Origin: an uncultured Gammaproteobacteria bacterium
GTDB taxonomy: Bacteria; Patescibacteriota; Patescibacteriia; UBA10025; JAHIVO01
Direction of reading: 5' to 3'
Length of the DNA: 64,000 bases
NCBI GenBank assembly: GCA_964415025.1
Contig: CAYPXF010000002.1
Span: 11,825-75,824 of the forward strand
Made by a program: the position numbers and the translations under genes. Below, one piece after another: positions 1 through 64,000 of the stretch (within the stretch, counting starts at the first letter, position 1; each line of letters opens with the position of its first letter). The notes beneath the pieces were generated by a model that was not told the origin of the DNA, did no database searches, and saw only the letters and a program-made list of their open reading frames with translations.

Positions 1-229
1 GCTTAAATATTGATAACTGTTTTTGGCCGCTGGCGCGTAATGCGAACCTGGCCATTACTTTGCGCCGTAACCGGTTTTCGATCAATCCTTTTTTGATTCG
101 CTGTTCTTTATTCTGCTGTAATATTGATATATTAATCGCGGCGATAACGGGAAATTTCTTAGCAATGATGTATACAATCACGCCGAGGGCGAACACAATT
201 ATGATGATAGCAATATAATCTAATATCAT
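1..229 (-). CDS. hypothetical small membrane protein; N-terminal part only, the gene runs off the window start
   Basis: Manual minus-strand translation from the ATG at 229..227: MILDYIAIIIIVFALGVIVYIIAKKFPVIAAINISILQQNKEQRIKK... One TM helix, then a basic segment, with no stop before position 1. The start overlaps the yaaT stop as ATGA. Confidence 0.35.
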   Translation of the reverse strand, partial: MILDYIAIIIIVFALGVIVYIIAKKFPVIAAINISILQQNKEQRIKKGLIENRLRRKVMARFALRASGQKQLSIFK

Positions 230-1020
230 AGCTGTTTAATCTCTTTTAGTGGCAGTTCATGGATATCCTTTTCAACCCGTACGGTAACTGTTTTTTTTAT
301 TACATTGCATGAAAGCACCCTGCCCGTACCGTGCTGTGTTTTGACCTGACTGTCCGGCGTGGGAAATTTCTTCATCGCCTCTTCATAAAACCCTGATTCA
401 AACGAGAGACAGCACATCAAACGGCCGCACGCCCCGGAAATACGATCACTGCCCCGGTTGTGTACCTGCTGTACGCGGGCCATGTCGGTGGTAATACTGC
501 CCATATCTTTGGCAAACCCGCAACACAGAGACCGCCCGCATGGTCCGATACCGCCGGACTGCTTGGTCTCATCACGAATACCGATCTGCTGCAGCCGTAT
601 TGACTTCTGAAATGTCCGCGCCATATCTTTCACCAGTTCCCGAAAATCAATCCTGCCGTCAGCTGTGAAAATAAATGTTAATTTACCGCCCTCATACGAA
701 AACACGCAATCAACAAGCTTCATGGATAACTGATACCTCTTTACCAGTGCCCGTGCTTTTTCTAATACCGTCACTTTTTTTACGCTGTTTTCTTCAGCTC
801 TGCGAATATCCTCATTCGTCGCCAGACGGATAACCTGCTGGCTAATACCCTGGACGTGTTGCGATTCTACCGCCGTCGATGAAGTGATTGTGCCCAGCTC
901 AATCCCCTGTTCAATCTTTGCTATCACTTGATCGCCTGGTTTGAGGGTTAGTTCTCCGGCGTCATAGTGATGGACCTGTCCCCACGGATTGAACTGAATT
1001 CCAACTACCCGTCGGTTCAT
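226..1020 (-). CDS. yaaT: PSP1 C-terminal domain protein (YaaT/RicT-like)
   Basis: 264-aa ORF with the conserved Cys pairs GPCGRSLCC and GACGRLMCC typical of the YaaT/PSP1 family. Confidence 0.8.
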   Translation of the reverse strand: MNRRVVGIQFNPWGQVHHYDAGELTLKPGDQVIAKIEQGIELGTITSSTAVESQHVQGISQQVIRLATNEDIRRAEENSVKKVTVLEKARALVKRYQLSMKLVDCVFSYEGGKLTFIFTADGRIDFRELVKDMARTFQKSIRLQQIGIRDETKQSGGIGPCGRSLCCGFAKDMGSITTDMARVQQVHNRGSDRISGACGRLMCCLSFESGFYEEAMKKFPTPDSQVKTQHGTGRVLSCNVIKKTVTVRVEKDIHELPLKEIKQL

Positions 1021-1604
1021 AGAGCGATGCGCTGGAATTCAGCAATTTTAATATTTTCTCCCAATTTGACCACATGTTCCTGGATCAGCTGCTCAATCGT
1101 TATGTCATCATTTTTAATAAATGGCTGTTTAACAAGGCATGCGTCTGCATAGTATTTCTCTAATTTGCCGGCAATAATTTTCTCCCATATGCTTTCTGGC
1201 TTGTCTTCCTGGCGCAGTTGTGTCTGGTATATTTCCTTTTCCTTGGCAATAATTTCCGTCGGGACCTCTGCTGGCGCCAGGTACTGCGGATCAGTCGCGG
1301 CGACCTGCATCGCAATATCATGGGCTAAATGCTGAAAATCATCTGTCTTGGCGACAAAGTCAGTTTCACAGGAAATCGCTGCCAACGATGCCACCTTACC
1401 GTTAGCATGGACGTACGAACCGATTGTCCCTTCGGCAGTAGTCCGGTCCTGTTTCTTGGCTGCTACTTTTTGTCCCTGCTTTTTGAGATAATCGATAGCT
1501 TGCTCATAATTACCGTCACTCTTTTCCAGCGCGGCCTTTGCGTCCATCAAGCCAACGCCTGTTTGTTCTCGTAATTTTTGAATCGTAGCCGTATCAATTG
1601 ACAT
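1017..1604 (-). CDS. tsf: translation elongation factor Ts
   Basis: N-terminal TAAQVKELRE-like motif (ATIQKLREQTGVGLMDAKAAL) and an EF-Ts dimerisation core. Lies downstream of rpsB in the canonical rpsB-tsf order. Confidence 0.9.
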   Translation of the reverse strand: MSIDTATIQKLREQTGVGLMDAKAALEKSDGNYEQAIDYLKKQGQKVAAKKQDRTTAEGTIGSYVHANGKVASLAAISCETDFVAKTDDFQHLAHDIAMQVAATDPQYLAPAEVPTEIIAKEKEIYQTQLRQEDKPESIWEKIIAGKLEKYYADACLVKQPFIKNDDITIEQLIQEHVVKLGENIKIAEFQRIAL

Positions 1605-1605
1605 A

Positions 1606-2358
1606 TTATGCTTCCTGTTTAGTTTGTTCGTCGGCGGTTTCTTTTTTTTCCGCTGCCTGTGGCGCTGCCTTTTGCTGCTGGTGCTGCCCCTCCCTGACCG
1701 CCGCTGCTAAATAACTCGCCAAAAACTCAATCGCTTTAGTTGCGTCGTCATTCGCCGGTATAGGATACTCAACCAAGGTCGGGTTCGTATTCGTGTCAGT
1801 GATTGCCACGACTGGTATGTTTGTTTTATGGGCCTCACGCAGGGCTGTTTTTTCTTTTTTAATATCAATAATCACGATCGCGTTAGGTTTTTTATCCATG
1901 TCTTGGATCCCCCCAATAGCCGTTTCCAAATTGCTGATTTCTTCATCGAATTTTAGTTGTTCCAGCTTGGTATATTTTTCCAGTTCACCGCTCTCGCGCT
2001 TACTCCGCAGATCTTTTAGCCGTTGGGCTAGTTTATGGATATTTTCAAAATTCGTCAGCGTACCGCCGATCCAGCGTTCAGTCACAAATGGCATACCGAC
2101 TGATTCGGCTTCTTTTTTCACGATTCCCTGCGCCTGCCGTTTGGTCGAAACAAACAGCACCGTGCCGCCCTTGGCTACGGTTTGCTTGAGAAAATCGGCT
2201 GCCTCGGTAAGCTTGGCAGCGGTCTTTTCCAGGTCAATGATATGAATACCGGAGCGCATAGCATAAATATACTGTTCCATCTTCGGATGCCAGCGCTTTT
2301 TTTGATGCCCAAAGTGTATACCACTTTTGAGCATCTCCATGAGAGATAATTCCTGCAT
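1606..2358 (-). CDS. rpsB: 30S ribosomal protein S2
   Basis: MLKSGIHFGHQKKRWHPKM signature. SD AAAGGA lies upstream. Has a Q/K/A-rich C-terminal tail. Confidence 0.9.
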   Translation of the reverse strand: MQELSLMEMLKSGIHFGHQKKRWHPKMEQYIYAMRSGIHIIDLEKTAAKLTEAADFLKQTVAKGGTVLFVSTKRQAQGIVKKEAESVGMPFVTERWIGGTLTNFENIHKLAQRLKDLRSKRESGELEKYTKLEQLKFDEEISNLETAIGGIQDMDKKPNAIVIIDIKKEKTALREAHKTNIPVVAITDTNTNPTLVEYPIPANDDATKAIEFLASYLAAAVREGQHQQQKAAPQAAEKKETADEQTKQEA

Positions 2359-2406
2359 ATTGTTATTCCTTTGGTTACCGCTGTTTTCATCATTCTGAAG
2401 TGCTAA

Positions 2407-2432
2407 CCTTTGTTTTTTCAGTAAAACAAAGG
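2407..2432 (-). promoter_or_regulatory. perfect 10-bp-stem hairpin in the rpsB 5' leader (CCTTTGTTTT ttcagt AAAACAAAGG)
   Basis: Exact inverted repeat read directly from the sequence, about 50 nt upstream of the rpsB ATG on the transcribed strand. Confidence 0.4.
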
Positions 2433-2581
2433 CAAGGGTGCGCTTCAGTCAGAAAACATGGGGGATTAATTAATAATCGTATAATAACAAAACTAGCTAC
2501 AATAAGTCAAGTTGTCGCAAGCCTTGCCAAATTTTCAGCCGTTTGATAGACTAAACGTTACTATCATTTACTATTACTGTC

Positions 2582-2866
2582 ATGAAAAAAGAAATTCATC
2601 CAGCATTCCATACTGATGCTAAGGTGACCTGCGCCTGCGGCAATAGTTTTGTCACCGGCTCAACCGCCAAATCCATCAATGTTGAAATATGTTCCATGTG
2701 CCATCCATTTTTCACTGGCAAGCAAAAACTGGTTGATGACCGTGGCCGCGTCGAACGGTTTAAGCGCCTGATGGAGAAGCGATCGCAGATGAGCGCTGGC
2801 CAGGATAAGAAAGCCAAGCAGGCAGCCCGGACGAAGAACAAGCAAGGCAAGCAGCAGGAACAATAA
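2582..2866 (+). CDS. rpmE: 50S ribosomal protein L31, Zn-ribbon type
   Basis: CxC...CxxCH zinc motif ([20 protein letters not shown]) with a lysine-rich C-terminal extension. Confidence 0.85.
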
Positions 2867-2911
2867 CACTTTTATTAATACGGCCTGTCTAGTATAATAC
2901 AGTCAGGCTTT

Positions 2912-3964
2912 TTGTTTATGTCAAAAGATATTACCCACATCCAATCACGGTATGATGAATTAGAGCAGCAGCTGCAGTCTCCGGAGGTTATTAATGATGC
3001 CAAAAAACTAGAACAGGTCTCTAAGGAATATAATGAATGTAGCGGAATTATTCAGCAACACCAGGAGCTCCGGCGTATTGAGCAGGCCATCGCCGACGCT
3101 GAACAGGCACTGGCCGAGCAGGATGCAGAGCTCCGCGCCATGGCTGAACAGGAGCTTCCCGGACTGCAGCAAAAAGCCGCTGTTTTGCGTGATCAGATAG
3201 AAGAATTGATCAGCCCGGCTGATCCGCTTGACGCCCGTGATATTATCATCGAAATCAGAGCTGGCACCGGGGGGGAGGAGGCGGCGCTGTTTGCCGCTAA
3301 TTTGTTCCGTATGTACCAGCGTTATGCCGAACGTCTGGAGTGGAAAACAAACCTTATTTCACGGAGCCGAACCGGCATTGGCGGGTTTAAGGAAATTATT
3401 TTCGAAATCAAGGGCACCAGGGTTTACAGCAATCTCAAATATGAGAGCGGCGTACATCGAGTGCAGCGTGTGCCAGAAACAGAAAAAAGCGGCCGTATCC
3501 ATACCTCTGCCGCGACTGTAGCGGTGCTGGCCGAGGCAGAGGAAGTTGACCTGAAAATCAAACCAGAAGACCTGGACATCCAAATAACCACCTCATCTGG
3601 CCACGGCGGCCAATCGGTCAATACCACCTATTCAGCCGTACGTATCGTGCATAAACCAACCGGTCTTGTCGTCATTTGCCAGGATGAACGCTCCCAGCGG
3701 CAAAACAAGGAAAAGGCGCTCCAGGTATTGCGCTCTCGCCTGCTGGCAGAAGAGGAAGAAAAGCGGAACAAAGAACGCGCCGCCGAGCGCAAAAGCCAGG
3801 TCGGCAGCGGCGACCGATCAGAAAAAATCCGTACGTATAATTTTCCCCAGGACCGCGTGACTGACCACCGTATCAAAAAAAGCTATCATAACCTGGACCA
3901 GATTTTGGACGGAGATATTGACACCTTGATCAACGATCTGAAAACAGCTGACAAACAAACATAA
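2912..3964 (+). CDS. prfA: peptide chain release factor 1
   Basis: GGQ motif ([11 protein letters not shown]) and a PxT-type codon-recognition tripeptide (PET). Confidence 0.9.
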
Positions 3965-4824
3965 TGACCATACAGCAAACACTTTATACGGCTGTTAATA
4001 AATTGCGGAAAAAAGGTATTAATTCGGCCCATCTGGATGCTGAAGTACTCTTGGCATTTGTTATGAAAAAACCAAAAACATATCTACTGGCCCACCCTGA
4101 TAAAAAAATGACGACAGGCCAACGGCGGCGTTTTGCGGCGCTTATCCGCAAACGGCTCAATGGTATGCCAATCGCCTATATGACTGGAACCAAGGAGTTT
4201 TACGGACTGGAATTCCATGTTGATAAACACGTCCTCATACCCCGTCCTGATACGGAAATACTGATCGAACAGGCAATCAAGGCGGCTCGCGATATGACCA
4301 AAAAACACGCCGATGCGCATACGTTTGTTTTGACAGATATTGGCACCGGTTCTGGTTGCATCGCGGTAACACTGGCTAAATATTTACCAGGATATAAAAT
4401 CATAGCCACTGATATATCAGCACCGGCGCTAAAAGTAGCGAGACAAAATGCCCGCACACATAAAGTCGCCAGCCGCATCACGTTTAAGCAGGGAGACTTG
4501 CTCAAACCATTACAGCGCAATAAGACAAATCCTTTTATCCACATACTGACCGCTAACCTCCCCTACCTGACGAGGGACGAACTCGAGAACGTACCGCACG
4601 AACCGGCCAAAGCGCTCGACGGCGGTAAAATGGGACTGCAATTAATTGAGCGACTGCTTGCCACATTGCCACAAGTACTCATGCCGCAGGGCATGGCATT
4701 ATTAGAAATTGCCCCTACCCAGACAGATGCGGTGCGCTACCTCACTGAACAGCACTTGCCCGAACGGTCAGTGTTTTTTATTAAGGATCTGGGCCGGCGG
4801 GATCGGATTGCGAAAATTATTTAA
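3964..4824 (+). CDS. prmC: release factor glutamine N5-methyltransferase PrmC/HemK
   Basis: SAM-binding motif TDIGTGSGCIA and an NLPY (NPPY-like) catalytic motif. Its start overlaps the prfA stop (ATAATGA). Confidence 0.85.
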   Translation: MTIQQTLYTAVNKLRKKGINSAHLDAEVLLAFVMKKPKTYLLAHPDKKMTTGQRRRFAALIRKRLNGMPIAYMTGTKEFYGLEFHVDKHVLIPRPDTEILIEQAIKAARDMTKKHADAHTFVLTDIGTGSGCIAVTLAKYLPGYKIIATDISAPALKVARQNARTHKVASRITFKQGDLLKPLQRNKTNPFIHILTANLPYLTRDELENVPHEPAKALDGGKMGLQLIERLLATLPQVLMPQGMALLEIAPTQTDAVRYLTEQHLPERSVFFIKDLGRRDRIAKII

Positions 4825-4846
4825 ACAACCCTTTGACCGAGCACGC

Positions 4847-4875
4847 TTGTACCCGATGCTGGTTTTTGCTATACT
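4847..4875 (+). promoter_or_regulatory. sigma-70-like promoter TTGTAC-17-TATACT
   Basis: The -35 box, 17-nt spacer and -10 box are read directly, downstream of the prmC stop. Confidence 0.35.
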
Positions 4876-5358
4876 GTATCCGCCTTTAAAAACAGGCATT
4901 ATTGCTCATTCTAATTGGTTACCGAGGAGGTGATATCCATGGGTAACCTACGTACTTTTCATGACTTCGTATGTCAGGTTATTGATCACAACACCAAGCG
5001 GCCGAATGGCCATATTGGTGAATGGTTGCTACTGCGGCCCATGCCGAATTTTCGGTTGGTCCCCGCTCTGCCGCTCTGGCTCTGTTTTGTAACGATTGAA
5101 CGTCGAGACAAGAAGCGATTGACAGGTCTCTTGTCGATGATGGAGCTGCGAGATACTATTCTGCAGTTGCATGTCCGTACCTTGCATCAAACACATATTA
5201 TCGAAATCCCACTTATCGAAATTCACACTATCGCAATCACGAACAGAAGAGAGCTGCACATTGCTGTAGATACAATGCTGCCAAAAACAAAAGGAGAAAT
5301 ACGTGAAAGTACTTTCCCATCCGCTATACCGAGCATTCGGTGTCAACCTGACCACCTA

Positions 5359-5412
5359 AAGCCGCCACGACAAAAACAATCATATGATTGCATACGAGTG
5401 GTGGCTTTTTCT
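5359..5412 (+). terminator. putative rho-independent terminator: long imperfect stem (AAGCCGCCACGAC...GAGTGGTGGCTT) followed by TTTTT
   Basis: Inverted repeat plus a T-run read directly. It would end a transcript from the 4847 promoter. Confidence 0.35.
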
Positions 5413-6572
5413 TATTTATATAGGACGTCCTGCGTCTTGGTCAGAATATGCACCCAGGTAGTGCCACGATTGAGCGCAATTTCTTTGCCGTCAGAATCAT
5501 AAAAGCGCGTCCGGTCAGTACGGCTGTTTTTTTGCCAGGTAGCCTGGATAGCCATACCGTCACGAAACACCCAGGCGTCACCGATTCCTCCTACATAAAT
5601 ATCCAGCCGGCCCTTGCCTCCCTCATATACCGGAGCCTCGGTCAGCTGGACGATCACGTTTTTCACGCTGATTTGATTACCGGTACGCGCGTCCACATGC
5701 GGCTCACCCGCGTTAAAACGTGCATAGTGGTTCTGTTGGCGGTCATATATGTAGTTAACGCGATACGTGGATCCGCCGGAAAAATTAAATTCTACCTCAC
5801 GGCCGTTCTCACCCCGATCAGCTAGCGCTGCTTCGTCCTTAAACGTCCACGTGTCAATAACTGCCGGAACATCGAGCAGCTCATGATCACGCAGAGCATA
5901 GTTTATTTTTTCCGACGATGTCACCAGGTTATGCGGTGCGTACTTCGAGGTGTCCCGCCAAAAATACTTGGCGTCACTGGATAAAGCTTCCAGGTCCTTG
6001 ATGCTGTTTTCCCGGATAACAGTCAATGCCTTTGGACTGCCACCGGCGTGGGCGTAGAGCGCATCGTATTCAGACACCCATTCCAGATAGTACGGCCGGG
6101 CTGACCTGACCGGCATAATTTGTTCAATCTCCACCGATGGATCAAACACTGCCATAAATCTCGTCGCGCCGCCCTCAACGAGCGCTTCGTAGACCACGCT
6201 GGCAGAACTCAAACCGCTCTGTGGCCTGACAGACCGCAGATTTTCGATCATAATCGCATAGGGCCACAGCGCCGCCTTATCAGCAGCGTCCACGCGTATA
6301 CCGTCTAAAACGCGCGTATACTGATCAGATCCCGTGTCCTCCCGTGACGTTGTCGCGCTGGTACCGCCGGTAGTAATGCGTTCGTACGTACCGGCCATAT
6401 GTTGCCATTGCTGCTGCCACTGGCAACCGGTGATAAGCCAGGTAACAATCATCGCCCCGATAAAAAATAAAACAATCCATAGCGCGCCATGGGGCTGTTG
6501 TGCCTGCTGCCATACTGTCGTGGGTTTTGTACGCTGTTTGGCTGCCGGTTCTTTATTAGTGTTTTGTGCCAC
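5412..6572 (-). CDS. DUF3048 (YerB-like) membrane-anchored protein, paralog 1
   Basis: N-terminal TM helix. Conserved blocks PYAIMIENLRSVRPQSGL...VYEALVEGGATRFMAVF...RSARPYYLEW are shared with the neighbouring paralog. A GTG start is likely. Confidence 0.65.
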   Translation of the reverse strand: MAQNTNKEPAAKQRTKPTTVWQQAQQPHGALWIVLFFIGAMIVTWLITGCQWQQQWQHMAGTYERITTGGTSATTSREDTGSDQYTRVLDGIRVDAADKAALWPYAIMIENLRSVRPQSGLSSASVVYEALVEGGATRFMAVFDPSVEIEQIMPVRSARPYYLEWVSEYDALYAHAGGSPKALTVIRENSIKDLEALSSDAKYFWRDTSKYAPHNLVTSSEKINYALRDHELLDVPAVIDTWTFKDEAALADRGENGREVEFNFSGGSTYRVNYIYDRQQNHYARFNAGEPHVDARTGNQISVKNVIVQLTEAPVYEGGKGRLDIYVGGIGDAWVFRDGMAIQATWQKNSRTDRTRFYDSDGKEIALNRGTTWVHILTKTQDVLYK

Positions 6573-6583
6573 GATTGAGAGTA

Positions 6584-7660
6584 TTAGAGATATTCGATCG
6601 TGCGATCAGTCGGTACTACCTCTACCCAGATCGTGCCTGCTGTTAAGGTCACCTCCCGGCCGTCAGCATCATAAAAAAACGTACGCTCGCCTGTTGCTTC
6701 CTTTTCCCACGTACCGTTGATAACACTGCCGTCACGGAAAATCATGGCCTCTCCAGTGCCTACTGTTGACATGGCTAATCTGGATTCGTCAGCCAGCGTT
6801 GTTTTCACTTTTTGCACGATAACATTTTTAGCGGTAATAACAGTACCGTCTTTATCAGAATGCTCCTCACCTGCCTGGTACCGGATATATTCATTTTCTT
6901 GGCGGTTGTATTTGTACTCGACCCGGTAATTAAATGAGGAATAATCAATACTAATGCTTTTTTCCTCGGTTGGCCGTTTGGCAAGCGGGGCATCGTCCTG
7001 GAATTTCCAGCCCTGGTATATCCCTTCTTCGGGGGCTTCTTTATCACGCAAGGCGTAGGCGGCCAGCTCGCCGGAAGTGTATAGATTATGGGGAGCGTTC
7101 CGCTCGCTGTCCCGCCAAAAATACTGTGAATTATAAAATTGGTTCAGGTCAAACACATCATACGTCTGAATGTCTTGTAATGACTGCGGACTGCCGCCAG
7201 CGTGGAAATAGAGCGCGCCGTACTCCAGTGCCCAGTCCACAAAATACGGACGGGCCGAACGGACGGGGCCAATTTCTGGGATGTTATTTCGCTCCCCGGC
7301 ATATATTGCCATGAATCGGGTAATGCCGCCTTCGGCCAAAGCTTCGTATACGACCTGCGCTTTTGATAGGCCAGACGGTGGGCGTGAGGTTACCAAGTTT
7401 TCTATCATAATCGCGACCGGATAGAGATTGGCGTTATCCGGACTGGCCTTGACGCCATCTATGGTCCGGCGCGCTGTCTTGTCGCCGGTTTTGTTAGTCA
7501 GCGTGGTTGTAATATCACTGTCCCAATCCAGAGCAAACAGCACAAACCCGAGCGCACCGGCGATGACCACGGCAGCAACAATACCGATGATCAGCCATTT
7601 TTTATTGCTGCGTTTTCCCCACACAATGTCCTTGTGCTTTTCATTTTTTTGTCCGGCCAT
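6584..7660 (-). CDS. DUF3048 (YerB-like) membrane-anchored protein, paralog 2
   Basis: Same conserved blocks (PVAIMIENLVTSRPPSGL, VYEALAEGGITRFMAIY, RSARPYFVDW). SD AAGGAGG lies 8 nt upstream of the ATG. Confidence 0.7.
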   Translation of the reverse strand: MAGQKNEKHKDIVWGKRSNKKWLIIGIVAAVVIAGALGFVLFALDWDSDITTTLTNKTGDKTARRTIDGVKASPDNANLYPVAIMIENLVTSRPPSGLSKAQVVYEALAEGGITRFMAIYAGERNNIPEIGPVRSARPYFVDWALEYGALYFHAGGSPQSLQDIQTYDVFDLNQFYNSQYFWRDSERNAPHNLYTSGELAAYALRDKEAPEEGIYQGWKFQDDAPLAKRPTEEKSISIDYSSFNYRVEYKYNRQENEYIRYQAGEEHSDKDGTVITAKNVIVQKVKTTLADESRLAMSTVGTGEAMIFRDGSVINGTWEKEATGERTFFYDADGREVTLTAGTIWVEVVPTDRTIEYL

Positions 7661-7690
7661 ATATATTCCTCCTTAGAAATAAATTGTTTT

Positions 7691-8428
7691 TTATTTCTTG
7701 TCCTGCTTATCCGCTTGCTTTTTCTCGTCTGCCTCTTTTGTTTCCTGGCCGCCTTCAGCTACTTCACCTTCTTTCTCCTCCTTCTCATCGTCGCCAACTT
7801 TTTCTACTACGCCGACTTCTTCTTCCGGCTTTTCTTCCAGTGCTTCAAGTTCAGCTTCAGTCCGCGGCGGCTGCACCTTTGCCACGACAACGCCGTCTTC
7901 TTCATCAAGCGTGACGCCCGACGGCAGGGTAATATTTTTCATCCTGATAACATCATCAAAAGTCTGAAGCGGTGAAATATCAACATCGATCTCTTTAACT
8001 AAATCCTGCGGCAAACACTCGATACGGAATGTATCGAAGTTTTTTACCAGTACACCGCCCTGTTCTTTAACCGCCGGCGAGATACCGATATAGTTTGCGT
8101 GTGCTTCTGCTGTAATTTTCTTATGCATGTCTATGGTACGTAAATCAGCATGGATAAACCGGTCCGACACGGGATCACGCTGCACTTCCTGGATCAGTAC
8201 TTTTTTTTCAGGCTGTCCGTCGATGCGCAGATCTACCAAACTACTCGAACCATAGTCCCTATAAACTGTTTCGAATTCTCGGTAATCTACCTTAAGCTTT
8301 AGATTTTCCTGCTTATCTCCATATATTACCACCGGTAAAACGCCCTGCTGGCGCAGTTGGTTGAGCTGCTTGCCGGTTTGCTCGCGTACCGTGGCGCTTA
8401 ATGTCGCCTTTTCATCTGTCGAATTCAT
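7691..8428 (-). CDS. rplY: 50S ribosomal protein L25 / general stress protein Ctc
   Basis: L25 N-terminal barrel (RQQGVLPVVIYG) plus the Ctc C-terminal domain and an acidic/lysine tail. Confidence 0.85.
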   Translation of the reverse strand: MNSTDEKATLSATVREQTGKQLNQLRQQGVLPVVIYGDKQENLKLKVDYREFETVYRDYGSSSLVDLRIDGQPEKKVLIQEVQRDPVSDRFIHADLRTIDMHKKITAEAHANYIGISPAVKEQGGVLVKNFDTFRIECLPQDLVKEIDVDISPLQTFDDVIRMKNITLPSGVTLDEEDGVVVAKVQPPRTEAELEALEEKPEEEVGVVEKVGDDEKEEKEGEVAEGGQETKEADEKKQADKQDKK

Positions 8429-8487
8429 ATTGCATTATGCTTTAGATATAAAAATAATTCTACCCTCACCAGAAATTTGTACCCATT

Positions 8488-8516
8488 AGTATAATAAAGC
8501 CGCGTCTACTTGGCAA
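8488..8516 (-). promoter_or_regulatory. sigma-70 promoter TTGCCA-17-TATACT for rplY
   Basis: Both boxes and the 17-nt spacer are read on the minus strand, about 55 nt upstream of the rplY ATG. Confidence 0.5.
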
Positions 8517-8519
8517 GGC

Positions 8520-8840
8520 CTATATTTGGCCGTTGCCTAAACAGGCATGCACTCCCAGCACCTCATCTGCCGAAATCGGCTTCGTATCTGCCATACGGCT
8601 GACATCAGCCTCTGTACAGTCAGTCAGCAGTCCGACAGAGCTTATTCCTCTTTCCTCTGAAAAAAGCAACACTACCAGGGCGCTGGCGCAAAAATTACAG
8701 GTAATATGCAGCAGCTGCGCGGGTCCAGCACTGTTAATAACCGCTGCTTCGCGTGGCGAAAACGACCGCTTACAGAGCGGACAGTAGGAAATGAGTTGCT
8801 CCTGATTTTCGATAAATTGCTTTTTGTTTTGGTTTTTCAT
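8520..8840 (-). CDS. hypothetical small Zn-ribbon-like protein (CPLC...CNFC)
   Basis: 106-aa ORF with two CxxC pairs, lying between ftsW and rplY on the same strand. Confidence 0.4.
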   Translation of the reverse strand: MKNQNKKQFIENQEQLISYCPLCKRSFSPREAAVINSAGPAQLLHITCNFCASALVVLLFSEERGISSVGLLTDCTEADVSRMADTKPISADEVLGVHACLGNGQI

Positions 8841-8899
8841 ATAGTAAGGTAATAAAAGTGGTAATACGGCAATATTATATCATGAAATTCCGACCTGTG

Positions 8900-10012
8900 T
8901 CAATGCGAACGTTTATAATGTCGTATATGGATACTTTCGGCTATGCTAATAATTATGCACGTTGCTATCAATGAGCTACCGCCATAGCTAACTAAAGGCA
9001 GCGGCACTCCCGCAATGGGCAAAAGGCCGATATTCATGCCAATATTGAGTGTCGTTTGCGCTACTAAATACAGAATCATACCGGATATCAAAAACCTGGC
9101 AAAATCATCATGGGCCATGCGGGCAATCCTCACTAAACGGTATATTACTACGGTAAAAAGCGTTATTAATAAAAGCGCCCCGATAAGCCCTAGTTCCTCG
9201 GCAATAACTGCAAAAATAAAGTCAGTCTCCTGGGCCGGCAGAAAATTGAGACGGCTCTGCGGTCCGAGACCCAGCCCCCGACCAAACACATTGCCCGACC
9301 CCACCGCAATAATCGACTGTTTTATATTGTATCCACTTCCCCACGGGTCACGCGACGGATCAATAAACGTCATGATACGATCGATTTGGTATTCCTGCAG
9401 CACAAAAAACCAACTAAACACGGATAAAGCAATGATAATGAGAAGGATCGCGATAATATATGATGACCGAATTTTGGCGATGAAGAGTAATCCCAGAAAA
9501 ATGCAGGCTAAAATTATGGCCGAGCCAAAATCCGGTTGCAGTAACACCAGAGCGATCAATGCGCCGCCTACCAGGAAGTATATGCCGAGCTGACGGACCT
9601 CGTGAATAACCGCACGCCACCTCGCCAGCAAAGCGCTCATCATTATAATCATTATAATTTTCACTAATTCGACCGGCTGAAAACCCTGGTTGCCGAACAG
9701 CAGAATCCATCCCTTAGTGCCACGCACGGTCGTGCCAAATACCAGCACCGCCACGAGCAATATAACACCGATCGCGTAGATAATCGTGCTGTAGTTCCGT
9801 AAATAACGATAATCAAGAACCATAAAAAAAAGCAGCAACACAATACCAATACAGAAAAATATTAGTTGTTTTTTAAAATTCGCAAAATCAGCGTTATCTA
9901 CGCCGTCGTCAATACTGTACAGCGCCATCAGTCCCATAGCTACTAAAAAAAAGGTTGCTGCCAGCAGCACCCAGTCTGATGTCCGTATATATGCAATAAT
10001 ACGCTGTATCAT
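8900..10012 (-). CDS. SEDS-family peptidoglycan glycosyltransferase FtsW/RodA
   Basis: 370 aa with about ten TM segments and the SEDS C-terminal block (PLPLVSYGGSSL). Confidence 0.85.
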   Translation of the reverse strand: MIQRIIAYIRTSDWVLLAATFFLVAMGLMALYSIDDGVDNADFANFKKQLIFFCIGIVLLLFFMVLDYRYLRNYSTIIYAIGVILLVAVLVFGTTVRGTKGWILLFGNQGFQPVELVKIIMIIMMSALLARWRAVIHEVRQLGIYFLVGGALIALVLLQPDFGSAIILACIFLGLLFIAKIRSSYIIAILLIIIALSVFSWFFVLQEYQIDRIMTFIDPSRDPWGSGYNIKQSIIAVGSGNVFGRGLGLGPQSRLNFLPAQETDFIFAVIAEELGLIGALLLITLFTVVIYRLVRIARMAHDDFARFLISGMILYLVAQTTLNIGMNIGLLPIAGVPLPLVSYGGSSLIATCIIISIAESIHIRHYKRSH

Positions 10013-10042
10013 ATGGCGCCTAACTATTTCCCCGACACATGG

Positions 10043-10888
10043 TTACATGATATTGTCCTGATCCAAAAGATTGACGTCGGGTTCGATCAGCACCCGACTT
10101 GCGGTGCCAGGCAAAAAATTCCACTGTGCGCGGAGCGATCGGGTTTCCCCAGCTTGGAAATTATTAAAATACACCCGATCCATTCCTATAATTTCACTGC
10201 TTCCACGGAGGAGGACCACCGTAAAAGAGGTCTGCCAAAACCCGACTAACCCTTGATTGGTAACCGATGCAGTGACCCAGTGAGCGCCCACTCCTGCGTT
10301 TGCCGTCGCGGAATTATAAGAGACAAAATCTATACTAAAATTCTCCTCTGGCAGGACGGCTGGATCAGGAACACGCCGCCAATCTACGTCTTCAATATTG
10401 ACAGATATGCTGGGTAACTGACCGTTATCGTTTAGCTGGATGGCGATATTTTCTGCAGTCAAATACTTCTGTGAATCTGGCAAACAAAAATCAGTGCGGA
10501 CTTCTGTATTCTCACCGCCGATAGAAAACGTGTAACTAACGGAGCTGGCAGCCCATTTTAAATTATTATTCCTTAATTCCGCTACCAAATCATATCGGCC
10601 GCTCCCAGTAGGAAATGCCTTTGCCTGGACAAGTGACAGCTGTTGCGGCTTGCTTTGTTCACGGACTGTGGCATAGGCCACCTGGTTCTGGGCCATGCCA
10701 ATCATCAGCTTGGTTTCTTTTGGGATACTGAATACAAATAAAATAATATTTGTCAGGGCAAAGATAGTGAAAAAAACATCAGCAGCGATAAATAAAATCA
10801 CCCACCACTTTTTGAAGTATTCGCGGTTACTAAGGAAAAAATAGCTGGATTTCAGCCAAATTGTGCTAATATCAAACTGGGAGGCCAT
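10043..10888 (-). CDS. hypothetical membrane-anchored protein
   Basis: 281-aa ORF with an N-terminal TM helix. I recognise no domain. ATG start. Confidence 0.5.
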   Translation of the reverse strand: MASQFDISTIWLKSSYFFLSNREYFKKWWVILFIAADVFFTIFALTNIILFVFSIPKETKLMIGMAQNQVAYATVREQSKPQQLSLVQAKAFPTGSGRYDLVAELRNNNLKWAASSVSYTFSIGGENTEVRTDFCLPDSQKYLTAENIAIQLNDNGQLPSISVNIEDVDWRRVPDPAVLPEENFSIDFVSYNSATANAGVGAHWVTASVTNQGLVGFWQTSFTVVLLRGSSEIIGMDRVYFNNFQAGETRSLRAQWNFLPGTASRVLIEPDVNLLDQDNIM

Positions 10889-11003
10889 ATGCTCTGTATG
10901 GTCAATTGTAGCATATATAGGAGCGCATGAAAATCAGGTGGCAGATGGCATCAGAGTATGGTATACTAGAGGTGAAGTCTAAGCCGTTAATCCATACGAT
11001 ACC

Positions 11004-11324
11004 ATGTTTGAAACAAGTAAAGACATTCTTTTTTGGGCTCTGGCCGGTAGCGCGGTGATATTTACTTTTTTCCTGTGCTGGGCATTGTTCTATATCGTGA
11101 TGATGCTGAAGCGCGCGCATGAGGCTATCAAACAAGTCTCGGACTTAATCGTCTCAATTAAAGAAAAAATTGACAAGCTCGAGGCACTGTTCTCGTCGAT
11201 CGAGGAAAAACTGAACCACACCGCCTCATACCTGCCGCTTGTGTTTAAGGGTATTACCGAGCTGATAGATTATTTCAAGGATAAGAAACAGAAAAAAGCT
11301 TCCCGCTCGAGCTCAAAAAAATAA
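11004..11324 (+). CDS. hypothetical small membrane protein (TM helix plus coiled-coil)
   Basis: 106-aa ORF. An extended -10 TGgTATACT lies upstream at about 10960. Confidence 0.45.
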
Positions 11325-11352
11325 TAAACGCGATTACCCTCGCTGTTCCCCT

Positions 11353-14300
11353 ATGCCGGACTTTGTTCATCTCCATGTCCATAGTCATTATAGTCTCCTG
11401 GATGGGCTGGCAAAGATTGACGACATAATTGCCAAAGCCCGAGAATACAACATGCCAGCGGTCGCTCTGACCGACCACGGTATTATGTATGGGGCTATTG
11501 AATTTTACCAAAAGGCAAAAGCCGCCGGCATCAAACCGATCATTGGTGTCGAGGCCTATGTCGCCAGGAATGGAAGACTTAATAAACGCGCAAAAATCGA
11601 TGAACGTCCCTACCATCTCGTATTACTGGCGCGTAATAACACCGGCTATAAAAACCTTATTAAGCTCACCTCTACCGCACACGTTGAGGGATTTTACTAT
11701 AAACCCCGGATCGATACAGAGCTGCTAGAGCGGCACGCTGATGGGCTGATCGGCCTGTCAGCCTGCCTCCAGGGGCAAATACCACAATTGCTTGTTAACG
11801 GGCAATACGCCAAGGCAGAGCAAACCGCCCTGGCTATGCAGGAGATTTTTGGTAAGGGTAATTTTTATTTAGAAGTTCAGGACCACCCTAACACGCCACA
11901 CCAGCAAGAAGTGAACAGCGCGCTGTTTCAGCTAAGCGTATCTACGGGCATCCCGGTAGTAGCCACTAATGACGTGCACTATAAAAACAAAGACGATGAT
12001 CGTTTCCACGATATCCTGATATGTCTCCAAACGAAAAAAAAGCAGAATGATACGGACCGCATGAGCTACATGGGAGAGGACTATTCATTTAAAAGTCCGG
12101 AGCAAATGCAGTCGGCTTTTGCCGACCACCCTGAAGCAATAACCAATACGCTCCGTATCGCCGAAAAATGCAGCGTAGAAATAAAGCTGGGAGAAATTAC
12201 CCTGCCGTACTTCGAGGTACCGTCGGATAAAACTACTGATTCATATTTGCGTGAATTATGTATAGCCGGCCTGTCTGCACGGTATCCTGGCCATGAACAT
12301 GATCAGGAAATTCGTGAACGTCTGGACTATGAACTGCAGGTAATTACCAAGACTGGATTTGCTTCATATTTTCTGATTGTGCAGGATTTTGTCAATTGGG
12401 CAAAGGAGAATGATATCGTCGTCGGTCCAGGACGCGGTTCAGCCGCCGGCAGTATTGTCGCTTATCTGACCAATATTACAAATGTTGATCCCATAAAATA
12501 CGGTTTACTGTTTGAGAGATTTCTCAATCCAGACCGTATTTCCATGCCTGACATCGACCTGGATTTTGCCGACACCAGGCGCGACGAAGTGATCGAGTAT
12601 GTGGAGGAAAAATACGGCAAAGACCACGTAGCGCAAATCATCACCTTTGGCACTATGGCAGCGCGTGCCGCAGTGCGCGATGCTGGCCGCGTCCTCGACC
12701 TCCCCTACTCATACTGTGATAAAATTGCCAAAATGATCCCCATGTTCTCCAGTATTACCGAAGCGCTTGAAACTAATCCCGAATTTAAGGAAGTATACAC
12801 CGGTGATACGAACGGTAAACAGCTTATCGACGCAGCGCTGCGACTCGAAGGCGTGGCCCGACACGCCTCAATCCACGCGTGCGGTGTAGTCATCACCAAA
12901 GAACCACTGACCCACTACGTACCAGTACAGTTTTCCACACAGGATGAAAATATTATCGTATCACAATATTCTCTGCATCCGATCGAAGAACTCGGCCTCC
13001 TCAAGATGGATTTCCTGGGACTGAAAAACCTAACCATCCTGGAAAACACTATTGATATTATTAAGAAAGCTCATAATATTGAGATTAATATTGATGAACT
13101 GCCGCTTGATAATAAGGAAACATTCAGACTCATGCAGGCCGGAGAAACCACGGGCGTTTTTCAGCTGGAATCAGCCGGCATGAAACGCTATCTTAAGTTG
13201 CTGCGGCCAACCGAGCTCGAGGACGTCATCGCCATGGTGGCACTGTACCGCCCTGGACCCATGGAATTTATTCCAGACTTCATTGCCCGCAAACACGGCC
13301 AAAAGCAAATTACCTACCTCCACGAAAAATTAAAGCCGATCCTCGAAAAAACATACGGAGTAGCCGTATACCAGGAGCAGCTTATGAAAATTGCCCGGGA
13401 TTTAGCCGGCTTTTCCCTGGGCGAGGCTGATATCCTGCGCAAAGCGGTCGGTAAGAAAATTCAAAAGCTGCTCGATGAACAGCGCGAAAAATTAATTTCC
13501 GGCATGGCAGAAAACAATATTCCACGGTCCACCGCCAGGAGTATTTGGCAGTTTATTGAGCCGTTTGCCCGCTATGGATTTAACCGCGCGCATGCTGCGT
13601 GTTATGCGCTGATCGCCTATCAGACCGCTTATTTTAAGGCCAATTATCCTGATGAATTCATGGCTTCGCTGCTCACTGCCGACTACGGCAATATTGACCG
13701 TATTGCGATTGAGGTCGAGGAATGCGAGCGCATGGGTATCAGCGTGCTGCCGCCGGATATTAATGAGAGCTTTTCTACGTTTACTGCTGTATTTAATCCT
13801 GATACGCACGAGCCAGAGAAAAAAATCAGGTTCGGTCTGCTGGCTATCAAAAACGTCGGCAGCAATATAGTCCGCACGATTATACGCGAGCGCAAACAGC
13901 ACGGCCCGTACAAAGGCCTGGAGGATTTCCTCACCCGCGTCCAGACTAAGGATCTGAATAAAAAATCCATGGAAAGCCTGGTCAAATCAGGTGCACTGGA
14001 TCATTTTGGCGAGCGAAATCAACTGCTGCAAAACCTCGATTCCCTGCTCCGCTTCGCCAAGACGATAGAAAAAGAATCAAATAATAATCAGACGAGTATC
14101 TTTGGCTCGCTGCCCACCCAGCACGCCCCGGCGCTCAAACTGCAGCCAGCTGATCCCGCCCCAAAATCACGCCGTCTGGCCTGGGAAAAAGAATATCTCG
14201 GACTGTATATTTCCGAACATCCCCTGGCTGACTATGCTGAACACTTTCAGACTATGGCCTCCCCCATCCAGGAACTGCCGCAGCGGCTGGATAATGAATC

Positions 14301-14793
14301 GGTTGTTATTGGCGGTATTATTACGGATATCCAAAAAATTATTACGCGGAAAAACCAGCCCATGCTGTTTGTTAAGCTCGAGGACATGTCCGGCCGCACC
14401 GAAGTACTGGTCTTCCCTACCCTGCTGGCTGAAACCCCCGGCCTCTGGCAAGAAGACAGTATTGTCTTAGTGCGCGGCAAAGTCTCCGACAAGGACGGAG
14501 AGATCAAACTGTTGGCTGATAGCGCCAAAAAAATTGAGGCTAACAGTCTGCAAAAAAACGGCAACGGCACAGACGACGTGGTCTACCTCGATATACCCCA
14601 GAAAATGAAACGGAGCGTGTTTGAGGAACTGAAACAGATTTGCCTGGATCATCCCGGGGATAAACAGGTCAAGCTACGCATCAATAATAACGGTCAGATA
14701 AAAACCATCAGTACTAAATACCGTGTCGGACCAGAGTGCTATACACCGATCCAGGACTTAATCGGCATTGATAATTTACAGATAGCTCCATAA
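11353..14793 (+). CDS. dnaE: DNA polymerase III alpha subunit
   Basis: N-terminal PHP domain ([13 protein letters not shown]) and a polIIIalpha core, 1146 aa. Confidence 0.95.
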
Positions 14794-14798
14794 GCGGT

Positions 14799-15980
14799 AT
14801 GATTGATCATATGCGTATCAGCGCCATCCAAACCACGCGTTTTTATAAAAAAGTGATCGTCGGATTTTGTGTCGGCGTGGTGGTTGTTTTTGGTCTGATA
14901 CTGTATTTTTCTTTTTCGAAAACCATCATCACCGTGCATTTAAAACCGTACGACAGCACTACTGAATACAAGGTTATCATATCCGACAGCACCGAGCTCA
15001 ATGAGCTGGCCGAACTAGCCGCTGGTAAAGAAATTGTCCAAGGATATTTACTAAAAACCAACCTGGCTGACTCGGCGACTTATGAAAACACTGCACACGG
15101 TGAAACAATCGAGGGAGTAGCTGCCGGCACGGTGACGATTTATAATAACTGGTCGCAAACACAGCCGCTGACCGCGACTACCAGGCTTTTGACACCAGAT
15201 GGTGTGCTGTTCCGCATCAAACAGCGCGTGGATATACCGCCAGGAAGCAAACTGGAAAATGTCGAGGTGTATGCCGATCAGCCCGGCGCTAGCGGCAATA
15301 TTGAGCCGACAACATTCACCATCCCCGGATTATGGGAAGGGCTGCAGGATCAAATATACGCAGAAAGTTTTGAGCCCATGACTGGCGGCGTGGTCAAGGC
15401 TAAAGTTTTGACCCAAGAAATTATTACCGAAGGTAAACGTAGTCTGCTCGACGAGCTGAAAACAAAAGCCGCGGTAGATCTCGAAGACATAGCGCTGACT
15501 AAATACCCTGACACTGATTTTCGCAAAACACTCTACCCCATCATCTTGTCTGAAAGCGTTTCGCCAGCGGCAGGCACTATCAGTGATACCTTTACCGTAG
15601 ATCTGGAAGTAAGCTTCATCGGCGTATTTTATGACCAGGATGAAACGGTACTCATAGGCCTGGAACAACTAAAAAAAGAATTATCCGATGACGAAGAAGT
15701 CTTACGGTATACTGCTGACGGGCTGAAGGCCAGTATAGAATCATACGACTATGACAATCAGACCGCACAGCTGAATATCGATTATACAGCCAGCGTCGTG
15801 CCGCGCTTATCACATCCCATGTTCGACCGAACTAATTTAACAGGAAAAGATGAGCAGGCTATCAAGGCTTATTTTTCAAACTTTGATGAAGTGGGGTATA
15901 TAAAAATCAAATTTTCACCCTTTTGGGTGACCGAATCTCCCAGCCTGATCGACCATATTGAAATAAGGACAAGCCCATAA
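14799..15980 (+). CDS. hypothetical membrane-anchored protein
   Basis: 393-aa ORF with an N-terminal TM helix and no recognised domain. Lies directly downstream of dnaE. Confidence 0.5.
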   Translation: MIDHMRISAIQTTRFYKKVIVGFCVGVVVVFGLILYFSFSKTIITVHLKPYDSTTEYKVIISDSTELNELAELAAGKEIVQGYLLKTNLADSATYENTAHGETIEGVAAGTVTIYNNWSQTQPLTATTRLLTPDGVLFRIKQRVDIPPGSKLENVEVYADQPGASGNIEPTTFTIPGLWEGLQDQIYAESFEPMTGGVVKAKVLTQEIITEGKRSLLDELKTKAAVDLEDIALTKYPDTDFRKTLYPIILSESVSPAAGTISDTFTVDLEVSFIGVFYDQDETVLIGLEQLKKELSDDEEVLRYTADGLKASIESYDYDNQTAQLNIDYTASVVPRLSHPMFDRTNLTGKDEQAIKAYFSNFDEVGYIKIKFSPFWVTESPSLIDHIEIRTSP

Positions 15981-16009
15981 TTGACAAATAACACAGTACC
16001 AAATATAAT
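15981..16009 (+). promoter_or_regulatory. perfect consensus sigma-70 promoter TTGACA-17-TATAAT
   Basis: TTGACA at 15981-15986, a 17-nt spacer, and TATAAT at 16004-16009. It begins immediately after the stop of the upstream CDS. Confidence 0.6.
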
Positions 16010-16015
16010 TACTGT

Positions 16016-16204
16016 TGCTTTGTGGTGATTGTAGCGGCTACCAACCGCTGTGGTGCCAAACCACCCATTCTACGGGCTAAACCACGAGTCAATTTAATAA
16101 ATAAGCGGTCCGCCCCTGGCGGACAATACGGGTGGAACCGTTCGTAGATTCCGGCCTTGCCAGGAACTGCAGAACCCCAATACTGACATAGATTTGGGTA
16201 TTTT
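16016..16204 (+). ncRNA. candidate structured non-coding RNA / thrS leader element, about 190 nt
   Basis: Starts downstream of the consensus promoter. Contains a hairpin AGCGG-CUACCAA-CCGCU whose 7-nt loop shows ACC followed by A, a T-box-like motif GGGUGGAACCG at 16130-16140, GC-rich helices, and a weak terminator-like CCCAA...UUGGG+UAUUUU end. No ORF lies in the 800-bp region. Confidence 0.3.
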
Positions 16205-16620
16205 AATGTATAAATACTAACGCGTAATAAATAACAAACACTTAAGGGGAAAAGAGTTCCGGATTCACCTTTATGGCCCGAGCAAAAGTCGAAGACAGAT
16301 GTGTATTATAGAATAAATAGCACATTATAATCTCACCAACCCAGCCAATAAAACTGATTACGGACACATTCACAATAATTTTTACCCTCACTGTACTGGA
16401 TTAGAGCCTATTATTTTTATAAATAAGTTCAACTAGAAAGCAACATGTAGAGATATTTACCCGATCAAGCACTATCGTCTAACCGACCCAGACACTAACC
16501 CCCTATACGTAATAAGTGCTGAATTAATCACCAGCACTTAATCTACAATTGCCACGAAACAGTGTGGGAAACAATTTGCTGGAAAACAATAGCAGGTTTC
16601 ATAATGTCAAATAACATTCT

Positions 16621-16638
16621 AACATTCTTAAGAATGTT
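16621..16638. promoter_or_regulatory. perfect 18-bp palindrome AACATTCTTAAGAATGTT upstream of thrS
   Basis: Read directly, about 150 nt upstream of the thrS ATG. A further AACATTCT direct copy lies 2 nt upstream. Confidence 0.3.
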
Positions 16639-16785
16639 CAAGTGAATATGAATATAATAATGACATACCCGACATTTTCTACTGTTTACTGGATTCAGAG
16701 CGAATGCTTATGTATTACGGGATATTGCTTAGAAAATCCACCATTAAATACCTCGATCACATATTACTAATTATCTATTTTTTTT

Positions 16786-18504
16786 ATGAACGAACAACTC
16801 CATAAAATTCGTCATTCACTTTCCCATCTGATGGCCATGGCCGTACTGGACATGTTTCCGGACGCCAAGCTGGCTATCGGTCCGGTGATTGAAGACGGCT
16901 TTTATTATGACTTTGACCTGTCTCGTTCTCTGACGCCGCAAGACTTGCCTAGGATTGAAAAAAGGATGAAAAAACTGATCCAGCAGAATATCAAGTTTAC
17001 CAAGCTGGAAAAATCAGTTGCTGAAGCTAAAGCGTTATGTAAAAATCAACCGTACAAGCTGGAGCTTATTGACCAACTGCTAAAAAACAACGAACCGATT
17101 ACATTTTATGCGTCAGGCGAATTTATCGATCTATGCGGCGGTCCGCACGTAGACTCGTCCAAAGAAATTTCAGCAGATGGATTTAAACTGCTAAAAACCG
17201 CCGGCGCGTATTGGCGCGGTGATGAAAAAAATACCATGCTGCAGCGTATCTATGGAGTCGCTTTTACCTCAAAAAAGGAGCTTGATGACTACCTCAAACT
17301 GCAGGAAGAAATGAAAAAACGTGACCACCGCAAACTGGGTAAAGAACTGGAGCTGTATGATTTTCACGACGTAGCGCCCGGGGCGCCGTTCTGGCTGCCA
17401 AAAGGCATGGTTATGTACCGTGAACTAGAGGACCTGCTACGGAATGAACTGCGGGCAGATGAATATGAGGAGATTAAAACTCCGCAGATTTTGCATAAAC
17501 AATTATGGGAAGAATCAGGCCACTGGGATCACTACCGTGATAACATGTTCCTGGTTGAGGTAGAAAACCAGACGTTTTCGCTCAAGCCCATGAACTGTCC
17601 GGGGTCAACCTTTGTCTACCGGCGGCATAAGCGCAGCTACCGCGACCTGCCTATTCGGCTTGCTGAATTTGGACTGAATTCACGGAATGAATTATCCGGC
17701 ACGCTCGGCGGCCTGTTCCGGGTCCGCCAGTTTGTCATGGATGACGCGCATATATACTGCCGCCCAGACCAGATTCAGTCAGAGGTGCGGAAAACGCTGT
17801 CCCTAATGAAACGCGTACATAAACACTTCGGGTTTAATCCGTCCTATTACCTTTCGACTATGCCCGATGACCACTTAGGCGAGGAAAAGACCTGGCGCTA
17901 CGCTGAAACAATGCTGACCCAAGCCTTGGCAAAGAACAAAATATCATTCGAGGTCAAGGAAAAGGACGGGGCTTTTTACGGACCGAAAATCGATGTGGAA
18001 ATCAAAGACAGCCTAAACCGAAATTGGCAATTAACCACCATCCAGCTGGATTATAATTTGCCGGAACGTTTTGACCTCTCTTATACGGACGCACATGGCA
18101 AGGAACAGCGTCCGATTATCGTCCACCGGGCAATTTATGGCAGTTTTGAGCGTTTCATCGGCATTCTGGTAGAGCACTATGCCGGGGCTTTTCCTGTGTG
18201 GTTATCCCCTATCCAGGCGGCCGTACTGACGGTCGGCAAAGCACACAGCGCGCACGCCAAAAAACTGCATCAGCAGTTCCAGGAGGCCGGCATCCGCTCC
18301 GAGCTCAATGACGGTAATGACACGGTCGGCTATAAAATCAGAAAAGCCACCAAACAAAAAATTCCCTACATGCTGGTCATCGGGGATAAGGAAGCTAAAA
18401 GCGCCAAACTGCACGTACGACTTCGTGGTAAAAAAGACATCAAGCAGATGTCAGTCAGCGCGTTTATCAAGCACGTGACTGGAGAAATAACCAAACGGAA
18501 GTAA
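16786..18504 (+). CDS. thrS: threonyl-tRNA synthetase, short form lacking the N-terminal TGS domain
   Basis: Begins at the editing domain (HSLSHLM...GPVIEDGFYYDFDL). Class II catalytic core and a C-terminal anticodon-binding domain. 572 aa. Confidence 0.9.
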   Translation: MNEQLHKIRHSLSHLMAMAVLDMFPDAKLAIGPVIEDGFYYDFDLSRSLTPQDLPRIEKRMKKLIQQNIKFTKLEKSVAEAKALCKNQPYKLELIDQLLKNNEPITFYASGEFIDLCGGPHVDSSKEISADGFKLLKTAGAYWRGDEKNTMLQRIYGVAFTSKKELDDYLKLQEEMKKRDHRKLGKELELYDFHDVAPGAPFWLPKGMVMYRELEDLLRNELRADEYEEIKTPQILHKQLWEESGHWDHYRDNMFLVEVENQTFSLKPMNCPGSTFVYRRHKRSYRDLPIRLAEFGLNSRNELSGTLGGLFRVRQFVMDDAHIYCRPDQIQSEVRKTLSLMKRVHKHFGFNPSYYLSTMPDDHLGEEKTWRYAETMLTQALAKNKISFEVKEKDGAFYGPKIDVEIKDSLNRNWQLTTIQLDYNLPERFDLSYTDAHGKEQRPIIVHRAIYGSFERFIGILVEHYAGAFPVWLSPIQAAVLTVGKAHSAHAKKLHQQFQEAGIRSELNDGNDTVGYKIRKATKQKIPYMLVIGDKEAKSAKLHVRLRGKKDIKQMSVSAFIKHVTGEITKRK

Positions 18505-18582
18505 TAGCCTTCACAAGCCCAGGCCGCTCTGCCCGCCATCGCCTACGGCAAAGCCGCGGCAGGCGGATGTACCTGGGCTGTG

Positions 18583-18741
18583 TTACTGCGCCATGGCAAT
18601 AGCCACGAACACGCCGGCCACAACGGCTGCCACAATAACAACGGTCAGTACGACTTTTGTGCTCGTGCCGAGCTTTTGCTCTACCTGGACATCGGTGAGC
18701 ATATCCTGCTCTTCAGCTTTTTGCTTTAAATCCTCGGGCAT
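18583..18741 (-). CDS. hypothetical 52-aa tail-anchored membrane protein
   Basis: Manual translation: MPEDLKQKAEEQDMLTDVQVEQKLGTSTKVVLTVVIVAAVVAGVFVAIAMAQ. An extended -10 TGgTATACT lies upstream. A long imperfect hairpin at 18515-18582 follows the stop. Confidence 0.25.
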   Translation of the reverse strand: MPEDLKQKAEEQDMLTDVQVEQKLGTSTKVVLTVVIVAAVVAGVFVAIAMAQ

Positions 18742-18927
18742 AAAGTTATCTACTATTGATACTGCTAGTATACCACAGCTTGCTTGTGAAAAGAACAGCG
18801 GAAAGGTAGAATAAGAGTTACCCTGGTTTTTAGGAGTTTCTTGAGTTTTTACAATCCCAGGATTAAATTAAATCCGAAATCCGAAGCATCCACCCACAGC
18901 GCTGAAGCGCAGCTTCGGCAGGCGCGG

Positions 18928-18976
18928 CGAAATCCCGTATAGGGATGTAATTCCTACGGGACTATACGTCCGAAAC
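18928..18976 (+). repeat. repeated hairpin element, copy 1 (CGAAATCCCGTATAGGGATGTAATTCCTACGGGACTATACGTCCGAAAC)
   Basis: About 49-nt element. A second copy is at 30234-30282 with covarying stem substitutions. Confidence 0.5.
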
Positions 18977-19136
18977 GACATCTAATAATAAAATGATCAA
19001 AATTCAAAACCAATATATTTAGAATATCTGAATTTTTAAAATTTAAATTTGTTTCGAATTTAGAAATTTATGCTTCGGATTTTATAAACAGATAAAGGAT
19101 TTAGAATTAGTAGTTCCAAACATTAACTCATTACAT

Positions 19137-20528
19137 ATGCTTTATTATCTATTGATCATTGGTTGCCAAATGAATAGATCTGATGCTGAACGGCTCGGCA
19201 CCCTACTCCAATCCCACGGTGCCATACAGACACATTCAAGCGATGCGGCTGACGTGCTCATCGTGGTGTCTTGCTCTGTTCGTCAAAAAGCCATGGATCG
19301 TATCTATGGCATGGTGCCGCAATGGAATAAGCGCCGCTGCCAAAGGAAACTACAAACCGTACTCACCGGCTGCGTCCTGCCCTATGACCGTAAACGGCTG
19401 CGGGAAGCGTTTGACCACTTCATCGAAATAAAAGATATCGAACGATTACCCCGTCTCCTTGGTTTGGCCAAGAAAAAAGATACCCCCACAGTCGAAATCA
19501 CAAACGCTGATTATTTAGCCCTGCCGACGCTCCATAGCTCACCATTCCAGGCATACGTTCCCATCATGACCGGCTGCAATAACTACTGCACCTATTGTGC
19601 TGTACCGCATACCCGCGGCCAGGAAGCCTCCCGGCCCGCCTCGGCAATACTTCGGGAAGTGACATCGCTCATTAATCATGGCTATAAGGAAATTACCCTA
19701 CTGGGACAAAACGTCAACGCCTATATCGACCCAGAACAATACCATGATGAAGAAACAATCGAAACGAGGTCACGGGAATTTTGGCGATTCAGGCCAGACC
19801 AGCCAATACAGTGGCGCTCGGCCACGACTCGGGTGCCAAAAGACTTTGCCGAGCTGCTAAAAACAATCAATGCTATCCCCGGTGATTTTTGGCTCCGATT
19901 TATTACCTCAAATCCGCAGGATGTGTCTGATGAACTCATCAATACACTGCCCCAATGCGAAAAACTTACCCCTTATTTCCACTTGCCTATCCAATCAGGA
20001 GATGATGAAATATTGCAAAAAATGAACCGGCGCCATAATCGGGACTACTACCTGACGCTTATCGATAAAATACGCACTGCCTGGCCGGGCGTGGCCATAA
20101 CGACAGATATCATCGTTGGTTTTCCCGGAGAAACAGCGAAGCAATTCCAGCACACAGCAGATCTCATGCGGCAGGTACAGTATGATATGGCTTATATTGC
20201 TGAATACTCTCCCCGTCCCGGAACTGCCGCAGCGCGATTTTTCGAGGACGACATACCGTCAGGCGAAAAGTCGCGGCGAAAAAAAGAACTAAATGCCATT
20301 CTCGAGAAAACAGCACTCCAACAAAATAATAAATTGATTGATCAGGATGCCCGGGTGCTGGTAGAGCGCTATGACCCTGACAAAAAAATAAATACCGCCA
20401 AAACGGCTGGGTTTAAAAATATCCGTTTTACCGGCCCTGATTACAAGGGCAGTTTTGTCACCCTCCGTGTGGATACAGCTGATACCTGGGGTCTGTCTGG
20501 AACTATAAAAAAACTGCGCCCTATTTAA
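19137..20528 (+). CDS. miaB: tRNA methylthiotransferase, MiaB-like radical SAM MTTase
   Basis: N-terminal MTTase block IIGCQMNRSDAE, a radical SAM CNNYCTYC motif, and a C-terminal TRAM domain. Confidence 0.85.
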   Translation: MLYYLLIIGCQMNRSDAERLGTLLQSHGAIQTHSSDAADVLIVVSCSVRQKAMDRIYGMVPQWNKRRCQRKLQTVLTGCVLPYDRKRLREAFDHFIEIKDIERLPRLLGLAKKKDTPTVEITNADYLALPTLHSSPFQAYVPIMTGCNNYCTYCAVPHTRGQEASRPASAILREVTSLINHGYKEITLLGQNVNAYIDPEQYHDEETIETRSREFWRFRPDQPIQWRSATTRVPKDFAELLKTINAIPGDFWLRFITSNPQDVSDELINTLPQCEKLTPYFHLPIQSGDDEILQKMNRRHNRDYYLTLIDKIRTAWPGVAITTDIIVGFPGETAKQFQHTADLMRQVQYDMAYIAEYSPRPGTAAARFFEDDIPSGEKSRRKKELNAILEKTALQQNNKLIDQDARVLVERYDPDKKINTAKTAGFKNIRFTGPDYKGSFVTLRVDTADTWGLSGTIKKLRPI

Positions 20529-20541
20529 ACAGAGACGCAGT

Positions 20542-21123
20542 TTACCACCAAAATCGCTTACAGGCCCGCTCGAGGTATCCTTTCCGTTTTTGCCATTCCC
20601 AAAAACGAACTAATAAAAATACTACTACTATGAGAAACAAGTATTTCCCCATGATTGGATACACTATAAGACGGCAAAACGAACCGAGCTCAAGTGCCAC
20701 AAACCCTCTAATACCCAGCTTTTTTCGGCGGGCGAATAGCCCTATTACGCCGAACTTATGGCAGTGTGGGGTTAAACCAAAAATATACAAGTCAGGATAG
20801 GATATTTCCTGCCCTTGAGCGATTTTACGGAGCCATCGTGGTGTCTGAATCTGTGCTATCTGATCTGATTTACGCCAGAGCAGCCAGATACCAATGTATT
20901 CCACCACTGCCAGGATAATATCAATACTGATCAAGATAAATACTAACGCATGCCAGGGATAATGGCTAAAGTAATTAGTGGCTGTTTCTTCTGGAAATAA
21001 TATCCAGGGAATAACCGGGATTGCGACAAACCAGTCCACGATATCAGAAAAAAAATCACTAATCTCCTCCACAATTACTCCTACTATATAAAAGGTGCAT
21101 TTTTTTCGTAATGAAAGCTGCAT
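20542..21123 (-). CDS. hypothetical multi-pass membrane protein, possibly VTT/DedA-YqaA-like
   Basis: ORF with about five TM segments. The start is placed at an internal ATG (MQLSL...). Confidence 0.4.
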   Translation of the reverse strand: MQLSLRKKCTFYIVGVIVEEISDFFSDIVDWFVAIPVIPWILFPEETATNYFSHYPWHALVFILISIDIILAVVEYIGIWLLWRKSDQIAQIQTPRWLRKIAQGQEISYPDLYIFGLTPHCHKFGVIGLFARRKKLGIRGFVALELGSFCRLIVYPIMGKYLFLIVVVFLLVRFWEWQKRKGYLERACKRFWW

Positions 21124-21221
21124 AGTACACCAATGCCTGCAGTTTGTCAATTCGCCCTCACGTCATACGATGGGGGAATAAAAAAACCGGCCGTGTGTTT
21201 ACGACCGGATGTATCGGAGCG

Positions 21222-21575
21222 CTATGAATCAAAAAATAATCTGACCGCACGGGTAAATGTTTCGAGTTTGTACGGCTTTTTCAATGCCCTCATATTACAG
21301 TCATCAGCTTTCAGCACAACATCATGATTGCCACTAGCGATTATCAGTGGTTGATCAGGATTGATTTCAAATATACTCCTGGCCAGCTCAAAGCCGTCCA
21401 TGACGGACATTTCCCAGTCCGTGACAACAATGTCATAACTCCCCGACTGGTATAGCTCTAAACCTTCTTGGCCACCAGCGGCGCACGTGACGATAAATCC
21501 CAGATGTTCCAAAAATACTTCAGCTACCCCGCGCATCTCCGGGCTGTCATCAACCACTAACGCTCGTTTAGTCAT
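21222..21575 (-). CDS. single-domain response regulator (CheY-like receiver)
   Basis: VVDD acidic pocket, the phospho-acceptor D in VVTDWEM, and the conserved K in LKKPY. 117 aa. Confidence 0.8.
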   Translation of the reverse strand: MTKRALVVDDSPEMRGVAEVFLEHLGFIVTCAAGGQEGLELYQSGSYDIVVTDWEMSVMDGFELARSIFEINPDQPLIIASGNHDVVLKADDCNMRALKKPYKLETFTRAVRLFFDS

Positions 21576-21642
21576 GCAAACCTCCTTGGTTTTATGCTGT
21601 GTTTAAGGTACAATTTAAATTACTGTATCAGGAAATATATTT

Positions 21643-22542
21643 ATGTCAAGCAAACCGCCACTAATTACCATTCTCGGCCCCACCTCCAGCGGCAAAACCA
21701 ACCTATCTATCAAACTAGCAAAACAGTTTAAGGGTGAAATTGTTTCGGCTGATTCACGCCAGGTCTACCGCGGCATGGATATCGGCACTGGTAAAGCGGC
21801 CAAAGTAGCACAGCGACAGGCGCCCCATCACCTGTTGGATGTGGTCTCGCCAAAAAAAGAATATACCGTAGCGCATTTTAAACGCGACGCGCAACAGGCA
21901 ATACGCGCCATTCATCAAAAAAACAAACTGCCCTTCTTAACCGGCGGCACCGGCTTTTGGGTGCAGGCAGTAACCGATGACCTGCCGCTACCACGAGTTA
22001 AACCGGATAAAAAACTGCGCGCAAAACTTTCCCGTAAACGGCCAGCGGCACTGTTACAGGTGCTGCACAAGCTCGATCCTGAACGCGCCAAAACCATTGA
22101 CCCGCATAACCCGTATCGGCTGATCCGGGCTATAGAAATAATCAAAACAACCGGCAAGCCGGTTCCGCCACTCAAACGGCAATCACTGTATGATTTGTTA
22201 CAGATCGGTATCGTCGTCCCCCAAAAAACGCTCCACCGCAGGATTAAACAGCGGCTTGACAAACGGCTGCGTCAGGGCATGGTAGCCGAAGTCAAGAGGC
22301 TGCATGAGCAGGGCGTCAGCTGGCAACGGCTGTTTAAGTTCGGGCTGGAGTACCGCTATGTCAGTCTGTATATCCGTGGTCAGCTATCAAAACAGGAAAT
22401 GCACAATCAATTACTGAAAGCTATTCAGCAATACGCCAAGCGCCAGCTGACCTGGTGGCGCAAGGATAAGCGCATCCACTGGATCGGTACACCTACCGAA
22501 GCGCAGAGACTGGCGCAGCGCTTCATTGACAGACGCGGCTAA
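21643..22542 (+). CDS. miaA: tRNA dimethylallyltransferase
   Basis: P-loop GPTSSGKT and SADSRQVYRGMDIGTGK. Confidence 0.9.
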   Translation: MSSKPPLITILGPTSSGKTNLSIKLAKQFKGEIVSADSRQVYRGMDIGTGKAAKVAQRQAPHHLLDVVSPKKEYTVAHFKRDAQQAIRAIHQKNKLPFLTGGTGFWVQAVTDDLPLPRVKPDKKLRAKLSRKRPAALLQVLHKLDPERAKTIDPHNPYRLIRAIEIIKTTGKPVPPLKRQSLYDLLQIGIVVPQKTLHRRIKQRLDKRLRQGMVAEVKRLHEQGVSWQRLFKFGLEYRYVSLYIRGQLSKQEMHNQLLKAIQQYAKRQLTWWRKDKRIHWIGTPTEAQRLAQRFIDRRG

Positions 22543-22561
22543 TACGGCTATACTACAAACT

Positions 22562-22894
22562 ATGCCAACTATTATTTCAGGAAAACATTTCAAGCTAACC
22601 AACGCGCTGAAGGAATATGTGACGCGGCAGTTTAGCAAGCTGCAAAAATACTCCCCGCATACGTTTACTGAAATGCGCGCCGAACTAGACGTGGATGAAA
22701 ACCAGCGCTCTGGCGATATCTACCGCGTGGAAATGTCAGTCGGCCTGCCCGGTGAATACCTCAAGGCCGGCCATAAGGGCGGACATATGCGCGAGGCAAT
22801 CGACCTCTGCACCGACAAACTGGTCCGCCAGATCAAAAAATACAAAGGCAAGCGAGTCGCCAAGCACCAGTCACGAGAAACAATACGTAAATAA
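22562..22894 (+). CDS. hpf: ribosome hibernation promoting factor / RaiA family
   Basis: MPTIISGKHFKLTNALKEYV... and the family fold. The start is taken at an internal ATG consistent with HPF N-termini. Confidence 0.75.
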   Translation: MPTIISGKHFKLTNALKEYVTRQFSKLQKYSPHTFTEMRAELDVDENQRSGDIYRVEMSVGLPGEYLKAGHKGGHMREAIDLCTDKLVRQIKKYKGKRVAKHQSRETIRK

Positions 22895-22923
22895 GATTTT
22901 CCACATACATTGAGGAGGGGTAC

Positions 22924-23250
22924 ATGGATCTTTTCATCATTGCAGCAATACTCGGCGGTGTTTGGTTTGTGGTAATATACTGGCTGGCCAGTAGTTATTT
23001 CCTCTACTACCAACAGGGCGATCTCCGCGATTTTTTATTTTTACCCGTCGATTTACTATGGGAATCAGCTGAACATTTGCCAGGAATTATACAGTATACG
23101 GTTCATACCGCCCTATTTGTGCTGGCGCCAATGATAGTAGCTTTTTTCTGGCTTGGCGCCTGCGCCATCATGATTATTTTTGGCTTTTGTGCCTGTATCG
23201 CAGTACTGTGTAAATTTATAAGCAAGGGTTTCCGTCCCGCAACTTCATAG
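22924..23250 (+). CDS. hypothetical membrane protein
   Basis: 108 aa with 3 TM helices. Followed by a terminator at 23249-23276. Confidence 0.5.
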   Translation: MDLFIIAAILGGVWFVVIYWLASSYFLYYQQGDLRDFLFLPVDLLWESAEHLPGIIQYTVHTALFVLAPMIVAFFWLGACAIMIIFGFCACIAVLCKFISKGFRPATS

Positions 23251-23276
23251 AGACCATAATATGGTCTCTTTTTTTA
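23249..23276 (+). terminator. rho-independent terminator (AGAGACCAT...ATGGTCTCT then T7)
   Basis: Perfect inverted repeat plus a T-run, read directly. Confidence 0.6.
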
Positions 23277-23287
23277 TTTGACGGATT

Positions 23288-23539
23288 TTGTTTGCCTTGC
23301 TCTGCGATGTGGCTGGCATATCAATCATGGCATCCCAGCCGCATCAGTCTGGCGTTCAGATGCGCACTATCTGCGGTTATACCGCGCTTGGTATTATGGT
23401 ATTGCGCCTGGTCTGGGCGTTGCTGACATATTTTCAGCGACATCAGCGTATGCGGTGGCTGTTTACGCGATATTCAGTATATGCTTGGATATTCCGGGTA
23501 ATCGTTTTTTGCACCAGTATTGCCTGGCATAAATTCTAA
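23288..23539 (+). CDS. hypothetical small 2-TM protein (doubtful)
   Basis: 83-aa ORF bracketed by two terminators. Weak coding evidence. Confidence 0.2.
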   Translation: MFALLCDVAGISIMASQPHQSGVQMRTICGYTALGIMVLRLVWALLTYFQRHQRMRWLFTRYSVYAWIFRVIVFCTSIAWHKF

Positions 23540-23544
23540 AATAA

Positions 23545-23580
23545 AGGCGTGATTGTGATAATCACGCCTCATTGTTTTTA
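23545..23580. terminator. bidirectional rho-independent terminator (AGGCGTGATT gtgat AATCACGCCT)
   Basis: 10-bp perfect stem with T-runs on both sides. Ends the gatB/Zn-ribbon operon on the minus strand. Confidence 0.6.
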
Positions 23581-23745
23581 TGATGGCGTTCCCGTCATCA
23601 TTGCTTCGTAATCTCTTCGGGACATTGCGAGCTTTTGCTTGGGGTCCAGCTGTACTTCGCATTGCCAGCACTTCATGCCGCCCTTGCCGTCAGAAACCAG
23701 ATCAGCGCCGCATTCCCGGCATACTTCCTCGACTACCTTTGACAT
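23578..23745 (-). CDS. small Zn-ribbon protein
   Basis: CRECGA...CWQCE (two CxxC pairs). SD AAGGAGG 5 nt upstream of the ATG. Immediately downstream of gatB. Confidence 0.5.
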   Translation of the reverse strand: MSKVVEEVCRECGADLVSDGKGGMKCWQCEVQLDPKQKLAMSRRDYEAMMTGTPS

Positions 23746-23777
23746 TGTTCCTCCTTGAAAAAAGGTCAAGCTCGGTA

Positions 23778-25355
23778 CTATGTTAATTTTATCTTTAATG
23801 TTTTATCGACAACTTGCGCGTCTGCCCGTCCTTTTGTCTGCTTCATGACTTGTCCTATCAGATATTTAAGTGCCGGCTCTTTGCCTGCCTGGTACTCCTG
23901 TACAACGTTGGCATTATCCGCAATAACCTGATCAACTATTGTATCTAAATCTTCATCATTTGTCAAGCTGCCGAGATCTTCATCCTCAACAATATCTGAC
24001 GGATCCTTGCCTGTGGCAAACATCAGGTCCAATACCTGAACAGCTGTCTGTTTGTTTATCCTATTTTCATGGACCAAGGTGATGAGTTCAGCGAAGTTTT
24101 CCGGCGTAATATCCATATCAGAAATCGTGGCACTATGCTTGTTCAGCAGACCGAGCAAACGGGTAATAATCCAATTAGCGACCTGCTTGACCAGCTTCTT
24201 CTTGTGCGTATCCCATATTTCCTGCTCGCTGCCCTCGACCTGTTCCAGCGCGATGAGCCACGCCTTAAGCTCTGATATTACTTTTTCGAAAAATTTCGCC
24301 ACATCTTCATCCTGGACTATAATATTCGCATCATATGCAGACAGTCCAAATTCTGACTGGAAGCGTCGGCGCTTGTCAGCTGGCAACTCTCCTATCTCCT
24401 GTTTGAGCGCATCGATATCGCGCCGGCTGATTTCGAGCTGCGGCAAATCAGGTTCGGGAAAATATCTATAATCATGCTGTTCCTCTTTCTCGCGCTGGAG
24501 TACCGTGTGTTCCTGCTTATCGTCCCAGCCGCGTGTCGATTGGCGCTGGGGCGCTTTATCCTGCTCCCAAAGTCCGGTCTGCCGTTCTATTTCATAGGCT
24601 AGCGCGCGTTCAACAGCACGAAATGAGTTCAGATTTTTTATTTCAGTCTTGGGGTATAATTTATTTGGATCCAGACCAATGCCGGCCTGGTCAGCCTGAT
24701 CCAGGAATACTTCGGGATTTGGCCGCAGGGAAATATTGGCGTCGCACCGTAGCTGGCCTTTTTCCATATCAGCGTCGGAAATCCCCAGGTAACGCATCAA
24801 TAAGCGCAACTCCTGTAAAAATACCTTGGCGCCGGCTGGGGTCTGTAAATCAGGATGCGTTACAATCTCCATGAGCGGCGTGCCGGCCCTGTTATAATCG
24901 ACGTAACTGGCATGTGATTCAGCTTCGTGTAAGAGTTTTCCGCTGTCCTCTTCCAGATGAACACGCTCAATCCTAACACGGCGCTTACGGTCCGCTGTCT
25001 CGATAATCATATAGCCATCCCGACCAAATGGCGCACCCTGCTGTGAAATCTGGTAGCCCTTGGGTAAATCAGGATAAAAATAACTCTTACGGTCAAAATG
25101 TGACTGTTTATTTATTGAACAATTCAGTGCTAGCGCCGCCATGAGTACCCAGGAAACTGCCTGTTGGTTCATGACCGGTAGCGTGCCGGGATGTCCCAGG
25201 CAAACAGGACAGGCCGCGGTATTCGGCGGTACATCGTCACCGCGGTTATCACAAGAGCAAAACATCTTGCTCTGCGTTTTTAGCTGTACATGAATCTCCA
25301 ACCCAATGACTGGCTCATATTTTTTCATAATATTTTTTTTATCTGCTTGTTCCAT
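23778..25355 (-). CDS. gatB: aspartyl/glutamyl-tRNA amidotransferase subunit B
   Basis: GatB N-terminal (VIGLEIHVQL, CSCDN) and a C-terminal GatB/YqeY domain. 525 aa. Confidence 0.9.
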   Translation of the reverse strand: MEQADKKNIMKKYEPVIGLEIHVQLKTQSKMFCSCDNRGDDVPPNTAACPVCLGHPGTLPVMNQQAVSWVLMAALALNCSINKQSHFDRKSYFYPDLPKGYQISQQGAPFGRDGYMIIETADRKRRVRIERVHLEEDSGKLLHEAESHASYVDYNRAGTPLMEIVTHPDLQTPAGAKVFLQELRLLMRYLGISDADMEKGQLRCDANISLRPNPEVFLDQADQAGIGLDPNKLYPKTEIKNLNSFRAVERALAYEIERQTGLWEQDKAPQRQSTRGWDDKQEHTVLQREKEEQHDYRYFPEPDLPQLEISRRDIDALKQEIGELPADKRRRFQSEFGLSAYDANIIVQDEDVAKFFEKVISELKAWLIALEQVEGSEQEIWDTHKKKLVKQVANWIITRLLGLLNKHSATISDMDITPENFAELITLVHENRINKQTAVQVLDLMFATGKDPSDIVEDEDLGSLTNDEDLDTIVDQVIADNANVVQEYQAGKEPALKYLIGQVMKQTKGRADAQVVDKTLKIKLT

Positions 25356-25498
25356 ATACTTCGAGTAAAACGAGAGGCTATACGGGGAGGTATATTTCTA
25401 ATCCGATAACCAGCTCGTATTTATTCATAAGTGTATTGTATCAAAATACGTAGGTAAAAAAAAGATACCTGCATACATGCGCACCGTGCTGCAGGTAT

Positions 25499-26356
25499 CT
25501 ACGTATGAAAATCCTTTAACCGCTTGGTCTGACTAGCATGCCGTATTCGGCGGATTGCTTTTTCTCTTATCTGCCTGACTTGCTCCCGGGTTATGGAAAA
25601 ACGCTTAGCGATTTCCTCCAAAGTATGGGGCTTATTATTATTCAGACCATAGTATAGCTCAATAACTTCAGCATCGCGCTGCGTCAGCTCATCAAGCACG
25701 GCCCGTATAGCCTGCTGTAACGCCCCCTGATCATAGTACCGATCTGGGGACGGCACTGACTCGTCTTCGAGTATGGTCAGGAGCTTGTTGCCACCATTCT
25801 GCTCAAACGGCTCATCCAGCGAACTATGGCCATAGCCGATTCTGATCGATTCAGTAATTTCATCCTTACTGATGTCATCATCCCGTAATACTGACGCGAT
25901 TTCATCGACAGACGGATTTGGTTTACCATCCCGGCGCAAGGATTCTATAGCCTTATGCACCTTACGCAGTATATTGGAACGATTCAAGGGTATGCGGACA
26001 ATACGCGATTGCTCGGCTAAAGCCTGCCTGATAGCCTGCCTGATCCACCAGACAGCATAGGAAATAAACTTAAATCCCCGCGTCTCATCAAACATTTTAG
26101 CAGCTTTGCATAATCCGATATTCCCTTCGTTAATCAGATCAGCCAACTCGAGCCCTCGGTGCTGATATTGCTTGGCAATCGACACGACGAACCGTAAATT
26201 CGACTCAACCAGCTTATCCAAGGCGCTGTTGTCACCCTGTTTGATGCGCTGCACTAATTTTACTTCTTCTGCGGGTTTTAAAATCGGAAATTTGCCAATC
26301 TCTTTCAAATACTGAACAAGCGATTTGCCATCGGCTCTGCTGCGATTCGATCTCAT
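25499..26356 (-). CDS. RNA polymerase sigma factor, sigma-70 family (compact RpoD/SigA-like)
   Basis: Region 2 block (DLINEGNIGLCKAAKMFD, FISYAVWWIRQAI) and a region 4 HTH (EEIAKRFSITREQVRQIREKA). Strong SD AGGAGGAAGC. Confidence 0.85.
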   Translation of the reverse strand: MRSNRSRADGKSLVQYLKEIGKFPILKPAEEVKLVQRIKQGDNSALDKLVESNLRFVVSIAKQYQHRGLELADLINEGNIGLCKAAKMFDETRGFKFISYAVWWIRQAIRQALAEQSRIVRIPLNRSNILRKVHKAIESLRRDGKPNPSVDEIASVLRDDDISKDEITESIRIGYGHSSLDEPFEQNGGNKLLTILEDESVPSPDRYYDQGALQQAIRAVLDELTQRDAEVIELYYGLNNNKPHTLEEIAKRFSITREQVRQIREKAIRRIRHASQTKRLKDFHT

Positions 26357-26429
26357 GCTTCCTCCTGTTGTAATTAAAAAGAACAAAGTTACATAACCTT
26401 ATCAAGCAACCACTCGACTGTCAATAGTA

Positions 26430-27122
26430 TTATATTTTTTTCCTGACACTGCTCCAGACCAATTCGTGGATTGCCTGGCGTGATAATAGTTTTTCTTTTT
26501 TCACACAGTCAATCTGCTGCCATTCACTTGATTCGCGAACCAGCTGAAGTACTTGTTTTTCTGCCGCGCTCAAATGAGCATGAGAGCGCTCATGGATATC
26601 GCGTTTTTTGCGGCCAATATACTGGCGTTTAGCCTTTTGAGATACGAGTTTTTTGCCGATCTGGAACGGTACGTATAAAAATACTACCATGTCTGGTCGC
26701 GGAATGCCAAAAACTTTATACTCTAATTCGCTAAGCCATATCAGGAATTCTTTTTTTTTCTTCGCTCCCCTGATCTTGCTGGCCTGGTGGATTTGATTGG
26801 CGGACACATAGCGGTTGGAAATAACAATCTTTCCCTCATCCAGCCAGCGTTGTATTTTATCCTTGGCTTGCCATCGATCACCGGCAAAGAGTAACGAAGC
26901 AAAATACGGACTGACCTGTTTGGCCGTGCCAAATTCTCCGCGTAAATACCGTGCCGTCATTTTGCCGAAAAAAGTGGTGTAATACTGCGGAAAATCAGTT
27001 ACAGCGGTTTTATAGCCCTCTTTTTTCAGCCGTTTGATGAGTAGGCCTGTCTGGGTCGCCTTACCAGAACCGTCCAGGCCGTCAAGTACGATGAGTTTTC
27101 CTTTGGTTCTTTTTTTTGTCAT
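26430..27122 (-). CDS. tmk: thymidylate kinase-like (dTMP kinase family)
   Basis: P-loop LDGLDGSGKATQ, followed by folA, thyA and dut in the cluster. Confidence 0.75.
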   Translation of the reverse strand: MTKKRTKGKLIVLDGLDGSGKATQTGLLIKRLKKEGYKTAVTDFPQYYTTFFGKMTARYLRGEFGTAKQVSPYFASLLFAGDRWQAKDKIQRWLDEGKIVISNRYVSANQIHQASKIRGAKKKKEFLIWLSELEYKVFGIPRPDMVVFLYVPFQIGKKLVSQKAKRQYIGRKKRDIHERSHAHLSAAEKQVLQLVRESSEWQQIDCVKKEKLLSRQAIHELVWSSVRKKI

Positions 27123-27123
27123 G

Positions 27124-27621
27124 TTATTTTTCCAGCGTTAAAAACACATACTCATATTTATCATCACTGCTGTAAGTTCGTCCTATTTCTTTACTAAACT
27201 CCGTATACTCCGGAAAATATGTATCTCCCGCAAACTCAGCTTTGACAACTGTTAAATACAGCCGTTCGGTCCGCGGTAAAGCGGCCGCATATACCTGCCC
27301 GCCGCCGATGATAAACACTTCTTCGTCCTCATGCATTTGGGCATAGTCAATAGCTTTATTAACGTCCGGCATGATCTCCACGCCGGCCGGATGATACTCT
27401 TCCTGCCTGGTAACTATGATATTGAGCCGGTCAGACAATGGTTTGCCGATCGATTCATACGTTTTCCGGCCCATGATCACCGGATGCCCGCGGGTAACAC
27501 GTCTGAACCGTTTCATGTCTTCCGGTATATGCCAAGGGATTTTTCCCTTGTTTCCTAAAACGCGATTCTCTGATATCGCCGCGATGGCGCTGATGCGAGG
27601 TTTTTTAGTTTGATGCTCCAT
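27124..27621 (-). CDS. folA: dihydrofolate reductase
   Basis: ISAIAAISENRVLGNKGKIPW and GRKTYESIG motifs. Confidence 0.9.
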   Translation of the reverse strand: MEHQTKKPRISAIAAISENRVLGNKGKIPWHIPEDMKRFRRVTRGHPVIMGRKTYESIGKPLSDRLNIIVTRQEEYHPAGVEIMPDVNKAIDYAQMHEDEEVFIIGGGQVYAAALPRTERLYLTVVKAEFAGDTYFPEYTEFSKEIGRTYSSDDKYEYVFLTLEK

Positions 27622-28157
27622 ACACTTCAGATAAGGTTATTGGCGCCAGTGCGGCCAGCACCGTGTCATAATACCCGTGTTCACGGGTTACCCCATTGCC
27701 AGTAGCATAACCGAAAAATCCTTCCTGCTGTTTCATATTTTCTCGTGATAAAGGCTGTCCATAACATCACCTAATTCAATTTGTTCTTCTTTAATGCGCT
27801 TAATAACTACCTCTGGTAAAGGCACCGCGAACGAGTGGGCACAATAGGTCTTACAATTTTTATCAACGATAGCACACCAGGCAAATACATAATGCTCCCT
27901 ACCGTGTATGGTGATACCGCCTTCTAAACCAACGCCGTAATCTGCTACATTTTTTTCTCGGGCGGCCCGAGCTCGTTTTCAGCACCGTGCTTGACTTCAT
28001 CGCCAAACGGCTGGTCTGACACACCTGATGTGACTGATACTGGGATAACCGTGATATCGCCGCCAAGCCGGTAGATGAATGCTTTTTCTACTGCGCTTAG
28101 CTTGATTGGATTATGTGAACCAACGGCGATTGTGCTAATTGTAGACCTGTCGGTCAT
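27603..28157 (-). pseudogene. yjjX: yjjX-like inosine/xanthosine triphosphatase (Maf/Ham1 superfamily) disrupted by two frameshifts
   Basis: Frame 1 gives ...VSVTSGVSDQPFGDEVKHGAENELGPPEKK, frame 2 gives NVADYGVGLEGGITIHGREHYVFAWCAIVDKNCKTYCAHSFAVPLPEVV...HEKI, and frame 3 gives KQQEGFFGYATGNGVTREHGYYDTVLAALAPITLSEVYGASN. The first shift is at an A7/T7 homopolymer (27950-27956). Confidence 0.6.
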
Positions 28158-28254
28158 AATGCAAAAATTACTAATTTCTAATCAAGCTCCAATTTTCAAT
28201 TGAATAATTCCTAAATTGATCATTCATTAGGAATTAGAAATTCGTCATTAGTAA

Positions 28255-29184
28255 TTAAACGGCTATCGGTGCCTTAATCCGCGGATGGGGGTCATACCCC
28301 TCCAATAAGAAATCATCAAACCTAAAATCAAAAACATTTTTCACGTCCGGGTTAAGTCTCATAGTTGGTAAGGGGCGCGGTTCGCGCTCCAACTGGGTTT
28401 TCACTTGATCGAAGTGATTACTATAAATATGCACATCGCCGAACGTGTGGACAAAATCCCCCGGCGCAAGTCCGGTGGTATGTGCCATCATCATCGTCAG
28501 AAGAGCATACGAAGCGATATTAAACGGCACACCCAGAAATACATCAGCACTGCGCTGATACAGCTGACAATGTAGCTTCTTGTCTAAAACAAAAAACTGA
28601 AACACGGTATGGCACGGCGGCGGCGCGGCAGTTTTGCTGTGTATGTTTTGCTGTAAATCTCCCACATTCCAGCCGCTTACTATGATGCGTCGCGAATACG
28701 GCCTTTCCCTAATCATCTGCTGGGCATAAGCAATCTGGTTAAAGCTGCTGCTATCCGGCATACTCCAGGCAGTCCATTGCTTGCCATAGACTGGGCCAAG
28801 ATCGCCAAATTGCTCGGCAAATTTCTCGTCTGACTTGATGCACTCGATATATTTTTTCTTTTCCTCCTGCCAGTCATCAGAATACATGGGAAATTTTTCA
28901 GCCATGCCTTGTTCTTCCACATACCGCTGAAACGGCCATTCATCCCAGATGTGTACATTGTTCTCGACCAATGGTTTGATATTCGTACTGCCGCTCAAAA
29001 ACCACAACAGCTCGTGGATAATGCCGCGGATAAAGACTTTTTTGGTAGTGACCAGCGGAAACCCCTTACTCAAATCAAACCGCATCTGGTAGCCAAATAC
29101 GCTGCGCGTACCCACACCTGTCCGATCGTCACGGTCAGTACCATTGTCTAAAATATGCTGTAACAACTCGAGATATTGCCGCAT
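28255..29184 (-). CDS. thyA: thymidylate synthase ThyA
   Basis: [21 protein letters not shown] and catalytic Cys region. The start is taken at the internal ATG (MRQYLELL), preceded by a TATACT box. Confidence 0.9.
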
Positions 29185-29268
29185 AGTGTATTTAGTATAC
29201 ACAAAAATAACGGTTTTGTCATAAAAACCAGCCACCACATAGCCTGGCCGCTATGTAAAATTTAATGA

Positions 29269-29691
29269 TTATTTTCCGCTCGAAAGCCAGGCCTTGCTGC
29301 CGCGCTCTGAATCACCCAGCTCATCTACCTGCGTAAATGCTACGGCGGCATGCTGCTGTACCACCATTTGGGCGATGCGGTCACCTGCTTTTATCTGATA
29401 CGGCTCACTAGTTGTATTTAATAATATGACGGTTACCTCGCCGCGGTAATTACTGTCGACTACGCCGGCTAGCGTATGGATGCCGTACTTGGCGGCCATG
29501 CCCCCGCGATCCCAAACCAGCGCAACATACCCGTCAGGTAATTCCATGGCAAAGCCCATTCCAAATCCATGCCGCTCGCCAGGCTGCAGTGTATAGTCTT
29601 CGCACGCACACAAATCAAGCCCGGCATCACCAGGCCGGCCATAATCAGGTATTTTGGCTTGTGGCTTGAGCAGCTTGATGTTCACTCGCAT
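29269..29691 (-). CDS. dut: dUTP diphosphatase
   Basis: dUTPase motifs (GLDL, SGLA-like, RGEVTVILLN). 140 aa. Confidence 0.9.
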   Translation of the reverse strand: MRVNIKLLKPQAKIPDYGRPGDAGLDLCACEDYTLQPGERHGFGMGFAMELPDGYVALVWDRGGMAAKYGIHTLAGVVDSNYRGEVTVILLNTTSEPYQIKAGDRIAQMVVQQHAAVAFTQVDELGDSERGSKAWLSSGK

Positions 29692-29694
29692 AGC

Positions 29695-30165
29695 TTATTC
29701 CTTATCAGCCCAGGCTGACTGGTACTGGCGGCAGGTGACCCCGGCCAACTCCAACATTTTGCGCGAAGTAATCCAGGGGTCATCATTATGGTACTTATCA
29801 CTCTCGAAAATAACTTCAGTAATCCCATTCTGGATAATCGTCTTGGCACATTCATTACACGGAAACAAGGTGCAATACAGCTTACACCCTTTGGGCTGGA
29901 CATTTGAATTATAAACAGCATTTTCCTCGGCATGCACGACGTAGGCGTATTTTGTCTCGGTAAACGAACCCTCGCGTTCCCACGGCAGTTCATCGGTTTC
30001 AATGCCGCGCGGCCAGCCATTATAGCCCAGGCCAACCACAACATTATCCTTATTCGCGATCACGGCACCCGCCTGGGTACTGGGGTCTTTTGACCGGTCA
30101 GCGATAACATGTGCCATACGCATGAAGCATTCGTCCCACGATATATAACTTTCTCTATGACTCAT
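29695..30165 (-). CDS. dCMP deaminase (zinc-dependent cytidine/dCMP deaminase family)
   Basis: HAEENAV and CTLFPCNECAK zinc ligands. Confidence 0.85.
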   Translation of the reverse strand: MSHRESYISWDECFMRMAHVIADRSKDPSTQAGAVIANKDNVVVGLGYNGWPRGIETDELPWEREGSFTETKYAYVVHAEENAVYNSNVQPKGCKLYCTLFPCNECAKTIIQNGITEVIFESDKYHNDDPWITSRKMLELAGVTCRQYQSAWADKE

Positions 30166-30233
30166 AGTATTTTATTTCTTAAATCTTAGATTAAGCAGGG
30201 TTTATTCACATATGAAATACTAAGCACGAAGCA

Positions 30234-30282
30234 CGAAATTCCGTATAGGGACGTAATCCCTACGGGACTATGTGTCCTAAAC
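30234..30282 (+). repeat. repeated hairpin element, copy 2 (CGAAATTCCGTATAGGGACGTAATCCCTACGGGACTATGTGTCCTAAAC)
   Basis: About 88% identical to copy 1 at 18928-18976. Stem substitutions keep pairing as G-U wobble or G-C. Confidence 0.5.
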
Positions 30283-30321
30283 ATTACTCAAATTCTAACT
30301 CGGATTTAAAAGTTGCAGTTT

Positions 30322-31002
30322 TTATACCGTAACTTTAATACCCGGACCCATGGTGGTGCACAGCGTCACTTTTTGGATATACGTGCCCTTAACCGCGGAC
30401 GGCTTAGCGCGCTTAATCGCGTCCAGAAAAGCTTCGTAATTCTCTACCAGCTGTTTTTCTTCAAACGAGGTACGGCCGATTAGCTGGTGCACGTTGCCTG
30501 TTTCGTCATTGCGGAATGTAATTTTACCCTCGCCCAGTGCTTTGATAGTCTTGGCGATGTCGGCGGTAACTGTTTCATTCCGCGGATTAGGCATCAGTCC
30601 CTTCGGGCCGAGAATTTTAGCAATCTGGCCGATTTTCTTCATCATGGCCGGCGTGGCCAGAGCAATATCAAAATCAGTTTTACTGGTTTTCTTAATTTCA
30701 GCAATAATCTCTTCGCCGCCGACGATAGCGGCACCGGCTTGTTTGGCAGCATCTGCATCCTTGCCTTCGGCAAAAACAGCGATTTTTTTAGTTTTACCCG
30801 TACCGTGCGGCAGGACAACCGAACCGCGGACCGTCTGGTCAGCCTTTTTCGGATCAATACCGAGTCGAATATGCACCTCAACACCGGCGTCAAACTTTGT
30901 CGTCGACGTCTTTTTTGCTGCGGCTACAGCGTCTGTCAACTCGTATTGTTTTTGCTGATCAAACTGCGCTTTGGCTGTTTGGTAGCGTTTTGAACGCTTC
31001 AT
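30322..31002 (-). CDS. rplA: 50S ribosomal protein L1
   Basis: L1 family blocks ([25 protein letters not shown]). Confidence 0.9.
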
Positions 31003-31072
31003 ATGGATTGTTCCTTCGTGGTACTGACGCTAGCGAGACCAATCGCCAGCTCCCACAAATTAATATAATATT

Positions 31073-31915
31073 TTATTTTTCCCCTTGCTTATCCTTTCGC
31101 ACCTGCCGTATCCGCTGCCAATGATACCAGAAAAGCGGCACACCGACAAGGAAAAAAGGCAGCGCAGCGGCGGCGTTCCGCTGGAGTGTATCTATGGTTT
31201 CTGTCCGAGCTTGTTGGCTTTGGTAGTCCTGCAACAGTGTCACGGTAGCGCTATCTAGAGCGCACGCATCAGCGCAATCCACTAGCTGTTCGGCCGTAGA
31301 CTGTGTGCCTGGCAGTGCCCGCGGCGAGGCTACCTTTTCAGTACGTTCGTATTCACCGGCGCTGGGAAATACCCACGCTTTCAGGCCTGTATTGACCAGC
31401 ACGCCCGCAGAAATTACGATCATCAGCAGAGCGGCAAATGAAATAAGGTAATAATATATTTGGTGGATAAGCAGCGTACTGTCATGCTTGCGATCTCGGC
31501 GGACCTCACGGAAATGGATTAAAAATATCGGCAGGGCAATAATGAAAAATGAAAACCCGCCGATGGCATCTTGCAACCGGTCAGCATTAGGGTCAATTTT
31601 TTGCTCCTGCCACTGGGAATACGATTCCTGCCACGTGGCGAGTTGCTGCCGCTGCGTATCAGTCAATGAACACTCCCCTGCTTCACAGCTGATTTCATCC
31701 GGAGCGCCTGTTGTTGGATTTTCCAAAAATAGCTCCGGCGAATAACCCGCGCGGCTCCAGCTGTATTCGGCTTCGGTAAATACCCAGGTGCGTAGCCCTA
31801 ATCCCAGCAAATAAATAAGCGAGCCAACGACAATACCTAGTGTAACCAATGAGGCTACGTAAAAATATATTTTTTTGACCGTAGTTTTTCGTGCGTTGCC
31901 GTCCTGCTGGTCCAT
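31073..31915 (-). CDS. hypothetical 4-TM membrane protein with an internal tandem duplication, inserted between rplK and rplA
   Basis: Two about 125-aa halves, each with a TM helix, a W-x-F...EYS block, a pair of Cys, a Q-rich segment and a second TM helix with an F/W-HxxR end. Confidence 0.6.
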   Translation of the reverse strand: MDQQDGNARKTTVKKIYFYVASLVTLGIVVGSLIYLLGLGLRTWVFTEAEYSWSRAGYSPELFLENPTTGAPDEISCEAGECSLTDTQRQQLATWQESYSQWQEQKIDPNADRLQDAIGGFSFFIIALPIFLIHFREVRRDRKHDSTLLIHQIYYYLISFAALLMIVISAGVLVNTGLKAWVFPSAGEYERTEKVASPRALPGTQSTAEQLVDCADACALDSATVTLLQDYQSQQARTETIDTLQRNAAAALPFFLVGVPLFWYHWQRIRQVRKDKQGEK

Positions 31916-31919
31916 AGTG

Positions 31920-32348
31920 CTAACCCTCTACCTGAATGCCCATATTGCGGGCAGTCCCCTCGATAATTTTCATGGCACCCTCGATGTCGTTCGCGTTTAG
32001 GTCAGGCATTTTTTTCTCGGCAATTTCCTTTATCTGGGCCTTAGTCACCTTGCCCACCTTAGTTTTCAGCGGATCACCGGAGCCTTTCTTAATACCGGCG
32101 GCTTTTTTTAGCAATTCGGCAGCCGGCGGCGTTTTCAGCTTAAACGTATAACTGCGATCCTCAAAAATCGTCAGCTCCACGGGTATTACGTCTCCGCCCT
32201 TATCCTTAGTCTCGGCATTGAATTTAGTACAAAATTCCTGGATATTCAGGCCGTGCTGACCCAGTGCCGGACCGATGGGCGGTGCTGGCGTAGCCTTGCC
32301 CGCCTGGATCTGGAGTTTAACAACTGTTTTTACTTTTTTATTGGCCAT
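31920..32348 (-). CDS. rplK: 50S ribosomal protein L11
   Basis: [23 protein letters not shown] signature. Confidence 0.9.
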
Positions 32349-32388
32349 GGTGGTAACAAGTAATTAGTAATGGATAATGAAGATGATA

Positions 32389-32934
32389 TTAAATCTTCTT
32401 AATCTGCAAAAAGTCTAATTCAACTGGCGTTTCGCGACCAAACATGGAGACCAGCACTTTTACTTTGCCGCGGGCTTCATCAACTTCTGATACTTTACCC
32501 TCAAACTCTTTGAACGGCCCGTCAGTAATCTTAACCGGCGTACCGGCTGACACGTCAATCTTATACTTTGGCTCTTCCACGCCCATACGCTTCTGGATGG
32601 ACTTGACCTCTTCCTCGGAAATCGGGGTCGGTGTCGTGCCCGAACCGACAAAACCAGTCACATTCGGCGTATTACGCACCACGTACCAGGAATCGTCCGT
32701 GACAATCATTTCTACTAGCACGTAGCCGGGGAATATTTTCTCGGTCACGACGCGGCGTTTACCGTTCTTTATCTTAATTTTCTTTTCAGTCGGAATCAGA
32801 ACGCTGAAAATCTTATCCTGCATATCCATGGATTCAATACGCTGCCGTAAATTGCGGGATACATTTTCCTCATACCCAGAATAGGTATGAAGCACATACC
32901 AGCGTCGTCCTTGTTGTAATGTCTGTTTAGGCAT
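32389..32934 (-). CDS. nusG: transcription termination/antitermination factor NusG
   Basis: WYVLHTYSGYE NGN domain plus a C-terminal KOW. Confidence 0.9.
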   Translation of the reverse strand: MPKQTLQQGRRWYVLHTYSGYEENVSRNLRQRIESMDMQDKIFSVLIPTEKKIKIKNGKRRVVTEKIFPGYVLVEMIVTDDSWYVVRNTPNVTGFVGSGTTPTPISEEEVKSIQKRMGVEEPKYKIDVSAGTPVKITDGPFKEFEGKVSEVDEARGKVKVLVSMFGRETPVELDFLQIKKI

Positions 32935-32961
32935 ACCCTAAAAAAATTCAATGTTATTTAT

Positions 32962-33150
32962 TTATCGGCTAATCACCTGTTCTAATACGATATTCAGATT
33001 AAAATCAATCGCCCCTAAAAATATTGCCGTGGCAATACTGATCCCAATTACCAGCAGGGTGTATTTAATGGTTTCCTGACGTGACGGCCACACTACCTTT
33101 TTCAGCTCGTCGCGTGATTCTTTGATGTAATTGATTATTTTTTTTAGCAT
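32962..33150 (-). CDS. secE: preprotein translocase subunit SecE
   Basis: 62 aa with a single TM helix and a VVWPSRQE motif. Sits upstream of nusG as in the conserved cluster. Confidence 0.8.
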   Translation of the reverse strand: MLKKIINYIKESRDELKKVVWPSRQETIKYTLLVIGISIATAIFLGAIDFNLNIVLEQVISR

Positions 33151-33264
33151 AGTAGTTCAGCAGTGATAAAGGGCCTAATAAGGCCAAAAAGCGGTACAAG
33201 TGAAAACCTTACTTTTTCACTTATTATGCCTTATAACGCTGATACCCCCATGAAAAAGTGGTAT

Positions 33265-33285
33265 CTAAAAACCCCGTCCGCGGGG
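33265..33285 (-). terminator. rho-independent terminator (CCCCG cgga CGGGG then U5 on the minus strand)
   Basis: GC hairpin plus a T-run, read directly. Confidence 0.45.
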
Positions 33286-33588
33286 CTTCCATAGCTAACC
33301 CCAGCTTACTATAGGGATATTTTTTTGTCAAATAGTATTTTATGGGGAGGAGAAGGATTATAGGAGTTATAGGTTCAGAGAAAAAGGTCGAGAAAAAATA
33401 GACAAAAGAAATGAAAATATGAGGACAACCTCTTAGCTTGTTGACATTTAGCTCTTATAGCTTCGCTGGGGCCTTTATTAAATATCTAAATTATAGCTGG
33501 CTAGGCTCCTCAGCAAACTCGGGACGAGTCTATATATCCAAATCCTTCACAGACTTCGCCCTTCAGTTTTATCAGAACAAAATCATCT

Positions 33589-35739
<2,151 letters not shown>

Positions 35740-35830
35740 TTAATAGGTGTAAAGGTTGATACATGCCATAGTACTTTATGAACCGGTTAAACCCTTAGCC
35801 GATAATTCATGTAGCTCCCAGTAACCTGTA

Positions 35831-36811
35831 TTATTGAAGGAACGAGTACATGATAAAAGCAAAGTACCCAAGGAGCATGAATAAACCGATAAGACGGTAT
35901 GTTTTGACGTTTTCTTTCAGTACTGGGAAGACGGATACGGTAAAGAGGAACACGATCGGCAAGCTGACATATATATCTCGTGCCGAAACAGAAATCGGCA
36001 GAATCACCGCCGCCACCCCGAGGATGAGCAAGGTGTTGAAAATATTACTGCCCAGGATCATGCCCACGTTGATCTGGTCTTCTTTCTTCAGCGCGGCAAC
36101 CACTGAGGTAATCAATTCAGGCAATGAAGTACCGAGTGCTACCATAGACAGGCCAATAACCATTTGGCTGACACCGACCGATTCAGCAACAGATACCGCG
36201 CTGTCGACTAACAGCTTGGAGCCGGCTAATAAAATAGCCAAACCAAATACGGCCATAGCGATATTGCGGAACATTTCCCGGCGGCGTGTGCGCTTATGTT
36301 CGATCATGTCCTCAATTTTTTCCTCAATCTCTTCCAGCTCATGCTTGAGTTTGCCCATCATCTTGCGCCGGACAGTGGCAATATTGTAATAGATAAACAC
36401 GGTAAAGAGCAAGAGCAAAACAATCCCGTCAATGCGTCCGATAGTCCCGTCCAGACTTAAGGCAAACAGCAATCCAGTCACTACTATTAAAAATGGAAAT
36501 TCTCGTCGCACTGCTTTTTCCTCTGACTTGGGCGGCCAGATCAGCACAACTAAGCCTAAGATAAGGCCGATGTTAGCTATATTACTGCCAATGACATTAC
36601 CAATAGCGATGTCGCTGTTGCCCTGGGTCGAAGCGACTGTACTGACCAGCAGCTCTGGCGCGCTGGTGCCAAAGGCAACGACCGTCATACCGATAATTAG
36701 CGGCGAAATTCCCGCGTTTTTGGCCAGCCATGAGCTGTTTTTTACCATGGTTTCCGCGCCCCAGTACAATAAGGCAATACCGACTAAAAATAATATAATG
36801 TCGAGCAGCAT
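35831..36811 (-). CDS. Ca2+/Na+ antiporter (CaCA/YrbG family)
   Basis: Two alpha-repeats, GNVIGSNIANIGLILG and MILGSNIFNTLLILG. Confidence 0.85.
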   Translation of the reverse strand: MLLDIILFLVGIALLYWGAETMVKNSSWLAKNAGISPLIIGMTVVAFGTSAPELLVSTVASTQGNSDIAIGNVIGSNIANIGLILGLVVLIWPPKSEEKAVRREFPFLIVVTGLLFALSLDGTIGRIDGIVLLLLFTVFIYYNIATVRRKMMGKLKHELEEIEEKIEDMIEHKRTRRREMFRNIAMAVFGLAILLAGSKLLVDSAVSVAESVGVSQMVIGLSMVALGTSLPELITSVVAALKKEDQINVGMILGSNIFNTLLILGVAAVILPISVSARDIYVSLPIVFLFTVSVFPVLKENVKTYRLIGLFMLLGYFAFIMYSFLQ

Positions 36812-36812
36812 A

Positions 36813-39161
36813 TTATTGCTTTAGCTTCATGTTAAATTTTTTTTCTAAGGCACTAATGACTTTGTGCCGCACCGCTTCAATTTCATCTGAAGTTAGTGTG
36901 TGGTCTGGTGATTGTAATGTCAATCGAAAGGTAGCGCTATGCTCTTTTTCTGATGGTTTTTTGTATAGCTGGCCAATAGCACGAAAATCAGAAATTATTT
37001 TGGTGTCCAGATCCTTAACTATTTTTACTATTTTTTCATAAGACGCGTCCGAAGGAGTAAAAAAAGTTAAATCCTGTAGCGCAACTGGATACCGTGATAA
37101 TCTGGTATAAACTCTTCGTTCGTTGGCAAAAGAGAGCAGTATCTGCATATTAAGCTGAAAAAATGCTTTGGGATTGCCAGTTTTACCACTTTGCGTATTA
37201 TCTTCGGGGATTATTCCACAAATACCAATCTCATTATTGTTAACACTAATCACGAATCTATTATTATCTCCCTTTATGTACTGCGCATCCTGGATAGTAA
37301 TCTGCAATTGCTGCACTAATTTCTGAATAATGCTTTTGACTTCTTGAAAACACTGGAATCTACTTCTTGTTTTATCATAAACTGTACCAGCAACAAGTAA
37401 TTGTTCATCAGGCATGCTTTGTTTATTGTAATATACGTTCCCTACTTCATATATTTTAATCACTTCTCTTTCCTGGTATTGTTCCTTGTTCCTCATAAAT
37501 AGTTGGGGCAATAAACTTACTCGTAAATACTTCTGCTCTGGATTAATTGGATTCTCAATTTCGTAATGACAAGCATCCGGCATATAGCTTCGTAATGCTT
37601 CGCTGTAAAACGAATAATTCAGCACCTCGGTCATGCCGCAGGCCATGAGGATGCGCTTGATTTTCCTTGTCCAATAAATGTGTTCAGGAATATGGGGCGG
37701 CCTAATAGCACCGATAATAGGTTCGGGCTTAATTTTGTTCCAGCCATGGATACGTCCTACCTCCTCTACCAAATCGGCCGGGATGGTCACGTCCGGACGA
37801 AACGCGGGCACGACCACGCGTAGCTGTTTGCCGGATGAGGAAATCTTGAAATATAATTTTTCTAAATACTTCTTTATCTGGCCGGCGGTAAAGGCATGGC
37901 CGATCAGACCGGAAATATACTCGGCAGTCGTAAAAATTATTGTCGGCTTTGTTTTTTTCTGCTTGGCGACAGTAATCACGCCCTTGGCGACCTGCCCGTC
38001 AGCCAGCTCGGCCATGAGCTGGGCCGCGCGGTCAGCTGCCTGCTCGGCCAATCCAGGCCACAGCCCTTTTTCAAAACGGGTTGACGCTTCGGTCACTATG
38101 CCCATCGACTGCCTGGTTTTGCGGATGGACACCGGCTTGAACAGCGCTGATTCAATCAGTACATCATTAGTCGAGGTCAGTATTTCAGAGTTTTTACCGC
38201 CGATCACTCCGGCAACAGCAATCGGCTGTTTATCATCAGCAATCACCAGCATATCCGGTTGTAGCTGTCTGGCCTCATCATCGAGGGTTATTAAGTGCTT
38301 GTCATTGCCGGCACGGCGCACCACAACTTTTCTGTTATTGACACGGTCCAGGTCAAACGCATGCAGCGGCTGGCCGTACTCCAGCATCACGTAGTTAGCC
38401 ACGTCGACAATATTATTAATCGGTTTGAGCCCGGCCGCTCGCAGGACCCCCTGCAGCCACAGCGGAGATTGACGGACATCCACACTCTTTACCACCCGGG
38501 CAGTATAGTGCGGGCACAGCTCTGGATCAGCTACCTGGATGCTGACTTCCTTATCCGCGGTAAACATTGAGCTTTGTTTAACGCTAACCTTAGGATAGGT
38601 AATGTTCCGGCCGGTCAAGGCGGCGTATTCCCTGGCTAAACCGAGTATAGAAAACCCGTCCGGCCTGTTCGGCGATACGCTAATATCCAGCACCGTATCA
38701 TTGATCTTAAGCGCCTGCGGTAACGGCTGTCCCGGCGCAGCTTCAGCCGGCAGCACCATGATGCCGCTGTGGTCGCGGCCCAGCTCGAGCTCATCTTCAG
38801 CGCACAGCATACCCTCTGACGCCGCGCCGCGGATGTCACGCTTTTCTATTTTGAGACCGTTTGGCAAAGTGACGCCAACGCGTGCTACCGGCACCTTATG
38901 GCCCGGTTTAATATTTTTGGCGCCGCAGACTATAGATAATCTGCGGCTCGTGCCTATGTCTACTGAACAGACAGTCAGTTTATCAGCATTGGGATGGCTG
39001 TCGATTGCCTGGACCTGGCCGACGATGATATCCTCCAGTTCCTTTCCCAGCGGTATGACCTGTTCTACCTCAAATCCAGTCAGCGTAAAAATTTCCGCGA
39101 CCTTGTCCGGTTTTTCTTTTACCTCGACGTATTGTTGTAGCCAGTTTAATGAAAGATGCAT
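36813..39161 (-). CDS. pheT: phenylalanyl-tRNA synthetase beta subunit
   Basis: 782 aa with tRNA-binding, B3/B4 and B5 domains. Immediately downstream of pheS. Confidence 0.9.
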   Translation of the reverse strand: MHLSLNWLQQYVEVKEKPDKVAEIFTLTGFEVEQVIPLGKELEDIIVGQVQAIDSHPNADKLTVCSVDIGTSRRLSIVCGAKNIKPGHKVPVARVGVTLPNGLKIEKRDIRGAASEGMLCAEDELELGRDHSGIMVLPAEAAPGQPLPQALKINDTVLDISVSPNRPDGFSILGLAREYAALTGRNITYPKVSVKQSSMFTADKEVSIQVADPELCPHYTARVVKSVDVRQSPLWLQGVLRAAGLKPINNIVDVANYVMLEYGQPLHAFDLDRVNNRKVVVRRAGNDKHLITLDDEARQLQPDMLVIADDKQPIAVAGVIGGKNSEILTSTNDVLIESALFKPVSIRKTRQSMGIVTEASTRFEKGLWPGLAEQAADRAAQLMAELADGQVAKGVITVAKQKKTKPTIIFTTAEYISGLIGHAFTAGQIKKYLEKLYFKISSSGKQLRVVVPAFRPDVTIPADLVEEVGRIHGWNKIKPEPIIGAIRPPHIPEHIYWTRKIKRILMACGMTEVLNYSFYSEALRSYMPDACHYEIENPINPEQKYLRVSLLPQLFMRNKEQYQEREVIKIYEVGNVYYNKQSMPDEQLLVAGTVYDKTRSRFQCFQEVKSIIQKLVQQLQITIQDAQYIKGDNNRFVISVNNNEIGICGIIPEDNTQSGKTGNPKAFFQLNMQILLSFANERRVYTRLSRYPVALQDLTFFTPSDASYEKIVKIVKDLDTKIISDFRAIGQLYKKPSEKEHSATFRLTLQSPDHTLTSDEIEAVRHKVISALEKKFNMKLKQ

Positions 39162-39312
39162 AGTGGCTTATTATTCTCTGTCAGAATATAAATGTATAAG
39201 TCATTCAGAGCGAAACGCAGTGAAGCGAAGAATCTTTATGACCTATGGCTATACTGCATAAAGATTCTTCACCCTCATTACCATTTGGGCTCTGAATGAC
39301 AGAGAATTATTT

Positions 39313-40323
39313 CTAAAACTGCTCTAGGAAACGTAAATCACCGCTATACGACAAGCGGATATCATCAATCCCGTGGTACAGCATCATCAGCCGGTCTATG
39401 CCCAATCCAAAAGCAAAGCCTGAATATTTATGTGCGTCTACTCCCATGTTCTTCAATACTGCGGGATGCACCATACCGCTGCCCAGCATTTCCAGCCAGC
39501 CGCGCTGTTTGCATACCGAACACCCCCTGCCCCCGCAAATCAAACACTGCATATCGATGTCCATGCCCGGCTCGACAAATGGATACAGTTCTGGCCGCAC
39601 CCTTGTCTTCACTTTATCGCCGTATATAGCCTTAAGAAAAGAATCAAGCGTATAAATCAAATTACTGACCGTAATCCCCTTATCAATCACTAAACCTTCG
39701 CATTGGTAAAAATTCGTCTCATGTCCGGCATCGGTCGCTTCATTGCGGAATACCCGGCCTGGTGCGATTAACCTGACCGGTGGCTTTTTGTCCGCCATGG
39801 CCCGCAGCTGTACCGGTGAGGTATGCGTGCGCATGAGCAACCCGCCCTCCACATAAAACGTATCCCAGGCGTCCCGAGCTGGGTGGTCTTTGGGAATGTT
39901 TAGTAAATCAAAATTATACTCCGGAGTTTCTACTTCTGGGCCATCTACTATCCCAAACCCCATAGACATGAATATATCCTCGACCCGCTCCATAAACTGG
40001 GTAATCGGATGCAAATGGCCGATATCTGCCGGATCGCCAGGCCAGGTCATCTCCAGCGGTGAAATAGCAGGCGCCTTGTCCGTGTCTAATTGCTGTTTTT
40101 TCTCGGCTACAGCCTGGGTAACAGCCTGCTTGACCCTATTAGCCAGCTGGCCCATGGCCGGTTTATCCTTAGGCGGAGCGTCCTTGAGCAGTTTCATGAA
40201 CTTAGCCAGTAGGCCCTTACGTCCCAAATACTTAGTTTCCAGCTTTGCCAAATCAGCCGCACTATCTGCGGCCTGAATTTGTGCTAATGCCTGTTGTCTA
40301 ACTGTTTGTAATTCCTGTTTCAT
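39313..40323 (-). CDS. pheS: phenylalanyl-tRNA synthetase alpha subunit
   Basis: Class II motifs (FRNEATDAGHETNFYQCEG, GLGIDRLMML). Confidence 0.9.
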   Translation of the reverse strand: MKQELQTVRQQALAQIQAADSAADLAKLETKYLGRKGLLAKFMKLLKDAPPKDKPAMGQLANRVKQAVTQAVAEKKQQLDTDKAPAISPLEMTWPGDPADIGHLHPITQFMERVEDIFMSMGFGIVDGPEVETPEYNFDLLNIPKDHPARDAWDTFYVEGGLLMRTHTSPVQLRAMADKKPPVRLIAPGRVFRNEATDAGHETNFYQCEGLVIDKGITVSNLIYTLDSFLKAIYGDKVKTRVRPELYPFVEPGMDIDMQCLICGGRGCSVCKQRGWLEMLGSGMVHPAVLKNMGVDAHKYSGFAFGLGIDRLMMLYHGIDDIRLSYSGDLRFLEQF

Positions 40324-40330
40324 AACATAC

Positions 40331-40717
40331 TTATGCCCGACTGACTACTTTGCGTGAGATAAAGAAAAATTCTATAAGCGCAAGTAATGCGACAACCAGT
40401 AAAATGCTCCACCACCGTAAATAGCCACTCCCCTGCATCATGAGTAAACTGATAATAAGTATAGAAAACAACAATGCCTGCCGTGTCGACACTCTCAAAT
40501 GCCGGAAAATAACCTGCTCCCGGGAAAACCACACGCGCATGAAAAATCCGATCAAAGAAAATGTGCCAACCAGGGCAAACATCAGCGCTAGGTAAAATAA
40601 GGCAAATCCAATAAAACCGGCTTCCTCCGGGTTGAGATAAAAGAGTACAATGAGCCATGCCAGCCAGCTGACAAAGGTCGCTGCGGTCATGAATATGAGG
40701 TACTGTTTGAGTGACAT
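40331..40717 (-). CDS. hypothetical 4-TM membrane protein
   Basis: 128-aa hydrophobic ORF directly upstream of pheS on the same strand. Confidence 0.5.
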   Translation of the reverse strand: MSLKQYLIFMTAATFVSWLAWLIVLFYLNPEEAGFIGFALFYLALMFALVGTFSLIGFFMRVWFSREQVIFRHLRVSTRQALLFSILIISLLMMQGSGYLRWWSILLVVALLALIEFFFISRKVVSRA

Positions 40718-40844
40718 TTTCTGGTAGTTTATTAAAAAAAGGCCGTCTCAACCTACCTCAAATATAACACAAATTACCCTCTGTGGCAAGCAATGGCAGT
40801 GTATTATTTTATTGCTAGTTTTAGCCTAAAAAATGGCCTAAATT

Positions 40845-41138
40845 TTACACTAAAAACCGCAACCGCTCAACCTTGTTTTTACCAGCAGTTTTATCTAATT
40901 TTTCGAGTATTTCCTGCTCATGCAGTTTTATTTCCTGGCCCATGGCCGAGCTCATTACCGCGATGGACAGTGTCTTATTTTTTATGTACATGGCCTTGGC
41001 CCGGCCTTCGGCTTTATCTCCGATAACATCTTTTAGAATTTTATTAAATGCGTCACACACCACCGCCGCCCCGACCTGGTCCCCGATCCCTGCTTTATTG
41101 ACTGATTGTTGTATTAGATTTCCTATTGATTCGGTCAT
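40845..41138 (-). CDS. DUF721-like small protein
   Basis: Pattern W/IGDQVGAAV..DAF..KDV.L.IAV.SSA...EIKL.EQEIL.KL matches the DUF721 architecture. Confidence 0.5.
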   Translation of the reverse strand: MTESIGNLIQQSVNKAGIGDQVGAAVVCDAFNKILKDVIGDKAEGRAKAMYIKNKTLSIAVMSSAMGQEIKLHEQEILEKLDKTAGKNKVERLRFLV

Positions 41139-41146
41139 AGAATAGA

Positions 41147-41488
41147 CTAATTAATGTATCTACCACTTAGGTAGCCCTTTATGCGCCCTCTATCTTCATT
41201 CGCTTTATTCCCCTTAAAATAAATTTCAATAAAAGTAACTTTATTGCTTTGTGTATGATACGCGTAGATTATCCTAAGGGAATTTCCCTTCAAATATTTG
41301 CAAAAAAAACGTGCTTTAATAATAGCACAGGTGTCATTTTTTGTGATGGTATTGAAATGTTTAGTGTTTCCGAGAGGAACTACCGTAATAACACGTTTGA
41401 ATACTTCTAAATCATCAGGTAGTGATTTATACTTCTTGCCCAGTTTTCTAAACTCCTTTCTGAATTCAGAAAGCTCATCAAAGTACAT
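41147..41488 (-). CDS. RelE/ParE-superfamily (HigB-like) toxin
   Basis: C-terminal LRIIYAYHTQSNKVTFIEIYFKG block typical of RelE/ParE-fold toxins. Overlaps the upstream antitoxin by 11 nt. Confidence 0.55.
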   Translation of the reverse strand: MYFDELSEFRKEFRKLGKKYKSLPDDLEVFKRVITVVPLGNTKHFNTITKNDTCAIIKARFFCKYLKGNSLRIIYAYHTQSNKVTFIEIYFKGNKANEDRGRIKGYLSGRYIN

Positions 41489-42254
41489 CTTCGTAATTTC
41501 TTACGGAGTACTGCTCGTCCCGATAAAATACACTCTCGTAAGAAAGTGGTTTTCCCTCGTTCGCCGACCTCCAGGGAATATCATTATGAGAATATTTCTC
41601 TATTTCATTCGCATTTTTGTCTGAAAGACGAGCAAGAACATCATCAATATGTTCAATTTCCCGTGCTGAAAGAATATTCAAGTCAGGCCTTTTAAGAGGT
41701 AAGTACTTCTTTTGTTTATATTTAAAATATTCACTTTTAATTGATTCTAGTTCCTCATTTTTTTCCATATCTTTGATGATCGAAGCAAGTTCCACTGAAG
41801 TAGGGCCATGATGATTTTTGATATATACTCCTCCCATTAAACTCTCTTCAAACTTTTCATAATAATCAAAATCAATAAAATACAATAATTTATGCAATAC
41901 TGTTTCCCCCACATTTGGTTTACTACCAACTTTGTTTAAAACATACAGGAGAACCTGTTTAAACTTATTAAGGTCCTTTTTTGTTATTCGAATCTGCATA
42001 TTATTGCTCCTGAAAAGACTCTCCTTCTCGGTTTCTGGAATGATAACTTTGTAATCAGATTCGGTTTCTTTAAGGATATTTTCAAGTGAAACATTAAAAA
42101 TACCAGCAAGCTTCCTTGCTTGTGATATTGTTAAATCCCTTTCGTCACCTTCTATTTGTAAATAAGTGGGACGAGAAATCCCCAGTTTATTTGCCAAATA
42201 TTTCTGGGTAAAACCATGTTTTTTACGCAGTGTGCGTATAAATTCACCAATCAT
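41478..42254 (-). CDS. HTH-XRE plus Panacea (DUF4065/SocA-like) domain antitoxin
   Basis: N-terminal LRKKHGFTQKYLANKLGISRPTYLQIE HTH, and a C-terminal GETVLHKLLYFIDFDYY...NHHGPTSVEL Panacea block. Confidence 0.65.
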   Translation of the reverse strand: MIGEFIRTLRKKHGFTQKYLANKLGISRPTYLQIEGDERDLTISQARKLAGIFNVSLENILKETESDYKVIIPETEKESLFRSNNMQIRITKKDLNKFKQVLLYVLNKVGSKPNVGETVLHKLLYFIDFDYYEKFEESLMGGVYIKNHHGPTSVELASIIKDMEKNEELESIKSEYFKYKQKKYLPLKRPDLNILSAREIEHIDDVLARLSDKNANEIEKYSHNDIPWRSANEGKPLSYESVFYRDEQYSVRNYEDVL

Positions 42255-42265
42255 AAGTTATCCAC

Positions 42266-42294
42266 ATTGTATCATATGTAAAATATGTTGTCAA
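42266..42294 (-). promoter_or_regulatory. consensus sigma-70 promoter TTGACA-17-TACAAT for the antitoxin-toxin operon
   Basis: Boxes read on the minus strand. The -10 box lies 11 nt from the antitoxin ATG, giving a near-leaderless transcript. Confidence 0.55.
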
Positions 42295-42540
42295 TATTAT
42301 TGTAAATATATTTGACATACATCAATCTTCTACATAACCGAGACCGAGGAAACGATCGGCACGTCCCACACGCTAGAACAGTGGCAGTCTTTCTCTGATT
42401 ATACTTCTTCAGTGAATGGTAGATTTAATGTAGTAGTCCCGGGTACATGCCTTAAGGACGCTAAGAAATTTGCCATAGACAATAGAATCAATGTTGACCA
42501 TTGGTACTATAATCCGAGTTACTAAATGTAAGGAATTATA

Positions 42541-42572
42541 AAAGCAAAAACAGGGAGCACGTCCCTGTTTTA
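42541..42572. terminator. bidirectional terminator (ACAGGGA gcacg TCCCTGT flanked by A/T runs)
   Basis: Read directly. Lies downstream of the helicase gene end. Confidence 0.45.
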
Positions 42573-42770
42573 TGATGCATTGTTAGATTATTGCCACCTA
42601 AAATCAAACCAGTTACCCAGTACACTAATACAATACGTTGGACACGGCGGGCAGGACTCCCTTTCTGGGCAAGTGGTACAGATTCCTAATCAATGTCTAA
42701 TTTGAGAATTAATTAATTGAACATTGATCATTGTTTGGCTATTGGTAATTAAATATTGGTAATTACCTCG

Positions 42771-45700
42771 TTAGCCTTTCCAACGATCCTCACAAATATC
42801 CCGGAAATCGCATGAATTGCACCAAAATCCCGGCGTGGCCGAAAAATCACTGACACGGATCTTAGCTACTACTTCTTCTAAATTATTTTTGACCTGCTCC
42901 AGGTGCTTTTCCTCGGCAGTAAAAGACAGCTTTTTATTCTTTTCAACATAGTAATAGCTTAAGAGGACGGGTTTTAATTGTAGCACATGACGAGCCGCGT
43001 AGTCATAGATCAGCAGCTGTTCCTTATCATTAGCCGCCAGCTTGCCGGATTTAGGCATTTTCCCGGTTTTATAATCTATTATTTCAACTTCTTTGTCTTT
43101 CCCGGCCGGGTCGATTCTATCGATCACGCCTTTGAAAACAGATTTAGCGAGTTTTATGTTGAACGGCTGTTCCAGGTACAGCGGTATGGGCCAGTTGTCC
43201 TTATGCGCTTCGTAGAATTCAACCAGTGACTGCTTGCCCTTGGCATAGTATTCTTCCATGTGCTGTTTGGAGAGGTACCAGTCGTCAATAAAATTCTGAT
43301 CGTACAGCTTTAACAAGTCGTCCAGGCTCGGTTTGATCGTACTTGCCCGCTTGGTATCTCGCTTACTCGCGACATTACCAAATAAATTTTCTTGCTGGGA
43401 AGAACCCTTTTCTTGTATAAGCTTAAAGAATTGAAATAACGTATTATGGATGGATTTTCCAAAGCTGAAGGTGTGGCGGCCTTCTACCGGCACTCGCAGA
43501 ATATGCGCGTATTTAAACTGCTTAGGGCACGTGGTGAACGCGCGCACCTGGGTATAGCTTGATTTGCCGGGGATGGCCTGCTGCAGCATGTCGAGCTCCC
43601 TGATCTCCTGCTGTTTGGATGCCGGCGGCTGGAGCTGATCGGCCATGTCTGCCTCTTCGGCCCCGGGCTTTTTTTCGAAGCCAAGCTCGATCAGGAAACG
43701 GGAAGGTTTTTTGGCACGGGCGCCGCCATAGTCTTCGGCAGACGTGAAAAACACCCCGTCCCTGGCCCGGGTCATGGCCACGTAAAACAGGCGGCGTTCT
43801 TCCTCGAGATGGATGTCGCCTTCGGGGATAATCTCCTTGACCAGCTCGTCCGGCAGGGCAATCGGCTCTTTGCGCTTGATCGACGGAAAACGCTTATCGA
43901 CTAAGCTCACGATAAACACGTACGGAAATTCTAACCCCTTAGCCCCGTGCACCGTCATAATGCGCACGGCTTCCGGCCCCTCTTCCATTTGCTGGCGCAA
44001 CGAGCCCCGCTCGCCTGCCGCCTTGGCCTGGTCCAGCTGATACAGAAAATGTTTGACGGTGGCATCCTCCTCGACCGCCTCAAACTGCTCGATCTCCCGG
44101 AAAAACTGGTTCAGATGGATTATTTTTTCGAAATTTTCTGGTGTATCTTTCTGGGTGATATGCTTGAGATATCCTGAATCCTTCATAAACCGCAGGGCCA
44201 GCGGCAGGGCGCCCTTGGCGCGCGCCAGCTGGGTATGCTTTTCGATCATACTGCGAATTTTGTCCAAAGCCTGGTGCATTTCCTGGGGCAGGCCCGGAAT
44301 AGCCCGTGACTGCTGGACTGCTTCCCACAGGGACATACTTTTGCGCCTGGCATAGTTTGACAGCCGCATCAGCCCGTCAGCCGGCATGTTCCAGTGGGGC
44401 AGGTTCAGCACCCGCCACAGGGCCGGCGATTCATGGTAATTATCCAGCATTTTGAGATACGAAACGACATCCATTATCTCCGGCTGGTAATACAGGCCGG
44501 ATGAAGCCAGGAAATGGTGCGGTATGTCATAGCGAGACAGGGCGGTGATAAATTCCTGGGCATAGTTATTAGCCCGCACCAGAATAGCAAAGTCGCTCCA
44601 TAATAATTTTTTGTCTTTTTTCTTCAGCTCGATGATTTTCTTGACCACGCCCGCGGTTTCCTCGGTATGCGATTTGAAATGCAGATGGTGGATAATCCCT
44701 TCATCACCCACGTGTGATTGTAATTTTTTGGAAATTTTACTTTCCAGGGGAGCGCCCTTGTCCCCGATCTGGCCGTTGGACAGTTGGTATTCCAGGCGGT
44801 TGGGATCGTTTTGTTTGATAAATTTATAGGCCATGTCCAGAATATTCTGTTTGGTGCGGTAGTTTTCCGTGAGCACGATTTCTCTGGACTGGGGAAAATC
44901 TTTTTTAAACTCGAGAATATTAGAGATAGCCGCGCCGCGGAATTTGTAGATAGAATTGTGCACTACTACATCATCAGCAATATAATTATGGGTACGCTCT
45001 ATTTCCAGGTCATATACCGCTTGTTTTTTCTTATGTTCAGATTTTTTTATAACTCGTTCATACTCGATATTGTGGCCGCATTTTACCGGAATAAAATGTC
45101 CAGGCAATACATTACCAGCCGGCATGACCAGAGCTGGCCGGTGCTGGTACTCAATCCGGCCTGCAGTGAACCTATTTTCGACAATACCGCCGGTGATGCG
45201 CCGTAATGTGTTGCATATCTGCCCTGCTTTCCTGATGTCGCTTGTCTGTATACGGAGCCGGTAACCTTTTTTACTGGGAGTAAGCTGATAACCGGCCTGT
45301 TTTATTTTCTGGAGAATAAATGTATCTGATGTTTCGATAGTTACCGCATGAGCAATAGCTGGATACTTCATAACAGGGCGTTTATTTTTAACATGATCTT
45401 TGCTGCGGTACTTCCGGTAACACATGTCTAGATATATTTTCACTCGGGATTTTCCGCCCCGTTTAACCCCTTGGAGCGCATAATGATATGCCTCCAAATC
45501 AATGTCTAAATCAGCTGCCAGATGCCGTACTGCCTGTTCTGTATCTATTTCATGGTATAGTTTTTCAAGCCATGAGTCAGTAATAGCTGCGCCGTCCCTT
45601 TTCTGGAAACAGACTGACGGAATACCATACCGCAACGCATAGTATACTTCCCAATACCGCGCTTCCTGTTCTGTAGTATACGCACTAATACCGATAATAT

Positions 45701-46886
45701 AATCAGCAGACCGTTCCAGCCGCAGCCGGCTGGCTATGTCATTTGTAATACCGATCCGCCAGCCAAATCCGGTTCGGTACATCAAATACACGTAATAACA
45801 AACATGCTGTGTATCTTTGCGCGGGACGTAACAAAAAAACTTGTGATTTGCCGTTGCAGTAATGCGTTTGCCTGATGTGGTAGTAAGTGTTACCAGTTTC
45901 GCATGTTTAGTATTTTTCATAACACGAGCAACCCTAGAAACGCCTATATGACCTTTACCCACGGCAGTCAATACCCTATCCCCTTTTTCGACCCGATCAA
46001 TGCGCCTGAGGCCTTGTTCCAGCTGGATTGTTGAATTACCGGGGAGGCACTGGTCGTCGTCGCCAACTACTGTCACGTTGTTGGTCGGCGCGGCCAGCAT
46101 TTTGACTAATTCGTACTGGGCGTAATTCGTGTCCTGGAATTCATCGACCAGGATGTATTTAAATTGCCCTTGATATTTTTTCAAAATCCTTGGCCGGGTT
46201 TTGAAAAGTTTGATAGTATACAAAATCAAATCACCGAAATCCAAAGCGCTTTTGTCCAGTAATAACTGCTGGTAGGTGTGGTACGCGTTAGCTACTTCGA
46301 TCATACGTTGGTCTTCGGAAATCTCATCGTCATCGTCTCCTTTTTTCTTCAGGAACTTATCGTCATCCCTGTCCAGCTGGATTTTTTTAGCGTACTCAAT
46401 GTATTCGTCAGGCATGATACCCTCGTCCTTGACCCGGGAAAAGTGCCGGACTAGCGCCTGGATAAACTTGGTCGGATTGCCGAGCGGCCGGTAGTAATCC
46501 AGATCAAACGCGTCGAAGTTTTGGCGTACCAACAGCATTTGTTCGGTCTCATCCAGTAAAGTATAATCCGGCGGCAAACCGATCTCCAGAGCATTATCGC
46601 CCAGGATACGGTCGCAAAACGCGTGAAACGTAGACACCCACAGATCCACATACCCATACGGCAGGAGCACATCCACCCGCTCCTCCATTTCACCGGCGGC
46701 TTTTTCTGTAAACGTCAAGGCCAGGATATTATCGGTGCTGATTTTTTGCTCAATGATAAGCCAGGCCAAACGCTGGGTAATGACCGTGGTCTTGCCCGTA
46801 CCCGCTCCGGCCACTATTAAGAGAGGTCCTTTGCCAAACTGGACGGCCTTTTTTTGCGCGTCATTGAGATTACCGGCAATATTCAT
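42771..46886 (-). CDS. UvrD/PcrA-family ATP-dependent DNA helicase with a C-terminal Cas4/AddB-like PD-(D/E)XK nuclease domain; contains an intein
   Basis: Helicase motifs (GAGTGKT, VDEFQDTN, VVGDDDQ | SIYKFRGA, TVHGAKGLEF). C-terminal IIDYKTG and CNSCDFRDIC. The start is taken at MNIAGN..., directly behind a TACAAT box. Confidence 0.9.
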   Translation of the reverse strand: MNIAGNLNDAQKKAVQFGKGPLLIVAGAGTGKTTVITQRLAWLIIEQKISTDNILALTFTEKAAGEMEERVDVLLPYGYVDLWVSTFHAFCDRILGDNALEIGLPPDYTLLDETEQMLLVRQNFDAFDLDYYRPLGNPTKFIQALVRHFSRVKDEGIMPDEYIEYAKKIQLDRDDDKFLKKKGDDDDEISEDQRMIEVANAYHTYQQLLLDKSALDFGDLILYTIKLFKTRPRILKKYQGQFKYILVDEFQDTNYAQYELVKMLAAPTNNVTVVGDDDQCLPGNSTIQLEQGLRRIDRVEKGDRVLTAVGKGHIGVSRVARVMKNTKHAKLVTLTTTSGKRITATANHKFFCYVPRKDTQHVCYYVYLMYRTGFGWRIGITNDIASRLRLERSADYIIGISAYTTEQEARYWEVYYALRYGIPSVCFQKRDGAAITDSWLEKLYHEIDTEQAVRHLAADLDIDLEAYHYALQGVKRGGKSRVKIYLDMCYRKYRSKDHVKNKRPVMKYPAIAHAVTIETSDTFILQKIKQAGYQLTPSKKGYRLRIQTSDIRKAGQICNTLRRITGGIVENRFTAGRIEYQHRPALVMPAGNVLPGHFIPVKCGHNIEYERVIKKSEHKKKQAVYDLEIERTHNYIADDVVVHNSIYKFRGAAISNILEFKKDFPQSREIVLTENYRTKQNILDMAYKFIKQNDPNRLEYQLSNGQIGDKGAPLESKISKKLQSHVGDEGIIHHLHFKSHTEETAGVVKKIIELKKKDKKLLWSDFAILVRANNYAQEFITALSRYDIPHHFLASSGLYYQPEIMDVVSYLKMLDNYHESPALWRVLNLPHWNMPADGLMRLSNYARRKSMSLWEAVQQSRAIPGLPQEMHQALDKIRSMIEKHTQLARAKGALPLALRFMKDSGYLKHITQKDTPENFEKIIHLNQFFREIEQFEAVEEDATVKHFLYQLDQAKAAGERGSLRQQMEEGPEAVRIMTVHGAKGLEFPYVFIVSLVDKRFPSIKRKEPIALPDELVKEIIPEGDIHLEEERRLFYVAMTRARDGVFFTSAEDYGGARAKKPSRFLIELGFEKKPGAEEADMADQLQPPASKQQEIRELDMLQQAIPGKSSYTQVRAFTTCPKQFKYAHILRVPVEGRHTFSFGKSIHNTLFQFFKLIQEKGSSQQENLFGNVASKRDTKRASTIKPSLDDLLKLYDQNFIDDWYLSKQHMEEYYAKGKQSLVEFYEAHKDNWPIPLYLEQPFNIKLAKSVFKGVIDRIDPAGKDKEVEIIDYKTGKMPKSGKLAANDKEQLLIYDYAARHVLQLKPVLLSYYYVEKNKKLSFTAEEKHLEQVKNNLEEVVAKIRVSDFSATPGFWCNSCDFRDICEDRWKG
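44955..46049 (-). other. intein (365 aa) inserted in helicase motif III between DDDQ and SIYKFRGA
   Basis: Begins CLPGNSTIQL, has block B TATANH, and ends VVVHN followed by S. The extein motif VGDDDQ/SIYKFRGA is reconstituted on removal. Confidence 0.8.
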
Positions 46887-46990
46887 GATGGTATTGTAGC
46901 ATACAAAAAGCATTGACAAAAAGTTTATTAGCACGCTCCAATGTATCAATACTAAAATAGTATTTTGTTTTCTTACATAAAAAAGAAACG

Positions 46991-47224
46991 ATGGATGCCT
47001 TTATCCAAGCATGTGCCAGTGAACCAGGTGCCCGAGAAGCAGCGCAAACAAGGACGCACATCACGGCCGTGTACCCGATAGATGACTACAAATGCGGCGC
47101 CATCACTGATGATGAGTCAGTTCTAGAACGCATGAGCTCATGCCCGGGATTTTATAAGTGGAGCAATCAGGACGGTCTGCACTTGGCAGAGTTTGCCCCC
47201 CTGTCTACGGTAATGCCGCTGTAG
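46991..47224 (+). CDS. hypothetical small protein (doubtful)
   Basis: 77-aa ORF followed by a bidirectional terminator at 47324-47356. No SD. Confidence 0.25.
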   Translation: MDAFIQACASEPGAREAAQTRTHITAVYPIDDYKCGAITDDESVLERMSSCPGFYKWSNQDGLHLAEFAPLSTVMPL

Positions 47225-47323
47225 CAGGTATCGGGGGCCGCTTATTTACCCAATATGCCGTCAGATGACTATAATCAGGATCCGATTATCCACACAGACT
47301 GAAGCACTGCTCCTTAGCAAAGC

Positions 47324-47356
47324 AAAACGCACTCTTTTGATTGAGTGCGTTTTTTA
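47324..47356. terminator. bidirectional rho-independent terminator (AAAACGCACTC...GAGTGCGTTTT)
   Basis: 11-bp stem flanked by A and T runs, read directly. Confidence 0.55.
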
Positions 47357-47370
47357 TTACTGTAAACTGT

Positions 47371-47769
47371 TTATTCCGTGGTCTGGCCGTCGAATTCCGG
47401 TTCGCTAGCCTCGGCCTCTTCTTTTGTCTTCCGTACTACGCCGTCTTTATGGTGGGCCGGTGAATAAATCGTGTACAGCTTGAGCATGTCGGCATCCGAC
47501 GTATTGACGACATTATGTTCACTGCCGGCCGGCACTACGATAGCACTGCCGTCGCCGACCTCGTATTCATTGCCGTCGATAATAACTTTACCCTGGCCTG
47601 CTTCGAACCGGAAAAACTGGTCGTTTTCGCCGTGCACTTCCATGCCGATCTCACTGTCCGGGGCAATGGCCATCAGCACCAGCTGGCTGTGCTTGGCCGT
47701 GTAGAGTACTTTGCGGAAATTGTCGTTTTCCACTGTCGCTTTTTCAATGTTGTCATGAAATCCTTTCAT
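47371..47769 (-). CDS. cupin-domain protein
   Basis: Cupin motifs (GMEVHGENDQFF...IVVPAGSEHNVVN). Confidence 0.7.
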   Translation of the reverse strand: MKGFHDNIEKATVENDNFRKVLYTAKHSQLVLMAIAPDSEIGMEVHGENDQFFRFEAGQGKVIIDGNEYEVGDGSAIVVPAGSEHNVVNTSDADMLKLYTIYSPAHHKDGVVRKTKEEAEASEPEFDGQTTE

Positions 47770-47965
47770 ACGTTTTGTGGTTTAATGATTTTTCATATTT
47801 ATCATACCAATGCGCTGACACCTTGACAAATCGTGCATTATTTTTCCAGCATATACATATTTCTTATAATCGCTGTGATGCTGTTTGACAAATATATTCT
47901 ACATAGTAACTTACATATTAGTACCTAAAAAATCTTTTACCTGCATTTTCAAGGAGGGATACAGC

Positions 47966-48346
47966 ATGAAATTCGTGATTGAGGCCGGCGCCATGTTACT
48001 GGATACGCTAGAAAACCAGGATAAAGAAATCGTGCATATCCAGTACGATATTGTTACCAGAAATACTCCGGCGACTACTTACCGCTGGTTATACAGCCGT
48101 TGGACATATACGATTATTGGTTTTGCCGATCCCAGAGTGAAGGATATGGATATTGAGGTTTATAAGCTGGTTGACACTATGTGGATACCAATAGCCAATG
48201 ATACGCTAAGGAATAAACTCCCTATGGTCGAAATCACTCCGGGTTCTGCGGCGCTTTATAAAATTATCGTCAGCGCGTACGAATTCATCGAGCCCTTTGT
48301 GGCAGCACATTACGGACTGATAGTTTATCACGTCAAGCCAGATTGA
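47966..48346 (+). CDS. hypothetical protein
   Basis: SD AAGGAGGG 7 nt upstream of the ATG at 47966. No recognised domain. Confidence 0.5.
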   Translation: MKFVIEAGAMLLDTLENQDKEIVHIQYDIVTRNTPATTYRWLYSRWTYTIIGFADPRVKDMDIEVYKLVDTMWIPIANDTLRNKLPMVEITPGSAALYKIIVSAYEFIEPFVAAHYGLIVYHVKPD

Positions 48347-48439
48347 TAAATCCGGCGCCAGCGTTATGCGCCTCCTTGTGTGATAATCCTGTCCATCAAA
48401 TGCTCGCAGTTTATGGTACTACTATGACTGTGGGCTTTT

Positions 48440-48826
48440 TTATGTGCGCATAAATTCACCCGGCGTGTGTACCGTAATCGGCAGCTGGCTCCGTACGTCG
48501 AGTATATGGCGGTCGTTACTAATAATCGGCGCGCCGGTTGCCTTCGCTAGGGCGGCAAACTTCCGGTCGTCTGGATCCTTGATCAGGCTGAACGCCTTCT
48601 CGTTTGTCGGTCCGGTGAACTCCTGATCTGGCTTAAAAAGGTCAGCAATATCTTCCCAGTCAAGCGGCGGGATTTGGTTGAGCAACTTCTTAGTCTCGCG
48701 TTTGGTTTTTTGGTTCCAAATCAACCAGTGCTCTCCTTTCCGCGCAGCCTGTACAACACGGGCCGAACTGCTGTGCCGGTTAAATTCCGCGGCGATAAAT
48801 ATGTTGGTATCGAGGATGAGTTGCAT
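48440..48826 (-). CDS. PIN-domain (VapC-like) protein
   Basis: LILDTNIFIAA and IISNDRHI acidic-residue blocks. No cognate antitoxin ORF lies upstream. Confidence 0.7.
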   Translation of the reverse strand: MQLILDTNIFIAAEFNRHSSSARVVQAARKGEHWLIWNQKTKRETKKLLNQIPPLDWEDIADLFKPDQEFTGPTNEKAFSLIKDPDDRKFAALAKATGAPIISNDRHILDVRSQLPITVHTPGEFMRT

Positions 48827-48855
48827 AGACTTATTGTACTTCGTATGAATGAATA

Positions 48856-49440
48856 TTAAAATAGTCTCTTGATTTTCTCCTGACTAGCGTATTGATACGG
48901 TAAATGTTTGAATGCTACCGGCAGTCTAGATTTGTCCGGATTCTGGCGGATGTAGTCAATGGTGTTATTCAGGTATGTGTTCGTGGTCATGATGCGCGTG
49001 TAGAAGCGCGACTGCAGACAAGAATGTTTTATGTTGTATTTTACCCTCATTTGTTCGTAGAAATAGGATTTGATGGTATACAGTACATCCGATATGGTGT
49101 ATGGATTGTCTCCCACCGCGGGCCGGGACACACGCGTTGGGAGGTGGTTATGGGATCCTGTTCTCTCCCTCTCCCCATCGCGGGTCTCTGCGCCCGCGAT
49201 GAGCCCGTCAAACGCCGTCGCGTTCATGATTAACAAATGTACGTAGTCCGGCATTATCTGGTATGCCAAACTATTGCAGCAAACAAAACCGCCACGTAGT
49301 TTACGTGACGGCCTGTAATAAAGAGCGTTTAGTTAATTATCATACAGTGAACATGCACTGTATTGCATTGATAATGCTATCAGCTCTCCTCCGTAACAGT
49401 CAAAACGTGCATTGCAAAATAAAACCCGCCAAACTTATTG
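48856..49440 (-). pseudogene. COG1943/IS200-like (RAYT-type Y1) transposase remnant in at least three frames
   Basis: Main ORF has PDYVHLLI (HuH), SRFYTRI, and YIRQNP with a downstream Y. Upstream fragments in other frames read FYFAMHVLTVTEE and LIALSMQYSACSLYDN. Confidence 0.45.
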
Positions 49441-49591
49441 TTCAGCGGACTGATCAAACGCGAGCTGGCCCGGGGTAACCGGCTGTTCGTCGCCACATTG
49501 ATGGCAAAACAGGCATTGGGTAGTATAGCCTACCTGCCATGAATCAGTAGCGACCTGCGCGCGTTCGACCTAACTGCAATAAGGGTAATGC

Positions 49592-49660
49592 AGGTACTAC
49601 TTAATTTCTTCAAGCGTACCCTCGACCCAGGCGTCTAATGCCAGGTGGCGAGCTCAATCT
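49592..49660 (-). repeat. remnant copy of the 3' end of the Cas4-like nuclease gene (about 88% identical to 51927-51985)
   Basis: Translates to AWVEGTLEEIK then a stop. Matches the ...AWVEGTLEEIKQC C-terminus of the 51839-52591 gene. Confidence 0.5.
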
Positions 49661-51021
49661 ACCCGATACGGCGCGATAGGCGTATGCCGACTCTTTCCTG
49701 ATTTGGCAAACCGTGCATAGTGCTTGCGTATTATGCGCAATGCTGCCGCGTTGTCTTTGGCCACATAGATATTGTCCGTATCATGCGGACTGATATAGCC
49801 GGCCTTCACCGGATGCTTTTTTATCCAGGCATATAATGCTTCCCACATGTTTCCGATCAGAATAAGGGGAATAGAGCGGACATGCTTTACCTGGGTGAGC
49901 TGCCACGCGTAAAAGAATTCCAGACACGTCCCCACGCCGCCCGGCATGACCACGACCGCGCCCGACAGAGCCATGAAGTAATCCAGCCGGTGCGAAAATT
50001 TATCAAATTCCTTTTTTATTTCCAGATGGCCGTTGTCCTCAATCTCCCAGGGCAGCCTGATCCGCAATCCCATAGAATCTGATTTATTATCCGTGTCACC
50101 GGCCGCGTGCCCGGCGTTGGCGGCCATCATCAGGCCCGGACCGCCGCCGGTCACGATGTCGATATGCTGTTCCCCGATAGCTTTGGCCAGAGCAAACGTC
50201 TGCCGGTACAGGGTGTCGTTTTTCCTGATCCGGGCTGATCCGAATATGGCCACGCGGAATTCACGCTTGTCCAGCTCTTGTCTCATCCTTTTCTCCACCA
50301 CATCATTACGCTCGAGCCATGCTTCGGCTTCGGTAATGATGGCGCGCATCATGCGCACCGATTCGACCGGGTATGTGCCGATAGCCGTCTCTTCAGACAG
50401 CATCACCGCGTGCGAGCCGTCAAACACCGCCGTAGCCACGTCATTGACCTCGGCGCGAGTGGGCTGCTTGCGGGCAGTCATGGAAAGTAGCATTTCCGTG
50501 GCCGTGATGACGAGCTTTTGTTTGATCAGCGATTTCTTGGTAAATTCTTTTTGCAGGGCCGGCACTTCCGGCAATGTAACAGCATTGCCCAAATCACCGC
50601 GCGCGATCATAATGCCGTCGGCAGCGTCCAGGATCGCATCAAAATTTCTAACCCCGGCGCTGGTTTCAATTTTGGCGATGACAAAACACCCGGGCAGGGC
50701 GTGGCGCACCGCCGCGATCTGATCCGGGCGCTCGGTGAAGGACAGAGCGATGTATTTGATCTTATGGTTGCGGGCATACGTTAGCGTGTCCAGCTCCTTG
50801 ATATCCAGCATCACGCGGATCTTATTCCTGGTCTGCACCTGCTTCAGATTGCGCAGAATGCGGTCGTATTGCCGGCTATCCCCGTATGCCGTGTTGATAC
50901 GGATAAAATCAATGCCTTCCCGCGCCATTGCCCGGAAAACTCCGAGCTGCAGACTGGCCGGTCCAATAGTGGCGATTATTTTTGTTTTGATCTGCCGCCG
51001 CGCCTTTATTGATTTTTTCAT
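49654..51021 (-). CDS. fusion protein: pyruvate-kinase A-domain core (no B or C domain) fused to a LOG/TIGR00730-family domain
   Basis: PK motifs KIIATIGPAS, KIETSAGV, MIARGDLG, SEETAIGTYP. LOG motifs AIFGSARI, IVTGGGPGLMMAANAGH, PGGVGTCLEF. The start ATG lies 6 nt from a TATACT box. Confidence 0.75.
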   Translation of the reverse strand: MKKSIKARRQIKTKIIATIGPASLQLGVFRAMAREGIDFIRINTAYGDSRQYDRILRNLKQVQTRNKIRVMLDIKELDTLTYARNHKIKYIALSFTERPDQIAAVRHALPGCFVIAKIETSAGVRNFDAILDAADGIMIARGDLGNAVTLPEVPALQKEFTKKSLIKQKLVITATEMLLSMTARKQPTRAEVNDVATAVFDGSHAVMLSEETAIGTYPVESVRMMRAIITEAEAWLERNDVVEKRMRQELDKREFRVAIFGSARIRKNDTLYRQTFALAKAIGEQHIDIVTGGGPGLMMAANAGHAAGDTDNKSDSMGLRIRLPWEIEDNGHLEIKKEFDKFSHRLDYFMALSGAVVVMPGGVGTCLEFFYAWQLTQVKHVRSIPLILIGNMWEALYAWIKKHPVKAGYISPHDTDNIYVAKDNAAALRIIRKHYARFAKSGKSRHTPIAPYRVD

Positions 51022-51114
51022 GACTTTAGTATACCAAAACCCCGCCCGCCGCACGAGCCACGCTCCCGAGGTGATACCGGCGGAATGGATTATAAAGATT
51101 AATATTAGCAGCAG

Positions 51115-51693
51115 TTAAAATTTTTTTTCTGCTGTGGAGACTATTTTTGAATATTCATTAACTATCCCGCTCTGCAGACGGGACTGCAGGACGAACAGTA
51201 CTTCCCGATAATACCATTTTTCGGATCCAGGTACGGGTTCAGGCGCATTAAACTGTTTCCAAATAGCGTCCCCGTCCTTTGTATGCCATTTGACTAATGA
51301 TTTTAGATTGACTATTTTATCGGCACAACTAACCATCAGCGCTTCGGCACTGTTTTTCTCAAGCGCTTGAATATATTCCTCTTTTCTTCGACGCCATGTT
51401 GCCTTGCTCTTTTCCCGGCTGTCCGTGGGGTCTTTTTTTTCAGAAACTTCCAAAACAATCATGGCCACGTGGTGACCAAAAGCGCGGGTTAATTTTTCAC
51501 TGGTATAGCCAGCCACATCTTCTAGCGTATCATGCAGCCATCCGGCACAAAGGATATTTTCATCATCTGTATATTTTTGCAATACTTCAACCACGGCTTG
51601 CGGATGGACGATATAAGGCGTTACCCCGTCTTTTCGCAACATGTTCGCGTGGAGCGTTCTGGCCTCATGTTCTGCTTTTTGGACTTTTGACAT
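51115..51693 (-). CDS. HD-domain small alarmone hydrolase (RelA/SpoT hydrolase-like, SAH/Mesh1-type)
   Basis: YIVHPQAVVEVL...WLHDTLEDV...FGHHVAMIVLEVSEK matches the RelA/SpoT HD hydrolase core. Confidence 0.7.
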   Translation of the reverse strand: MSKVQKAEHEARTLHANMLRKDGVTPYIVHPQAVVEVLQKYTDDENILCAGWLHDTLEDVAGYTSEKLTRAFGHHVAMIVLEVSEKKDPTDSREKSKATWRRRKEEYIQALEKNSAEALMVSCADKIVNLKSLVKWHTKDGDAIWKQFNAPEPVPGSEKWYYREVLFVLQSRLQSGIVNEYSKIVSTAEKKF

Positions 51694-51838
51694 AACTGTT
51701 TATACTAATCCACGCTTCTCCTTCTTTTTTTGAAAAAACTGCCTTACGCAAATTTGATTGTTTAAGCGCCTCCATATTTTCCGCGGTCCGCTGCTGCAAT
51801 TTTTGTTATTTTTTGTGGGAATATTTTGGGAAATAGTT

Positions 51839-52591
51839 TTATTTGCTCTTCAGCTTGCCTATTGCCTCGCGGTACGCGCAATAATCACAGTCAGGATCAG
51901 CTTGTGGGACTTTTGGGGAATCCAGGCACTGTTTAATTTCCTCGAGCGTACCCTCGACCCAGGCGTCTGATCCCTGGTGCGGAATCAATGTCACTCTGAA
52001 CTCCAGCCTGGCGTCAAACGCCTCCTTGTCCGCCATGCCATTACAGTATACGAAATACCCGGTGTCCGACACCGTGTACCCGTTCTGGCGCAGCAGCCAC
52101 TGGTATACTTCCATCTGGCGTTTGTATCCGTCCTGCCAGGCCTGATTCAGCTCTTTTATATCATCTTTCTTAGCGGTTGATTTATAATCGACTACGTACA
52201 AATTCTTTTTTTTATCGACCCAGATATCATCGACCGCGCCAGTTATGGTAAATCCGGTTTTCGCATGATCAAACTTCACTCCCTTGAAATTCTCCCGCCA
52301 TTCATCCATATGCACGTTCTGGTACGGGACCAGATCCAGGCCGTATGAATGCAGTAATGGATGCACTTTATTGGCTGCCCGGTGCACGTCAAATTCCGTC
52401 TTGAGCAGGGCATCGACCGCGCTGTTGAGGTTAAAGGGGTATCCTGGCGGCCGTTTTATTCCCAGTTTATTATCGATATAAAAACACCGCGGACACTCGG
52501 TAAACAGATCTATCTTTGACCGGGACAGTTTCCAATGCTTGCCGCCGTAGTTATAGCTTTCTTTTCTCGGGACCTTGTAGTAATCGGACAT
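51839..52591 (-). CDS. Cas4/AddB-like PD-(D/E)XK nuclease with a four-Cys cluster
   Basis: CPRCFY near the N-terminus, D...VVDYKS catalytic motif, and a C-terminal CDYCAYRE. Confidence 0.65.
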   Translation of the reverse strand: MSDYYKVPRKESYNYGGKHWKLSRSKIDLFTECPRCFYIDNKLGIKRPPGYPFNLNSAVDALLKTEFDVHRAANKVHPLLHSYGLDLVPYQNVHMDEWRENFKGVKFDHAKTGFTITGAVDDIWVDKKKNLYVVDYKSTAKKDDIKELNQAWQDGYKRQMEVYQWLLRQNGYTVSDTGYFVYCNGMADKEAFDARLEFRVTLIPHQGSDAWVEGTLEEIKQCLDSPKVPQADPDCDYCAYREAIGKLKSK

Positions 52592-52838
52592 TTTTTTATA
52601 TTTATTTATTATTTAACCTATGGCCGGGTAATGTCCTTGCCAGGCTGTACAATATTTGTTCAAGCGTATATCAAGTATACCTAAAATAGGCGAATAATAA
52701 AACCGCATCATCCGTCGGGGTGGTTGGATTGTATACAGCAATAGGTGAATATGATCGGCATTATTTGGGGGAATTGCTGTACTTAGCATAACCCCATAAA
52801 CCCGCACTGTGAGCAAATTCCCGCCGGCGCGAAGCGGA

Positions 52839-52867
52839 TTGACAAACAGCATAACATATAATACACT
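52839..52867 (+). promoter_or_regulatory. sigma-70 promoter TTGACA-17-TACACT
   Basis: Read directly. An SD GGAGGA lies 6 nt upstream of the ATG at 52922. Confidence 0.5.
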
Positions 52868-52921
52868 GTCCGGATGATAACAAAATAAACACCAATACAG
52901 TAAAGTAAAACGGAGGATACT

Positions 52922-53287
52922 ATGGCTGAAAGCACAAAAGGTGTTCTGCATGTCAAAATCCCTATTCGTAACAAGAAAAATGATACAATAATTGCTAAGG
53001 GGCACTTGTTCCTGCCGGCAGACTCCGGCGGCTGGATAGAACGCCTGATGCGCGACGCAGAGGGCTTTGAAGCGACCTTCCTGAGCATCTCATCTGTGAC
53101 AGACTGTCCGGGCACCTATGATATCACGTTTTCTCCCTGTCCGAGCGAGGAAGCGTTAATAGGGATGGAAAAAGGAACGCACTTCGGTATCCAGACCGAT
53201 ATCCAGGTCATCCGCGCCTTACGTGACGCCCTGGATTTCCATATCAGGGAATACGACCGGGAAAAGTCTGACGCAGAGGCAAAATAG
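52922..53287 (+). CDS. hypothetical protein
   Basis: 121-aa ORF with a good promoter, an SD and a downstream terminator. Confidence 0.55.
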   Translation: MAESTKGVLHVKIPIRNKKNDTIIAKGHLFLPADSGGWIERLMRDAEGFEATFLSISSVTDCPGTYDITFSPCPSEEALIGMEKGTHFGIQTDIQVIRALRDALDFHIREYDREKSDAEAK

Positions 53288-53303
53288 CCAGCCACCCGAA
53301 CCA

Positions 53304-53337
53304 AGACCCATCGCTAAAAACAATGGGTCTTTTTTTA
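53304..53337 (+). terminator. rho-independent terminator (AGACCCAT...ATGGGTCT then T7)
   Basis: Read directly. Confidence 0.6.
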
Positions 53338-53341
53338 TACC

Positions 53342-53427
53342 AAATTTTCCCGCCTAGTGGGGCTTAGCTAGCCGTTAGTTGTTAGATATTGGTTACGTTA
53401 TTGGTTGTTGGTTTTCAGACCGATAAC
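53342..53427 (+). repeat. direct repeat A (about 86 bp) flanking the HTH-ATPase/STAS module
   Basis: AAATTTTCCCGCCTAGTGGGGCTTAGCTAGCCGTTAGTTGTTAGATATTGGTTACGTTATTGG... is about 80% identical to 54598-54690. Confidence 0.6.
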
Positions 53428-53450
53428 AAACAGCCAGTATCCTTAAAAGT

Positions 53451-53771
53451 CTAGCTACCAAAACGCTCCAGCGCCTGCCGCAGAACCCGGCCTGCTGTAT
53501 CATCCCGATCCCGCGCTAAGACCGGCAGCATTGCCCGTACGGACGCATTCTCGGTCGGCAACAGCTCCACCTTGCCCTGCATAAATTCTGCCAGGTGCGT
53601 CAGAAATTCATCGAACCACGATGGGGTAACGCTCACCACACCGCTGAAATCGATCTGCACCGGTTCGGCCGCATCCAATGTCGGACGAATAGCCTGAAAG
53701 GCTTCCAAACCGGCTGGACGGGACAGCAACACAGTACCAAATTTTTTCAGATAAATAGTTTGCATGGTCAT
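53451..53771 (-). CDS. STAS-like / DUF4325-like small protein (anti-sigma-antagonist-like)
   Basis: About 106 aa. Tightly coupled to the upstream GHKL ATPase gene. The ATG at 53771 was chosen over the TTG at 53777. Confidence 0.5.
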   Translation of the reverse strand: MTMQTIYLKKFGTVLLSRPAGLEAFQAIRPTLDAAEPVQIDFSGVVSVTPSWFDEFLTHLAEFMQGKVELLPTENASVRAMLPVLARDRDDTAGRVLRQALERFGS

Positions 53772-53777
53772 TTGCAA

Positions 53778-54512
53778 TTAATAGGTAATCACGGCGTACA
53801 CGCCACGTACGTTTTCCGAGACTTGCTTGATCTGCATGGCACCGTTCGCGGGAATACTGACCAGTCCAACGCCCGAACGAAAGGTGAGACCGATCGGGTT
53901 ATTCTCAACAACACTCCGTACGAGCTTTAATCCATTGCCCCGTTTTTCCGGGTCTCGGCCTGAAACAATTTCCGTAAAGGCAATATGCAGCGCTTCCTGG
54001 TCACTGGCAATAGCCGGTCGAACACGCTGTAGTGTTGCTCGGACACCACGGCCCCGATCTGCCACTACGATACTACGCTTGACCGTATCATAGCCGTAGA
54101 ATACTCCCGGCACATCAGGCCAGCTGCCGATATTGTGGGTGAAAGCGTTGTCCCCGATCTCACCGGCTACCTGGGTCAGCAATGAAACAATATCCGTCCC
54201 CGATGTGCCCAGCGTTTTCTGCAGCACTTCGGCCATTTTCACCAGCCGGCTGGTGAAGCGGTCCTGCCGATCGCAGTAATACTCATCGGGTAAGGTCGGC
54301 GCCTGGCTGCTTGCCGCCCAGGCCCAGGCCAACTTTGGTAAATCTACCGCCAACCGCCGTACTTCGGATAAACGATAATACCGCTGACCGCCTGGGCTGC
54401 GCTGGGCAGTAATCCGGCCTGATTTTTCCCAATTCCTCAGCGTTTGGGGGGAAATACCAAGTATTTTTGCTGCTTCGCTAACGCGGAGCATATCTTTATT
54501 AGAGTCCTTCAT
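53778..54512 (-). CDS. MerR-type HTH fused to a GHKL (RsbW-like HATPase_c) ATPase domain
   Basis: LRVSEAAKILGISPQTLRNWEKSG HTH. N-box EIGDNAFTHN, G1 DRGRGV, G2 GNGLKLV. The true start may be the internal MLRVSE at 54491. Confidence 0.65.
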   Translation of the reverse strand: MKDSNKDMLRVSEAAKILGISPQTLRNWEKSGRITAQRSPGGQRYYRLSEVRRLAVDLPKLAWAWAASSQAPTLPDEYYCDRQDRFTSRLVKMAEVLQKTLGTSGTDIVSLLTQVAGEIGDNAFTHNIGSWPDVPGVFYGYDTVKRSIVVADRGRGVRATLQRVRPAIASDQEALHIAFTEIVSGRDPEKRGNGLKLVRSVVENNPIGLTFRSGVGLVSIPANGAMQIKQVSENVRGVYAVITY

Positions 54513-54597
54513 ATTGTAAGTTTAAGGCATAAACCTACAAATGTCAAGTATTATTGTAATTTTGTGCCATAAATCTACAAAATATACTAATAAATAT

Positions 54598-54690
54598 AAA
54601 ATTTTCCGCCTAGTTGAGTTTAGCTAGTCATTAGTTTTTAGTTGTTAGACATTGGTTATATTATTGATTTTTGGTCTTTGGCCTGATAAC
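54598..54690 (+). repeat. direct repeat B (about 93 bp), paired with repeat A
   Basis: AAATTTTCCGCCTAGTTGAGTTTAGCTAGTCATTAGTTTTTAGTTGTTAGACATTGGTTATATTATTG... Confidence 0.6.
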
Positions 54691-55167
54691 TAAAGAAAAA
54701 AATCCTACGTTTAAAGTTTAACGCCTGCCTGCCTGGAATTTAGCCCTTTTTGCGCTTGCCAAAACCTTGTTTTTGACTGTTAATGCTGCCCAACTTACTA
54801 TGGCCGCTATGATACCAAGAAGTCTTTCTCCGTCCTTTTTTCTCTTTTTTTTCTTGCATACATCTTATGAATTTATTTATTATTTAAATGCGTGGAAGTA
54901 TGGGTTATTTGAAAGAGGATTTGGGGGGGGTAAATTTTAGTCCCCAAACGAAAAATGCTTCAATATTTTTCTCGGCCGGTGCGCTGTTTCGGTTCGCGGT
55001 CGTCAAATCGGCCGCCACGTTTGCCCGCGGCCCGCCCGACTCTGTCTCGGTTATCCATAGTGTTTGTATTTATGTAACAAGTACCTGCAATGTAGACTAA
55101 AATAGGAATAATAGCAATGCCCCGTGATTGCACAGTTCGCCCTACCACATCACCCTTGGGAATATTG

Positions 55168-55608
55168 TCAGCAAACATGGAGGATCTGTACCGCCTGCTC
55201 ACGGCCTGCTATCTGGACAGTAACTACCGCTCCTGCTTGTTTGCCCAGCAGAGCACGGCCCAGTGGTGATAGATGTGAGATAATCCCTTGCCCAGGATCT
55301 GCCTCTGTCGGCCCGAGGATGCGGTAAGTCTGCCGCATACCACCATGGGCAATAGTCACCTGACTGCCCAGCCTGACTCTATCCGCAGTACCGTCCGGTG
55401 CAATAATCTCCGCGTGCTGCAGATGGTCCTCCAGCTCCAATATCCGCCGGTTCATCCCCCGCAGTTTACCCTTGGCAATCTGGTACTCCGCATTTTCCGA
55501 AAAATCACCCAGCTCGGCCAGGCGTTTCACCTCACTGGCTGCTGCCGGCCGCTGTTGTTTCAGCCGGGCCAGTTCTGCGGTTAGTTCGTCATATTTTTCC
55601 TGCGTCAT
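55168..55608 (-). CDS. greA: transcription elongation factor GreA
   Basis: MTQEKYDELTAELARLK coiled-coil followed by an FKBP-like C-terminal domain. Confidence 0.85.
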   Translation of the reverse strand: MTQEKYDELTAELARLKQQRPAAASEVKRLAELGDFSENAEYQIAKGKLRGMNRRILELEDHLQHAEIIAPDGTADRVRLGSQVTIAHGGMRQTYRILGPTEADPGQGIISHLSPLGRALLGKQAGAVVTVQIAGREQAVQILHVC

Positions 55609-55680
55609 GTGCGGATCACGCGGCAGATTTGAATAACGTCCGGTTTTTCTGATAGGAACGCGCATTGGTATACAGTCGTA

Positions 55681-56265
55681 TTAATTAAGTGCCAGGCTAT
55701 AATGACGCAGTGACATCCGTAATGCCTGGTAGTCAGGGAAAGTGCGGCTGACCAGCTCCCAGAATTTCCGAGAATGGTTCATCTCCTGCAAATGACATAG
55801 CTCATGCACGATGATATAATCAGCCAACCGCCTGGGTAGTAGTACTATTTTATAATTAAAATTCAAATTCCGTTTCCGCGAACAGCTGCCCCAGCAGGTT
55901 CTCTGGTTCCTGATGCTGATGCGGTTGTATGCAGTGGCATAGGTTCCCCTATAATAATCAATCCGCTCAGTGACCAACTGACGGGCGGCTTCTTTATTTC
56001 GTACATAATCACCCCGGCTAAACCGCCGTATTGGCTGGTGCTGCCGAGCAGAGGCAATTTTACCCATCAACCATCGCTGTTTTTGTCGGATAAACTCCTC
56101 GGCCAGCCGTAGTGGATAGTACAGCGGCGCAGTCACCACCACACTGCCGTCACCACGCACGGCCAACCGCAGGCGCCGGGCTCGCTGGCTCCGTCGCAAG
56201 GTATAGGTGACGGTTGTCTCCGATAGGGTGATTTGTTTTTGTACACTATTAGTATAGTGAACCAT
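55681..56265 (-). CDS. YgjP-like (DUF45/SprT-like) zinc metallohydrolase
   Basis: HELCHLQEMNHSRKFW (HExxH plus NHS). Confidence 0.75.
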   Translation of the reverse strand: MVHYTNSVQKQITLSETTVTYTLRRSQRARRLRLAVRGDGSVVVTAPLYYPLRLAEEFIRQKQRWLMGKIASARQHQPIRRFSRGDYVRNKEAARQLVTERIDYYRGTYATAYNRISIRNQRTCWGSCSRKRNLNFNYKIVLLPRRLADYIIVHELCHLQEMNHSRKFWELVSRTFPDYQALRMSLRHYSLALN

Positions 56266-56298
56266 CGATAATATAGTTTTCGCGGATAATCCTCATAC

Positions 56299-56652
56299 TC
56301 AAAATATCTTTCTAACAACAGATAAAAGATACGGAACGACGATAAAAACAACAAACGGAAATAGAAATAATAAAACAGGATATAGTAATGTGATCTGCCG
56401 GTGTCTCAGATATTTTATTATAGTAAATACACTGTAGCCGGTCGCTAGTATACCATATAGCATAAAAAGACTATCCACCCATACATCATGATATGCTAAA
56501 CGCCAGTGTGTGCCCCTGATAATCATTTCAACATATTCCGTGATTACCATAAAAGAAACCACAGAAAATACCAGATTAATAAACGATAAAACAACGGCGA
56601 CAACTTGGTTCCAGTTGATATGCTGACTGATTTTTTTGATGCCTTGCTGCAT
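56299..56652 (-). CDS. hypothetical 3-4 TM membrane protein
   Basis: 117-aa hydrophobic ORF. Confidence 0.45.
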   Translation of the reverse strand: MQQGIKKISQHINWNQVVAVVLSFINLVFSVVSFMVITEYVEMIIRGTHWRLAYHDVWVDSLFMLYGILATGYSVFTIIKYLRHRQITLLYPVLLFLFPFVVFIVVPYLLSVVRKIF

Positions 56653-56750
56653 AGTACCAGTATACCAGACTATAAACTCAGATACGAATAAAAAATCGCC
56701 CCCTGAATCATTTCAATGGGGGCGATTATATCTGGTCTCGGTACGTTAGG

Positions 56751-57131
56751 TCACCTGAACTCTACGTACCCATCGACATGGATACCGTCTCTCCAGATAT
56801 CTATCCAGATCTCTGTGCCTCGAGGATATTCCTCGTGGTACGAGTAACTGCAGTTAAAATCTCTGAGAGTAAATTTGATTCCGGAACGCTCATCCGCCCG
56901 GTCATCATATCGGGTGACACGAACTTTTGAGTTCACCGACGTGAGATTTGTTACCGTCATCAGATTGGAGCCGGTATCGTACTCGAACCGAATATGTTCC
57001 AGATCGAACGAATAGATTCCGCTACTGGAACTAATCTCATCCGGATCCGGTCCTAATAACTGCTCGCAGCCGCTGAACATGAGGGCGGCCAGGCAAAGAA
57101 CAAACAGCATCAACACGTTTCTCGTTTTCAT
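56751..57131 (-). CDS. putative lipoprotein
   Basis: MKTRNVLMLFVLCLAALMFSGC lipobox. SD TAGGAG lies upstream. Confidence 0.5.
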   Translation of the reverse strand: MKTRNVLMLFVLCLAALMFSGCEQLLGPDPDEISSSSGIYSFDLEHIRFEYDTGSNLMTVTNLTSVNSKVRVTRYDDRADERSGIKFTLRDFNCSYSYHEEYPRGTEIWIDIWRDGIHVDGYVEFR

Positions 57132-57346
57132 GATAACTCCTATCTTCGATTGGTTGATTTCCAGAATAAAACGAATGTATTCTAACAGCACATCATAGCA
57201 AAACAGCGCAATTTTGTCAATCCCTTAGCCAAATAAACCCTCCCCACATGTGTTCAGGGCATTTACATTATGAATTTATTAGTAGTTTAAGTTTCTGGTT
57301 TTGGCTATTCCAAATAATATTGCCGCTGATCAATCCGCGTAAAAAA

Positions 57347-57598
57347 TCAGCGCTTGGCTGTCTTGATCAGCGCCAGCTTCTCTCGCCGGGTCATCTGTTT
57401 CACCCGTGCTTCGGCCCTGAGTGCATACGCACGATTCCGGTACCGCCGGGTGTAGACTAATTTCACCGGCCGCTTGGAGCGGGTATATTTTGCACCGGCC
57501 TCTGATGAATTGTGCTCGCGTACTCGCTGCCGTACATCCCTCGCAATGCCGGTATAGAGTGCCCGATCAGCACAGCGGACAATGTAGAGATAGTACAT
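57347..57598 (-). CDS. GIY-YIG nuclease-domain protein (YhbQ-like)
   Basis: YYLYIVRCADRALYTGIARDVRQRVREHN matches GIY...YIG...R...H/N. Confidence 0.8.
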   Translation of the reverse strand: MYYLYIVRCADRALYTGIARDVRQRVREHNSSEAGAKYTRSKRPVKLVYTRRYRNRAYALRAEARVKQMTRREKLALIKTAKR

Positions 57599-57897
57599 AC
57601 ACCTTATTTTTTGCTTTATTAGTATTTGGCACCCGCCCCCCCCCAGCCAAACAGTTTACGCCGGAATCAATAGCGCTCGGGGTTGTTTTTTAAATAGGTA
57701 ATATAGTCGCGGATCATGTTGGTAGTATAGCAAGTTTTTTGCAGTAGCGTAATCACTCTGTTACGCGCGCCAGAAAACCAATGAGAAAAAATGCTTTTAG
57801 GCTAACTTGACTTTATTCTGTTTTGCCCGCATGATTATGATAGAAATTAAATAAAAAGTAGAATAAAAAACGTTACTTAAGAAAGTGAGGTAATGCC

Positions 57898-59364
57898 ATG
57901 TTTATCGTTGGCATCGAACCACGTGCTCCTGGATTACATATATTCAGTGGTGCGCGGCTACCACGTCTAGGATTACCGCTGCTCTTCACCATGGCGCAGG
58001 CTATGGGACACCAGGGAGAAATCTATTGTGAAGATATCGCTCCCATCGACTGGGAAAGGGTACGGCAGGCAGACATCATCTGTATTTCCTCCATCACCTC
58101 TACCATCCCTCGGACATATGAATTCATCCGCAAGATAAGGCAGGAACTCAAACTAACAACCCCCATCCTCATCGGCGGACCGCATGTGACATTCCTCCCT
58201 GACGAAGCGCTCGACCATGGTGCGGATTACGCCTTCCGCCACGAAGCTGACCATAGCTTCCCCACGTGGCTGCAATGGTGGACAAGCGGCCGTGATCCGC
58301 GCGGACTCTTTGACATTCCTGACCTGTCATTTAGGGTGGGAAATCAAAACCACCACAACACCGCCGATCACACACGGCAATGGGTCGACCTCGATACCCT
58401 ACCCACGCCTGACCTCAGGCTCATCGTCGGCTACGACAAGCCGAGTACCCTCCCGCTGATTACCTCACGCGGCTGTCCCTTCAACTGCGACTTTTGTTCT
58501 GAATACGCGATGTTTGGGCGTCGGTACCGATTTCGCTCGGAATCACGGATAATCAATGATCTCGAGTTCTATGACCGCATCTACGGCACCACACCCGTGT
58601 TTATCGCGGATGATAATGCCGCCGCCAACCCGGCTCGGCTGGAAGAACTCTGTACCAGCATAGTGAACAATGGTCTCGTCCGCCAGTTTTCCTGTCAAGT
58701 ACGGCTTGATTTAGGCAAACGCCCAAGAACGATTGCCCAGATGATCCAAGCCGGCGTGAATCGTGCCTTTATCGGATATGAATCAGTCAACCAGCTGAGT
58801 CTCGATGCCGCGGGGAAAAAACTGAAATCAGAGGAAATGCGCAGTCTGACCAAAGTTTTCCACCGGTACGGAATAGCCATCCACGCCATGTGGATACTGG
58901 GATTTGACGACGACACTATCGATACTGTCAAACAGACAATACGCTCCTGTATCCGCTGGGGTATAGAAACGAGTCAATTCCTGATATTGGTGCCAATCCC
59001 GGGCGCACCGCTGTACCAGCGTTTTGTCAAACAACGGCGGATCATCGTGCGTGACTGGGCAAAGTACGACGGCCATCACGTCACCTTCAAACCAATGGGC
59101 ATGACCGCCCGCCAGCTCCAGATAGCAGTGATGCTAGATGCTATGCCGCGAGTCTACAACCACTGGCAGACTTACAAACTGCTGTGGCGAAATAATCTAC
59201 AGCTCGCGTGGGGAGTGCTCACCAGAAAAGTAAAGCATCCGCTCATTAATTTGAAAGGAAATATCGAAACGTTCTTTGCGCGGTTAGGAGGACGCCGGGC
59301 AATCGTCAAGATTCGACCACAGGTTACTCGATACCTCAAACGGATTGAGCAACCAACCGAATAG
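57898..59364 (+). CDS. B12-binding-domain radical SAM protein (class B)
   Basis: N-terminal cobalamin-binding Rossmann-like domain, then TSRGCPFNCDFCSEY (CxxxCxxC). Confidence 0.85.
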   Translation: MFIVGIEPRAPGLHIFSGARLPRLGLPLLFTMAQAMGHQGEIYCEDIAPIDWERVRQADIICISSITSTIPRTYEFIRKIRQELKLTTPILIGGPHVTFLPDEALDHGADYAFRHEADHSFPTWLQWWTSGRDPRGLFDIPDLSFRVGNQNHHNTADHTRQWVDLDTLPTPDLRLIVGYDKPSTLPLITSRGCPFNCDFCSEYAMFGRRYRFRSESRIINDLEFYDRIYGTTPVFIADDNAAANPARLEELCTSIVNNGLVRQFSCQVRLDLGKRPRTIAQMIQAGVNRAFIGYESVNQLSLDAAGKKLKSEEMRSLTKVFHRYGIAIHAMWILGFDDDTIDTVKQTIRSCIRWGIETSQFLILVPIPGAPLYQRFVKQRRIIVRDWAKYDGHHVTFKPMGMTARQLQIAVMLDAMPRVYNHWQTYKLLWRNNLQLAWGVLTRKVKHPLINLKGNIETFFARLGGRRAIVKIRPQVTRYLKRIEQPTE

Positions 59365-59444
59365 CAATGTACATATTCCCTAAAGAGTCTAGTCGGCAGA
59401 CTGGACTCTTTTTTTATGACAAATTTCCCCGCCCGCCACGCAAA

Positions 59445-59550
59445 ATATAATACTCCCGGCCTTCCTTGATCCGGTGCATGAGCAGTGCGTTGTTGTTTTC
59501 GATAATCACGGCGGATGAGCGCCAGGGGTATTTGTGTTTTGTTATAACGT
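59445..59550 (-). repeat. remnant 5' fragment of a NUDIX gene with its upstream TATACT module (about 85% identical to 63040-63155)
   Basis: Translates to ITKHKYPWRSSAVIIENNNALLMHRIKEGREYY and then diverges. The start ATG is mutated to ATA. Confidence 0.5.
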
Positions 59551-59632
59551 CAGTATAGCAAAAACTGTTATGTTTTGCCCTCTTGAGACCTCTATATCTT
59601 CTAAGTTATATACCAAAACTTCTGCCAAACTA

Positions 59633-59932
59633 CTAAGAACGGGCTGTCAGCGTAACCTTTTGGCCCAATGCAGACGAGATGCGGCTGAGCTTTGCCACCG
59701 TAACATTATGATGACCGCTTTCGAGGCGCGCAATCTCGCTCTGCGGCATGCCCGTCTTTTTTGCCAGCTGTGCCTGGGTGATCTTTTTCTTCTTTCGTGC
59801 TTCAGCAATTGCAATAGCGATATCTAGTAATTCACGCTCCTCTTGGAGTAACTTCTGGTACTCTTTGTCCTTTTGGTATTTGTAGAGAATATTATCTTTA
59901 TGCATATGTTTAAAAAGGTTTACGTTTCTCAT
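59633..59932 (-). CDS. HTH-XRE antitoxin (HigA-like)
   Basis: KKKITQAQLAKKTGMPQSEIARLESG HTH. Overlaps the upstream toxin gene by 23 nt. Confidence 0.7.
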   Translation of the reverse strand: MRNVNLFKHMHKDNILYKYQKDKEYQKLLQEERELLDIAIAIAEARKKKKITQAQLAKKTGMPQSEIARLESGHHNVTVAKLSRISSALGQKVTLTARS

Positions 59933-60263
59933 TTATCTCATACTCCATATATAAATTCTGAATTTTCTCGAAAACTTTTGATTCAATATTATCTCGTTTT
60001 TTAGTATATCCGTCCAATAGTATGATATCTGGACCTCGGCGAATAAAGTAAAAAACTCTACTTCCAAACCTGGTTCGCAGCTCCCAAATTTTCCCCTCTA
60101 CATGTGCTGCAAACGGTCTTGGCAATCTCCCGCCAGAATGTGACAGTCTTTCAATTACCGCCTGTACCGCGGCAATCTGTCTGCGCTCTGATAAAGAATG
60201 TATGTACTCCTCAGCTGGTGCGCGTCCGTTTCGGCGGACAAAATAATAGACTTTTATTTGCAT
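59910..60263 (-). CDS. HigB/Gp49-like (RelE/ParE superfamily) toxin
   Basis: GKIWELRTRFGSRVFYFIRRGPDIILLDGYTKK matches the Gp49/HigB family. Confidence 0.7.
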   Translation of the reverse strand: MQIKVYYFVRRNGRAPAEEYIHSLSERRQIAAVQAVIERLSHSGGRLPRPFAAHVEGKIWELRTRFGSRVFYFIRRGPDIILLDGYTKKRDNIESKVFEKIQNLYMEYEINEKRKPF

Positions 60264-60462
60264 GCTAAGTATGAGCTACTATTAAAATATATCATATATG
60301 GTATATTGTCAAATCTAACTTATCCACATATTTTGACACCAAGATGTAGTGGATATTAAGAAAATTTAATACACCAAATTAGGATTTTTCACTTTTCAGA
60401 TATATGACAAAAATGTATCAAATCTGAAAAGCGCTACCAATGGCAATCCCTAGATACTTTTC

Positions 60463-60564
60463 TTAATCTGACTTAGCAGGGTATTGATTTTGGCTTCTTT
60501 GCTTTGGATATCCCCCACCAACTCCGCCGGCTATTTCTGGTGGGATAAATTTTGCTTTTTTCAT
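60463..60564 (-). CDS. 33-aa glycine-rich small ORF with a leaderless TATACT-6-ATG start (speculative)
   Basis: MKKAKFIPPEIAGGVGGGYPKQRSQNQYPAKSD. The promoter module matches that of other accessory genes here. Confidence 0.2.
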   Translation of the reverse strand: MKKAKFIPPEIAGGVGGGYPKQRSQNQYPAKSD

Positions 60565-60641
60565 GCTGTGAGTATAGCAAAAATGAGACTTGAGGGGGGT
60601 CCGCATTTCGCAGACCCCGAGTCCGCCGGGAGCAATATCAC

Positions 60642-60935
60642 TCACAACTTATTTGGCACACACCCACTGTTTACCCATTCACAATCCGGCGAACCGTCCG
60701 GATTCGCCCGCAGCTGCGTATCAACCACATCGATGACTTGGCAATCCTCAGCTGTGGTCGCAGTACAATAGGCGCCCATACAATAATTCATTTCAAACGT
60801 TAATTCTGGTGTGCTGGTATCGATATCCGCACATGATATAGTATCATCTACCAGCAACGGTTGGGACGCGACCCAGATACCAAATGCAAGGATAGTGTAA
60901 TTATCACCAGTACTATAATATTCCCCCGTCGCCAA
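60642..60935 (-). CDS. hypothetical Cys-rich protein (6 Cys); TTG start only
   Basis: 97-aa ORF with no ATG start and no SD. Weak support. Confidence 0.2.
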   Translation of the reverse strand: MATGEYYSTGDNYTILAFGIWVASQPLLVDDTISCADIDTSTPELTFEMNYCMGAYCTATTAEDCQVIDVVDTQLRANPDGSPDCEWVNSGCVPNKL

Positions 60936-61201
60936 AAACTACGGTTTGCTTGCTTTTCTGATAAGTTGTTCTCTGTATTCCCCATATATATTAGTATATC
61001 AAAGTTCCACGTTTGGAGCATTATAATTTTGAATTTTGGGATTGTTTTGCCCCCTGCCACGTGAGGCATGAGCGGGCAGGGATAGCGGGCAGGTGCTTCG
61101 ATATTCGAATTTCGGATTTAATCATTCTCACATCCCACATCTCACATCCGGACTAACCTCTCATTTCCCACATCTCACATCACACCAGTGATCCAAAATT
61201 A

Positions 61202-61900
61202 TTACTTCTGCTCACTCTCTAGTAGTAATCGTAAATTGAAAATCGTATCTTCGCGTAACTTTGTTTTTACCCAATCCTTCTGGCTCTCATCCAATAGCTC
61301 GCCCATTCCGGACAGAATGCCGCGATCAGGTAATGTTTCCAACAATTCTATGCATGCATGAATGAAATCTGCAAACGATAGTCCTGTCCGATCCTCAATA
61401 ATCTTTTTATTTATCTGCCAATGTTTTTTTAGAAAAAAATTAACGTCAAAAATATCACGACTCGCTTTCGCGGCCCGCTCGTACATCGCTACCAGCTTAT
61501 GAGCAAACATATCTTCAGGCACCATTACGTTCATTGCTATCCCCATATACTGTTTCACTTCATAGCGTGAATGAAAATCTCGCAGATTAATCTCAATCTT
61601 TATGTTTCGCGATCCTTCGTCATACGAAATAAGCAAAAATAAACTGTACCGCTTTTTTCTGCTATCTTTGACCGCGCCGTACTGTTCGGCAATCCGCGTC
61701 ACTTTTTCTAACACGGTATTCGCCTCGTCCTGATTCAGAAGATCGAAGTCTAAATCTACCGATGCCCTGGCAAGGTCATAGAATAAATATGCTGCCGTAC
61801 CTCCTTTAAATCCAAGAAAAGGTCCGATAGTTGTATCGGTGTATATCTCCCGTAGGATGCGTAATAGTATTCTCTTGTGCTCCAGCTGGTCCAAAACCAT
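61202..61900 (-). CDS. abiEii: AbiEii/AbiGii-family nucleotidyltransferase toxin (DUF1814)
   Basis: GFKGGTAAYLFY...RASVDLDFD core of the AbiEii nucleotidyltransferase fold. Confidence 0.75.
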   Translation of the reverse strand: MVLDQLEHKRILLRILREIYTDTTIGPFLGFKGGTAAYLFYDLARASVDLDFDLLNQDEANTVLEKVTRIAEQYGAVKDSRKKRYSLFLLISYDEGSRNIKIEINLRDFHSRYEVKQYMGIAMNVMVPEDMFAHKLVAMYERAAKASRDIFDVNFFLKKHWQINKKIIEDRTGLSFADFIHACIELLETLPDRGILSGMGELLDESQKDWVKTKLREDTIFNLRLLLESEQK

Positions 61901-61912
61901 AATTATCTGCCT

Positions 61913-62488
61913 CTAGTTTTTTTGAGTATACAATGTATGTATTCTTTTATTAAAACTCTTATTGCCATATATAGGCATAATATCAAAAACCGCGTCCCAG
62001 TCGATGTGCGACAGATTATCGAAGTAATAATTGCGCTGTAAATAGGCCGTATCCAAAAATGCTCTTTCTAAACTCGCAATATAATAATTCTCTTTTTTTA
62101 TCACGCCTTTAGAATTTGTTAGGATAGAATCTTTTATTCGTCGGTATATAAATAATTGCCCTCGTACGTGCACCTCCCTGGAAATATATGAAGCGGCGAA
62201 TATCTGGCTATACTTTTGGAACACGGCACCCTCTGAGCCTAAAACGGTCTCAAAACTGATATAGGAAGGAGTGTAGATTTTAGTTGCAAGCTCAATTGCA
62301 TTATACTTCTCATCCTTAGCATAAATTCCCCTACGCAATCGAATTAACTGACCTTTTTTAACGTATTTTCTAAGTCTTTCCCGTGCGGATGATTCATTTT
62401 TTTCGCCCCATAACAAGGAAATGTCCTTTGTTGAAAAGATGGTTTGGGGAGACCTCAGAAGGGTGTTTAAATATTGACCTTTTTTCAT
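61913..62488 (-). CDS. abiEi: AbiEi-family antitoxin/transcriptional regulator
   Basis: About 190 aa with an N-terminal wHTH-like region. Immediately upstream of abiEii. A 6-bp inverted repeat GTCACC-TTTAT-GGTGAC lies in its promoter region. Confidence 0.7.
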   Translation of the reverse strand: MKKGQYLNTLLRSPQTIFSTKDISLLWGEKNESSARERLRKYVKKGQLIRLRRGIYAKDEKYNAIELATKIYTPSYISFETVLGSEGAVFQKYSQIFAASYISREVHVRGQLFIYRRIKDSILTNSKGVIKKENYYIASLERAFLDTAYLQRNYYFDNLSHIDWDAVFDIMPIYGNKSFNKRIHTLYTQKN

Positions 62489-62561
62489 ATATATGCTATT
62501 TCTCTACTGTATGTCACCTTTATGGTGACTTCCAGTATAAATATTAGCATATTTTCAATAT

Positions 62562-62681
62562 TTATGCAACCATACCCTGGCCGAGCTTCTGCAGTTCACG
62601 CCGCACATACGGCATCCAGTGGTCGTGGTTTGTCCCGCCGCCATTGCCGTGGATGATGATGGCTTTTTGTGGTTGGGGCAT
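62562..62681 (-). pseudogene. 39-codon N-terminal fragment of a YdeN-like alpha/beta-hydrolase gene
   Basis: MPQPQKAIIIHGNGGGTNHDHWMPYVRRELQKLGQGMVA then a stop. It lacks the nucleophile-elbow region. Confidence 0.35.
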
Positions 62682-62723
62682 GATGAGAAATATATATTAT
62701 TGTGACTAAAAATGCAGAGGACG

Positions 62724-63143
62724 CTATTTGATCTGGTCTGCTAATATTTTTCTGATTCCCTCTGGATATAGAGTAAGCGCACTCAAATCTTTCACCGGAT
62801 GCCATTCTAATATATACCGATTCCGGTCAGTCATTCGCCCGAGCTCCTCTCCGCCGAGCGTCACGGTACCTGCGGTAATGTGACAAAGATATAGGCGGTG
62901 GGTCCGTTGGTCATTGGGCCAGTCATTATACACTTCACCCAGTTTCTCAGTAATCTGCACGTCGACACTGGCCTCCTCTCGTATTTCACGTACCAATGTC
63001 TGCTCGCTGGTCTCGCCGTCCTCCATGCTGCCGCCGGGTAATATATAATACTCCCGGCCTTCCTGGATCCTATGCATGAGCAGTACATTGTTGTTTTCGA
63101 TAATAACGGCGGATGAACGCCAGGGGTATTTGTGTTTTGTCAT
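62724..63143 (-). CDS. NUDIX hydrolase
   Basis: Nudix box GGSMEDGETSEQTLVREIREEASV. The start ATG lies 6 nt from a TATACT box. Confidence 0.8.
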   Translation of the reverse strand: MTKHKYPWRSSAVIIENNNVLLMHRIQEGREYYILPGGSMEDGETSEQTLVREIREEASVDVQITEKLGEVYNDWPNDQRTHRLYLCHITAGTVTLGGEELGRMTDRNRYILEWHPVKDLSALTLYPEGIRKILADQIK

Positions 63144-63271
63144 GATGTCAGTATACCAAAACCCAGCACCCAATGACCATACTAACTTCTAAAAACTAAC
63201 AACCAAAAACCGCCCTCGCACCCGGAGTGGTGCAGGAAGGACTTAGAGTATGGTGAAAAATGTGCCCTATA

Positions 63272-64000
63272 TCACACCAATTCCCCCTCAAACGCCTTCT
63301 GCAAAATAGATTGCTTTAACTCCTTCATATCCTCCGCGGTCTGCTGCTGCAGTACCTGCAATTTTTTTGCTTTTTCGGAAAGTGAATCTAAATACGCCAC
63401 AATCTTTTTTTGTTCGGGAAGGGGCGGGAGTGGAAATATAAGCTTTTTTAGTTTTGTTCCGTTTACATTAGGTTGTGCACCGCCAACTTTTTGACCCACG
63501 ATTTGATCCCAATAGTACGGTGATTGGAAAAAGTAGTATAGGAATTCAGCGAAACATTTTTGCTTATCTACTACGGCTCGAATTAAATAAGATGCAAAAA
63601 TTGCGTTTTGTGGTGGACTGGTAATTAAATAGCTTTTGCCAACGGTTGCGCCCGTTCTCGCAAACACAATATCCCCTTCGCGCAATTTATAACTTTCAAT
63701 ATCTTTACAATCGCAGTACGGAACGGAATCCCAATTCACATGACTATTTTGGATGTCAGTAATTCGAAGCAATCGAGAATTGCCCGACTGCTTTGCTGAA
63801 GCCGTATAACCATATTGTACCTGCTTAGTTACTTCGTTTACTGTCTGCTCCCTCCACCCCTTCTGTCTCCCCTTTTCAAAAATCTGGTACAGGGCGGCGG
63901 GGATGAGGGCGCTGGCGTCTGTCGACGCTTCTTCGCGTAGCTTTTGGGCTTCGTCAATTTTCCCAAAAAGCTCCTCAATTTTCTTTACAATTTTTTTCTG
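63272..64000 (-). CDS. hsdS: Type I restriction-modification specificity subunit HsdS; C-terminal part only, the gene runs off the window end
   Basis: A TRD followed by the conserved LPPLPEQKKIVAYLD repeat. Manual translation beyond 63772 continues in frame through a second QKKIVKKIEELFGKIDEAQKLREEA block with no stop up to 64000. Confidence 0.75.
   Translation of the reverse strand, partial: QKKIVKKIEELFGKIDEAQKLREEASTDASALIPAALYQIFEKGRQKGWREQTVNEVTKQVQYGYTASAKQSGNSRLLRITDIQNSHVNWDSVPYCDCKDIESYKLREGDIVFARTGATVGKSYLITSPPQNAIFASYLIRAVVDKQKCFAEFLYYFFQSPYYWDQIVGQKVGGAQPNVNGTKLKKLIFPLPPLPEQKKIVAYLDSLSEKAKKLQVLQQQTAEDMKELKQSILQKAFEGELV

Follow-up and report, generated by a model that had tools for sequence, protein, structure and literature searches.

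A compact T-box-like leader upstream of thrS in a candidate-phyla-radiation bacterium

Described tRNA-sensing leaders and the thrS locus

T-boxes are the textbook case of one RNA reading another. The class I, transcriptional T-box (RF00230; e.g., Bacillus subtilis thrS, tyrS and glyQS) lies upstream of an aminoacyl-tRNA synthetase gene and displays a cognate codon followed by a purine, the succession RRRNG-Stem III-AA, a 7-nt bulge (UGGNACC) flanked by helices A1 and A2, and an A1-competing terminator followed by a U-tract, all of which it has in common with the leader described here. Its specifier sits in an internal loop with an S-turn, within a long Stem I whose AG bulge and distal loop form an elbow platform, and it further carries a K-turn, a Stem II S-turn and a IIA/B pseudoknot, the latter two being missing from glycine T-boxes. 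The interdigitated T-loops of the long Stem I stack on the tRNA elbow. In the view of a review (PMC7583486), transcriptional T-boxes generally require this platform to catch the tRNA fast enough, a truncated Stem I being tolerated only in the slower, translational ones, where Stem II compensates for it. Such class II leaders with an ultrashort Stem I precede ileS in actinobacteria (Mycobacterium, Nocardia; PMC7583486, PMC11297988); they act by Shine-Dalgarno sequestration and have a long S-turn Stem II plus a IIA/B pseudoknot. The translational thrS operator of Escherichia coli, a mimic of the tRNA-Thr anticodon arm, also exerts feedback on thrS via a leader RNA with Thr codon/anticodon recognition, in its case through anticodon-like loops that bind the ThrRS protein and overlap the ribosome-binding site.

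The leader considered here (15981-16204) was found in a 64-kb stretch of DNA (the window, i.e., the whole stretch that was analysed), and its source is a candidate-phyla-radiation (CPR) bacterium. We regard it as very likely that this 5' leader of thrS works as a tRNA-Thr-specific T-box riboswitch. Compared with class I, it is without the long Stem I and its AG bulge/distal loop elbow platform, displays the specifier in a terminal 7-nt loop, and has at its 5' end a helix, P1, inside which lie Stem I and two small hairpins; no K-turn, Stem II S-turn or IIA/B pseudoknot could be recognised or demonstrated in it. With class II it shares the truncated, platform-less Stem I and the discriminator logic, but its output is an intrinsic terminator, two short, sequence-variable hairpins in the P1-closed junction take the place of the elaborate Stem II, and its amino acid (Thr instead of Ile) and phylum are different. 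Unlike the E. coli operator, which lies beside the ribosome-binding site, the element is located ca. 740 nt from the thrS start codon, and its plus strand presents a codon, a predicted acceptor-pairing T-box bulge and a terminator. A lineage-specific insertion in the antiterminator has been described for staphylococcal glyS ('stem Sa', PMC9177973), and A2 of the window leader likewise holds an extra hairpin; in position and sequence the two appear unrelated.

The promoter of the leader (Table 1) matches the consensus at 12 of 12 positions, is the sole such site in 15000-17500, and begins on the base right behind the TAA that ends the 393-aa ORF, just as an earlier note, made from this DNA alone, had described it (an exact TTGACA-17-TATAAT immediately behind a stop codon). 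Promoters with at least 8 of 12 matches are found in 26 of the 29 sequences of the family seed (the window leader and 28 homologous leaders that we collected), with the -10 ending ca. 16 nt 5' of the junction strand GAUUG. This fixed distance implies that the transcript begins at P1, with a predicted start at ca. 16016-16018. Two further points of that note, a GC-rich leader and thrS as the next gene some 600 nt on, were also confirmed, as GC is 0.54 at 16025-16174 vs 0.31-0.41 in the flanks, and the thrS start at 16786 is 587 nt past the terminator. The thrS ORF contains the Pfam domains tRNA_SAD, tRNA-synt_2b (class II core) and HGTP_anticodon. Patescibacteria keep the order dnaE, 393-aa gene, leader and thrS; among CPR loci that extend far enough, most have thrS 3' of the 393-aa gene, and UGGAACC occurs within the 393-aa gene/thrS intergenic region of ca. 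45 distinct loci. A ThrRS query against genome contigs gave a best match of 56% identity and no close relative, and conserved peptide patterns saturated the scan. No T-box was found upstream of pheST in the window.

Table 1 Features of the thrS leader and its surroundings (window coordinates)
Feature	Position	Strand	Description
393-aa ORF	14799-15980		ends with TAA just 5' of promoter
Promoter, sigma-70-type	15981-16009	+	-35 TTGACA 15981-15986, 17-nt spacer, -10 TATAAT 16004-16009
P1 5' strand	16018-16026	+	CUUUGUGGU; pairs with 16081-16088
Junction strand GAUUG	16027-16031	+	between P1 and Stem I; conserved
Stem I (P2) hairpin	16032-16050	+	UAGCGG 16032-16037 / CCGCUG 16045-16050; 7-nt loop CUACCAA 16038-16044
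Specifier, Thr codon ACC	16040-16042	+	within Stem I terminal loop; A16043 next
P3	16051-16063	+	UGGU-GCCAA-ACCA; small hairpin of four-way junction
P4	16064-16076	+	CCC-AUUCUAC-GGG; small hairpin of four-way junction
Junction strand CUAA	16077-16080	+	C.AA invariant
P1 3' strand	16081-16088	+	ACCACGAG; covarying partner of 16018-16026
Linker	16089-16107	+	U-CAAUU (16090-16094), A/U-rich stretch, AAGCG
RRRNG ('RAG') element	16103-16107	+	AAGCG; 5' of Stem III
Stem III	16108-16124	+	GUCCGCC-CCU-GGCGGAC, then AA 16125-16126; matches RF00230 Stem III
Antiterminator	16130-16178	+	helices A1 and A2 around T-box bulge
Helix A1	16130-16132 / 16176-16178	+	GGG/CCC; covaries
T-box bulge	16133-16139	+	UGGAACC, 7 nt; starts with UGGA
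Helix A2	16140-16143 / 16172-16175	+	GUUC/GAAC; holds 28-nt inserted hairpin 16144-16171
Intrinsic terminator	16176-16204	+	hairpin CCCAA...UUGGG 16176-16198, then UAUUUU 16199-16204
Spacer	16205-16785	+	AT-rich, ORF-free; 587 nt from terminator to thrS
Perfect palindrome, 18 nt	16621-16638		within spacer
thrS	16786-18504	+	572-aa ThrRS without TGS domain; proposed regulated gene

Leader architecture and its family

At the 5' end of the transcript P1 encloses Stem I, P3 and P4 as a four-way junction. In a MAFFT alignment of the family (A2), 80.6% of P1 cells are paired and double changes occur in all 9 pairs; on a model-fitted alignment (A4) 84% are paired. All 29 seeds share the GAUUG strand, in part because of how they were selected, and variants of it (CAACUG, GAAUG) occur in additional members that the model detected. 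For Stem I, 94% of cells are paired with compensatory changes at every pair; the loop CUACCAA is as first reported, the stem, however, has not 5 but 6 pairs, including one U-G. The suggestion that this loop obeys the specifier rule (ACC, then A) was borne out as well, given that ACC is present in 29 of 29 seed loops, followed by A in 28, with thrS downstream. One extra member has ACA, likewise a Thr codon, and the canonical-type CPR relatives also carry ACC-A. Two abutting hairpins are predicted in the P3/P4 region of 21 of the 29 members vs ca. 4% of shuffles (median), with a mean z of -2.5. The loop sequences of P3 and P4 are not conserved.

The distal platform of Stem I (AG bulge, distal loop) is absent, the covarying 6-bp stem ending in the specifier loop, and RF00230 alignments of close relatives delete the platform part of the model. 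A Stem II S-turn is absent too, as the short hairpins P3 and P4 have no internal loops. With regard to a K-turn, the 5' strand GYGAUUGA is similar to the canonical GCGAUGA; no GA-containing 3' strand is found after Stem I, and instead the conserved CUAA faces GAUUG across the four-way junction. A (Y)CAAUU motif follows P1 in ca. 20 of the 29 members, and its potential partner GAUUG is invariant and hence uninformative for covariation. We provisionally set aside a GAUUG:CAAUU pseudoknot; no covariation is seen for it, and such a pairing looks sterically incompatible with a P1 of 8-9 bp, only 0-1 nt separating the P1 3' strand from CAAUU. The possibility that CAAUU pairs further 5', ahead of P1, was rejected because the conserved promoter sets the transcript start at P1.

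Downstream of the junction, the linker corresponds in the RF00230 alignment to the model's own linker and AGuG, and its RRRNG or 'RAG' motif (as defined in PMC7778990 and PMC11297988) is seen as RAGNG in aligned family members. The outer three pairs of Stem III are 98% paired, with double changes (A4), and the AA 3' of it is invariant in the family. A T-box motif had been noticed at 16130-16140; it is indeed present (GGGUGGAACCG), and RF00230 aligns its T-box/antiterminator part there. The contiguous 3' strand of A2 and A1 is found in 28 of 32 members vs ca. 3 expected by chance, and A1 covaries (GGG/CCC, AGG/CCU, AGA/UCU). One relative (L088) has the same A2 insertion as the window, a hairpin of 28-29 nt. 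The hairpin at 16140-16175 was considered as an alternative (sequestrator) helix and rejected, since the L088 and family sequences identify it as an extended A2 that is present in both conformers. The UGGA of the bulge would predict U73 in tRNA-Thr; ARAGORN, run on the window and 60 CPR loci, found no tRNA or tmRNA genes.

The 9-mer GGTGGNACC by itself is not significant (1 match vs 0.99 expected) and the plus-strand fold is only modestly better than shuffles (z=-2.0); the significance of the element comes from the comparison with its relatives. A covariance model built from the relatives only, with the window left out (R1), gives a single match in the 64 kb (86.4 bits, E=2.8e-18), which is full length (model positions 1-140 of 140; 16004-16139, plus strand), and the decoding and discriminator domains of the window score on par with those of relatives. 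The compact family has at least 31 members. P1 and Stem I together are 86% paired vs 30-46% in slid controls (A2), and their covariation score, which none of 500 shuffles reached, is 0.82 vs at most 0.19 in these controls; with Stem III added, 90% of cells are paired and the score is 0.83 (A4). RNAalifold run on the MAFFT alignment recovers Stem I only, and P1 and Stem III were specified by hand and then tested via pair counts. The covariation that the earlier note had asked for is strong in P1, Stem I and Stem III alike.

RF00230, among the Rfam models that the note had proposed for scanning, does match the leader and no unrelated family does, albeit partially (model positions 148-216, i.e., the 3' third) and at 17.3 bits (E=0.23) vs a gathering score of 93; the aligned region, 16092-16153, consists of Stem III and the T-box/antiterminator. 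At gathering thresholds no Rfam family matches the window or 20 relatives, and a permissive scan of the whole window detected no further RNA and no other family at the leader. At the orthologous site of more distant relatives RF00230 is matched in full length (L132, 68.4 bits, E=9e-13; L154, 44.7 bits), and the scores of canonical-looking CPR leaders do not exceed 68.4 bits; two close relatives, L093 and L094, score 34 and 32 bits in alignments that delete most of Stem I. These partial and full-length matches, coupled with R1, the covariation and an antiterminator/terminator pair, support the idea of a divergent T-box-like leader that had been put forward from the sequence alone.

A proposed switch and competing readings

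The weak hairpin plus U-tract noted earlier is a genuine feature of the leader: at -5.2 kcal/mol the terminator hairpin is the weakest of 29 (the median of relatives is -10.9 kcal/mol), and relatives have a terminator hairpin and U-run in the same arrangement with the antiterminator. The CCC at 16176-16178 is common to terminator and A1, which makes the two conformers mutually exclusive; the terminator conformer is the minimum free energy structure (-37.1 kcal/mol), and a fold constrained to the antiterminator gives -34.5 kcal/mol.

Based on these elements we infer that the leader binds tRNA and regulates thrS, and propose the following scheme. Transcription would start at ca. 16017 from the consensus promoter, and the first ca. 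70 nt would fold as a compact decoding domain (the P1-closed four-way junction), in which ACC and the following A of the Stem I loop could pair with the GGU anticodon of tRNA-Thr. The discriminator, consisting of AAGCG, Stem III, AA and the antiterminator bulge UGGAACC, would test the tRNA 3' end. An uncharged 3'-UCCA end is expected to pair with UGGA and stabilise A1 (GGG/CCC), which would keep CCC from the terminator stem and let RNA polymerase read on towards thrS, whereas charged tRNA could not stabilise A1, and the slightly stabler terminator would then form and halt transcription at the U-tract. The weak terminator and the 587-nt gap imply a long 5' UTR on read-through transcripts, and control of thrS in this genome may be leaky.

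No function could be detected for the sequence between terminator and thrS. On its plus strand there is no ORF above 42 aa and no promoter of at least 9/12, a structured-RNA test was negative (fold z -0.97), six-frame searches against Pfam gave no match, and blastn against all loci revealed no similarity to relatives. Its origin as a pseudogene of the Maf, NUDIX or DTD genes that relatives have at this position was rejected (tblastn E at least 0.05). In several relatives leader and thrS are likewise 500-800 nt apart, the interval being occupied in their case by a gene; the 587-nt ORF-free spacer and the weakest terminator of the family are peculiar to this genome. In another relative (L090) the leader is wholly lost and thrS has gained a TATAAT of its own.

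Such peculiarities might be those of a T-box by descent that no longer regulates thrS in this genome, either because an eroded terminator allows constitutive read-through or because transcription of thrS begins at a spacer promoter that escaped recognition, the leader then yielding a short terminated RNA only. We consider this unlikely. The low stability of the terminator (-5.2 vs a median of -10.9 kcal/mol) would fit with it, as would a spacer with no ORF, structure signal or homology, which is how decayed sequence would appear, and the loss of the leader in L090 provides a precedent. However, the decoding and discriminator domains are matched in full length at 86.4 bits, like those of relatives, the promoter is still perfect (12/12), and the terminator conformer lies 2.6 kcal/mol below the antiterminator, i.e., a workable switch; moreover, the spacer has no plus-strand promoter of at least 9/12, and a distance of 500-800 nt is also seen, gene-filled, in several relatives.

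The preferred reading, a T-box that acts on transcription, has a further competitor in one with the same tRNA sensing but with sequestration of the ribosome-binding site as its output, as in actinobacterial ileS. Stem I being short and carrying the specifier at its tip has so far been described for the translational type (PMC7583486), which is what speaks for this very improbable alternative, but in the window and in relatives alike the alternative helix forms a hairpin with a U-run behind it, upstream of the start region and not over it. With the thrS start codon 587 nt off in the window and 3' of the U-run in relatives, this helix cannot sequester the ribosome-binding site. Hardly credible at all are two readings that the earlier note had entertained, a small RNA independent of thrS and a tRNA-mimic operator that binds ThrRS, possibly on the minus strand: the element has a promoter and a terminator of its own, thrS is far off in this genome, and the minus-strand loop (UUGGUAG) resembles the tRNA-Thr(GGU) anticodon loop, but on the minus strand folding does not surpass that of shuffles (z=-0.31), the strand of thrS carries the promoter, the T-box motif, RAGNG-Stem III-AA and the U-tracts, the plus-strand loop displays a codon and not an anticodon, ARAGORN detects no tRNA-like gene, and in ca. 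11 close relatives the element, with its hairpin, ends 17-58 nt 5' of the thrS start codon.

Implications for T-box architecture and annotation

In the preferred reading the leader is a reduced, Patescibacteria-specific T-box variant that retains a transcription terminator. Whether the compact thrS leaders make up a third architectural class of T-boxes, transcriptional, with the codon in a 7-nt loop within a P1-closed junction and a standard discriminator, and without elbow platform or S-turn, is a tentative suggestion on which we are slightly more doubtful than confident. If it is true, the elbow contact would be dispensable for co-transcriptional T-boxes, or replaced, the substitute in the latter case being some contact made by the GAUUG/CUAA junction or by the A-rich P3 loop. 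Either way, a truncated Stem I and the lack of an S-turn Stem II in combination with a clear intrinsic terminator offer a direct test of the platform rule, and the family provides a minimal scaffold of ca. 190 nt for structural work and engineering.

In the literature that we searched, no paper on a T-box in CPR, Patescibacteria or Parcubacteria was found. As for annotation, 15981-16204 would be entered as a thrS T-box leader and not as a small RNA gene. Given that the current Rfam threshold misses all of these leaders, the reduced genomes in question probably have more T-box regulation than is annotated, and the finding indicates that the candidate phyla radiation has tRNA-sensing riboswitches.

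Promoter and sequence context of the thrS leader

The exact promoter that the earlier note placed one base past the preceding stop codon is found as described (12/12 for TTGACA-17-TATAAT at 15981-16009, the sole such match within 15000-17500), and the ~190 nt that follow it are indeed GC-rich (GC 0.54 vs 0.31-0.41 in the flanks). The same note was right about the 7-nt loop CUACCAA of the specifier hairpin but counted five pairs in its stem, where we count six; the T-box-like motif GGGUGGAACCG at 16130-16140 and the weak hairpin followed by a U-tract are both present. The 393-aa protein encoded upstream (14799-15980 +) shows only faint similarity to baseplate-J and is conserved across Patescibacteria, and ThrRS of ~572 aa, without the N-terminal TGS domain, is found in the window lineage and its relatives.

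Features of the thrS leader and its flanks (window positions)
Feature	Position	Strand	Remarks
393-aa ORF stop TAA	15978-15980	+	ORF spans 14799-15980
Promoter -35 TTGACA	15981-15986	+	starts on the base right after the TAA stop
Promoter -10 TATAAT	16004-16009	+	17-nt spacer from -35
Stem I hairpin UAGCGG-CUACCAA-CCGCUG	16032-16050	+	six pairs, 7-nt loop
Helix A1	16130-16132 / 16176-16178	+	5' strand directly before T-box bulge
T-box bulge	16133-16139	+	
Helix A2	16140-16143 / 16172-16175	+	carries 28-nt inserted hairpin
Terminator hairpin	16176-16198	+	weak; UAUUUU next
thrS start	16786	+	ORF 16786-18504; 572 aa; SAD, class II core, anticodon-binding domains

Single-sequence evidence for the leader was weak. 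An Rfam scan, suggested in the earlier note, gave zero matches at gathering thresholds over the whole 64-kb window, and a permissive scan of 15900-16850 gave a partial match to the T-box family RF00230 (17.3 bits, E=0.23), spanning only model positions 148-216, i.e., linker, Stem III and T-box/antiterminator. The + strand folded slightly better than shuffles (z=-2.0), GGTGGNACC by itself occurred once against 0.99 times expected by chance, and ARAGORN found no tRNA-like gene on the window.

Elsewhere in the window, pheS/pheT are present (36813-40323 -) and no T-box was found upstream of them (to 41478), where small ORFs occupy the sequence. An intein splits a 1392-aa UvrD/AddA-like helicase-nuclease (42771-46949 -), with Pfam Intein_splicing and Hint lying amid its helicase domains, and a 466-aa protein (49654-51054 -) unusually fuses a partial pyruvate kinase barrel to a LOG / 'possible lysine decarboxylase' domain.

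Leader architecture across related loci

Relatives' loci were retrieved via homologues of the 393-aa protein, the closest of which are ~50% identical; the named members of its family all belong to the Patescibacteria group or Candidatus Kerfeldbacteria. Gene order is kept across these loci (ftsW, dnaE, 393-aa gene, gap, thrS, miaB-like gene), and UGGAACC lies within the gap between the 393-aa gene and thrS in ~45 distinct loci. Canonical-type leaders occur in more distant relatives (ThrRS 41-47% identity); they show AGAGA, an internal ACC-A and the distal loop GGCUGAAAGCC, and their match to RF00230 spans the whole model (e.g., L132 at 68.4 bits, E=9e-13; L154 at 44.7 bits). The window and closer relatives (ThrRS up to 68% identity) have a shorter, compact type; two of these, L093 and L094, score 34 and 32 bits against RF00230 in alignments that omit most of Stem I.

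We aligned 29 compact leaders, the window's included, with MAFFT (alignment A2, distinct from helix A2), and built a covariance model (R1) on the 28 relatives, window excluded. R1 gave a single match in the 64-kb window, at 16004-16139 (+), over the full model length (86.4 bits, E=2.8e-18). Across CPR loci it scored the window and all 28 seeds at 71-100 bits and found further members at 69.7 (L145), 60.7 (L165), 47 (L149) and 40 bits (L156), and, more weakly, L110 and canonical-type leaders; 80 thrS loci of other phyla yielded weak matches to ordinary T-boxes and nothing more.

In the decoding domain, helix P1 joins the bases that adjoin a conserved GAUUG on its 5' side to those that adjoin a conserved CUAA on its 3' side; Stem I, a 6-bp hairpin, begins right after GAUUG. 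Covariation across relatives, the comparison that the earlier note had called for, is clear for both helices on the MAFFT alignment: they are 86% paired vs 30-46% with slid partners, show double changes at 15/15 pairs, and score 0.82 against at most 0.19 in controls, a value reached by 0/500 shuffles. A 37-sequence model-fitted alignment, which leans towards the structure, has P1 84%, Stem I 94% and Stem III, in its outer pairs, 98% paired. From Stem I to CUAA, two abutting hairpins (P3, P4) form in 21/29 members (mean z -2.5); as P1 encloses these together with Stem I, the predicted shape of the decoding domain is a P1-closed four-way junction. Of the 29 members, 26 have a promoter of at least 8/12 that ends ~16 nt 5' of GAUUG, and the transcript would therefore begin at P1. 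The proposed specifier, ACC followed by A, is borne out: the Stem I loop (7-10 nt) holds ACC in 29/29 seeds, with A next in 28. One leader found by R1 (L156, 4251-4534) is of compact type with ACA, also a Thr codon, in its specifier loop, a synonymous switch that implies a tRNA-Thr(UGU) ligand.

Directly downstream of P1, (Y)CAAUU is frequent; an A-rich linker then leads to RAGNG and Stem III, which an invariant AA plus three nucleotides separate from GGGUGGAACC. The RRRNG-Stem III-AA or 'RAG' arrangement is a described T-box feature (PMC7778990, PMC11297988), and the compact-leader discriminator is canonical. In 28/32 members, vs ~3 expected by chance, there is a contiguous 3' strand able to pair with the four nucleotides that follow the bulge (A2) and, next, with the three that precede it (A1); A1 covaries (GGG/CCC, AGG/CCU, AGA/UCU). 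The 28-nt hairpin inserted in helix A2 is common to the window and L088. In relatives, too, the A1 3' strand opens a hairpin followed by a U-run, and antiterminator and terminator are mutually exclusive.

Proposed mechanism and comparison with known T-boxes

Together these elements are best read as a T-box that acts on transcription, with tRNA-Thr(GGU) as its specific ligand. What is established of T-box function (PMC7583486, PMC7778990) leads us to infer tRNA binding, the U73 and regulation: ACC of the specifier loop would pair with the tRNA-Thr(GGU) anticodon and UGGA with the uncharged UCCA-3' end, stabilising A1, which would withhold CCC from the terminator, while charged tRNA would allow the terminator to form. 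The divergent T-box-like leader, one of the readings offered earlier, is thus supported by the R1 match, covariation, canonical discriminator and antiterminator/terminator pair. Against a translational T-box stand the U-runs and start-codon positions, and against an independent small RNA ~11 relatives in which the hairpin that closes the element ends 17-58 nt 5' of the thrS ATG. The minus-strand tRNA-Thr anticodon mimic, a ThrRS operator of the E. coli type, is rejected for its strand, its distance from the start codon and a fold no better than that of shuffles (z=-0.31).

Compared with canonical T-boxes, compact leaders are without the distal Stem I platform and the Stem II S-turn, and carry the codon on a terminal loop in place of an internal one; no K-turn 3' strand and no IIA/B pseudoknot could be identified in them. 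Their 5'-terminal helix enclosing Stem I and two small hairpins is unusual among T-boxes. Transcriptional T-boxes generally need a long, platform-bearing Stem I, and intermediate or 'ultrashort' Stem I is a feature of translational, mostly actinobacterial T-boxes, then dependent on Stem II (PMC7583486); compact CPR leaders join a truncated Stem I to an intrinsic terminator and have no S-turn-bearing Stem II. Within the literature searched, we found no paper on T-boxes in CPR, Patescibacteria or Parcubacteria.

The thrS spacer and a possible origin of the compact form

As noted earlier, thrS is the next gene, ~600 nt on; its start lies 587 nt past the terminator. This spacer has no ORF >42 aa and no promoter of at least 9/12 on the + strand, no fold signal (z=-0.97), no match in a six-frame Pfam search and no similarity to relatives. 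Long-gap relatives carry a small gene between leader and thrS: Maf (L088), a NUDIX protein (L099, L101, L112) or D-Tyr-tRNA deacylase (L118, L121, L124, L130, L140). The window's spacer bears no trace of these and may represent an insertion that has decayed completely. That a deacylase gene shares an operon with thrS under a Thr T-box is noteworthy. L124 (between dtd and thrS) and L130 also have, downstream of the T-box, a gene of the '23S rRNA-intervening sequence protein' family. Inside the ORF-free spacer, a perfect 18-nt palindrome AACATTCTTAAGAATGTT (16621-16638), at which Logan contigs of SRR7048225 and SRR7048227 end or start exactly, could be an operator site or a mere assembly-breaking repeat.

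The window's terminator conformer is the MFE structure (-37.1 kcal/mol; antiterminator conformer -34.5 kcal/mol), and its terminator hairpin, at -5.2 kcal/mol, is the weakest of 29 (relatives' median -10.9). The window's switch may be leaky, or heading to loss as happened in L090, a reading that we consider unlikely. L090 (4158-4997), though a fairly close relative (ThrRS 60% identity), has no leader and a thrS with its own TATAAT, the gap being apparently filled by an opposite-strand ORF (read by eye). Many CPR loci with gaps <130 nt have no T-box either.

With canonical T-boxes at the corresponding site in CPR lineages further removed, the compact form may have arisen by reduction from a canonical T-box. 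The comparisons place the window's element in a compact T-box variant that is specific to Patescibacteria and missed by Rfam thresholds. None of the canonical- or compact-type leaders scanned reached the RF00230 gathering score (93 bits in Rfam 15), with full-length canonical-looking CPR thrS T-boxes (L132, L154, L159 and others) at 32-68 bits; such T-boxes, scoring below the threshold, would stay unannotated.

Follow-up and report, generated by a model that had tools for sequence, protein, structure and literature searches.

A −10 box six nucleotides upstream of ATG suggests leaderless mRNAs in an uncultured CPR bacterium

The leaderless mRNAs of lambda cI and of tetR from Tn1721 strictly require a 5'-AUG. 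In these E. coli cases, as is generally known and discussed in PMC3898074, the promoter abuts the ATG of accessory or regulatory genes, and they are rare exceptions in a genome dominated by Shine-Dalgarno (SD) sites. Bacterial leaderless genes are recognised by a Pribnow box at 6-8 nt from their start, and in the GeneMarkS-2 "group C" genomes (Actinobacteria, Deinococcus-Thermus) 25-50% of the operons are leaderless (PMC6028130). For M. tuberculosis, Cortes et al. (2013; PMC3898074) put the share of leaderless genes obtained with TANNNT promoters at 26%; its toxin-antitoxin modules are mostly leaderless (32 of 37), and SD-led genes show the reciprocal distribution (PMC3898074). Such an arrangement is already well known in other bacteria and no new mechanism is revealed here; what is new is the presumed leaderless arrangement as a feature of CPR/Patescibacteria. 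A full-text literature search retrieved no published report in which leaderless transcripts or the use of SD sites were connected with this group.

The window, i.e. the whole 64-kb stretch of DNA analysed, originates from an uncultured CPR bacterium and contains a −10 box exactly 6 nt upstream of the start codon in nine ATG-bearing modules and in one fragment carrying ATA instead, while the gap is 7 nt in three more (Table 1). Since a strong −10 box exactly 6 nt before ATG points to an mRNA start at the start codon, the mRNAs of these genes are most likely leaderless. A classical bacterial leaderless arrangement, with transcription predicted from promoter geometry to start on the A of the ATG, appears to be the best reading and is held with considerable confidence. 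The arrangement resembles that of group C genomes in that the box lies 6-8 nt upstream of the first-gene start codon in operons and that other genes of the same genome possess SD sites. However, the host is a Patescibacterium, and its boxes are mostly of the extended −10 type (TGn) with the consensus TATACT/TACAAT. As in M. tuberculosis, a TANNNT −10 box without a −35 element is the dominant promoter determinant, but TGn, found on only 7% of the M. tuberculosis −10 boxes, is the rule here, and all module starts are ATG whereas GTG starts are common in M. tuberculosis. Furthermore, start site and start codon coincide in M. tuberculosis, while in the present case their coincidence is predicted from promoter geometry. 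In contrast to the E. coli mobile-element cases the arrangement is frequent, and it is conserved on a housekeeping helicase across the clade.

The six minus-strand instances of the preliminary description (UvrD, PIN, PK-LOG, NUDIX, the 33- and the 16-codon ORF) were all recovered at their positions, as were the related spacings of 8-11 nt upstream of the SAH, thyA and Panacea-antitoxin genes. That these instances were all noted on the minus strand only mirrors the way the genes of the region run; the hpf and rpmE candidates are located on the plus strand.

Table 1. Positions and arrangement of the −10 box modules, near variants and a leadered reference gene in the window.
Feature	Position	Strand	Arrangement	Gap (nt)	ATG	Remark
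UvrD/PcrA-like helicase	46884..46901	-	TGCTACAAT-ACCATC-ATG	6	46886-46884	
PIN-domain gene	48824..48838	-	TACAAT-AAGTCT-ATG	6	48826	without TGn
Pyruvate-kinase/LOG fusion (PK-LOG)	51019..51036	-	TGGTATACT-AAAGTC-ATG	6	51021	
MerR-HTH/ATPase gene	54510..54547	-	TTGACA-N17-TAAACT-N6-ATG	6		not listed previously
117-aa membrane ORF	56650..56667	-	TGGTATACT-N6-ATG	6	56652	not listed previously
16-codon ORF	57715..57732	-	TGCTATACT-ACCAAC-ATG	6	57717	
33-codon ORF	60562..60579	-	TGCTATACT-CACAGC-ATG	6	60564	
45-codon ORF in degraded region	60983..61001	-	TGATATACT-N7-ATG	7		not listed previously
NUDIX hydrolase gene	63141..63158	-	TGGTATACT-GACATC-ATG	6	63143	
NUDIX 5' fragment	59543..59560	-	TGCTATACT-GACGTT-ATA	6		inside 131-nt copy 59433-59563
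gatB N-terminus relic, 16 codons	25426..25443	-	TGATACAAT-N6-ATG	6		not listed previously
hpf (ribosome hibernation factor)	22526..22564	+	TTGACA-N17-TATACT-N7-ATG	7	22562	not listed previously
rpmE (L31)	2569..2584	+	TACTAT-N7-ATG	7	2582	weaker candidate; not listed previously
thyA	29182..29199	-	TATACT	9	29184	predicted 5' UTR ~2-3 nt
HTH/SocA-Panacea antitoxin gene	42252..42297	-	TTGACA-N17-TGATACAAT	11	42254	predicted 5' UTR ~4-5 nt
SAH (small alarmone hydrolase-like, HD_4) gene	51691..51707	-	TAGTAT	8	51693	
Leadered reference gene, same box	4867..4941	+	TGCTATACT (4867-4875), 63 nt including GAGGAGGTG		4939	

The recurrence of the box at 6 nt from ATG is not due to chance. Within the window, TGNTANNNT-N6-ATG was observed 8 times (2.75 expected; at least 8 in none of 100 shuffles) and TAYAMT-N6-ATG 10 times (2.7 expected). 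Extended −10 boxes of the form TGNTAYAMT numbered 21 against 8.9 expected; seven of them are followed by ATG at a gap of 6 nt, one at 7 nt and none at 0-5 or 8-10 nt. Besides this excess over shuffles, the motif search in the window confirmed an enrichment at gene starts: TGnTANNNT-N6 precedes 4 of 67 curated gene-start ATGs but only 4 of 2030 other ATGs (Fisher p = 6e-5), and three of these four other ATGs are relic or small-ORF starts. Once uvrD itself is set aside, gaps of 6-7 nt show a modest excess across 851 kb of sequence from more distant Patescibacteria. A pyrimidine at −1 has no power to tell leaderless starts since about 85% of all gene starts in the window carry one.

The occurrence of the same TGnTATACT/TACAAT box 16-64 nt upstream of other genes identifies it as a promoter element rather than a signal for ribosome binding. 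TGNTAYAMT boxes precede leadered genes at 4867, 8882, 10913, 10967 and 18775, and the box at 4867 drives a gene with a strong SD site (187 aa in the public gene call). TGn is positioned directly before TANNNT, and these extended −10 boxes are over-represented and lie at variable distance to genes. In the modules of hpf, the MerR gene and the Panacea gene, TTGACA is located 17 nt from the box. The region 3 of sigma factors contacts the TGn element, and a sigma-70 family protein with Sigma70 r1_2, r2, r3 and r4, a candidate reader of the boxes, is encoded at 25499-26356. Furthermore, terminator hairpins were detected directly upstream of two modules: the box of the 117-aa membrane ORF follows about 22 nt after the end of an intrinsic terminator (CGCCCCC...GGGGGCG-TTTTTT), and a terminator-like hairpin (51057-51041) runs into the PK-LOG box. 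In several UvrD orthologues (e.g. at locus L090) terminator, box, N6 and ATG follow each other within about 35 nt. Terminators adjoining the boxes leave no room for a 5' leader.

These features also bear on the possibility that the box represents an A/T-rich non-SD translation signal on mRNAs from upstream promoters, similar to the "group B" motifs of Bacteroidota. A fixed distance between box and ATG would be equally expected of a ribosome-binding signal, and more than half of the genes in the window lack an SD site so that some non-SD mechanism must exist. However, the same 9-mer is found 16-64 nt from other starts, in one case followed by a canonical SD site, TGn and the TTGACA at 17 nt belong to promoters, terminators lie immediately upstream of the boxes, and the motif was not found at the curated starts of internal operon genes in the window. 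A translation signal of this kind therefore seems very improbable.

The boxes are best explained as sigma-70-type extended −10 promoters, most of which lack a −35 element and whose consensus is TGnTATACT or TGnTACAAT. The canonical start, the seventh base after the −10 hexamer, is the A of the ATG: with the hexamer at −12 to −7, the gap of 6 nt places this A at +1, and Y-A-T matches the "start element" Y(−1)R(+1)Y(+2). In 93% of cases, a YRY start element centred 7 bp after the −10 box lies at the start site (PMC12641261). The resulting mRNAs would possess neither a 5' UTR nor an SD site, and ribosome and initiator tRNA would bind the 5'-terminal AUG. Consistent with the preliminary description, no SD core was found within −16 to −4 of any module start. 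Its proposal of leaderless translation appears to be the best-supported reading in view of the promoter box, TTGACA, the terminators and the conservation upstream of uvrD, with the start site itself being deduced from geometry.

For six or seven real genes the ATG preceded by a TANNNT hexamer ending 5-8 nt upstream is confirmed as start codon by Pfam starts, gene calls and orthologue N-termini, whereas the start ATGs of the 16-, 33- and 45-codon ORFs are putative only. Pfam profiles start to align within residues 3-10 of UvrD, PIN, PK-LOG, NUDIX, the MerR gene product and Hpf; position 2 of PIN_3 aligns to residue 3 of the PIN protein, position 1 of the MerR profile to residue 10, and position 5 of the NUDIX profile to residue 10 of the 139-aa form. 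Independent gene calls agree on the module ATGs, including those of uvrD (1380 aa) and the PIN gene, except for NUDIX, which is called from the ATG at 63077 (117 aa). In many UvrD orthologues an in-frame stop precedes the ATG by 4 codons, and the orthologues conserve their N-terminus from this ATG onwards.

It is conceivable that the boxes are real promoters while the 5'-terminal ATG is not used, either because translation starts at a downstream ATG or because the small ORFs are untranslated; an ATG at +1 would then reflect only a start-site preference for A(+1)T(+2). The public NUDIX call, the 16- and 33-codon ORFs and the gatB relic, which are not credible as full genes, and the general nature of the YRY preference would fit this scenario. 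It seems unlikely, however, given the Pfam starts, the lack of SD sites at the alternative ATGs, and the UvrD N-terminus with its upstream stops; moreover, A(+1)T(+2) alone demands no G at +3. The coding capacity of the 16- and 33-codon ORFs is doubtful, and their promoters may simply drive the downstream genes via long leaders. The 16-codon ORF, which precedes the GIY-YIG gene start (57598) by 119 nt, has no Pfam match and is probably a gene remnant or an upstream ORF. For the 33-codon ORF, 300 nt upstream of a Gp49/HTH toxin-antitoxin pair, neither a Pfam match nor a homologue among the compared loci was found. The gatB relic precedes the current gatB ATG (25328) by 100 nt.

The presumed leaderless arrangement is conserved in uvrD. 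Among 73 distinct upstream regions of UvrD orthologues from diverse Patescibacteria, TANNNT occurs at a gap of 6 nt in 25, of which 17 also carry TGn, compared to none at 5 nt and three at 7 nt. The architecture is kept across 12 different hexamers and spacers of varied sequence. In the PK-LOG orthologues (69-72% identity) the strict module is absent and no clear box was detected at a gap of 6 nt.

The preliminary description had also noted a NUDIX fragment carrying the whole module with ATG changed to ATA, which is indeed present. The fragment (59433-59563) is 89% identical to 63031-63161 and stems from an old duplication that covered the initial 131 nt, with a likeness upstream of the ATG only at positions which the promoter consensus would fix anyway. 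The further claim that the module moves together with gene 5' ends is weakly backed, by this one duplication, while the PK-LOG orthologues and locus L020, where two copies of the uvrD 5' end possess different, unrelated boxes and spacers, speak against it. Going further, the module might be a copied or mobile cassette spread among accessory genes by duplication, its recurrence reflecting common descent instead of independent selection. Four copies are 67-85% identical over 33 nt (family D2), GGGTTTTGGTATACT is common to the PK-LOG and NUDIX upstream regions, and the box is present on the NUDIX fragment. However, the likeness is confined to function-fixed positions (the T-run, TGnTATACT, ATG and the A-rich early codons) and is lost further upstream and at most spacer positions, which together with the module-free PK-LOG orthologues, the 12 hexamers in uvrD and the unrelated L020 copies leaves descent from a common cassette with little probability. 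Neither identity beyond constrained positions nor travel with the gene between genomes was found for a mobile promoter cassette.

A broader scenario, which we consider tentative and rather doubtful as a whole, combines an ancient, selected leaderless mode with the mobility of gene 5' ends. Extended −10 leaderless initiation would be ancient in Patescibacteria, as pointed to by uvrD across dozens of lineages, and gene 5' ends may act as self-contained units, promoter and start codon being fused within some 18 nt. Toxin-antitoxin/Abi cassettes would enter there through one-sided homologous capture, thereby duplicating the first 55-131 nt of the target. The NUDIX gene of the window with AbiE and Gp49/HTH, uvrD with Fic at L020 and tgt with AbiE at locus L046 fit this pattern. 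The insertions might leave relic leaderless mini-ORFs (the gatB relic, the 16-codon ORF), which by now may act on SD-less downstream genes, either as donors of a promoter or as leaderless upstream ORFs.

The proposal that the module defines a class of accessory genes was not supported by the 68 curated starts of the window (30 core, 38 accessory). A box at a gap of 5-8 nt without SD site precedes 4 of 30 core and 9 of 38 accessory genes (p = 0.36), and SD sites show no preference for core genes either (6/30 vs 12/38; p = 0.41). The module or a near variant was detected at the core genes uvrD, hpf, rpmE, thyA and dciA and the relic gatB start, and strong SD sites at the accessory starts 4939, 47966, 52922, 57131 and 57898. 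The proposed contrast is the one described between leaderless and SD-led genes in M. tuberculosis, but it has no statistical support in the present window. Moreover, M. tuberculosis lacks leaderless ribosomal-protein genes whereas rpmE and hpf are leaderless candidates here. An accessory-only leaderless regulon is not supported in view of these p-values and the leaderless-type uvrD across the clade. Only a post-hoc split of the strong intergenic extended −10 boxes speaks for the accessory end of the window, with 1 of 7 being leaderless in the first 46 kb and 8 of 8 beyond.

The module is found on genes that open small transcription units, core and accessory alike, and is one among several initiation modes of the host, next to SD-led genes and genes with neither signal. 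Leaderless units are estimated to account for about 13-16 of the 68 starts in this single 64-kb window. If confirmed, organisms with reduced ribosomes and translation machinery would use leaderless initiation for housekeeping and defence genes, and TGnTATACT-N6-ATG would offer a compact, portable promoter-start design for expression in these genetically intractable bacteria. For gene starts of CPR bacteria, annotation should then rely on a promoter-aware (leaderless) start model. The NUDIX gene of the window is already truncated by public calls.

All six instances of the module named in the preliminary description, a TATACT or TACAAT box followed by exactly 6 nt and then ATG, were recovered in place on the minus strand at the starts of the UvrD, PIN, PK-LOG (pyruvate-kinase/LOG fusion) and NUDIX genes and of the 33-aa and 16-aa ORFs; according to the sequence reading TGn precedes the box in five of them. 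The wider gaps (nucleotides between box and start codon) of 8-11 nt were likewise confirmed, with gap 8 at the HD_4 gene (SAH), gap 9 at thyA, the true start of which is ATG 29184 (MRQYLELL...), and gap 11 at the Panacea-type antitoxin, which besides this box has TTGACA at 17-nt spacing. Further modules are compiled in the table below. The impression that the module is always on the minus strand merely follows gene orientation; hpf and rpmE are plus-strand cases at gap 7. The 7.9 kb of same-genome sequence past the window end contain one more N6 case, at hsdR. The HsdS “fragment” at 63272-63772 (166 aa) turned out to be a gene cut by the window end, the complete gene encoding 375 aa.

Further promoter-start modules and repeat-bracketed cassettes (window positions unless a fetched metagenomic locus is named; L103 belongs to the same genome, past the window end)
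Feature	Position	Strand	Architecture or content	Preliminary description
Module of the 117-aa membrane ORF	56667-56650			absent
Module of the MerR-ATPase gene	54547-54510		TTGACA-N17-TAAACT-N6-ATG	absent
Module of the relic gatB start	25443-25426			absent
Module of hpf	22526-22564	+	TTGACA-N17-TATACT-N7-ATG, gap 7	absent
Module of rpmE		+	gap 7	absent
Module of hsdR, start of a type I restriction-modification operon	L103 320-348, ~7.5 kb past the window end		TAGAGT-N6-ATG	
NUDIX repeats	59433-63161		around AbiEi/AbiEii and Gp49/HTH	
uvrD repeats	L020 8850-10090		around antitoxin and Fic	
tgt repeats	L046 6480-8080		around AbiEi/AbiEii	

The arrangement TGNTANNNT-N6-ATG was observed 8 times against 2.75 expected, a count reached in 0 of 100 shuffles, and TAYAMT-N6-ATG occurs 10 times in the window (2.7 expected). 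TGNTAYAMT boxes number 21 in the window against 8.9 expected, and their spacing histogram is the clearest of the tests against chance: an ATG follows at gap 6 in 7 of the 21 boxes, at gap 7 in one and at gaps 0-5 and 8-10 in none. Furthermore, the motif is not equally frequent at random ATGs, since TGnTANNNT-N6 precedes 4/67 curated gene-start ATGs versus 4/2030 other ATGs (p = 6e-5, Fisher), and three of the latter four are relic or small-ORF starts. A chance origin of the modules was ruled out by the shuffles, the spacing histogram and the Fisher tests.

Judging from the encoded proteins, the genuine genes do begin at the module ATGs. The Pfam profiles start at residues 3-10 for PIN, NUDIX, MerR, hpf and GatB, and UvrD starts a few residues ahead of its conserved “LN..Q..AV” motif, as do its orthologues. 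The same genes are present on public contigs of SRR7048225/SRR7048227, for which independent gene calls share the ATGs of UvrD, PK-LOG, PIN, L31 and RF1. The public NUDIX gene calls begin at the internal ATG 63077 and yield 117 aa, with the loss of 22 residues (window 62724-63143, minus strand; L103 8824-9177); in the 139-aa form, which starts at the leaderless-type ATG, position 5 of the Pfam NUDIX profile aligns with residue 10.

The box behaves like an extended -10 promoter of the sigma-70 type rather than a ribosome-binding signal, since the same 9-mer is also located at variable, longer distances ahead of other genes; in the clearest leadered use, TGCTATACT at 4867-4875 is separated from ATG 4939 by a 63-nt leader that contains GAGGAGGTG. 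TTGACA is found at the canonical 17-nt spacing in three modules, and the window codes for a sigma-70 family protein in which regions 1.2, 2, 3 and 4 are present. A clean intrinsic terminator (CGCCCCC...GGGGGCG-TTTTTT) ends ~22 nt upstream of the 56652 box, and a hairpin adjoins the PK-LOG box. The leaderless reading of the modules, as proposed in the preliminary description, is a well-supported prediction. With the hexamer at -12 to -7 and a 6-nt gap, the A of the ATG would be +1 and the Y-A-T triplet would then form the Y(-1)R(+1)Y(+2) “start element”, which in 93% of cases sets the start site when it is centred 7 bp past the -10 (PMC12641261). The pyrimidine at -1 (9/9 counted) fits the start-element model yet does not discriminate, as T or C occupies -1 in ~85% of all gene starts, and it was dropped as start-site evidence. 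Bacterial leaderless genes are classically recognised by a Pribnow box at 6-8 nt from the start, a signature that GeneMarkS-2 implements as its “group C” (Actinobacteria, Deinococcus-Thermus), in which 25-50% of operons are leaderless (PMC6028130). None of the papers found in a full-text literature search linked leaderless transcripts or Shine-Dalgarno (SD) usage to Patescibacteria, the candidate phyla radiation (CPR); a promoter survey covers the start sites of Nanosynbacter lyticus, and leaderless genes are not discussed there (PMC12641261).

The relatives of PheS and UvrD place the window in the Patescibacteria (CPR), near Candidatus Kerfeldbacteria and Parcubacteria. UvrD orthologues from 80 metagenomic loci (59-79% identity) and from the additional locus L002 provided 73 distinct upstream regions, 25 of which have TANNNT at gap 6 (17 with TGn), compared to 3 at gap 7 and 0 at gap 5. 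Their boxes represent twelve different hexamers, mostly TAAAAT, and the spacers are unrelated, so that on uvrD, a housekeeping gene, the architecture and not the sequence is kept across a broad clade. In many orthologues an in-frame stop lies 4 codons ahead of the ATG, and in several terminator, box, N6 and ATG succeed one another inside ~35 nt. This conservation is the strongest indirect evidence for a function. In 160 kb of relatives around pheS the strict motif TAYAMT showed no gap-6 peak and the relaxed TANNNT a modest one, the box consensus in AT-richer relatives being TAAAAT. Apart from uvrD, the lineage-wide excess in 851 kb was modest and is partly confounded by codon periodicity. In the UvrD-like helicase of the window (42771-46886, minus strand), Hint/Intein_splicing hits also reveal an intein, and the C-terminus bears a PD-(D/E)XK domain. 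This intein is missing from the L002 orthologue, whose alignment skips from residue 281 to residue 645.

The module had been assigned to a defined class of accessory genes, with SD sequences noted on many core genes. Among 68 curated starts annotated with Pfam (30 core, 38 accessory or unknown), a box at gap 5-8 without SD was detected in 4/30 core versus 9/38 accessory or unknown genes (p = 0.36), and an SD in 6/30 core versus 12/38 accessory genes (p = 0.41); the accessory-class claim is therefore not supported. Core candidates are uvrD, hpf, rpmE, dciA (gap 5), thyA (gap 9) and the ancestral gatB start, and strong SD sites are found on accessory genes (starts 4939, 47966, 52922, 57131 and 57898). 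About half of the curated starts (34/68) lack both an SD core and a -10 box within 11 nt of the ATG. The accessory end is favoured only when the strong intergenic boxes are split post hoc, 1/7 being leaderless in the part up to 46 kb and 8/8 in the part beyond, which consists of many single-gene units, each in need of its own promoter. The contrast originally drawn is the pattern of M. tuberculosis, in which 32/37 toxin-antitoxin modules and none of the ribosomal-protein genes are leaderless (PMC3898074), and the window does not establish it.

The proposed movement of the module together with gene 5' ends was based on a NUDIX fragment, which does exist (59433-59563 versus 63031-63161, 89% identity) and has TGCTATACT-GACGTT-ATA. 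It represents an old duplication of the first 131 nt, and identity between the copies ahead of the ATG is limited to positions which the promoter consensus would fix. In the metagenomic locus L020 the UvrD 5' end is present twice, with different boxes and spacers. PK-LOG orthologues at 69-72% identity are without the strict module and so give no support for a module travelling with that gene. Mobility of the module is thus not supported.

The 16-, 33- and 45-codon ORFs, which gave no Pfam hits and no homologues in the fetched loci (1.2 Mb), and the short ORF at 25428 are best read as relic 5' ends with surviving promoters. ATG 25428 opens MNKYELVIGLEIYLPV and a stop, in which the gatB N-terminus (MKKYEPVIGLEIH at 25328) is repeated in diverged form. 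This relic consists of 16 codons behind a perfect TGATACAAT-N6-ATG (25378-25443, minus strand), lies 100 nt upstream of the current gatB start and shares ~74% nucleotide identity with the current gatB 5' end. The current start (25328) is devoid of both a box of its own and an SD site, so gatB is probably driven by the relic promoter, and surviving promoters upstream probably do the same for the GIY-YIG gene and the Gp49/HTH pair. The 16-codon ORF at 57622-57717 (minus strand), in which a TGA stop is followed by 15 further codons in the same frame (FRRKLFGWGGAGAKY), looks like a decayed gene 5' end.

In three independent cases, toxin-antitoxin/Abi cassettes are located between direct repeats of the first 55-131 nt of the host gene. 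The repeats, 88-93% identical, start on the ATG or close to it, and none of the three cassettes contains a recombinase. Each of the L020 uvrD copies has its own box-N6-ATG promoter, the two being mutually different. The bracketed cassettes may have arisen by one-sided homologous capture of foreign DNA.

The window also includes a gene-free gap of 806 nt upstream of thrS (15981-16785); Rfam and tRNA scans of the whole window, including this gap, gave no hits. A 56-nt direct repeat (53375-53430 and 54638-54693) with 80% identity, nearly identical in its first 21 nt and with 0 expected by chance, flanks the gene pair of MerR-ATPase and a STAS-like protein (DUF4325) and may be another cassette boundary. 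Rearrangement in the region is further indicated by 65 nt directly after the PK-LOG stop that repeat the 3' end of the PD-(D/E)XK nuclease gene with 85% identity (49583-49647 and 51915-51979).
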